A program made the position numbers and the translations under genes. Positions 1 through 35,122 of a DNA stretch of 35,122 bases are shown one piece after another. The notes beneath the pieces were generated by a model. It saw only the letters and a program-made list of their open reading frames with translations, was not told the DNA's origin and ran no database searches. The stretch covers positions 101,663 to 136,784 of the forward strand of contig PS015039.1 in the NCBI GenBank assembly GCA_048213135.1, in the 5' to 3' direction. This stretch comes from Reclinomonas americana ATCC 50394. Taxonomy: Eukaryota. Within the stretch, counting starts at the first letter, position 1, and every line of letters begins with the position of its first letter.

Positions 1-46
1 TTTATTTCCGCTCCACTCACAAGCCCACTATATGCGCTGCATGCAG

Positions 47-3000
47 GTGGGTCCCGTTTTGGTCAAGATCCGTGAGCGTGTGATCTTGTCGCAACTGGCG
101 TTGAGTGCCATGGGCACGTACGTCCCGGTTCGTGACGACAGCACGCGTACGCACTGCGCTGCGTGTATCGGTGAATCACGCTCATGGCCCGTGCGCACAC
201 AGACTGTTCGCTCTGCTCGCCCGTTGCAGCTGGATGCAGAGTCGCAACACCACTACTCAGCAAAAGAAACCGGTCCCATGGCGGAGCAATACAATAATGC
301 CTTTTGTCAGCTCTTTGTGGAGGATTCACGCTCGGAGGAGGAGCTGGGCTTGCGCCTCCGCTTCTCACTGGCAGACATGGACATGGCCATGGTGAAATGC
401 ATCTTTCACCACGCACTGCTGCAGTACCCAGAGTCGGCGTCCCTGCGCCTGCTGCAAGTGCAATACTTGGACGAAGTCGTGGATCGCCGACAGCAACATG
501 TGTTGGACGCACAGCTGGCATCCGTTGCGTACCACGCGCACACAACACAGGCACTCACAGGTGCAGAACGGCGTCGACTCACCTGCTTCCACAGTTGCTG
601 CGCGATGCACCGCCGACCAATGCCGTCGATTTCCGTTTCTTCATCCTGTCGTACCGACTGCGCAGTCTCGAGGCCGCAGCTGCCGACAATTCGCTGGAGT
701 TTTCCGTTGGCCAGCGACTCAGCCTCGCCAACCAGCTGCATGTACAGCTGTTGCACCTGATGGTCGAGTGCTGGTCTCTCAGCGCGGACGAATCAGGCAC
801 GGCAGACAAGAAGCGACTTGACGATGTGGTCGAGGACATTGGTGAGTTTGTGCACTTGTACGTCGCGCATGCACTCTCCATGACACTTGCCGCCGTCGAC
901 ACAGCTACGAACTCGACGCGTCTGAGCCGCATGTTCCGCTCCCTGCTGCGTGATGCTCCACACTCGTCACTGGTACTGCGGTCGTATTCCAAGTACCTGG
1001 ATGACATTGAACACGAGTTGCGTGTCTGCACACACCATACTACAACTGCAGCGACTGTGGTGTCTGACGCACAGGTGCACGCAGTGTGTACGCCTCACGC
1101 GCAGTGGCGCAGTACGCCGACTACATGGACGAAAACGTCGTCGAAGTAAGACGGCAGCGACGCTCACGCGCTCGGCGTGCAAGTCGGCACGATGCATCTG
1201 TGCTCACTCGCGAGTTACGCAATCCCACGTGATGAGAGCAGACGCCTTGAATGTGGTATTCATCCGCACCGTAATCAGTTGTTCTGGTACGACGCGTGAG
1301 CGGCGGAGCTCGACTCGCACGCTGAACAGCTCGCTGCCGAACTTGCAGTCCACTCCTCAGTCTTCGCCGATCAACCAAGCTGCCGTCGACGCCGACGACA
1401 ACAAGTCGCACCACCACGAGAGCAGCCCCGGTGACACAAAAGTCGCATTGTCACCTTCGGTCGCAGCCAATGGAGATAGTGACGACGACGATTGCACTGT
1501 GCAGCCAGCACGCGTACTTCCACCTGTGCGCACTCGCCGAGGACGGCCGGAGGCCACCCTGTGGGTTCCACCGCTGACTGTGACCACGCCCACTGTTCAG
1601 TCGCCACCACAAGCTGCTGCTTGCATCGAAGGTGTGACTGGTGTCGGCCGTGGTGCTGGCATCAGTGGCGAATGCGACGACGACGACGACGACAAGTGGC
1701 TCGCACAACACTTGCACCGACTGCCCGAGGTCCTTCTGGAGGCAAGCAGGGGTCACAATGTTGACGATAGTGACGATGACGACGAGGACGAAGACGAAGG
1801 TGGAGACGACGACAACCTGACTGCACTGGCCGGCCGCAAACAGAGCCTAGTGCCAGTCGGTGCATCGACACCGCTTCTGGCGGCACCTGGCGGGGTGCTC
1901 AGCCCAATTGCCACCATGGCCACTGCCGATGCCACTATCACTGTCACCACCACCACCACCACCGCCACCACAACCACCACCGCAGCAGCAAGCAGCAGCC
2001 CGCTCCACACCACCCTCATGAAACGGGACAGGGGCAGGAGTCTATTGGTGGACAACGCGGTGATGCGGCGACCAAGCTTTGATCTTGGTCGCATGCAGGG
2101 TGCTCCAGCGCAGAGGTGGACGCAGATTCGAGACAAGATGGCCCTCGGTGGCAGCCAGCCGGCCTCTGTGCAGGAACCGATATCGTTGCAGATGCTCAGT
2201 CGCCGCGAGTCCGGTCGCAGCATTGTCGACACATTTGTGGCCGTCCCTGCACGCTCCTCCTCGCTCAAGAGTATGCCTACTGTGAGCCCCCGCATCAACG
2301 GCCTGCTATTGCAATCACCGTCTGCCGCATTCAATGCCGACGGCGAGAACACCAGTGTGACGAGTGATGATGAATCATCCGACGACGACTCCGACGACGA
2401 CGAGCTGTCGCCGCTTGCCGTTCAAGGGCTTCGCAGAAATATGGGCAGCGGTACTGGTGCCGCCGGTGGTATCGGCAGTGCTGGCGGCCGTGGTGACGGA
2501 GCGCTTGACATTGACACCAGTGCTTCTGTGTCTACTGGGCTCGGTCGTGACTCTGGCGCCAGAGAGCTGTTTGCCGACGCCGACTACGGCGAGGTTCATG
2601 GCAGACACTACCGCCAAGGCAGTCGTGGCAACAGCAACATGTACGGATCCGCAGGCAATGCTGCTCCGTGGTCATTTGCGACACAGCGAGTTGCGTCGGT
2701 TACCACTGCCAGGGACTGTTGACATTGATGACACTCACGTGCACCTTGTGGGGCCGCAGAACCGGCAAGGCGCAACTGCACTGATGCCGGCCGTGCTGGC
2801 TGCGCAGCGCGACCAGATGCAGCAGGTGGATCTGAGGAACCGCCTGCTCTCAAAAGTCAACACTGCTCGCCTGCGTCTGCTGTTGTACACGGTATGTGTG
2901 AGGGTGCTGCGAGTGTCATGTGCACCAACAGACAGACGATCTCATCGCTGTTTGCAGCTCGGTCCTCTGTTGGTCGCTCTGGTAGCGGCTGTCGTGGTCT

Positions 3001-6000
3001 TTGTTGTGGCTTACTCGTCGGTGAACAAGGAGCTGTGCCTTGCCATCGAGATCACAGCCACGCAGGTCAAGATTGTTCCTGCGCACTACGCAAACTTCTT
3101 GTGGATGTACACGTGGAATGCTTATGGTCGTCTTGGTGAGTGGGGCACTCGTGTAATTGGGGTAATGCATTGTCGACACGTCTCACTCTCCGGTAGGCTT
3201 GTACTCCAACCTTGTCGGCAGTGTGGCCACTCTGGCCAGTGGGGCGATTGATACCGCATCGACTGTAGTGAAATCGTTTGGGGTCTACGTGGCCGCGTCT
3301 GGCGATCGAGTTGCGCACTTCGCTCTTGATGCTACCGCCACTGATGTTTTGCAACTGAAAAAAATTGTGTGCAGTTGTTCAGCATGATACAATCGTGGCG
3401 ACAGTACATGTACTCGCCTGATACGGCTCGAATCATCCTTGACATTCCAGTCGTCGTTACACACGCTGCAGGAAGCGTGCGTGACCACGCGTCAGTCACG
3501 ACGTCGAGCACCTTGTATTCATTTCTCGCCGAGCTGTCCGTGGTGTACAGCAACATGCTCTTGGTTCGCTGTCGCACTCATTCCTGTCTCTTGGTTTTGT
3601 TGATTTCTCATTTTGTCGGGTATTAGTGCCTGGTGCAAGGAGCACCAGTGGAACCGACAACGTGCGCCACGGCATTCCGCTTCTCAATGGACAACATGGA
3701 CGAGGTGACGCACGCTGTGCTGAATGCAACAATGTCGACGCGAACGGTATTACTACGACTGTCACCATCGCTGAGTGCTCATTACCCTGTGCTTACATTG
3801 TTTTGACGGCTGTTTTTTGTAGGATGTCTTGAGCGCAGCTCATTCGAGACTGATGACAATCGGAATTCTTGCCGCTTGTCTGCTGGTTCTGTTTGGTGTT
3901 CTGCTGGTGTTCGTAACGCTGCCGGTATACCGCAAAGTACTTCAAGAGAGGGAAATGTTGCGCGCAAGTGCTGTTTTGCGATTGATCTTCCCGACTTGTG
4001 CTCAATATATTGACAATGATAACGCAGCATCATGGACCTGTTCTCGGAGATCCCCGGCGCAGTGTTGCGACGCGTGTGTCGTCGGATTCGCAACAAGCTA
4101 ACTTCATTCGCTTCCGCGGGCCAGCTCGACCCCAACTTTAACGAAAGTGTGTTTACGGAGGGTCAGTGCGGTTCTGCCATCACATGGGTAGCACACTCGC
4201 TGTCGACATGTCTGCTAATGATCCGAGGGTGCACAGGATGTTGCGGAACTCGGTCGAGTTTGCGGAGTCAACTGCGGTGGGCTGTACTGATCACAGTTGT
4301 TTTGCTTGCTGCCTGCTTCGTTGGGTGGCTGCTTTTGGTGTACTCCTACAATGCTCACGAACGGATGCTGAGTGGTGACGCTCTGGCAACTGCGGTATGT
4401 GAATTGTGTCTTGTTCGTACTGCAATGACGACCACTGAAGCGGATCATCTGCTTGCATAGCATATCGATTTGCTGACATCGATGCTGGCAAACGATATTA
4501 TCCGACTTGCGTACGATACGAAAGCGGCGGAAGCTGATGTGCGGTGTGTGGCACTGTTTCTGACATTTGCAATACTCGTTTCTGCTTGAAGGGCTCAAAC
4601 ACTCGCAATATGTGCACACAGGGAAGACACTGCGGCCACTCTATCCTTAGCGCGGGCGGCGTGGGATCGCGTGATGTTTGGCAACGGCGAGCCATCGTCG
4701 AGCCTCCTGCACCGCAGTCCAGGATACGAGAGGGTCTGTGTATCTTCGCTCAGTTTGGCATGTTTTCTGCGCATTTTGCTGACTGTGCTAATGCATTCTT
4801 CAGTTATTCGTGGGCGAGTGCTGGCTGCCCACCCTGTCGCCTTGCACACCACTGCCTAACTTGGACACCACACTCCACACCGTCTTCTCACTGGCATCGT
4901 CGCTGATCCAGCGGAGTTCGATCCGTGGCACGGACCTCCTTGCTGTGCCGGAGTGGAATCCCTTAAGTTTGTGATTTTTCTCCCCTAACACACTGCATAA
5001 TCTGCCACCTTTACTCACGCACGTGTTTACGTGCATTTTCAGTTAACGCTATCATGCTCGAGCAACAGCAAACGGAGATGATGCTCGCCGAGACCATGGT
5101 GGTGCGTTTTCTGTTCGCAAGTGGTGCCAGTTTCAGAATACACGCACTCACTGTTCGCACGCAGCTGTACCAAAACACCACGACATGGCACATGACCCTC
5201 AGCATCGTTGCTTTGTGTGCGGCACTCTGCTTGCTTTTTCTTCTCTTCTGGTTTGTGTGGCGTCCCCTCATTGCCGAGCTCAGTGACATGGTGAGTGTTT
5301 GCTTGGGATGGTGCTCTTCCGTTGCGCTGGAGTTGACAGCTTCTCTCTCTCTCTCGCCAGATGCGCTACACGACAAATCTGTTGCTGCAACTGCCTCTGG
5401 CCGTCATCGACTCGGTACCACGAATTCACGCATATGTGGCTGACGACGCGCACACTCTGCGCAAAGACCTGGCCAAAGCCGTGGTAGAAAAGCATCAGAA
5501 GATGCTAACAGTTCTCAGCACTGCTGCCGACGGTTTCATGGAGTTTGACGAGCACGGCTGTGTTCGACAGCTCAACAAGGCAGCCGAAGTGCTGCTTGGA
5601 CTGCCTGCGACGCGCTTGCTGGGCGATGGGGTGCGAGAGAGTGCTACTACAAATGTTCCTCAGCAGCCCTGACTGACGTGCTTGCATGTTGTCTGACAAC
5701 CAGATGAAGCAAGTGTTCGACGAGCGCAGCCTGAACGAAATTCGTCTGGAGGTCCAGGAATTCCTCAAGAGTCGTGCGCCTTCTCGAGCATTCAAGCGGC
5801 AGGTTCGCGTGTTCGCAGTTGAGCTTACTGGGCGACACTTGCCTCACAGCCGATTTCAGATGACATGCATCCACTGGGACTCGTTTGTTTCGGATGCTGA
5901 TGCGTCTGTCTTGGATGCGGACACTCTCGCGGAGAGAGAGCTGTGGAATGACGATATTGACACGCAGCCGCACGTACAGTACACGAAGCCAAGATTCAGC

Positions 6001-7410
6001 ATGTTTCCTGTGTGGGTGAGTTGTATCTAGTCTCTACGCACAGGAAGTCAATCCACTGTGTATATGTGACGCTCACTGTGTTGCGCGACGTGGCAGATCT
6101 CGTTCCACTTCGGGTACATTGGTTCCACGCCAGTATTTACGTGTTTCTTCCACGACCGCACGAACGAACTCAAGCGGGAGCAGCAGCTGGAAGAGGAGAA
6201 GCTCAAGTCGCACGAACTGCTGCTGAACATTCTTCCGAGCCGAGTGGCAGTTCAGTTGCAAGTGCACGGCAATGATCGACCCATTGCCGAAATCCACGAG
6301 TATGCTTCAGTGCTGTTGCGTCTCCACTTGTTGCTGTCATGCTCGACTCTTGCGCCTTTGCGAAAAACTCATCGCGCCCTGTTCCGATAGGTTCCTTGAC
6401 ATTGTTGGTTGGTGTTCGCGTAATGTCGCACGAGCCGCGTATCGCTGTTGAGTTTCTCAACGCCGCTCCTTTCGCAGGTTTCACCGAGCTGTCCTCCAAC
6501 ATCTCATCCATTGAGCTTGTGGAACTGCTCGACACGCTGTTCTCCATGTTTGACGAAATCGCCGACGAACAAGAAGTCATCAAGGTCAAAACGATTGGCG
6601 ACTGTTATATGGCGTGCAGCGGTTTGCAGGCTGGTGACATTGGCAGCGCTGCCGAAGCGGCCAGGAACCTAGTAGAGGCCGCCATTGGGTTCATCACCAT
6701 TGCGTATGAAAATTTCATCTCGGTGAGAGCAAGAGACTAACCGCTGCCACAAGCCACAATGTACTCACAGTTTTTTTCACGTTGGGACGCAGGTTCGCGT
6801 GGGAATCCACACCGGGCCGGTCACAGCCGGTGTGATTGGTCGAAAACGCTTCCAATGGGACTTGTGGGGCGGTGAGTCACACTAATCGTCGCAGACGAAA
6901 GGTTTCCATGTTGTACTCACCTCGTTCCATGCACCAGACACTGTGTACATGGCGTCGAGCATGGAAAGCACCAGTGAGCCGATGCAGCTGCAAGTCAGTT
7001 CCGCCACCTACGAACTCGTTTGCTCCGACTATGCCTTCGAGGAGCGGCAGGTGCAAATCAAAGAGACGGACACGCAGACTGCTTACCTACTTACGGGTCG
7101 CATCGACAACGGAGTCGTCGTGAGTCTCTATGAGACTCCAGAGAAACAGCAGCAGCCGCAGCCGCCACCGCCACCACCATCTGTGCGCGGTCGTGCAGCA
7201 TCGCCGATCAGCATGTCGGGCTTCGGATCGCCGCAGTCTTTTGTTGCCACACCGTTGCACCAGAGCTCCCCACATCAATCGCAGCAGCAGCAGCAGCAGC
7301 AACAACAACAACAGCCACAGCAAATACCAGTTCCGCAGCCATCTCAACGCAACCTCTTGAGTGTGAGAGCACTAGAGGTATTCGCAAGTGACACCAATCA
7401 CCCGTGGTGA
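47..7410 (+). CDS. Multi-exon TmcB/TmcC-like membrane protein with PAS domain and C-terminal class III (adenylyl-type) cyclase domain; 5' end lies upstream of the window
   Basis: Spliced exons give TmcB-like helical repeats (AVDFRFFIL..., [29 protein letters not shown]), a low-complexity linker (1279-2689) and several hydrophobic TM segments (about 2960-3020, 3860-3920, 4280-4345, 5195-5260). Then PAS ([29 protein letters not shown]...FTCFFHDRT), coiled coil [18 protein letters not shown], and cyclase motifs [53 protein letters not shown]. Stop TGA at 7408-7410. Confidence 0.88.
6391..6407 (+). other. 17-nt microexon of the cyclase gene encoding (L)FLDIV(G), including the first metal-binding Asp
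   Basis: Flanked by ...CGATAG (6390) and GTTGGT (6408). Inclusion joins YASVL to GFTELSS in frame and restores the canonical motif. Confidence 0.85.
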
Positions 7411-7495
7411 TGTAACCATAATTAAAAAAACGTAGTACAACATTAGCAACTGCATCGACATCATCGGCATGCATTTTCCCTTGTCTGCTCGGCTG

Positions 7496-9395
7496 CTACA
7501 ACTGGAGCTGCCCCGATGGCTGGTTGGCCGCGTCGGAGAGATCGAGAGTAACGTGGTGACATCTGTGGAATCGTGAGCATGCGAGTGAGAAGAGCACGTG
7601 TTGCACGCACGCAGAAAAGATGAGCGGGTCTCCCACCTTCCGTACGTGTCCACCACGCCATACACCGGTCGTGTTACCACCACTCGTTCGTTGGCTATAG
7701 GCGCCAACAGTTGGCCGTTCACCACTGGCCTCACCACGTTGTCCGCGTACAGCCGGAGGCCCACCAGCGACCCTATCGCCCGTTCTTCAGAATCGCTGTA
7801 CGTGACGACACCGGGAACACCTGCGAGGTGCGTGTAGGCAGGAGTGAGGAGCGTGGCGACTTATAGACGAGCACACGCAAACGTCGTACCACTGCATGTG
7901 GACGGCACTTCAAACGTTTCTGGCGGTGCGTTGGTGAATCCGATTGACAGAGCACCACTCCAACCGCGTTGCATGTGGAGCACTCGCACCGTGAATTCGA
8001 CGTGAACCACATTCCCGCTCTCATCAGCCTCGCACAGCTCCTACGCATTTGACAAACACATGCAGTGGTGGTGTAAGCGATTGATTCTGCGGTCCCACGA
8101 TTTTTTCATGCCAGCTGCAGCACAATAACACAACTGGGAGCGGTTCCGCAATCATGGCCACCGAGTTCATGAACGGAGACGGTGACGCCTCCAGGCGACG
8201 GAGGTGAAGATTCTCTCCGGAGAGTCGTGCATTGGTTCCCTTCTTGGCGGGGTCGAAGAACAGCTGCGCCTTTAGCCGGTTGATAACTGTCACCGGCAGA
8301 AGAAAATGGTCAGCACAACTTGCAGCAGCACCTCGCAGTCGACGGCGCCACGAAACTCTTCATCGCATTCTCCACCGAGGGCGCCAGATCGGGGAACTCC
8401 TTCACGAGAGCAGTCATGTGGTCCTCGATGCCGAGATCACGCAGCGCGCGTGCATTGCGCTGCGTTTCTGTGTGGTTGCTGCGACGTCAGTGCACGACAC
8501 ACGAAGAGGGAGAGAAAAGCCCACCACACGCAGCTGCTGACAGCATTGTGCACGGCGCACACTGCCTCTCGTGCAATGTCCACTTGATGACACTGCAACA
8601 TGTCGAGCAGCGTGGCAAACACCGTGTCCACATCCGACAACCACGCTCGAACGTCGTCATCTGCTGAAGGTGAGTCTCCATCCAGGGGCGGACGCAAGAC
8701 AGCAGCCAAGACACACGTACCGTGCGTCAGGTTGCGAAGAATGGCGGCCGCGTGCACCCGCACCGCCACATCCGCCGACTCGCGCAGCACACGCAGTGTC
8801 ACCTCCAGCCCTCCGGCCTCCACAAAGTCGCCGACAGCCACGTGACACGCGGCAATCGCATTACGCACGGCTCCCATCAGCGGCGACAACAGCACAGAGG
8901 CACGAGGGGACGACGAGGAGCAGCAGGTCTCCAGAAGCCGCACCACGGCACTCGGACCATTCATCATGGCAAATGCGCATTTCGCTGGCTTGTTCTCTGC
9001 ACACACACACGCACATGATCAGCTGGGCCACCACCAAGCAGCAACCGGGGCACATGTACGCGCATACCATACAGTGTCACCCACAGTGCAACAGCAGCAG
9101 CCACACGTGGATCATCATCGTCACCACCACCACCACCTCTGACACTATCACTGCACAACACACTCAGCAGCACTCGCAGCAGATCATCCACATGCGCGGA
9201 TTCGCCTGCCAGCCTCAGCCGATCCTCCATGGCACCTGCGCACATACGCACATGCACACACAGTGAGTGTGAGAGTGAGTGCCGGAAAAAACTCCTTCGT
9301 CTCTCCCTCTCATAACTTGTGAGCATGGCCTGTGTGAATCGCTGCAGCGACTGTGCGCTGCGGTCCACCACTGCCTTTACGCACTCTTCCAACAT
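7496..9395 (-). CDS. ARM/HEAT-repeat protein with a C-terminal Neuralized homology repeat (NHR) domain; 8 exons
   Basis: ARM-like segments (FVEAGGLEVTLRVLRES...HAAAILRNL; IAREAVCAVHNAV). Spliced C-terminus LFFDPAKKGTNARLSGENLHLRR...FMNSVAMIAEPLP|...FTVRVLHMQRGWSGALSIGFTNAPP...VVNGQLL...PVYGVVDTYGR|CHHVTL matches the NHR pattern. Stop TAG at 7496-7498. The start ATG at 9395 is tentative. Confidence 0.75.
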
Positions 9396-9454
9396 GGCAC
9401 AGACAGACAGGGACAGGAGGAGCACGCAGGACACTAGTGTATTCCACTTTTGTC
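9396..9454. promoter_or_regulatory. Putative very short bidirectional intergenic region between the ARM-NHR gene and Gemin5
   Basis: Only 59 nt separate the divergent ATGs at 9395 (-) and 9455 (+). Confidence 0.4.
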
Positions 9455-11240
9455 ATGCGGCGTCTGCACGCACAGCGATGCCTGCTGCCTTCGCCCAACT
9501 GGTACACCTTTGCAGGCGCCGACTACGTCGCGTTTGCCGATGATGAGCACGTGGAAGGCGTGTGCACAACAACTTGCTTTTTTTCTGGATGTTTCCTCAC
9601 TCACACTTTTGCTTCGTTGTGCAGTGTACTGTGCGGATGACTTGTCTGGTGGTGGTGGTGGTGGTGGCGAAGGAGGAGAAGGGGGAGGTGCAGTGTCGGA
9701 GGATCCAGTGACGGGCTTGTTTGCATTTGCCAGTCGCAACACGGTGTTTGTGTTGCCTGTGTGTCAGCGAATGAGTGATGGCGCTCGTCGGGTGTGTTGC
9801 ACTCTCGCTCTGTATGTGTTTGCTAAAGTGGGCGTGCGATTCCCTCGGTGCTGATCATGCATGAATTGCATTTTCTTGTTGTAGGGCACTGCTGAAGGAC
9901 GTGCGCCGCGTGTGCAGCACTACTTTGGGCCACTGTGGCGGGAACTCGAGGGCCACAGCAATCGAGTCAACAGCGTGGCTTTGTTTCGCGATGCAGAGGT
10001 CGGGGCGCGTCGCATTGTTGGTGACTTGTGTGCCTCATCTCATCTCGTTCTTGTGTGTGCGTGTGTGCTGCAGGGCGTGATCCGGTGCATTACGGCGTCG
10101 GCCGACAAGAGTTTGCGGTGCTTCGATGTGGAGTCGTCGCACTGCGAGCGTGTGCTGCAGTCGTCGAGCAAGTCTGAGTTTCAGGCCATGTCTCGCTCGC
10201 CGGTGACGCCGCAGGTGGTGGTGGCCGGATGCAAGAATGGTGCGTTGACGGTGTGGAACTGTCTCACCGGCGACGGGCACACCTTGAATCCGGATCCCAG
10301 CGGATCGATCTGTTCGGTGGCCTGCTCACCTGTGCATGAAACCATTGTGGCCGTCGGCTACACCAGTGGCACCGTGCTGATTGTCGACACGCGGACTGGC
10401 GCCGTGCCGCACAAGTTGTTCAACCACAAAGATGAGGTGCAGGGCTTGTGTTGGCGACCGCGTGGCAGCGGGCCTCCGGCGGCCATGTCCGACGACATGA
10501 TGTTGGTGTCGGGCAGCCGCGAAAAGTCGATTCACGTGTACCGCTTGTCCACCCGTTCCCGGCGACCGGATCGGGCCTCGAGTGGAGGTACGAGTCGGCT
10601 TGTGTTCTTGTTCTCCAGGCGCGCGCGCTCACATGTGCTGTCGATTGCGAATCAGGGTCGTGGAGGAATCCGCCGGCCGCGACCACTGAAGTTGCGTCGA
10701 CTTTGCCGCAAGTGCATCACATTCAGCTTCGCGAACCCCATCTCATGCGCACTCCTTGTTTCTCTTGCTCGCATGCATAGATCCTGACGGCGGAGGAGTG
10801 GTGCGCGGCCAGCTCTGTCGACGACGTGCAGCACAGCATTGTGCCCAAGTCGTTGCAGAAAGGCACGCGCACAATCAATAGCTCCGCGTGTATGTGTGTG
10901 CGTGTGTGTGCGTGTGCTCACGGACGACGTCGCTGCAGGCAAAGCACTCACGGAGGCGCAAAAGTCGCGGCTGTGGATCACAGTGCAGTGGGTCCCCGAC
11001 ACGAACTCGTTTGTCAGCTCGGGTCTCATGTTGCGTCCCCTTGTGGTGTTTTTCGGACTTTTCCGGTGGATCTCACCGCACGGTGTTCCCTCCCACAGGG
11101 GTGACGTGTACCTGTGGGACGTTGGGCGTCGCAGACCGGTGCCGTACTCGAGTCCGCACTCGCGTTGTGTGTTTCACTTGGCGGCAGATGCGCGATGGAA
11201 CAAGCTGCTTACTGTGTCCATGGATCGAACGGTGTGCATT

Positions 11241-11315
<75 letters not shown>

Positions 11316-11565
11316 TACGTCGCGTAGTCGTTCTTCGTCGTCGTACGGTACCGGACCGAAGGGCGGTAGTTACGGTTACGGTACGAGCGAGACGAGGGAC
11401 GAGGAGGACGCACGCGACGGACTACGTAGTGTTACTTCCTTACGTTNNNNNNNNNNNNNNNNNNNNGGTCCGGACGACGTAGTCGGCGGACGTACGGTAC
11501 GAACGACGTACGTCGTACTTCGTTGTCGTACGTACGTAGTACGTACGGTACGGTGTCGTACGTCG

Positions 11566-11640
<75 letters not shown>

Positions 11641-14600
11641 CGTCGCAGTGTCTTATATATCTCACGTTGGTTTTGTTGTCGTGGCAGATTTGCATTTTTG
11701 ACGCACGTGAGATGAAGAGCGACTCGCTCGTTCGCACTATCGGTGGGTACGTGTACTCGGTGTCGCTGTCGGAGAGCAACCCGGCGCTGGTAGCCGTGGG
11801 CGCCGCCGATCGAATGCTACGCACTTGGAACACCGGCAATCCGAGCGATCCGTTCGACAGCCGAGTCATCTGGAAGGGCATTCAAGACAGCGTGCGGGGG
11901 GTGCGTTTTTTTCCCTGCTTTTGTCGTCGCGAAGGTCCAAGTGACAGAGAAGCGTGAGTGCACTCACAGGTGTCGTGGCATCCGCATGAGGATGGCATGC
12001 TGGCGTTCACACTCCTTGGCGGTCGCGTCGGCATCTGCAACGTCTACCAACAGCGCCTCGTCACGTTCAAGTCGTACCATCGAGAAAAGGTGTATGCGCT
12101 GAGCTGGCTGCACAACATTGCGGCAGCAGAGGCCGCCGAGAGCGCTGCAGCTACCGCAGTCGACGAAGCACCACCCGCCGTTGTCACGGAAGCGGAAGTC
12201 GTGGAGAGCACCGAGGGCGCAGAGCCTCCACCTTCAGCGCCAGCCGCCACACCTGCGACCGGAGGAGGGACAGACGGCGATGGAGAGGAGGACGCGGATG
12301 AGGCGATGCGCCCTGCTACTGCAGAAGGGAATGGAGACGAGATAGAGGAGACCAATGGCAGTGGCAGTGGCAGCGGCAGTGGCAGTGGAGCGGCGGCGGC
12401 GGAGGATTCGCAGGATCGTCAGTCGCCACAGGATGCGCGACATGCGTTGCGCAAGTACAGCACCTTTGTGCTCACGACGTGTGCGGAAGGCCGCTTGTTG
12501 GCGCACGTGTCAGCGGAGCCGAAACGGCCGTCGGTGTGGCTGAATCCGTTGCTGGCAGAGTCACTCGGCATGGATGACGCATCTCGATTGGTGAGTCGCG
12601 ACTGTTGGAGTTGATTGGGGTTGCTCCGCTCACACCGCGTGCGTCTTGTGCAGCACATAACGGATGCCGTCGGCAACTCTGCTGGCGACTGCTTGGTGAT
12701 TGGCACGGCGGATGGCTTTGTCCATTTGCTCTCGTTCCCCGAGCTGGAGCTGCGTGCCACTCATCGACCGTCGATCAAAGGCATGAACAAATTCGCGTGG
12801 GGCCTTCGAGGTCTGTTCACTTGTCCATAGTCTCCGTGGAGACTCGTTCCCTAACTCTCTTGCGCTCGTGTTTCAGGTGTGCACGGTGACGTGCTGGCGG
12901 CGGCCGGATCCGATATGCGTGTGTACGTGTACGATACGCGACAATTCAGCGCTCTTGGTGCGTGCAGACAAACTGCAGCAAGTACGATGTGTGGATTCTG
13001 ACCCGCTGTCGACACAGACTTGCTGCGCACATGCACTGGCCACAGCGCCGCCGCGACGTTTGTGTCTTTCTCGATGCTGGAACCCACACTTATTGCGACG
13101 TCGAGTGAGGACCGCACAGTGCAAGTTACCTTTCGTGATCGATCGCCCTTTCTGTCGTCGCCGACTGCTTCTTAGTCGTTGGCGTCATTCTGTAGATTTG
13201 GGACTGGACCGACGGCACACCTGTGGCCAATTATCGGCAGCACACGGGTCGCGTCTTTGGCGTCGAGTGGAGCCTCCTTGCTGCGCACACGCTGTTCTCG
13301 TGCGGCGAGGATCAAATGGTCCGCGCGTGGAAGTACACTGACTGTACGAATCGCACACCACCTGCTCGTTGCGTGCGTGCGTGCACGTTGTACCCTTCGC
13401 ATGGCTGCCACTGACTGAGCCTTGTAGGAAATGAGCGCTCATCGAGCAAGACGTCGGGAAAGTCGAGCGATGAAAAGTACGTGTGCTTGTGCGTGGTGTG
13501 TTGTGAGAGAGTCACCTAATGCACGATCCCTCGTCTGACAGATTGCATGTGTCGGACGAACGGAGTGCTCCTGCCGCCACGCCGTCGTCGGCTGTGGCAG
13601 TGCCCGCGGCACCTGGAGTCGCCCAGGTGGCGGTCCCCGCTGCCGCCGTGGCCCAGTCGCCCCCTGATCCGCCGGCAGTGTCTACCGCCTCTGCCGTCGC
13701 GGCAATGCAGGAGAGCGAGCGCGCTCTCGGCGCCCCGTCAACGGGAAAGCAGCGAAAGGCTCGCTCGTTGTTCCAGCTGTCCAAGGTCGACAACCAGGCA
13801 CGCTCACAGGTTCGCACTGCGTGTAACGCTCTTTCTCGATTTTCCGTGTTCTCTCATGACTCTGCCGCGTTCTACGCCGCACAGGCTCAGCAAGGCTGCA
13901 TGGAGTTGGCGCAGGCGTTGTGCAGTGCGGGAAACCTAGAGTCCGGTGTGACAGCGGTGGTCGACAGCGTCGGCGCAGGCAACGTAGACTTGCAGCTGTT
14001 TGGCAGCGAGCAGGTGCTGTGCAGTCTGCTTGATCGTGAAGGTTCATGGCAGCGTCTGTCTTTCTGGTCACTGTGATCGCCACTCATTCCGTTTGGCTGT
14101 CGATTTGCGCGTGCGCAGCGGAGCAGCACCACAGCGATGGACACGACGAGAGTGGTCATATGCTGCAAGAGTGGTCGCAGGGCCTGGCTGCGACGTTGGA
14201 GCGAGCCGCCGACTCTGGCACCCTGACGGCATCGCTGGTGGCCGCCAGTCCAGCTGGTAACATTGCCGCCATTCTGTTGTGCTTCGTCGTTTGCAAAAAA
14301 AAGTCACTCTGTTTTGCTTGTGTATGCGCGTGTGTACAGTTGGCAAGGAAGTGTGGGAGCGCATGACCTTTTTGTACGCGAAACAGTTGGAGCAGGCGGC
14401 GGACATTCATCGTGCCGCTCTGTACTTTTCGGCGTGCCAGCGGCCACATGAGGCCATTCGTGCGTATGTTAGTGGCGGATACTTTCGTGAGGCGTACGCC
14501 TATGCACGAACGCACTTGTCGCCGACGGACCCCACTGCGCGACGCATACTTGGCGAGTATGCGGCGGCGTTGGTGGCTCGCGACAACTTGGAACAGGCCG

Positions 14601-16403
14601 CGAAATGGTACGCTTGGATTCGCCATACTTCGGCACGTCTGTTTGACTCATGGTGAAGCATGTTGTCGCAGTTTCATGGTTCTTGGCGACGTGGATGCCG
14701 CCGTGACGTGTTTGTCACGAAAGACAGACATGGCGTCGCGCCTGGCATGCGCGCGGGTCGCCCGCGCCCTCGGACACCCGCGTGCCGACGCACTGACACT
14801 CGCTTGGTATGTGCGCTGTGTGTGAAACTCGATGCAATGACACCGTTCTCATCGCATTCGTGCAGCGTTCTGCAACTGCGGCAGCTGGGCGAGTACCGGC
14901 AGGCCCTCGACTACCTCGACGAACTCGATGAGGAGGTGTGTGGTGTCTGTCGCGTGCACGAGAACGTAATGCCTTTCGTCGTACCAACAAGTCGTGTGTG
15001 CAGTCTGTGGCGGCACACGTGCACCGTGCGCTCATTCGCCTCGAGTTGTTTGTTGCGACACGAGATGTGTCGAGCTTGTCCGAGTTGCCGAGTGCGCCGG
15101 AGTGGGAGATCACAGTTCGAAGCGGTGAGAAGGAACAATGTCTTCCGAAGTGCACTCGCATGAATGACTTAGTGTGTGGTCAGGTATGGCGCAGCTGTGC
15201 CGTTTTCCGGATTGTGACGAGTCACCGCAGCACACCAACTTTGTCCGCATCTGTGCGGCTGTGGTCAGCGACTTGGTGTATGCAATCGGCAAGAGCGCGA
15301 TCGATGCGGCTCAGGCGGCACTAGCTACCCTTAGACTCTCTGGCACATCAACGTCGGCCCTCACCGGCCGCTTCTCCAGCCTCGTGTTGCATTGCATTCT
15401 GTGCGTGTCGTCGGGTGTGGTGTGCTCGGCCGAGCCGCTTATGCAGCACTTCACCGAGCTGCTGCGCCTCACGCCGTCGCATGCGCACGTGTTTGCCGAT
15501 CACATCCAACTAGCGTGGCTTCGTCCGCTGCACGGTTCGTGGGTGGGTGCAGTGAGGGGGGATCTCTCGTTGTTTGCTGGCTCACAAGGTCGGCGGACGC
15601 AGAGTGCGCGGTTTCTGCAGTGCATCATGTGGAGGAGGCGTGCCGCGCGGTGCCGTTCACCGGCCTGCTGGCGTTTGGCATGATTGCATTCCTTCGACAC
15701 CTCTTCAAATGTGCTCAAGAGGAGCAACTGCCGTCGTATGCGTGGCGCGTGCCGCAACTGGCGGCCGATGTTTTGCTGCGTGCGCAGACCGCACCCGTGT
15801 CGCATGCCGTCGAGTCGGTGCACTCGCTGGACGCCCTGCGCAGCCAGTACAGGACGTTGTTCATGCGGGCGCAGATTGAACGACACAAGAGGGACGTGAG
15901 CGGAGCAAGCAGCGACGAAAGCAACAGCCGATTGGCCGATCTCGAGGCGCACCTGGAGCGTGTGCAGAGTGATATTGCCGCGGCGGAGACATCGCAAGCG
16001 CAACAGCGAGAACAGCGGGACTCTCTGGCATCACCCTCGACTCCTCTGTTCCCGGACGTGGCTATCTCGGCGACGCTCGTGCTGCTGTTGTGCGAGGCTC
16101 TTGCCGAGAAGCCGCCACTGGTGGGTGCTGGCCGCCTTGTACGTCAAAGTAGCAGACGGTCGACTGACTGTTTTGAGTGGTGGGGTGTGTGTGTGTGTGC
16201 AGGAGGCGACCGACGAGGCGGTGCAGGCCAACGGTGCTGCGGTTGCCGAGGTGGCAGAACGGTGTCGACGTGCGCTGCTGGAGGCAACGTCGCCGTTGGA
16301 GGGCACGCTGCGAGTGGATGAGCTGACGCACGACAAGATGCGGGAACTGCGAGAGCAGTGGTGTTATTGGCTGTCCGAGTCGCCACCGAGTGCGCGGCCG
16401 TGA
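9455..16403 (+). CDS. GEMIN5: Gemin5 (SMN-complex WD40 snRNA-binding protein), about 22 exons
   Basis: N-terminal LLPSPNWY and GLFAFASRNTVFV resemble human Gemin5 LPPSPNWY...GLFGFAARTSVF. Also KSRLWITVQW, WKGIQDSVRG|VSWHPHEDGMLAF, SYHREKVYALSW, multiple WD40 repeats, and a TPR-like region (YAKQLEQAADIHRAALYF...FREAYAYAR). Stop TGA at 16401-16403. Confidence 0.85.
11243..11638. repeat. (GT)n microsatellite(s) in a Gemin5 intron, flanking a short N-gap and low-quality sequence
   Basis: Pure GT runs at about 11243-11312 and 11568-11638, with Ns at 11447-11466. Confidence 0.95.
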
Positions 16404-16858
16404 GTGTGGATGGATGGTTGTGTGCATGCATGCATGTAAGCAAACGATTTAGCAGCATTTCATTGACAACGACACGGTAGGATCTATTTCTGCGCCGCCA
16501 CTCTTGCGAGAGAGCGCGCGACGCTGCCCCCTCTTGCGGGAGGGTTGGCAACACGGATTGGGTTGGTGGGGGGAATTACATCGGGAAAAAACAGGAAAAC
16601 TAGGGGAAATGAATGGAGAGGCACACACACAAAGCAACAGGATGAGATTCGCAACGAGTGTGCGGTGCATCCTCGCCGAGAGGACGCTCACGCACGATGA
16701 TGAAAGAGACGAGTACTACACTGCACATGAAAGAGAATAAGAAGAAGAAAATGAACAGCAAGACAACCAAACAAGTTGATAAGAGAGGAACAGGAACATG
16801 GGATGGGAAGACAAACACCACGAGGTAACGTGGTGAAGCGACGACACTTGCACTCGGC

Positions 16859-17074
16859 CTACGACCACTCCAGCGGGCCCATGTAGTCTGATTCGTCTCC
16901 ATAGCCGAGAGTGTCGCTGCTGCCCCTGTGAGACGACGACAAGTGCATCTGCACGCACACAGGAAGAAATTGAGTCAGGAAATGCGCAAGAAGAAAAAAT
17001 GGTTGCAACGCAAACGCACCCGTAGTGAAGGCAGAACTGGCGGTGCCTGCGGTTGCATCATGGCCGCTGGCATG

Positions 17075-17107
<33 letters not shown>

Positions 17108-19427
17108 AGTTGCAACGGCAGCTGCTGTTGCTGTTGCGGAACCATCATCGGATAATAGAACGACGGCGCTGGGTGGCCCAATGACGGATGCAACGCCATG
17201 CTGGGCATCAGTGGAACACCTCCGTTGACGATCGGGTCGTAGCGCAGATTCGGCAACAGGAGACCTGTCATCTGCATCGACGGCAGCATGCCGGTATGGA
17301 TGCTCGGCAACGTGACCATGTTGGCGGCGCCAGAGGCAGCGGCGCTAGCAGCAGCAGCGGCGGCGGAACCGACAGGTGACAGAGCAGTGGAGGCAGCAGG
17401 AGCCATTCCGTGACCTTGTGGATAGAAGAACGCATCGTCGTAGGCAGGTGTATACAACACCTGCAAACGCAAAACAAAAACATGAGTTGATGGTGCAACA
17501 CAAAAGAGACCATGTCACGCACGTGCTACGCACATCAGCAGGCATTGCAGAATTGTGTTGCACGTCTAGTGGTGGCACGTCGGGTTCGTGGGCATACAGC
17601 GAAGAGCCCACCGCAGGCATGGAGGCAACTAGTGGTGGCGAGGCATTGGCAAACAGCGGCAGCGTCTTGCGCGCTCCGTACCGGCCACCACCGACATTCG
17701 GCGAACCGCGACCGGCGGCAAACTCGGCTCCGTTGGAGGCGCGCGGCGCAGGTGACACGGCAGTGCCTCCGCCCATCACAGGCGGCGAGGCGGTCGTCAT
17801 TTGCACGGCAGGCTGTTTCGGTGATGCGAGAACCTTGGCCCGGGTGGTGGTGGTAGTCGTCGTAGTGGTGGTAGTGGTCGTCGTCTGCGGTGGCTTGGAC
17901 GATCGGCCAGTCTTGTTCGATCGCGCTCCATCGGCGGAGGCGTGGATGCGGTGACGTGAGGACGGAGCTACAGCGGCGGCAGCTGCTGCTGGTGGCGGTT
18001 GTGGTGGTGGTGGTGCCGCTAATTGTGATGTCGCCGATCTGACCACCATGGCCTCCGCGTCATGGACGACCGTCACCCACGGTTCGTGACGGAAACGAGG
18101 CAAGCTCCGTGCCCATTGCAAATGTGACTGCGAGAGCGTAGAGATGAGAGATGTGCGGTATATAGAGCGCAAAAGAGGGCAGCGGTACCTTGATGTGATT
18201 CGTCTCCATGGGCGGATTCGTGGCCGTGCACAGCGCCTCGTCAATGTCGCGCATTCGCAACAGAATCGTCTTCGGACCCACTTCTGTCGGCTCCATTGTG
18301 ACAAGTGCACGCATGAACAGCTCGTGCAGCGCCGGCGTCCACCGGAAGCGCTTCTTCTTGCCACCACCACTCAGCGACTCACCACCGTCGACAGTCTGCA
18401 AGAAACAGAAGGGAGTGCGTGAGTGAGTGGTGTGTGAAATGGCGGCCACTCACTTTACACAAAAGCCCCCTGTCTCTCTTTTCCCGCCTGCTCTCTGAAC
18501 ATGCTGCTGACGGCAGCCTGCACAACTCCGCAAACTCTCTCAAATATGGCAAACCAGCACATGCGTTGCACAATAACGTGTGGTGTGTAACAACGCACAT
18601 TACGAGGGTGACACACAAGAACCGACACACACACGCGTGAGAGAGAAACAGGGAGAGAGAGAAAGAGGAGGCACATGGCACATGTCACACAGCACAGACA
18701 CACAAGGAAAAAAGTAAAGGGGGTTTGCCTTAAAAAGTGGCGCGAGACATGGCGCGTGCCAACATCTCTTATTCCGTCTTTCCCCACACTCTCCCATCCC
18801 CCACTCCCCACACACACACGCACGCACCTCTGCTGTTGACGATGATAATGACGCAGCGGACGCAGCAGCAGCAACACTCGCAGAGACACGCCGGCGCTTG
18901 CGAGACGGTTTGCCTGACGATGGAGGCGGCTCGTACACATGGTCATCCTCCTCCTCCTCCTCCTCGTCACTGTCATCATCCTCGCTGTACGGGTTGAGCG
19001 CGCGCTGGCGGCGGCGGCGACCACCGCGACGAGAGCCATCACTCGAGGAGTGAGAAGTCGGTTGTTGTTGTTGTTGTTGTTGTGGCTGTGGTGTTTTCCC
19101 CGGAGAGGGAGTGGGAGGTGTTGAGTGGATGGTGGAGGTGGGCGGCGACGAGGCAGGTGGAGAGGAGAAGAAAGGAGAAGGAGCGGCAGCCTTTGCAGCA
19201 GCAGAGGAAGCAGACAAGGCGGCCACTGGTGGCTTCTTGGGCTGCTTCTGCTGCTGCTGTGGGCGACGACGAGCAGGAGGAGGAGGAGGCAGAGGAGCAG
19301 CAGCAGAAGGAGGAGGAGGAGGAGTGGAGGGAGTGATGGAGGTGAGAGAACTCCACGAGGAGAGTGGCGGCTCTTGTGTGGTTGTCGGGCCCAGCGCAAA
19401 GAGCGAGCCAATGGTGAAGCGGCGCAT
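16859..19427 (-). CDS. GARP/G2-like (SHAQKY-class) Myb transcription factor with low-complexity flanks
   Basis: Exon about 18190-18395 encodes KKKRFRWTPALHELFMRAL...GPKTILLRM...TNHIK. It splices (GTACCG...CGCAG) to SHLQWAR. Poly-Q/P/T/E tracts flank the domain. Last exon ends PLEWS* (TAG 16859-16861). The start at 19427 (MRRFTIGSLF) is tentative. Confidence 0.8.
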
Positions 19428-19998
19428 CTCGAGAGACACACACACAACGAGAGAGAGAAACGAGACTGAAAGGGGAAGGGGGGCGCGCGCGAGCGCCACA
19501 CACGAGATACGCGGAAAAAATTAGAGGGGCGATGATGAACAAACTGGCGGGCAACAGTAATGAAATCCCAGTCGACGGATACCGCATCTGCCTCCCGCTC
19601 AAATAGGCATTCAGCAGCACACCGTTGCAAAACAGAAGGAATTCACACACAAACACACACGCAAGAAGGAAGAAGCACACCCCGATGAGTGAGGAAGAGA
19701 GGGGGGAGAGACAGCAGGCGGTGCGTCTGAAAAAAGGGGTGCAACAATTAGACGGCCGGAGCTAAAAAAGGTGCGTCCGACCCGCGACATGCGAATCCAC
19801 TGCACAACCGCAGCCGTGCAACTGCTTCTCTCACGTGCACTCTGCTCTCCGCTGCCTCCTCCCCCATCCACGTGCAATGAGAGGGGAAAAAAGTGTGCAA
19901 AGGAACAAGGGAACAAGAAGAAAAGAGCTGCAATTCGTATTCCAGATCCACCCCGTCTACAAACAGTTGGACCCAACTCACACGCGCCCCTCCCAACT

Positions 19999-20643
19999 CT
20001 AACTCACCACTGAGAAGCCTCCGTACATCGCATCGAAACCGGTGGCGGTCGCCGATTCCTCAGCATGATGCTCCTCATACGGCGACAACTTGGCCATGGG
20101 CAGTAATGGGACCGGCACCACATGCACTGCTGTTGGGTACATGCCCATCGCGCCACCGGCACCAAACACTTGCGCGGACGGATGATGATGATGATACGCT
20201 GTAGTGGTGGTCGAGGTGGTGGTCGATGTCGATGAGGGCGCCGGCGGCGGGAAGTGGCGAATCGCCGGTGTCGAAGGCGGAATTGTGGGTGTCGGTATCA
20301 TTGCTTGCGGTGGTGGTGGTGGAGGTGGCGCAAACATGCCACCTGCCTCCGCGGCCGGGTGCAGCAGGTACGCTGTGAGCATGCGTGCAAACGAGGCCGA
20401 TCCCGGACGAATGACTTCGGTTGGTGGTGGTGGTGGTGGTGGTGGTGGTGGTGGTGACAGCGATGGAGGAGGCAGCGATGGATGCGGCAGCAATGGGAAT
20501 GGGGGTTGCGGTGGTGGCAGTTGCAGTGGCAGCGAGGTCACGATGGCCGCAGCCGACGATGGGTTCGACTGCGACTTGGTCGTCTCGCGATCGCGGTCGT
20601 AGGACGGAGGCGGAGGTGACGAAGAGGGTGACGCCGGGGCCAT
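19999..20643 (-). CDS. Pro/Ser/His-rich low-complexity ORF; either a separate small gene or an upstream exon of the Myb gene
   Basis: ORF MAPASPSSSPPPP...GFDAMYGGFSVVS* is preceded by a CA/CT-rich intron with a CACAG acceptor (probable 5'UTR intron, about 20656-20751). A GTGAGT donor sits just before the stop. Confidence 0.45.
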   Translation of the reverse strand: MAPASPSSSPPPPSYDRDRETTKSQSNPSSAAAIVTSLPLQLPPPQPPFPLLPHPSLPPPSLSPPPPPPPPPPPTEVIRPGSASFARMLTAYLLHPAAEAGGMFAPPPPPPPQAMIPTPTIPPSTPAIRHFPPPAPSSTSTTTSTTTTAYHHHHPSAQVFGAGGAMGMYPTAVHVVPVPLLPMAKLSPYEEHHAEESATATGFDAMYGGFSVVS

Positions 20644-21116
20644 GCCACTGGAGCTGTGCAAGAGAGAGAGAGAGAGAGAGAGCGTGTGTGTGTGTGAGCG
20701 ATTGTGTGTGTGCGTGTGTGAGAGAGAGCGTGTGTGTGAGTGTGTGATTCACCAAATCGGCCAAGCGCTATAGTCGATGCGGTGTCGAGTGCATGCAACC
20801 TCTTCTGGTGGGCGTGTCGGCAGTGAGTCTGGCGTGGCGGAGCGGGGATGACGCGTCAACGTATATATGTGTGTATGCGTGTGGTTGCCAATAAGCGACT
20901 TGGTCTTGTCTCTCGACAATCACACTTTTTTTCGGCGAACAATAAAAACACTGAAGTTAGACAGCAAATTCGTGAATCGCGTTCGGATGCGGTTCTTGAT
21001 ACGAAATCAGGGGCCGGTCAGGGGGTTGATCCTGTCAGCGAAGGCACCCTCGGTGGCCGCGATGCAGTGCATCATATATCAGATTGGTATACTGCTCTGC
21101 AACACACACACACAAA

Positions 21117-24100
21117 TCACCTTGCTTCGAGATCATGGCCAGCATCGGCGTCATGTGGCTCATCGGCCCCGACCTCCACTGCACTTCGTGTGGGTGTCGG
21201 CGCCGAGACCAGCACTGGTGGCGCGGTGTAGTACGGCTGCAGCATGCTCAGGTGCGTCGACTGCACGCGTCGCAGCGCCGCCACAGCGCACNNNNNNNNN
21301 NNNNNNNNNNNNNNNNNNNNNNNNNNNNNNNNNNNNNNNNNNNNNNNNNNNNNNNNNNNNNNNNNNNNNNNNNNNNNNNNNNNNNNNNNNNNNNNNNNNN
21401 NNNNNNNNNNNNNNNNNNNNNNNNNNNNNNNNNNNNNNNNNNNNNNNNNNNNNNNNNNNNNNNNNNNNNNNNNNNNNNNNNNNNNNNNNNNNNNNNNNNN
21501 NNNAGGTATTGTTGTATTCCCTCGACATGCAGTGCGGTGGTGGAGGCGGTGGAGGAGGCGTGTGTGTGGATGCTCGAGTGTGTGGTGGCGGCTCGGGGAC
21601 GCACTGTCCGACCACGCGAGGTGCAGTTTCTGGCCCATTCAACCAATCTCCAATTGTTTTCTGACTTGTATCGCAGCCAATCACCACTGGTTTTCGCCTG
21701 CCCAGCCTCGTGGTGGCCGACCACCGCCAGGCCGTCGACGAGGAGGGCTATCGGGATTTTTGCCGGGTGCGTCGCGTGTTCTGATTCCGCAATCGTCTGC
21801 GGATATGGTTGTCAATCGACAATGTCCATACGGGACTTAAAATCGCGCATCTTTTCTTGTTTCCCTCTCTCTCTCTCTCTCCCTCCTCCATATAGTGCCT
21901 CGCCGAGTCGTTCATCCCATTCGTCATCACCTCGGCGGCCAGTCTCTACTCTGGCGTGCTTCCGTCATCGTCGTCATCGTCATCGTCGTCGTCTTCCTCT
22001 TCTTCGGCGATCGATTGGCACACCGCCATGGCGCACGTGGACCCGGCACTNNNNNNNNNNNNNNNNNNNNNNNNNNNNNNNNNNNNNNNNNNNNNNNNNN
22101 NNNNNNNNNNNNNNNNNNNNNNNNNNNNNNNNNNNNNNNNNNNNNNNNNNNNNNNNNNNNNNNNNNNNNNNNNNNNNNNNNNNNNNNNNNNNNNNNNNNN
22201 NNNNNNNNNNNNNNNNNNNNNNNNNNNNNNNNNNNNNNNNNNNNNNNNNNNNNNNNNNNNNNNNNNNNNNNNNNNNNNNNNNNNNNNNNNNNNAAATCGG
22301 GTGGCGTCCAGGATTTTTCAGCGCGAATCCCAGGCAACCGCCAATCACATGCACAAAGGAGATTATTACCGCAGATCATTGAGGGCCTCCAGGAAACCGT
22401 TGGCACACACCGCCAGCGAGTGATGCGCAAGCAGGTCGGTACGCACAGGGTCCTCGCCTGCGGAGAGAGAGTGAGAGAGATAGACATTTTAGACAGATAC
22501 ATACGGAAAATGGCAGCGGGCACCCGACCTCCTTCATGAGCCATCGAGCCCTGCTTGCGGAACGAGTGCGATGCCAACTCCTCCGCAAAATGCTCGCACG
22601 TGCTCTCCAAGCTGCGCTGAAAGAGAGCCACCATTTGCCTCTCGAATGATTTCATCACGAGTGCTGCAAATCGTTGAGAGAGGGTGAGAGGGTGAATGGC
22701 AGATGGAGGAGAGGGAGAGGAAGAGGGAGAGGGCGATGAAGAGAAAGGGGAGAGAGATGCGAAGATGCTGAGGAATATGAAGAGGGATTGCAGCACTGAT
22801 GCAGGAAGAGAGAGAAGGGAGGAGAGAGATAAGGTGGAAGAAGAGAGAGGGTGGGGGAGGGAGAGGGAGATGGACGAAGAGAAAGGGGGAGAGAAATGCG
22901 TAGATGCTGAGGAATATGAAGAAGAACTGCAGCACTGATGCAGGAAGAGATCTTTCACACACCCGTAAAATCCGTGCCGATCCGAGCCAGCGCTGTGGCG
23001 CAGTATACGCACTGTTCGAGCAGACGCGCACACTCGTCGCCTGAACGCAGCATGGGCACGTGTCTGTGTCAAGCAGATGAGTGTGTACGGTGGAGAAGCG
23101 TGATGTCGAAGGCGACTGCCCGTAACTTGTCAAGCTGCTGCACGTACGCCTGTATCATTTCGCCAATCCAGCTATACAAGATGTAGGATACTGTGGGTTG
23201 GTTCTGCACATACAGCGATAAGCACGTGACCATGATACTGCGTGCGGCACAGGGAAAAAAAGGACACAACGGTCGATTGCTGTGCGGTCTCGTCGGAGAA
23301 CACCGACATGTAGTGGTTGGTGACCTCGAAGACGTGCGATTTGAGCACGTCGGTGAGCCGTCGCAGCTGCGGCGCGGTGTGAGCAACGCACACAACCAGC
23401 GGTGCGAGGAGACAGAGAGCGCATACGCACATGCTGCAACGCAGAGTTCGACTCGGCCTCTCGCAACAGCGCAGCGTGGCGCACATTGCGGCACTTGAGG
23501 AAAATCAGGCGCAAGTCGCGCTCACTGAAAAGGCCAATCTTGCGCAGTTGGTTGACCAGCTGTCGCACGACCAACGTGGTGATTCAGAAGGGGGCAGCGA
23601 TCAAGGTGGCGACACAGCAAACACGAGCACAGGCGCAAACCTTGAGGCACGTCGGCAACTCGAGCGGGCCGCACAGATCGGCCAGAATTTGCACCAGCAT
23701 GAACTCGGAGCTCGACTCGATGCTTCGCACCTGCACACGCAGACGGCAAAGCAATGTCACCGACGGAAGCAGCAGCAGCAGCACACGGAGAGGAGAGGAC
23801 AACTCAACAATTTCGCGCAGCACTTGCACATCGGAGAACTTGGCCGCCAGCGTAAACACATAGCCACGCATGTCCAGCGCCTCATCTGGCACTCCGATTG
23901 AGCACAGACACGCAGACGCACAACACACCACAAGCACAGATCATACACACCATACAACTGGTTCCGCACACACGTGTCCATCAGCTGCGGCACCTCCAGC
24001 AGCTCCGTCAACCGCGCACTCTGCTCGTGCAACATGCGCTCCACTCGCTTCTCTCGCTCAATGACCTCCGCCTGTCGCCGGAACGTGGCGCACACCTCCG

Positions 24101-24386
24101 AGAAGCGCGGCAGGTTATCCACGAGTGCATCCACCGAGCGAGTCATGCCAGACAACTTTATGAACGAAAGAATAAGAAGGCTGTGGGGGACGAGGTGACT
24201 GCGGAGGAGAGCACCTGTGTCTGCATGGTCTCACAGACGCGTGAGTTGGCCACAAAGTCGCCACGGTGAGTCACCGCCAGCTCATCCATCTCCTCCTGCA
24301 ATCGCTTGCGTTCATTCTCCAGTCGCACAGGCTCGAGTTCCAAGTCGGCCAGACTGATAAGCGTGTGTGAGAGTGAGTGAGAGCAT

Positions 24387-24432
<46 letters not shown>

Positions 24433-24770
24433 GTGTGCACCTCAGCGAGGCAATCGTCGCGCGTAGAGTTCATATTGCTGGTCACAGGGAGTGTGAGTGC
24501 GTGTGCGTGTGTNNNNNNNNNNNNNNNNNNNNATATGAGAGAGCACAGTGGACGCAACAATGTCGTACTCTGTATGTGTGTGTGTGTGTGGCAGAGTGTG
24601 AGAGTGAGAGACAAGAGTGTGCGCGCAACAGAGTCACCTTTTGTGTATGGATCACGCTGTGAGTGGTGCACGGCATGTGAGTGAACAGTGTGGCTATTTG
24701 CAGCAGCTCACACACACAGACGCACCTGTAAGGAGGTGAGAGGCAGAAGCAGCTCGGCAATGTCGTCCAT
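21117..24770 (-). CDS. COG8: Conserved oligomeric Golgi complex subunit 8 (Dor1 family); three exons lie on an inverted contig (21504-22050)
   Basis: Spliced translation includes SLADLELEPVRLENERKRL, LTELLEVPQLMDTCVRNQLY, LCGPLELPTCLK|LVNQLRK, LIFLKCR, LLEQCVYCATALARIGTDF and HSLAVCANGFLEALNDLR, all typical of COG8. Start ATG at 24770 (MDDIAELLL). Stop at 21117, or about 21072 if a last intron is spliced. Confidence 0.88.
22735..22950. repeat. Two diverged direct repeats of about 77 bp inside an unusually long purine-rich COG8 intron
   Basis: 22735-22811 and 22873-22950 share ...AGATGCTGAGGAATATGAAGA...TGCAGCACTGATGCAGGAAGAGA. Confidence 0.85.
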
Positions 24771-24839
24771 GTGAGTGAGAAGAAAAACGATTTTGAGATG
24801 TCCTGCTCAGTGTTGGCGATGGTTTGCAGGGTGTAAGAG

Positions 24840-25731
24840 ATGGCCACTGTGCAGGTGGTGAAGACTACGAACGTGCGTTGCGCCAAGGCGCGCACAGGAG
24901 AGAAGCAACGAACGTCGAGAACAATGTCGACGTCGGCTGGTCGCACTCTCAGAGCGCCTGCAAAGTCGAGCGTGCATGCTCACTACAGGCAACATGCTTA
25001 TGTAGACTAGCGGATCAGAACCGCAGCAGCTGTTATGTCTCGCACGCGACGTCGGGAAACGTCGCGCGCAGTGGCGTGTTCCTCGCTCGCTCGCTCTCTG
25101 CGTTACACGTACTCAAGCAGAGGTACAGGTACACGTCCCACTCTGCGCACAAGCGACGCACCTTGCAAACAACGACGGACATCACAACAACACGACAGGA
25201 CAACCATGGAATCGATGCGAGGTGATCGCACCCTCCCTCTCTCAAACTACTCTCCTCCTCTGCTCACGTGTATGTGCCAGGACGTATGGTGCGCATGCGC
25301 ATTGCCTATCAAGAAGGCGTGGCAGAGACCGCGCGATTCATTGACTCTGTTACGTGACACACGCTGACTGAGAGCCGCGCCGAGTGTCTCACATACGCGC
25401 GCGCACACACAGATGCCGCACTTTGACGCACAAGCAGAGGTAATAGATGAACACATGCAGCCTTTGTGCGTTTGTGCGACTCACTCGTGCGCGCGCAGGA
25501 GCTGGAGGAGTTTTTGCGTCACAGCCCGGCCACACCTGTCAAGTTCATCGGGTCGCCCAAGTTGCGCAACACACACACACACACTGTGACAGAGACAGAG
25601 ACACACACGGGCACTCAATTCTCTCTCTCTCTCCGCACAGGCGACTTCACCAGCAGCAGCCTTCGACACCTGCCGGACACGATCTCAATGCCTCGTTTGA
25701 CTCGTCGCCCATGCAGCAGAGACCCGCGTGA
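24840..25731 (+). CDS. Small multi-exon hypothetical protein
   Basis: Phase-consistent GT-AG chain: ...TTMESMR|GRMVRMRIAYQEGVAETARFIDS|MPHFDAQAE|ELEEFLRHSPATPVKFIGSPK|RLHQQQ...QQRPA*. The first exons are uncertain and I recognise no family. Confidence 0.55.
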
Positions 25732-25828
25732 CGACATGCGAGGCAAAATGTATTAACTTTCTCTCTCTCTGTTCAACAACACTACACACAAAATCAAGCA
25801 GTCGACTTGCGCGCGCACGGGGGTGCGC

Positions 25829-26346
25829 TTACTGCCGCGGAGGCAGGTACATGGGATCGGAGCACTTTTGAGACTCCTCAATGATGAGCCCGACGCACTC
25901 GGTCCACTGTCAAGGGAGTGAGACGACACGAGGCGAGGAAAGAGACAGCGTGCATGCACAAGAACGCAACGTTCATGTTGGCATCGACGCAGACCTCGAC
26001 CGAGTCGAGCATCAGCTGATCGTTGAACTTGGTGCAGCTCAGTGCCGGCGCGTAGCCCGTCTTGGCCTTGAGCGCGCTGATTACAGCGTCCACAGACACC
26101 GCTACACGTACGTACAATGAGAGGATGCACAAGAGGCCGCAAGACAACAACAACAACAAACGCAACGAGTGTCGTTACTGGCCACAATGCCCGCATCCTG
26201 CAGCGCCTGCTCCGCATTGAGGCTCTCACGCAGCCGCAGCGTGCCCTGGAAGAACGTCTGCTCGCTGGTGATGCTCGGCGCCTGTCCATTCATCGCACAC
26301 GTGCCGTGCTTCTCTGTGATCACACACAAAGATACAAATAGGTGAG

Positions 26347-26380
<34 letters not shown>

Positions 26381-27393
26381 CAGAGGCTCGGAAACACGGC
26401 AACAATCAGTTCNNNNNNNNNNNNNNNNNNNNNNNNNNNNNNNNNNNNNNNNNNNNNNNNNNNNNNNNNNNNNNNNNNNNNNNNNNNNNNNNNNNNNNNN
26501 NNNNNNNNNNNNNNNNNNNNNNNNNNNNNNNNNNNNNNNNNNNNNNNNNNNNNNNNNNNNNNNNNNNNNNNNNNNNNNNNNNNNNNNNNNNNNNNNNNNN
26601 NNNNNNNNNNNNNNNNNNNNNNNNNNNNNNNNNNNNNNNNNNNNTGCACAGAACAAGTCATGAGCTTCCTCTCACAGAACTGCATGGCATTTAACAGTTA
26701 CGTCACCAGCAGTGCCAGTGTTCTGCAGGTTGGACCACTCGGCCAGCAGCTGGTTGTAAATGCCGGCAATCTATGCAGCAGAGAGATGCAAAGATTCTCA
26801 GCCAACCCTGTGAACGACCCCCCAGAGGCACAAAGAAGAGGTTAACCTCCGAGTAGTTGAACGGGTAGTCCTTGTTGCAGAAGGACGGGCTGTGTGTGCA
26901 CGCGCAAGTGTCAGAGAGTGTGTGTGACAGAGTGCGAGAGAGGGGAGTTGCGCGCAACTATGACCCATCATTGCGGTTCGGCCACAGACCTAGCACGCAC
27001 ACACACAGTGAGCAACACACAGAGCACAACGCACGCGCGAGCAAGTATGTATACCATGCAAGTTGAATGTTCTGCGCGAGGTGCATGAGCCACTGATGCA
27101 CTTGTGCACAAAAAAAAGCATCTCTTTCACATACTCACGTCGAGTTGCTCGGCAGCTGATAGTTGGCAGCGAGGCACACAGTCGGCGCATACCGGTCCAC
27201 CAGGATCATATAATCCCACGACGACTGAGAGAGAGTCAGTCGGAGGAACTTTGTGTGTGCGTGAGTGAGTGTGAGAGAACGCAACATCGTCGCGCACGCC
27301 CCACTTTTGGGCGGTTCCGCGCAGCCGCACACCAGTGGCTCCCAGCGCCAACACGCTCACCACAAGCAGAGCAGCAACAAAGGCAACGCGCAT
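25829..27393 (-). CDS. Secreted/lysosomal ribonuclease T2 family protein; one exon probably lost in gap 26413-26644
   Basis: Signal peptide MRVAFVAALLVVSVLALG, WDYMILV, CAS-I TFNLH|GLWPNRNDGSYPSFC, CAS-II KHGTC, and C-terminal PALSC...LDSVEVCVD. Stop TAA at 25829-25831. Confidence 0.9.
27055..27071 (-). other. 17-nt microexon of RNase T2 encoding TFNLH(G), including the CAS-I catalytic His
   Basis: CGCGCAG acceptor and GTATAC donor. Inclusion joins NST to GLWPN in frame. Confidence 0.75.
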
Positions 27394-27490
27394 GAGCAAA
27401 GAAAAGCGTGTGTTTGAGGACTATTGAGGACAGTGGCTCGCTGGCGCGAAAAACACGCGCTATCTTTGTGTGTGGTGTGTGTGAGCTCTC
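27394..27490. promoter_or_regulatory. Putative bidirectional promoter between RNase T2 and the BEACH gene
   Basis: 97 nt between the divergent ATGs; contains TGGCGCGAAAAA. Confidence 0.45.
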
Positions 27491-30400
27491 ATGAGTCGTC
27501 GCAACACTGCGTCGTCGAGCAGTGGCGGTGCTGCTGCGCCCGGCTCCTCTGTTGCAGCAGAGTTGCGTGACAGAGAGGAAGAGAGAGTGAGATGGCGCGC
27601 AATGACGCACTCTTTTGCTTTCTCTCTGGTCTCATGTGTGCGTGTGCGTGCGTGTGTTTCCCTCTCCCTCTCTGTGCGCCCGTCTTGCTTTGTTGTTGCT
27701 GCTTGCTTTCGCGGCGAGGTCGTGTGGAATTGAGCCTGATGCACTTGTCACAGGAATGAGTACAGATTACGTGAGCTGTGGGCGGAGACCAGTCGGCTGC
27801 CTGCCAACAGCAAAGTCGCGTTCCATGCGCTCTCTCACTCTCTGTCTTTCTCTCTCTCGCTCACCACCCAGTGGTCACGCAGGATCGTGCCAAGAAGTTG
27901 CTGGAGATTCTCGACTTGTTCCCCAGTGTGTGTCGCTCGTGTAGCGATCGCACGTTTCTGTACATGTTGCGTCCTCTCATGCCTGTCTGTGTGTGACGTA
28001 CACACAGACTCATCTCGCGCGCGTAGCTTTGGAGACGGAGTGCAATTCGCCACCACATGCGCCACACGATTCACGCGCGAGGTGGAGAGTCGAATCGGGT
28101 CGCATGCCGAGTCGCCGCAATCGCAGCTGGCCATGGTCAGCTGGTTGTTGGGCTCCGATGGCGTCGGCAGCCTGCTGCTGTCCACGATGGTGGTGCTGTC
28201 GCGTGATATGCGTCTGTTGAAGGAGTTGGTCGACAATCACGTGCCGTCGGTGCTCGTCACCTTGCTGCGCACGATGCTGGTGTTGCCCGGTGACTTGGTC
28301 GCCGCGTGTGCCTCTAGTCGATTCCCCGGTGCGTCCCGTCCACTCCTCCCCTCTCTGAGTGGTGCAGATGGGCATGCTCACACGCACGCACACAGATCCG
28401 AGCACGCAGGTGGCACTCATTGTGCAGGAGACGGAAACCATCCTCACACAGTCGCTCTCGGTGCCGTCGATTTTCCAAGACCTCTCGCGACACGACAGCA
28501 TCTCGGGCCTGTGGCAAGTGTTTCTGTCGTCAGAGAAGAAGTCATCGACCCACTCGGCTGGTGCCGCGTCGCGCGTGTTGGTCGCCGTCGGGCGCAGTCG
28601 TATGATGCAACCGAATGTGGTCGATGCGATTCGCCGCAAGGTTCTCCGCGCCTTGTTATTGTTGTTGTTGCTACGGCACCTGGCTGTGACTCACGCGCCG
28701 CGGTGATGCGCAGTCGTTTGTGGAGGTGTTCTTGACTCGTGTCGACCAAGCGCGTGCCAACTGGGAGAACGCCTTGTATGCGCTGCAGGCCCTGATTGGC
28801 GTCGTCAGGGTGCGTTCCCTCATTCATGTATGTGGAGGCTTGTGTGTGCATGAGTGCGTCCTGACTACGTTCGTCTGCCGGCAGGGCACGATTCGCATCA
28901 ATTCATCGCTGCTCAACGAGTTCCTCAACAAGGACGGTTTCAATGTGGTGAAGCGTCTCATTTTGCGACTGGAGAATGACTTGCAGCTGGACGATCCGGA
29001 GAGCGATGGTTTCCGCATCATGGTGAGGCGGGCGAGCATTCGCCACTCTTTGCGCAGGCCGCTCACGAGTGTTGGTGTGGCTCGTGCGCACAGAATTCGT
29101 TCTTGGACCAGGCGGTGGAGTTGTCGTTTTTTGGCGAAAGTGAACTCGATCCGAGTATGACGGTCGATAGCACGGCATTCATCTCGGCTGGTGGAGGTAG
29201 TGTGCATTTTGTGAAGCGGTTGTGCCGCTGCAACTTTGTGTGACACTTGTGTCTCGTGTGTGTGTGCCAGAACGCATTCGGAGTCTGGAGGGCTTCCAGA
29301 CACTGTGCAGCCTGTTCATGGAGTCGAAAAAGATGGAGACACAGACGCTGATTCTGGAAAAGATGATTCACCTGTTCGCCTCGAACGGCTGGAACTACTT
29401 TATCGTGCATCATCTGCACGTGCTGACGCTGATTATCCGTGACTTGAACCGGTTCCACGATCAAGTGCAGGTCTGCATGTTTTTTCGTAGTGCAAGTGTG
29501 GCGTGACTGTTTGAGTGCATGCTGACGCTCTCGCGGGTGGCGCAGATGTCGGTGATCAAGATTGTCGAGTACATTGTCACGGGTCTCAATTTCGTACCCG
29601 AGGAGGAACTCAGCACCATGCTGCTCCTCTTTATGGGTGCGTGCCCGTCTGTTTTGTGATGTCCGCATTTCCCTTGTCGTCGTTGCTCATCACACGCGTG
29701 CGTGCACGTAGTCCCCATTTCGTCGACTCTGAGTGCACGCGTCTTCAACACCTTCCTCAAGCTGCTCAACTTTGACGATCAATTCCGCTTTGTGCTACGC
29801 GATGCCGGTCTCATTGAGGTGACGCTGACACTGCTGCGTGGCTACGACGACCAGCAGCAGCGACCAACTGCCGACATGAGCGAGCGGCCAGTGGCACACG
29901 CCTCAGTGGTGCGTGTTCCCTCCCTGTTCACGTCCGGGTGGTGGTGGTGGCTATTGAGAATGGCTGATTCGTACCTTGCGTGCAGGTGCCACTGATGCTC
30001 GACATGCTGGCGACCATGATTGAGTTTGCGCCCGACATTGGCAAGGCCTTCCGTGAAGTCGGAGGCGTGACCGTGGTGTCGGGATTGCTCAAGTACCCGC
30101 AGGTGTGTTCCGCCATTGAGTTACGCCGAAGCCACCTTTTTGCACTGCAATGACGCACACGTTCTCTACAGTTCCGACCAAACTGTCTGCGCGTCTTGTC
30201 CAAGCTCATGGCCGACAATGAGCAGCTGGAGCAAACGGACATTGTGCAGCTCATTGAGCAGTTGCAGATGAACCAGGATCTGACACTGAAGCGTGACGTG
30301 TTTTTGGGGGTGCGAAAGATGATTGTCGCCAACCCGAACATCAAGGACGCGTTCAGGGAACACGGTTCGTGTGTCTCTTGCGAGAGAGGAGACAGTATGT

Positions 30401-33400
30401 GCGACAGTTGGTTGACCGCCGAACACAGAGGGCTTTGCGGCCGCGCTGACCAGCATCATGAGCCTCTCCAGTGTGGTCTCACAAGCCATTGCCAACAGCG
30501 ATGACGTGGTGCTGGACCAGGCGGTGGAGATGTTTGCGTCATTGGCGCGGTGCCTCGGAGCTGCACTGTCGGGTCACATGCGCAATCAGATGTACCTGGA
30601 GACGAGTTGCGTGGTTTCGCTGACGGCTCTAATTGCTCCACCTGCTCAATTTTCCGTTTTATCTGCGCAAGGCGAATCGGCCTTTGCCGATGCCGTGTCG
30701 TGCACGTGCCTCTTCAGCACATCGCGTCGTGATCACGCCATCCAGGCGCTCCTCGACATGGTCCTCGATCAAGACGTATCGACGGCGTTTGCCACGGTCG
30801 CCGGCTTCAAGCTTGCCGACGATCATGAAGGTGCGTTTCTGGTGCAGGAAAAAGGAGAACTTGTGCCGGTATCGTCACTGATCCGTGCCTATTCCTTTGC
30901 TCTGCAGTGCGCAACGAGGGCACTCTGCGACTCTTCCTGAAGATCATGCAAGAGCAAGACGAGGCGATGAAGCATCGCCTTGTGCAGGTGTTTTTGCTGC
31001 TGGCCAACAACCGCTGGAACTTGCACATGTTTGCTCGTGTGGGCATGGTCGACTTCCTCGTGTTTGTCTTTGCCGAGGCACTCAAGGTGGCGGAGAGCGA
31101 CGTGGCGCGCGACGTGCTGCGTCTCATTCAGCTGATCGGCTCGCACTCGTTCTCGATTTCTGGCTTCAAGAAGTACCTGGCGCTGATGAAGGACGACGCT
31201 CACTCGATCGAGCTGCTGCGCACACTCGTCAGCATTGGCGACGACAATGACGGCACCTCGTTTGTCAATGTTGCGCGCGCGCACCACCTGTTTTTCCAAA
31301 TCGTGGACGATGCGTGTGCTGACTTGACGAATTATCTATTTACTAGCTGGAGCCAAAGGACTGGCTTCTGATTCCCGATCTCGGCAGCCGAGTGTGGCCA
31401 CCCAAGAATGGCTACACGTACACGTGTTGGGTGTCGTACTCGCACCGCTTCAATCAATCCGTAACCGAGTTTCGTGAGACCCTCAGTGAGTGCTGACGAC
31501 CTGGTTACTCACTCGCTTGTGCGCGCAGCGGCGACCGCTCGGCAACGAGCCCTGTGGCCACCACGGTGCAGGATCCGTTCCAGAATGTGGTGCTGTTGAG
31601 GCTCTTCTCCAACGACGGGCGTTCGTATCTCGAGGTCTTTCTGTCTGTGTGCGTGCGTGTTGTCAAATATGTTTCTTTGCCTCTGATTGTCGTCGTCGTG
31701 CAGGTGGCGCTCTCGCCCAGTGGCCACATCGACATTATGACAAACGTGCGACAGGAGGCTCACCGCTTCCCGGGGTTGTCGCTGGAGGAGAACACGTGGC
31801 ACCACGTGGCGTTGACGCACGCATACAACCGCATTCAGAGCTCGGTGGTCACGCTGTATCTGGACGGGCAGTTTGTGGCCACTGGCAAGGTCACGTACCC
31901 GGCGTCCTCCAATTCCGCTCTCTCGGCGTACATTGGTGAGCGCTGTCGCTGTAGGGGGTTTTGCCACTCTTCCTCTGCTTGGTCTCACCGCGACGCTCCA
32001 CAGCTCTGCGCAAGTCCGTCGGGCGTGCTCACATGGATGTCTCGTGCAAGTTCGGCCCGTGTCTGCTGCTGGAAGACTGCCTGTCGGGCGCCAATGTTGC
32101 CTCGGTGTACGCGGCTGGACCACGGTACGTCGGCTACCTGCAAGGCCGACTGGAGGAGACACCGAGTGCCGTCGACCCGATTCTCACACCGGGCATGCTG
32201 GAGCTCGCACAACACATGGAGCTCGGTAGTGAGCAGTCGCACTTTGCCACTTCGTTCCACCAGATGATGGCGGTAGCGAGGCCGTTGGTGCCGCCGGAGA
32301 AGATCATCTTTGCCTTCAACAGCCGCTACGTGGGTACTCGGCAGGATGAGCGCGCTGCTGGCTCTTCACGGTTTGATTCGCCTACTACCTCACGTTTACT
32401 CTGTTTGGTTCGCTGATTCTCTTTTTTTGAGTCAGTGAGGGCCTCCAGTCGTTCTTGATGAACATGGCATCGGCTCAGCCGCCCCAGCTCCAAGCTTTGC
32501 TGGAGGGCCGTGCACACATCTGCTCCGCTGTGTCGTTGTCCATGTTGGTGCGCACCGCGCACGGCCTGATTGCGTCGCTGTACTTTGTCGATCGAGCCAA
32601 GGTGAGATCGTGTTGCGGTGCGATCTGTGTGCGCCCCTTTTGTTGACCTGCCTAACACAATGATGGGGTGCAGACGCGTGAGGCATTGGATCTGGCTCTC
32701 GGCTTCTTGTGCAACCTGCTCGACTCGTCGTACAGCAACGCCGACGAGTTTGCCCGCATGCACGGCTACGAGATTCTCGGCAACCTGTTGCGCAAGCAGA
32801 GTTACCTGTTCACCGAGAACACGTTGACCAAGATTTTCCGCTTGGTCCTCGGCGTCACTGAACGGCGGCGTGAGGTGCGGGGAAAATGAGAGACGCCGCT
32901 GTTCATGTTTCTGGCCGCTGAATTTGCAGGTCTGTGTCTGCGCAGATTGTCGGCAACATGTACGCCGTGCGCTACCTGCTGCTGGACAGCTCCCTGTGGA
33001 AGTTGACGAGTCCCGAATTCCAGTGCCATCTGTACGATCGTGTGCTAGCCATGGTGCTGCGAAGCCCGTTTGGCACCATCAATGCTGTGCGCTTGCGTCG
33101 ACAGCGTTGCGTTCTACCACCCATTTTGTTGTTGCTGTTGTGGTTGTGTTTTCGTTTTTTGTGCTGACTGATGCGCGTTATGCATCGTGTAGGCATTGTG
33201 GAGCACGTGCTGAGCGTGCTCAGTTCGGGAGTCACGATTGAGCTCGCACAGCATGCCATTGCCGTGTTGCAGGCCGTACTGAGTCGCAATTTGGCCAACG
33301 ACGACGTGGAGGTTTGGAGTGTCACCGCTATTCTCCCTCATCATTATCTCAAGTGCACTCATCCTTTCTCGCCATCTCCTATCTGGTAGGCGGTGTGGAA

Positions 33401-35122
33401 TTTCTTGTTGACCACCGTGTCGAGCTCGGCCGCCGGCAACGAGGATGTGGTGGCCAGAGGTGAGTTGGAGCATTATCATTCGTCGACACACGTTGTCACT
33501 CACATGTATGCACTGGACACTGCAGTTGTATCGTCCACCAGTGTGCGGAGGCGTCCGTCCATGGCCGTCCGCTCTCGTTGCGTGTGGCACCATAGTTTAA
33601 TGTCCTTCTGGTGTTCGCGGCGCTGACGCACACACGCGCGCTCCCCGTGTCTACAGATTTTGTGCAGACACACACTGACATTATCCGCAATCTGGTGCTC
33701 CAAATGCTGCTCAACTTGGTCCACGGTCCGGAGCGTGATCGCATCTTACCGGCCCTCGCGCATGTTGCGTTTGTACATTCTCCGCTGGTTTTTAACAAAA
33801 ATGCTGATAGTGGTGGTGGGGCGTGCGACAGACGGCGGAACCGTCGTGGTTCTTCTTGCTGATCGACAAGCGGCTGCACCCGGTGTCCGTGTCGCTGACG
33901 TTCCGCATTCTCACGGAGCTCATGATCCACCAACCTTCGTACCTTACCTCGTTCCGCAACGTGTTTGGGTGCGTCCGCTGTGCAGTGTAGTGATGTAGAG
34001 TGCTGGAGTTCGTGACTGAATTGGTTGAGATGGGCGGCAGCTTTGACATTCTGGCCGACGCCCTGGAGACGTTTGCCAACCAGGACGAAATTTACCACAC
34101 GCTCTTTTGCTTGGCGCTGGGTCATGACACTCGAAAGACGGCCGATCATCGGCAGCTGACCTTGGAGGACCTGGTGGAGGACTTTGATGTTGCGTGCACG
34201 CGCATGCATGCATGCCTTTTCGTGTGGATGCACAGATGACGCTGACGCGTTTGCTTTGTTTTGGACAGGGTCAGCACAACCGTGTGTATTGCCGCGAGGC
34301 ACTCAGCACCCTTCTGCAAGTTCTGCGCAGCCACTGCACCACGGACCACCACAGTTTCTTGTGGCCGCCGATCAACACGCGCAGATACTTTGAGGACGTG
34401 GACGCGGCCGCCAGAAAGGTGCGAGACAACAGAATTACGCTTGTGTTTTGCCGTTCCTCACTTGCGGTGCAGGAGGCCAAGAAAATGGTGGTCCCGCGGC
34501 CAGTTAGCCGACGCTGGGCACTGCTCCGAAATGTGGTCGCGGCGGTGTTTGCCTTGCGCTCTCTGCTGTTGCGTCGGTGGAGCTTGTGTTCTCCGATGAG
34601 ATGTGACGCTCATTGTGGTGTTTGCGGCACAGAACCAAACGCGCGGACTTGGGCATGCTGTCGCCCGGCTCGCCGCCGTCCTCCATCTTCGCCACCACTC
34701 TGTTCGGCTCGTCCCTCGCACAGCGTCCGAGTGAGCTTTCACCATCTCCGGCTCCCGATGACGATGTGTTTGGGTGGGCGCCGGAGGGAGGCGATCCGCA
34801 GCCCCCGCTCCGAACCGGAGCTGTCAACGAGGCGACATTGCGCTCACTCCGCTACGGCTCCCTCAACACCACGCTCGTGCAATTCGTTCTCTGGCTCTTC
34901 CGGCACAGTGAGGAGGTGAAGACGGCGTGCAGAAAACCTGCATTCCTCGAGTTGGTGGTGGAGGTGAGTGCGGCGCGCAGTCATGGCGTTGGATGTGAAC
35001 AAAATACTGACCTGGTGGCAGCTCCTCTTTGCGCGCAACAATGTGGTCGCTCGGCCTCACGAGTTATCTCGTCGTTCGTCGGTGGCTCGCTCGGTGTGTA
35101 TGCAAATTGGGTTCTTGCACGT
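27491..35122 (+). CDS. N-terminal part of a large BEACH-domain protein (WDFY3/Alfy/LvsA-like); ARM-like solenoid plus ConA/LamG-like domain; continues beyond the window
   Basis: FNTFLKLLNFDDQFRFVLRDAGLIEV, KDAFREHG, then ConA-like motifs WPPKNGYTYTCWV, WHHVALTH, TLYLDGQ, YAAGPRYVG and PEKIIF, and EFARMHGYEILGNLL. The BEACH domain itself is not in the window. Confidence 0.8.

Follow-up and report, generated by a model that had tools for sequence, protein, structure and literature searches.

The genes in a 35,122-nt stretch of Reclinomonas americana DNA, referred to here as the window, raise the question of whether their introns are defined by one 5' splice-site signal or by two that are offset from one another by a single base. 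Eight genes were modelled with frame checks, giving 110 introns, all of which run from GT to AG. Removal of these introns, including 22 that begin with GTTGCG and eight that begin with a related sequence, gave stop-free open reading frames of 80–1824 aa. The junctions rest on gene models read from the sequence, with donors placed by eye and by frame checks except at two junctions fixed by homology, and one donor placed by eye at 32854 was corrected to 32875 using Pfam coordinates. The first-pass annotation had proposed that about 30 of roughly 100 introns begin with GTTNNG, and the frame-checked models gave 30 donors of this form without G at +5 among 110 introns, while 44 of the 110 had T at +3. 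GTTGCG was present at every coordinate for which it had been listed (19/19 on the plus strand and 5/5 on the minus strand). The GTTGCG donors consisted of GTTGCGT (17/22) and GTTGCGC (5/22), and the rarer relatives GTTGTG, GTTTCG, GTTATG, GTTACG and GTTGAG accounted for the other eight introns. Among these relatives, the donors at 25349 and 31469 lie on the plus strand, whereas 8134, 8356, 9316, 23126 and 23270 were assigned to minus-strand donors, read on that strand, because there is no GT at these positions on the plus strand.

The plus-strand cyclase gene contains GTTGCGT introns at 524..594 (phase 0) and 1017..1104, both from frame-checked models, and at 2690..2759, where the model shows that read-through would meet a stop at +30. 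Introns with GTTGCGC were modelled at 3310..3374 (frame-checked) and at 3957..4027, which contains no other in-phase GT, and a GTTGCGT intron at 6315..6390 lies within the cyclase catalytic domain and was placed by homology to cyclase P0001. Site 1017 had been described as ambiguous and is so, with acceptors at 1074 and 1104 both in frame. The GTTGCGT introns of the Gemin5 gene (plus strand) were located at 10691..10780 and 11030..11098 in frame-checked models and at 13368..13427, where the model is ambiguous owing to an in-frame GTGCGT 9 nt downstream. A small plus-strand gene with an 80-aa ORF has a GTTACGT intron at 25349..25412 and a GTTGCGC intron at 25561..25640, both frame-checked. In the plus-strand neurobeachin-like gene, frame-checked GTTGCGT introns were found at 27966..28026, 30606..30671 (with an AAG acceptor), 33106..33192, 33577..33656, 33764..33831, 34189..34268 and 34568..34632, together with a frame-checked GTTTCGT intron at 31469..31528 and a modelled GTTGCGC intron at 31270..31346, which is flanked by exons matching PF20425 upstream and Laminin_G_3 downstream.

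On the minus strand, the RNase T2 gene contains a modelled GTTGCGT intron at 27225..27285, for which the donor at 27285 is ambiguous because of an in-frame GTGCGC 12 nt upstream. The GTTGCGC intron at 26890..26958 (donor at 26958) is required, as an in-frame TAG spans the donor, and its removal gives a product containing HGLWPNRNDGSYPSFC, which we take to be the RNase T2 active-site motif. Two further GTTGCGT introns of this gene are at 26102..26166 (donor at 26166), where the PF00445 profile coordinates are continuous, and at 25907..25970 (donor at 25970; frame-checked). The COG8 gene (minus strand) has frame-checked introns with GTTGTGT at 23204..23270 (donor at 23270) and GTTACGG at 23064..23126 (donor at 23126; acceptor uncertain), and a modelled GTTGAGT intron at 23731..23808 whose donor, GTTGAG at 23808, was absent from the earlier list. 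The Arm/Neuralized gene, also on the minus strand, contains frame-checked introns with GTTATGA at 9236..9316 (donor at 9316), GTTTCGT at 8287..8356 (donor at 8356) and GTTGTGT at 8041..8134 (donor at 8134). Two putative 5'-UTR introns with GTTGCGT, one at 27562..27753 (plus strand) upstream of the neurobeachin-like ORF and one at 24478..24558 (minus strand, donor at 24558, with a 20-N gap inside) in the COG8 gene, were read from the sequence only; both sites lie upstream of ORFs, outside the frame test and the 110-intron set.

One explanation of these models is that they are artefacts, the true donors being other nearby GTs and GTTGCGT a strand-specific transcript or DNA motif located near exon ends. 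At least one alternative in-phase GT is indeed present in 21/22 GTTGCG introns, but site 3957 has none and an alternative with G at +5 exists in just 9/22. Homology resolved the junction to the residue in 2/22 cases. For the intron 6315/6390 the spliced model aligned without gaps to cyclase P0001 over the junction, scoring 160 bits compared to 150–154 for the in-phase alternatives, and at the 26166/26102 junction of the RNase T2 gene residues 1–47 of one exon matched PF00445 positions 94–138 while residues 2–41 of the next exon matched positions 142–181. Two other donors with T at +3 were also backed by homology, namely GTTTGC at 23640 (Dor1 coordinates 150–178, then 180–218) and GTTGGT at 6408 (alignment to cyclase P0001).

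The distribution of the motif was measured over both strands of the window. The hexamer GTTGCG was weakly enriched, with 54 copies compared to 39.2±6.5 in dinucleotide shuffles and at least 54 in 3/100 shuffles, while the heptamer GTTGCGT was present in 20 copies compared to 10.4±3.2, a number reached in 0/100 shuffles. It is the heptamer that carries the real signal. Relative to the local gene, 19 GTTGCGT copies are sense and one is antisense (p=4e-5), and all 19 sense copies are located at intron starts, where each precedes a branch-like motif and a frame-restoring AG by 58–105 nt (192 nt in a UTR case). Donors account for 5/17 copies of GTTGCGC and 0/17 of GTTGCG[A/G]. With these observations the artefact explanation is very improbable, even though a donor model with a single class, described below, would favour it.

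The first-pass annotation regarded these sites as a second class of donor, and within the window they behaved as a distinct class instead of as the weak end of a single degenerate motif. GTTGCG donors were seen 22 times among the 110 introns, compared to 1.1 under a model with independent donor positions, while the commonest ordinary donor, GTGCGT, was seen in 13/110. An unsupervised expectation-maximization (EM) analysis was given only the in-phase GTs of the 110 introns. Moving from one class to two increased the log-likelihood from 100 to 215, a far better fit that argues against an artefact, and isolated caa|GTTGCGTgc as its own class with a weight of 0.29. The donors chosen by the two-class analysis agreed with the modelled donors in 97/110 introns and differed in 13/110, whereas the one-class analysis chose GTTGCG in 0/110. 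The exon side of the junction also separates the two groups: the base at −1, previously described as non-G, was G in 0/30 class donors, compared to 58/66 donors in which +3 is not T (p=2e-14). On this evidence N|GTTGCG(T) and its relatives are very probably real donors forming a separate class, into which about one in four introns of the window falls by sequence.

The remaining parts of the class introns resemble those of their neighbours. They are 58–105 nt in length, compared to a median of 70 nt for the remaining introns. Within the final 45 nt, CTCAC and CTGAC rank highest among 5-mers in GTTGCG and other introns alike, and a pyrimidine stands at −3 in 20/22 GTTGCG introns and 82/86 others. 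The recurrence of one heptamer as the first bases of many short, similarly sized introns could indicate a mobile intron family (introners) that has retained a common 5' end. This is barely credible in the window, as intron interiors resemble each other to the same degree inside the class and across classes (mean longest common substring 6.25, compared to 6.14 and 6.11 otherwise) and the identity of exon and intron ends that target-site duplication would leave was found in 0/22. U12-type introns are defined by an RTATCCTT donor and a TCCTTAAC branch site. They resemble the introns described here in that a sharply delimited set of 5' splice sites exists beside the major one, but an assignment to this type was rejected since the introns begin with GTTGCGT and have the CTSAC branch region of ordinary introns. 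With a length, branch motif and YAG end like those of other introns and no common interior sequence, the class introns are, on sequence features, ordinary U2-type GT-AG introns and neither U12-type nor introners. They are also far more frequent, at about 27%, than the 0.36% given for human U12-type introns in PMC4856993.

The class had been described as a copy of the ordinary donors shifted by one base, and this was supported as regards register but not composition. Dropping one T converts the class cores into ordinary cores. The G at +1 of the class occupies the place of the ordinary G at −1, and the T at +7 occupies the place of the ordinary T at +6; among the 22 GTTGCG donors +7 is T 17 times and C 5 times, and +6 is T in 40/56 ordinary donors with G at +5. 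The T at +3 and G at +6 are present in 30/30 because the class definition fixes them. The class does not, however, mirror the full set of ordinary donors. Ordinary donors have GCG and GAG cores about equally often (16 and 15), but the shifted class has 22 and 1 (p=6e-4), and xCG cores make up 26/30 of the class compared to 21/56 ordinary donors with G at +5 (p=1e-5).

These features suggest, on balance, that U1 snRNA pairs with the class donors one base out of register. The G at +1 would then lie opposite U1 C9, the position held by the G at −1 in ordinary donors, with the U at +3 opposite A7, and G at +6 and U at +7 opposite C4 and A3, and cleavage would remain in front of the sole GU. A register with a bulge at +2/+3 was considered and is disfavoured, because it keeps the pair between G at +1 and C8 and predicts that a G at −1 opposite C9 should stay favoured, while G at −1 was found in 0/30 compared to 58/66. 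A shifted register accounts for a dispensable G at −1 and not for its total absence, as about 21% G would be expected from the ordinary position −2.

The first-pass annotation had likened the class to atypical human donors with shifted or bulged U1 pairing, and had suggested that a variant U1/U6 snRNA or an altered U1C, Luc7 or Prp8 might be involved. The textbook U1 5' end is ACUUACCUG. Duplex energies were calculated by nearest-neighbour rules, with U1C, U1-70K and pseudouridines left out. With the textbook end (ACUUAC), GUUGCGU gave about −0.4 kcal/mol in any register, compared to −5.7 kcal/mol for GUGCGU, so that a mechanism of the human kind with unchanged U1 fails as an explanation. Over the 22 GTTGCG donors the mean energy was −0.4 kcal/mol for ACUUAC, −4.8 for ACGUAC and −6.8 for ACGCAC, and for the latter two, hypothetical ends the best duplex was the shifted one. 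As the shifted register would forfeit the pair between G at +1 and C8, it should work only with a core that pairs well. The near-exclusive xCG core and the textbook pairing close to zero therefore suggest that G faces this C in the U1, or else that there is a second U1. There is a little less than an even chance that the U1 5' end is non-textbook, in which case it may be similar to ACGUAC or ACGCAC instead of ACUUAC. Ordinary donors do not obviously favour a U1 with this G, since they have GAG and GCG equally often. A search for snRNA genes in the window returned none, either at the gathering threshold or at E<=1.

The class could instead have its own, additional U1 variant or other snRNA. Such an RNA, with a 5' end ...ACGCAAC... 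complementary to GUUGCGU, would read the class in normal register, leaving the standard U1 for G|GUNNG. Seven nearly invariant bases (GTTGCGT or GTTGCGC in all 22) suggest long Watson-Crick pairing, and a hypothetical ACGCAAC end gave −10.2 kcal/mol for the class. Precedents are given in bioRxiv 10.1101/2022.06.08.495308, where GUUUGUU donors of Entamoeba are matched with a U1 AACAAAC and the U1 candidates of Physarum are noted to include standard as well as modified ones. However, a second U1 keeping the usual CCUG after the pairing block would favour an exon G at −1, which was found in 0/30, and the eight introns with rarer relatives likewise never have G at −1 and show the cores of ordinary donors once a T is taken away, which fits a register shift better. 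A second U1 is thus unlikely.

Recognition could also proceed mainly without U1 pairing, the class being an extreme form of the donors, known from plants and animals, with a strong intron side and weak exon side, and being chosen by U6/U5 or by a UUGCGU-specific protein (U1C, LUC7 or similar). The near-zero pairing of the textbook U1 with GUUGCGU would favour this, as would the anticorrelation between exon-side (G at −1) and intron-side strength in the 110 introns. According to PMC10581693, U2-type 5' splice sites form two major classes with opposed strength of U5 (exon AG) and U6 (intron GURAG) interaction, and the anticorrelation fits these classes in that a weak exon side goes with a strong intron side and vice versa. 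Those classes, however, share a single register and differ gradually, by degree, while here G at −1 is wholly absent (0/30) and the conserved G has moved from +5 to +6. Hand pairing also showed that the U6 ACAGA box likewise pairs only one base out of register. Recognition of this kind is accordingly distinctly unlikely.

For atypical human donors, U1 registers that are shifted by +1 or bulged are reported to have been described by Roca and Krainer in 2009 and by Roca et al. in 2012. In Tan et al. 2016 (PMC4856993), validated noncanonical registers make up 1.5% of 201,541 human sites, and the +2/+3 bulge just 54–68 sites, compared to 30/110 introns here. The human shifted donors are similar to the present class in having GU and one extra base before the usual +2..+6 block, in replacing G at −1 with G at +1 opposite U1 C9 while the cut stays at GU, and in having a non-G exon −1 base in the printed model oligo. 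They differ in that their AAG core pairs with the standard U1, which the GCG core of the class does not.

It had also been stated that no comparable case was known. This needs amendment, as bioRxiv 10.1101/2022.06.08.495308 describes lineage-wide changes of both donor and U1 5' end in Entamoeba and in Mastigamoeba, the latter having GUGCGC donors and a U1 ACGUAC. Shared features are the U at +3, a preference extending to +7 and a lineage-specific donor tied to an altered U1 5' end, and the Mastigamoeba U1 has a G opposite the C at +4, the same change as is suggested here. In Entamoeba, by that account, a single motif is found in 88–90% of introns of an intron-poor genome, whereas the present genome is intron-dense and has two classes side by side, one of them displaced by a single base.

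The shifted register and the altered U1 can be combined, tentatively, into a dual-register code. One non-textbook U1, with G opposite donor position +4, may read about three-quarters of donors as G|GUNNG and about one-quarter as N|GUUNCG in the shifted register, with G at −1 selected against because it would set the two registers in competition. Few steps in the expression of eukaryotic genes are as conserved as the reading of the 5' splice site, and known departures from it are either rare, such as the human shifted and bulged sites (about 1.5%), or replace the whole consensus, as in Entamoeba. If the code is correct, two registers would be used at roughly 3:1 under a clean rule, G at −1 with G at +5, or non-G at −1 with U at +3 and G at +6, and shifted U1 pairing, otherwise a rare exception, would for the first time be seen as a major mode of a genome that follows rules. 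Gene finders with one position-weight donor model misplace introns of the class, and since the one-class EM never chose GTTGCG, annotation of the genome needs a two-class donor model. The genome would also provide a natural system for studying how U1, U6 and U5 set the cleavage site despite an offset U1, whether the snRNA 5' end and the donor co-evolve in intron-rich genomes, and what causes the exclusion of G at −1.

The window consists of 35 kb of gene-dense eukaryotic nuclear DNA with approximately 57% G+C, five N gaps and very short introns. Gene identities were obtained from Pfam matches to single exons, which revealed a multi-exon class III cyclase (PF00211), a Gemin5 orthologue (PF23774, E=6e-23, and PF23770), COG8 (PF04124), an RNase T2 (PF00445), a neurobeachin-type protein with the domain order PF20425, Laminin_G_3 and DUF4704, and an Arm-repeat protein at 7499-9395 on the minus strand, where Armadillo repeats (PF00514) and a C-terminal Neuralized homology domain (PF07177, E=9e-7) are combined in one gene. 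The remaining two genes are a low-complexity gene and a gene with an 80-aa ORF. Word-indexed protein searches gave no matches for the Arm exon or the RNase T2 exon and a single match for the cyclase exon, a bacterial-looking cyclase referred to here as P0001. Neither a neurobeachin exon nor a Gemin5 exon found a relative in metagenome scans, and a PDB search with two neurobeachin exons gave no usable match. No snRNA genes were found in the window using Rfam, either at the gathering threshold or at E<=1.

Several local features of these genes were recorded. A region of about 150 bp (27393-27560) is shared by two divergent genes, RNase T2 on the minus strand (start 27393) and the neurobeachin-like one on the plus strand, and is likely to be a bidirectional promoter. 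The RNase T2 exon expected before ...KHGTC is missing (26314-26701, minus strand), and the intron starting at 26701 (GTAACT) enters a 232-N gap (26413-26644) that probably hides at least one exon. In COG8 (24354-24480, minus strand) the ATG at 24473 does not match the phase of the coding exon that follows a CA-repeat intron, leaving either the true start or the assembly at this point ambiguous. The (GT)n/(CA)n repeats within genes are strongly biased to the sense strand, with GTGTGT counted 146 vs 51 times.

Three versions of donor-blind dynamic-programming gene finding either over-chained or chose donors arbitrarily among the in-phase GTs. As this approach was unable to place donors, the genes were modelled by eye, and each donor was checked by script for a stop-free frame with an acceptor 47-105 nt downstream, a few being longer. 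A donor at 32854 left seven residues missing according to the DUF4704 coordinates and was replaced by 32875, while 10888 was replaced by 10890, the only one of the two with an open frame. The resulting models contained 110 introns in eight genes (24, 8, 23, 5, 9, 4, 7 and 30). The most common donor hexamer was GTTGCG (22), followed by GTGCGT (13), GTGAGT (10), GTGTGT (6), GTATGT (5) and a long tail, and T was present at +3 in 44 of the 110 donors. The first-pass annotation had proposed that about 30 of roughly 100 introns begin with GTTNNG lacking G+5, and the frame-checked models contained 30 such donors out of 110. The hexamer was present at all 24 sites where it had been claimed; the related donors at 8134, 8356, 9316, 23126 and 23270 are minus-strand sites.

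The GTTGCG hexamer is barely enriched in the window (54 copies vs 39.2±6.5 in shuffled sequence), and the enrichment is seen in the heptamer GTTGCGT, with 20 copies vs 10.4±3.2, a count reached in 0 of 100 shuffles. Nineteen of these copies are sense and one is antisense to the local gene (p=4e-5), placing GTTGCGT among the most asymmetric non-microsatellite 7-mers, beside the acceptor word TGTGCAG (24 to 2). The base at +7 matters for donor use, which was 19/20 for GTTGCGT, 5/17 for GTTGCGC and 0/17 for GTTGCG followed by A or G. Two GTTGCGT copies, at 27562 and 24558, lie upstream of the ORFs at 5'-UTR intron positions; these are putative donors outside the frame check. A GTTGCGC at 24629 on the minus strand could be another COG8 5'-UTR donor.

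Independent base positions would give 1.1 GTTGCG donors compared to the 22 seen, in keeping with the earlier proposal that these form a distinct class and not a degenerate tail. An unsupervised donor-class fit by EM was given every in-phase GT around each intron (mean 3.4 candidates) and no other prior; since the candidate phases derive from the hand models, this check still depends on them in part. With one class the fit converged to nnG/GTGcGT (a slash marks the splice site), never choosing GTTGCG, and gave a log-likelihood of 100. Two classes raised this to 215 and a third added just 28. The second class was caa/GTTGCGTgc with a weight of 0.29, and the two-class donor was identical to the hand-model donor in 97 of 110 introns. 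A second donor class with GTTGCG, as observed, is confirmed within the window.

Reading frame by itself is insufficient to fix a donor, as 21 of the 22 GTTGCG introns contain another in-phase GT, which has G+5 in only 9. Site 3957 has no alternative in-phase GT, and the donor at 26958 overlaps an in-frame TAG. Homology fixes two GTTGCG junctions. At 6315/6390 the spliced cyclase aligned to P0001 without gaps through the ...SVLF.DIVGFTELSS... block, scoring 160 bits vs 150-154 for three in-phase alternatives. At 26166/26102 the match to the RNase T2 profile covers positions 94-138 before the junction and 142-181 after it, with exactly three residues between, all accounted for. Other donors with T at +3 are supported in a similar manner: GTTGGT at 6408 is backed by cyclase homology, GTTTGC at 23640 joins Dor1 coordinates 150-178 and 180-218, and GTTACC at 13125 rebuilds a WD40 end, ...TVQ/IWD, a canonical motif. 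Single-exon Pfam matches failed to fix the donors at 31270, 33106, 33764 and 11030. Site 1017 had been labelled ambiguous and is still so; 13368 and 27285 are ambiguous as well. Micro-exons of 17 nt at 27055-27071 (minus strand) and 6391-6407 (plus strand) are required if two conserved motifs are to be rebuilt, ...TFNLHG of RNase T2 and ...FLDIVG of the cyclase, respectively.

The GTTGCG introns are 58-105 nt long, the median of the others being 70, and both groups share CTCAC/CTGAC words before a YAG end, resemble each other in base composition and occur in every phase. The interiors of GTTGCG introns are no closer to each other than those of any intron pair (mean longest common substring 6.25 vs 6.1), and no duplication-like match was found at their ends. 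The usual length, branch-like words and YAG end, together with the dissimilar interiors, indicate U2-type introns that are ordinary apart from their 5' signal. The ordinary features rule out U12-type identity, and the dissimilar interiors and lack of end duplication rule out an introner family.

Some frame-consistent donors have G at neither +5 nor +6 (GTTAAC, GTATAC, GTAACA, GTTCTC, GTTACC and GTAATA), and donor recognition is thus loose outside the two main classes. The first Gemin5 intron (9558-9624, plus strand, 67 nt) fits the frame only with a GC donor, ...GAAG/GCGTGT, the GTs at 9560 and 9562 being out of phase with the acceptor at 9624, and is likely to be a GC-AG intron. Apparent AAG ends replace YAG in the neurobeachin intron 30606-30671 (plus strand) and the COG8 intron 24214-24156 (minus strand). 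The long Gemin5 intron 11232-11687 (plus strand) contains two long (GT)n runs flanking an ACGT-rich repeat and a 20-N gap.

The two donor classes are offset by one base. The exon base at -1 was G in 58 of 66 donors in which +3 is not T and in none of the 30 GTTNNG donors (p=2e-14), as expected from the description of this class as having non-G at -1; G-1 was also present in 12 of the 14 remaining donors with T at +3, most of which have G+5. Superposing them with this offset matches G+1 of the second class to G-1 of the first, T+3 to T+2, G+6 to G+5 and T+7 to T+6, with T+7 in 17 of 22 GTTGCG donors vs T+6 in 40 of 56 ordinary donors. N/GTTGCGT could thus represent an ordinary G/GTGCGT that has changed at its +1 and is cleaved one base earlier, at the sole available GT. 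This alignment supports the shifted register proposed earlier and counts against a register with a bulge at +2/+3, which would keep G-1 opposite U1 C9 and so preserve the preference for it.

The proposed reading of the class as a shifted copy of the normal donor held for the second class and its one-base displacement, but the ordinary donors are not all copied alike. Their cores are as often GCG as GAG (16 and 15), compared to 22 and 1 in the shifted class (p=6e-4), and xCG cores occur in 26 of 30 shifted donors vs 21 of 56 ordinary donors (p=1e-5).

The closest known mechanism is the human shifted register, described as rare and as working on GUNAAGU-type sites, with validated noncanonical registers at 1.5% of sites (PMC4856993). 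The closest evolutionary precedents are Entamoeba, with reported GUUUGUU in 88-90% of introns and a U1 of AACAAAC, and Mastigamoeba, with GUGCGC donors and a U1 of ACGUAC (bioRxiv 10.1101/2022.06.08.495308). Mastigamoeba is reported to have GUGCGC donors and 3.4 introns per gene, whereas GTGCGC was seen at 0 of 110 donors in the window. Splice-related and protist donor-class literature, mostly open-access and taken without supplements, contained no description of a GTTGCG, GUUGCG or GTTGCGT donor motif. Nor was a published case found, in mostly open literature without supplements, of an intron-dense genome with an out-of-register class that has its own 7-base consensus at a fifth to a quarter of donors.

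With the textbook U1 end AUACUUACCUG the 22 GTTGCG donors pair at a mean of -0.4 kcal/mol whatever the register, compared to -5.7 for GUGCGU and -9.8 kcal/mol for GUGAGU. The xCG bias and the near-zero pairing energy indicate that an unchanged U1 does not fit this class, making such a U1 unlikely in R. americana on these calculations. The main rival is a second U1 that serves this class alone and is complementary to GUUGCGU, which would pair at -10.2 kcal/mol; the total lack of G-1 speaks against it, unless that RNA differs at C9 too. The complete absence of G-1, beyond its being merely unneeded, is accounted for by neither the shifted register nor a second U1, and a tentative explanation is that competition between the two registers excludes it. 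An anticorrelation between exon-side and intron-side strength is described as general in plants and animals (PMC10581693).

A U1 with G opposite the C of the xCG core (hypothetical ends ACGUAC, the one reported for Mastigamoeba, or ACGCAC) would pair with GUUGCGU in the shifted register. With these ends the best predicted GUUGCGU duplex is an unbroken helix in the shifted register, at -4.8 kcal/mol with ACGUAC or -6.8 kcal/mol with ACGCAC, and the GUUGAGU duplex remains weak. From the sequence statistics and this simple energy model we infer that R. americana may possess such a variant U1, which would explain why the shifted register occurs almost only with xCG cores.

Follow-up and report, generated by a model that had tools for sequence, protein, structure and literature searches.

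The predicted introns of a 35,122-nucleotide stretch of the Reclinomonas americana genome (the window, by which we mean the whole stretch analysed) fall into two donor classes that have mutually exclusive bases at the exonic –1 position and an intronic consensus offset by one base. Branch and acceptor signals are the same in both classes, and cleavage at GT appears to be required by the open reading frames. We suggest that all are ordinary GT-AG spliceosomal introns and that the second class is read in a U1 (and U6) register shifted by +1, a reading to which we give an even chance of being right. We infer that the shift lies in U1 and U6 pairing itself.

Intron prediction

The introns are computational calls made by a finder that trained itself on this 35 kb window. 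In its first round it relied on a donor regular expression composed after inspection of the sequence, with GTTGCG among the patterns. Viterbi rounds on codons only or with flat signals parsed the window poorly, and a single position-weight donor matrix blurred the two classes (plus-strand GTTGCG donors fell from 19 to 12 under the single-matrix rounds); a first-order donor model removed the blurring. In the gene parse the donor score is drawn from intronic bases alone, with the exon side left out, and the support for each intron is the cost, in nats, of forbidding that call. The window parse contains 127 predicted introns, of which 125 are free of N gaps and enter the class tables. A donor-agnostic parse, in which every GT or GC donor scores alike, was also made. 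For Pfam continuity across junctions, single short exons were mostly too short for scoring. Matches in the ESM Atlas were to generic armadillo-like clusters only, a representative-library search returned four matches (best identity 54%), and metagenome scans found no related loci.

We define the shifted class by T at +3 and G at +6 with a base other than G at +5; its members mostly read GTTGCGT or GTTGCGC. Predicted GTTGCG and related donors are given below with coordinates, strand, sequence around the junction (slash) and support.

524..594, plus, intron, tcc/GTTGCGT, 7.9 nats
1017..1084, plus, intron, cga/GTTGCGT, 5.8 nats
2690..2759, plus, intron, cga/GTTGCGT, 8.9 nats
3310..3374, plus, intron, cga/GTTGCGC, 7.5 nats
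3957..4027, plus, intron, aat/GTTGCGC, 5.7 nats
6315..6390, plus, intron, gct/GTTGCGT, 2.2 nats, followed by a 17-nt micro-exon (6391-6407)
10691..10780, plus, intron, gaa/GTTGCGT, 4.4 nats
11030..11098, plus, intron, cat/GTTGCGT, 7.2 nats, 69 nt, in frame and stop-free
13368..13427, plus, intron, ctc/GTTGCGT, 3.2 nats, in-phase c/GTGCGTG 9 nt downstream
25561..25640, plus, intron, caa/GTTGCGC, 5.4 nats
27562..27787, plus, low-confidence intron, aga/GTTGCGT, 0.7 nats, at the 5' end of its gene
27966..28026, plus, intron, cat/GTTGCGT, 5.2 nats
30606..30671, plus, intron, cga/GTTGCGT, 3.9 nats, AAG acceptor, 66 nt, in frame
31270..31346, plus, intron, aat/GTTGCGC, 8.8 nats
33106..33192, plus, intron, agc/GTTGCGT, 9.0 nats
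33577..33656, plus, intron, ctc/GTTGCGT, 7.2 nats
33764..33831, plus, intron, cat/GTTGCGT, 8.9 nats
34189..34268, plus, intron, gat/GTTGCGT, 9.6 nats
34568..34632, plus, intron, gct/GTTGCGT, 3.1 nats
27356..27505, minus, doubtful predicted intron, agt/GTTGCGA, 5.0 nats, where two gene models overlap at their 5' ends
27225..27285, minus, intron, gat/GTTGCGT, 4.5 nats
26102..26166, minus, intron, ctc/GTTGCGT, 7.8 nats
25907..25970, minus, intron, aac/GTTGCGT, 8.3 nats
24568..24629, minus, low-confidence intron, tct/GTTGCGC, 0.6 nats
24354..24558, minus, low-confidence intron, att/GTTGCGT, 0.9 nats, crosses an N gap and is excluded from the class tables
14281..14339, plus, shifted-class GC donor intron, tgt/GCTTCGT
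25349..25498, plus, shifted-class intron, tct/GTTACGT
31469..31528, plus, shifted-class intron, cga/GTTTCGT, 1.5 nats
23204..23270, minus, shifted-class intron, acc/GTTGTGT
23064..23126, minus, shifted-class intron, caa/GTTACGG
9236..9316, minus, shifted-class intron, caa/GTTATGA
8287..8356, minus, shifted-class intron, aga/GTTTCGT
8041..8134, minus, shifted-class intron, cca/GTTGTGT
33312..33389, plus, sole literal GTTNNG donor after G, gag/GTTTGGA, 6.6 nats, G at +5

The six donors offered as examples in a preliminary description of this DNA (2690, 3957, 6315, 10691, 31270 and 34189) are all GTTGCG donors with the exon bases reported there. Across intron 6315 the spliced product reads ...ASVL-FLDIV-GFTELS, which restores the cyclase motif, and the Pfam Guanylate_cyc match begins at profile position 19, in the next exon. 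The match to ORFs P0001 and P0003 of distant relatives breaks off exactly at intron 31270.

The exonic –1 base separates the donor classes

Among the 125 N-free predicted introns, G precedes none of the 32 shifted-class donors and 48 of the 77 donors with G at +5 (Fisher test, P-value = 6e–11). The preliminary description had stated that GTTNNG donors never follow G, and in the window this is so for every such donor lacking G at +5; the one literal exception, GTTTGG at 33312, belongs to the ordinary register because of its G at +5. The contrast is found again in the high-confidence subset (0/26 versus 37/49) and in the donor-agnostic parse (0/25 versus 37/61), and the P-values of the class contrasts are about 1e–8 to 1e–10. 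By phase, the counts are 0/12 versus 30/41 (phase 0), 0/9 versus 14/25 (phase 1) and 0/11 versus 4/11 (phase 2). Conversely, all 40 high-confidence donors with G at –1 lie outside the shifted class, and none of 14 sense-strand G/GTTNHG sites that we inspected is donor-like. Shifted-register sites are rare in humans; here the class makes up 32 of 125 introns, or 26 of the 83 high-confidence ones, about a quarter to a third.

That ordinary donors mostly follow G, as was also claimed, is true of GTGCGT, the commonest of them (12/18), of GTGAGT (6/7) and of GTTCG (5/5), and does not extend to GTGTG (6/16). Since GTTCG donors combine T at +3 with G at +5 and always follow G, the determinant is the position of the G and not T at +3. 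The six GTGCG donors that lack –1 G all extend to a perfect GTGCGT. The shifted class is rigid, with a GCG core in 24 of 32 members; no donor reads GTTGAG, and GTGAG accounts for 11 of the 35 GTGCG and GTGAG donors.

GTTGCG occurs 54 times on the two strands, and 25 of these copies are predicted donors, preceded by T (12), A (7) or C (6) and never by G. G stands before 3 of the 29 non-donor copies and before 16% of non-donor GTT. The longer GTTGCGT is present in 20 copies, of which 19 are predicted donors on the sense strand and one is antisense. A phase-aware neutral expectation from exonic GTT predicts 6.0 donors after G (probability of none, 0.001); exonic GTTG predicts 3.5 (probability of none, 0.022, or 0.064 with 24 sites). 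From these values, G is certainly not enriched at –1 of the shifted class, and its active avoidance there is only moderately supported.

A one-base shift of the intronic consensus

A one-base displacement brings N/GTTGCGT into agreement with G/GTGCGT at 6 of 7 positions. In the GTTGCG class, position +7 (T in 18, C in 5, A in 1; n = 24) mirrors +6 of ordinary donors (T in 28 of 40), and +8 mirrors the ordinary +7, both being G-rich. These matches support the proposal, already made in the preliminary description, that the intron's first G stands in place of the exonic G.

The canonical U1 5' end is ACUUACCU, with ACUUACCUG at positions 3-11. The ordinary signal G/GU(G/U)(C/A/U)GU straddles the junction; in the mechanism that we favour it is anchored by the exonic –1 G and the intronic +5 G, which would pair with U1 C9 and C4. 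In the second class, H/GUUGCGU with a few H/GUUNNGU, the UGCGU core lies one base deeper in the intron. The intron's first G would take over the position that the exonic G leaves empty, with the +2 U mismatched to U1 C8. Relative to the cut, U1 would thus dock one base downstream of where it usually does, as would, at a later step, the U6 ACAGAG box, which also reads GU at +5/+6; the cut would stay before the only GU available. Insertion of T into G/GTGCGT was rejected as the origin of the class, as it would leave G at –1. Cleavage at G/TT was likewise rejected: it breaks reading frames unless the next exon begins with G.

Two observations count against this explanation. A pure shift fails to explain the total lack of G at –1, since ordinary donors, at the corresponding –2 position, have G in 24 of 77 cases (versus 0/32, P-value = 0.005); so does the absence of GTTGAG donors speak against it. 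Thermodynamics adds a further difficulty. Modelled with canonical U1, sites without –1 G give –0.7 to +0.8 kcal/mol in the shifted register, +2.7 in the canonical and +1.5 in the bulged one, so that of the three the shifted register comes out best, and yet close to 0 kcal/mol; the most stable form modelled is the bulged duplex of G/GUUGCGU, at –5.1 kcal/mol. With a value near zero for the shifted duplex against about –5 when G is at –1, simple thermodynamics predicts a benefit from G, contrary to the shift. The energies assume the canonical U1 5' end, from which the organism's own U1 may differ.

Intron bodies, branch sites and acceptors

Both classes carry the branch motifs CTCAC, CTGAC and CTCAT at 10-35 nt from the acceptor, and the acceptor, intron length, composition and branch-acceptor distance are the same. 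With the predicted GT-AG boundaries, long reading frames stay open in all 32 shifted-class cases. Phase-0 introns number 9 of 24 in the GTTGCG class versus 24 of 40 in the ordinary one. An all-against-all blastn of the 125 intron bodies revealed no similarity beyond microsatellites among the matches listed; the best 30 of 194 sub-threshold matches span 13-19 nt, are low-complexity or (GT)n/(CT)n, and include no pair of GTTGCG introns. Neither a U12-type RTATCCTT donor nor a TCCTTAAC branch motif was found in the window sequence.

Alternative explanations

The near-zero energy of the GTTGCG sites with canonical U1 would be accounted for if U1 itself were changed, or if a second U1 existed, with a 5' end complementary to UGCGU (for example, ACGCA for ACUUA) or with C replaced by A at position 8, which would pair GUU perfectly. 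Under the latter variant the GUUGCGU introns would own a separate recognition RNA. The rigidity of the class, the lack of GTTGAG, the prevalence of GTGCGT among ordinary donors and the perfect GTGCGT of those lacking –1 G all fit this possibility. We nevertheless regard it as unlikely: the 5' end of U1 is, to our knowledge, almost unchanged from one eukaryote to another, and an Rfam scan of the window gave no snRNA gene matches. Micromonas likewise prefers AG/GTGCGT, and the available text of the source makes no claim of a changed U1 (PMC3879977). A more elaborate form of the idea, to which we assign a small chance, is a second donor code: a U1 variant (for instance, position 8 C to A and/or a GC-adapted 5' end) would pair GUUGCGU perfectly and serve at least a quarter of introns, those whose upstream exon is unable to end in G, and G at –1 would be selected against as it would draw ordinary U1 into a conflicting register. 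A comparably small chance attaches to the absence of any special register, with GTTGCGT read by another factor (a protein, or U6/U5 alone), the exon base unconstrained and the zero count due to low background before GTT. The scarcity of G before non-donor GTTGCG and GTT and the probabilities of no G under the GTTG expectation are in its favour, but it explains neither why the UGCGU core is displaced by precisely one base nor why every high-confidence donor with –1 G lies outside the class.

The same offset would also arise if U1 stayed in its usual register and paired with G+1 and U+2, while a single U at +2/+3 bulged out and the remaining bases paired as in GTGCGT; Table 3 of PMC4856993 lists 68 human sites with such a +2/+3 bulge register. 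However, C9 would then be free for an exonic G, and the predicted enrichment at –1, as in ordinary donors, is contradicted by the complete lack of G in the class. Moreover, G/GUUGCGU, the most stable bulged form, never occurs, as the G/GTTNHG sites inspected also attest, and we judge the prospects of this explanation slim. Artefactual calling or chance is very unlikely. The introns are indeed predictions of a finder self-trained on 35 kb, and near 25 of the 32 sites there are one or more further in-phase GTs, but the strand asymmetry of GTTGCGT (19:1), the recovery of 17 of the 25 GTTGCG donors without a donor model, the homology backing 6315 and 31270 and the P-values of the class contrasts all argue otherwise. 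Least credible is a separate origin or machinery, be it introners (a mobile intron family) or a diverged minor-spliceosome class. The rigid 5' motif, the missing exonic consensus and the lower share of phase 0 would suit it; against it stand intron bodies alike only in microsatellites among the matches listed, which gives no sign of a mobile family, the donor GTTGCGY and the lack of U12-type motifs, branch sites and acceptors as in ordinary introns, and the position of intron 31270, apparently common to distant relatives. In the window this explanation is already largely refuted. Of the interpretation first placed on these donors, shifted recognition is thus retained, and compensation in the thermodynamic sense and a distinct intron origin are not.

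Relation to known systems and significance

According to PMC4856993, suppressor U1 experiments have demonstrated a shifted register at some human 5' splice sites, which are of a rare kind. In these sites (Roca & Krainer 2009, in the description of Tan et al. 2016, PMC4856993) the U1 helix likewise sits one base off, with the intron's first G in place of the exonic G, and cleavage stays at GU; the test oligonucleotide ACA/GUCAAGUAUA (Table 2 of the same source) lacks G at –1, as here. Unlike in humans, the core here is UGCGU, which pairs poorly with canonical U1. The human +2/+3 bulge register (Roca et al. 2012, as tabulated in PMC4856993) also has an extra U after GU and a consensus displaced by one base, but predicts a benefit from –1 G. 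The 5' splice-site classes defined by LUC7 are similarly two, with exon-side and intron-side consensus, but as presented in bioRxiv 10.1101/2022.12.07.519539 they form a continuum of strengths in one register, in contrast to the one-base offset and all-or-none –1 base of the window. Canonical Micromonas introns (AG/GTGCGT with an NCTGAC branch; PMC3879977) share the donor and a similar branch with our ordinary class, but the available text mentions no GTTGCG class, and intron density is far higher in the window. U12-type introns have, like the shifted class, a rigid 5' motif, no requirement for exonic G and fewer phase-0 positions, but they differ from it in their 5' and branch motifs, and here the branch and acceptor signals are those of the ordinary class. 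We found no description of a GTTGCG/GUUGCG donor class in the literature searched.

Any gene finder with one matrix for all donors will call many introns of this DNA wrongly. Known non-canonical U1 registers concern few of the human splice sites, each of which had to be proven individually, and the shifted one is not known to us outside rare human sites. A genome that used the shifted register for at least a quarter of its introns, and did so in all-or-none fashion according to the –1 base, would be a natural large-scale system, which could reveal what determines where the cut falls when U1 and U6 are docked off-register and how the coding constraints of exons shape donor choice.

Gene content and intron prediction

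The window, a 35,122-base piece of a eukaryotic nuclear scaffold with five N gaps and ~57% G+C, is densely packed with short introns. We called these with a purpose-written Viterbi gene finder that combines a 3-periodic Markov coding model and a separate model of intron bodies with matrices for branch site and acceptor and a term for intron length; stops were tested in intron-split codons. Donors were scored at intronic positions +3 to +9 only, and exon bases were never scored. Early rounds with flat signals gave poor parses; one training round was seeded with a hand-read donor regular expression that included GTTGCG, followed by retraining. A single donor matrix blurred two donor motifs, which a first-order donor model kept apart. 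The final parse contains 87 plus-strand and 40 minus-strand introns. The predicted genes are:

1–7410, plus strand: receptor-type adenylate cyclase (Pfam Guanylate_cyc, E = 3.6e–16)
9455–11369 and 11467–16403, plus strand: WD40 protein, one protein in two models because of the N gap at 11447–11466
27392 to window end, plus strand: neurobeachin-like protein (PF20425, PF13385)
minus strand: four further genes in the final parse

Protein word-index searches gave no matches and metagenome scans no related locus; an exhaustive representative search gave four matches, the best being a 173-aa ORF with 54% identity. An Rfam scan found no snRNA gene within the window.

Some predictions call for caution. 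The interval 33460–33534 is likely a 75-nt intron (gag/GTGAGT, slash marking the splice boundary; CTCAC branch; CAG acceptor), parsed as coding because it is in frame and stop-free; with G at the last exon base (–1), it fits the ordinary donor class defined below. Such 3n introns are under-called by the parse. At 11240–11640, an N gap is flanked by two long (GT)n runs adjoined by odd low-complexity CGTACG-like words, probably a gap-fill or assembly artefact, and predicted introns 11247 and 11568 within it are unreliable. At 27390–27640, the predicted 5' ends of the neurobeachin-like gene and of a minus-strand gene at 25.8–27.6 kb overlap, and both models are uncertain, as are GTTGCG introns 27562(+) and 27505(–).

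The –1 base and donor class

We define the shifted class as donors with T at +3, no G at +5 and G at +6 (mostly GTTGCGT or GTTGCGC), and the ordinary class as donors with G at +5. All results on the two classes are drawn from predicted introns of this one window. Among the 125 N-free introns tabulated, G occupies –1 in 0/32 shifted donors versus 48/77 ordinary donors (Fisher test, P-value 6e–11), and in five of the 16 introns that belong to neither class. Within the window this is a genuine and very strong pattern. It bears out the preliminary description in that ordinary donors mostly follow G, GTGTG donors (6/16) excepted. The further claim that GTTNNG donors never follow G stands for the shifted class and fails, taken literally, at the single donor 33312 (GTTTGG), which also carries G at +5.

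The separation is seen in every phase (phase 0, 0/12 versus 30/41; phase 1, 0/9 versus 14/25; phase 2, 0/11 versus 4/11). Confidence in each intron was measured as the loss to the local parse once its donor was forbidden. Among the 83 high-confidence introns (loss ≥2.5 nats, length ≤130 nt), G is found at –1 in 37/49 ordinary versus 0/26 shifted donors; none of the 40 donors with G at –1 belongs to the shifted class, which takes in 26 of the 43 non-G donors. A control parse lacking any donor model, its coding, intron-body, branch and acceptor models trained on an earlier parse, recovered 17/25 GTTGCG donors and gave G at –1 in 0/25 shifted versus 37/61 ordinary donors.

GTTGCG occurs 54 times on both strands. 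The 25 copies that are predicted donors follow T (12), A (7) or C (6), never G; G precedes 3/29 non-donor copies. Of the 20 copies of the heptamer GTTGCGT, 19 are sense-strand predicted donors, and the remaining one, antisense to the cyclase gene, is the only one after G. G is at –1 in 25/35 GTG[CA]G donors and 5/5 GTTCG donors, against 15–19% of the non-donor copies of these words. Since GTTCG donors carry T at +3 and follow G, the determinant is the site of the conserved G, not T at +3. None of the 14 sense-strand G/GTTNHG sites (nine intronic, five exonic) comes with a convincing branch site and acceptor.

G before GTT is generally rare in the window sequence. Phase-aware neutral expectations for the 32 sites are 6.0 G under an exonic GTT null (P(0) = 0.001) and 3.5 G under an exonic GTTG null (P(0) = 0.022). 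It is certain that G at –1 is not enriched in the shifted class; its active avoidance has moderate support.

Anatomy of the two intron classes

In the GTTGCG class, +7 (T18, C5, A1 of 24) matches ordinary +6 (T28 of 40), and the G-rich +8 matches ordinary +7. The classes are alike in intron length (Mann–Whitney test, P-value 0.82), branch motifs (CTCAC, CTGAC, CTCAT), branch-to-acceptor distance (P-value 0.90), acceptor and base composition. Phase 0 is rarer in the GTTGCG class (9/24 versus 24/40), and no exonic position besides –1 differs significantly between classes. Comparing all intron bodies with one another gave 194 matches, of which the first 30, those inspected, were short low-complexity or microsatellite sequence. 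Given the shared branch and acceptor features and the nature of these 30 inspected matches, a distinct route of origin for GTTGCG introns, as once proposed, is not supported.

The donor motif varies far less in the shifted class than in the ordinary one. GTTGAG has 17 copies in the whole window and no donors; GTGAG makes up 11/35 of the GTG[CA]G donors, 10/11 of them after G. Two GC-AG introns are also predicted: 14281 (t/GCTTCGT) fits the shifted class, with C replacing U opposite the mismatched position, and 9558 (g/GCGTGTG) fits the ordinary class.

Proposed pairing with U1

A one-base shift brings N/GUUGCGU into agreement with G/GUGCGU at six of the seven positions and puts the first intronic G in the slot of the exonic G. 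PMC4856993 and the review PMC9311317 describe a human 'shifted register', with every U1 base pair displaced by one position and cleavage still at GU, the same one-base shift as proposed here; the test oligo ACA/GUCAAGUAUA in PMC4856993 likewise lacks G at –1. Our literature search, with supplementary donor logos (PMC3879977) and human site lists outside its coverage, returned no description of a GTTGCG/GUUGCG donor class. The shifted register is the best available reading of these donors, and we hold it to be evenly poised between right and wrong.

A register with a bulged U would keep U1 C9 available to an exonic G and so predicts enrichment of G at –1, which the window data contradict. The plain shift has misfits of its own. 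With the canonical U1 5' end, the computed duplex energy is –8.9 kcal/mol for G/GUGCGU and –2.3 when that G is lacking. The best register for non-G GUUGCGU is the shifted one, at only –0.7 to +0.8 kcal/mol. Modelled G/GUUGCGU would reach –5.1 kcal/mol versus ~0 for non-G, so simple pairing predicts that G should help, which gives no thermodynamic support to the earlier suggestion that the extra base compensates for a missing exonic G. This predicted preference for G is unexplained by a plain shift, as are the absence of GTTGAG donors despite the frequent GTGAG and the difference between shifted –1 (G 0/32) and ordinary –2 (G 24/77; P-value 0.005). Together they leave room for a U1 with its 5' end adapted to UGCGU, a U1 position-8 variant pairing with GUU, or another factor that reads GTTGCG donors.

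Homology support for individual introns

Removal of 6315–6390 and 6408–6477 leaves a 17-nt micro-exon, 6391–6407, and the product reads ...ASVL-FLDIV-GFTELS, the motif with which class III cyclases usually begin. In the exon that follows, the alignment to Guanylate_cyc starts at profile position 19. The micro-exon encodes FLDIV of the catalytic motif, with a GTTGCG intron before it and a GTTGGT intron after. A predicted 12-nt exon at 5279–5290 is doubtful.

P0001 and P0003 are ORFs called on the genomic DNA of relatives that are distant. Both match the exon that ends at 31269 (over window 30910–31269) up to its last residues and then continue into unrelated sequence beginning V-C, which must be the relatives' intron. 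This start implies a donor GTNTGY, not GTTGCG, in the relatives. As the match ends at 31269, the intron position at 31270 is old and shared, and its donor differs in the relatives.
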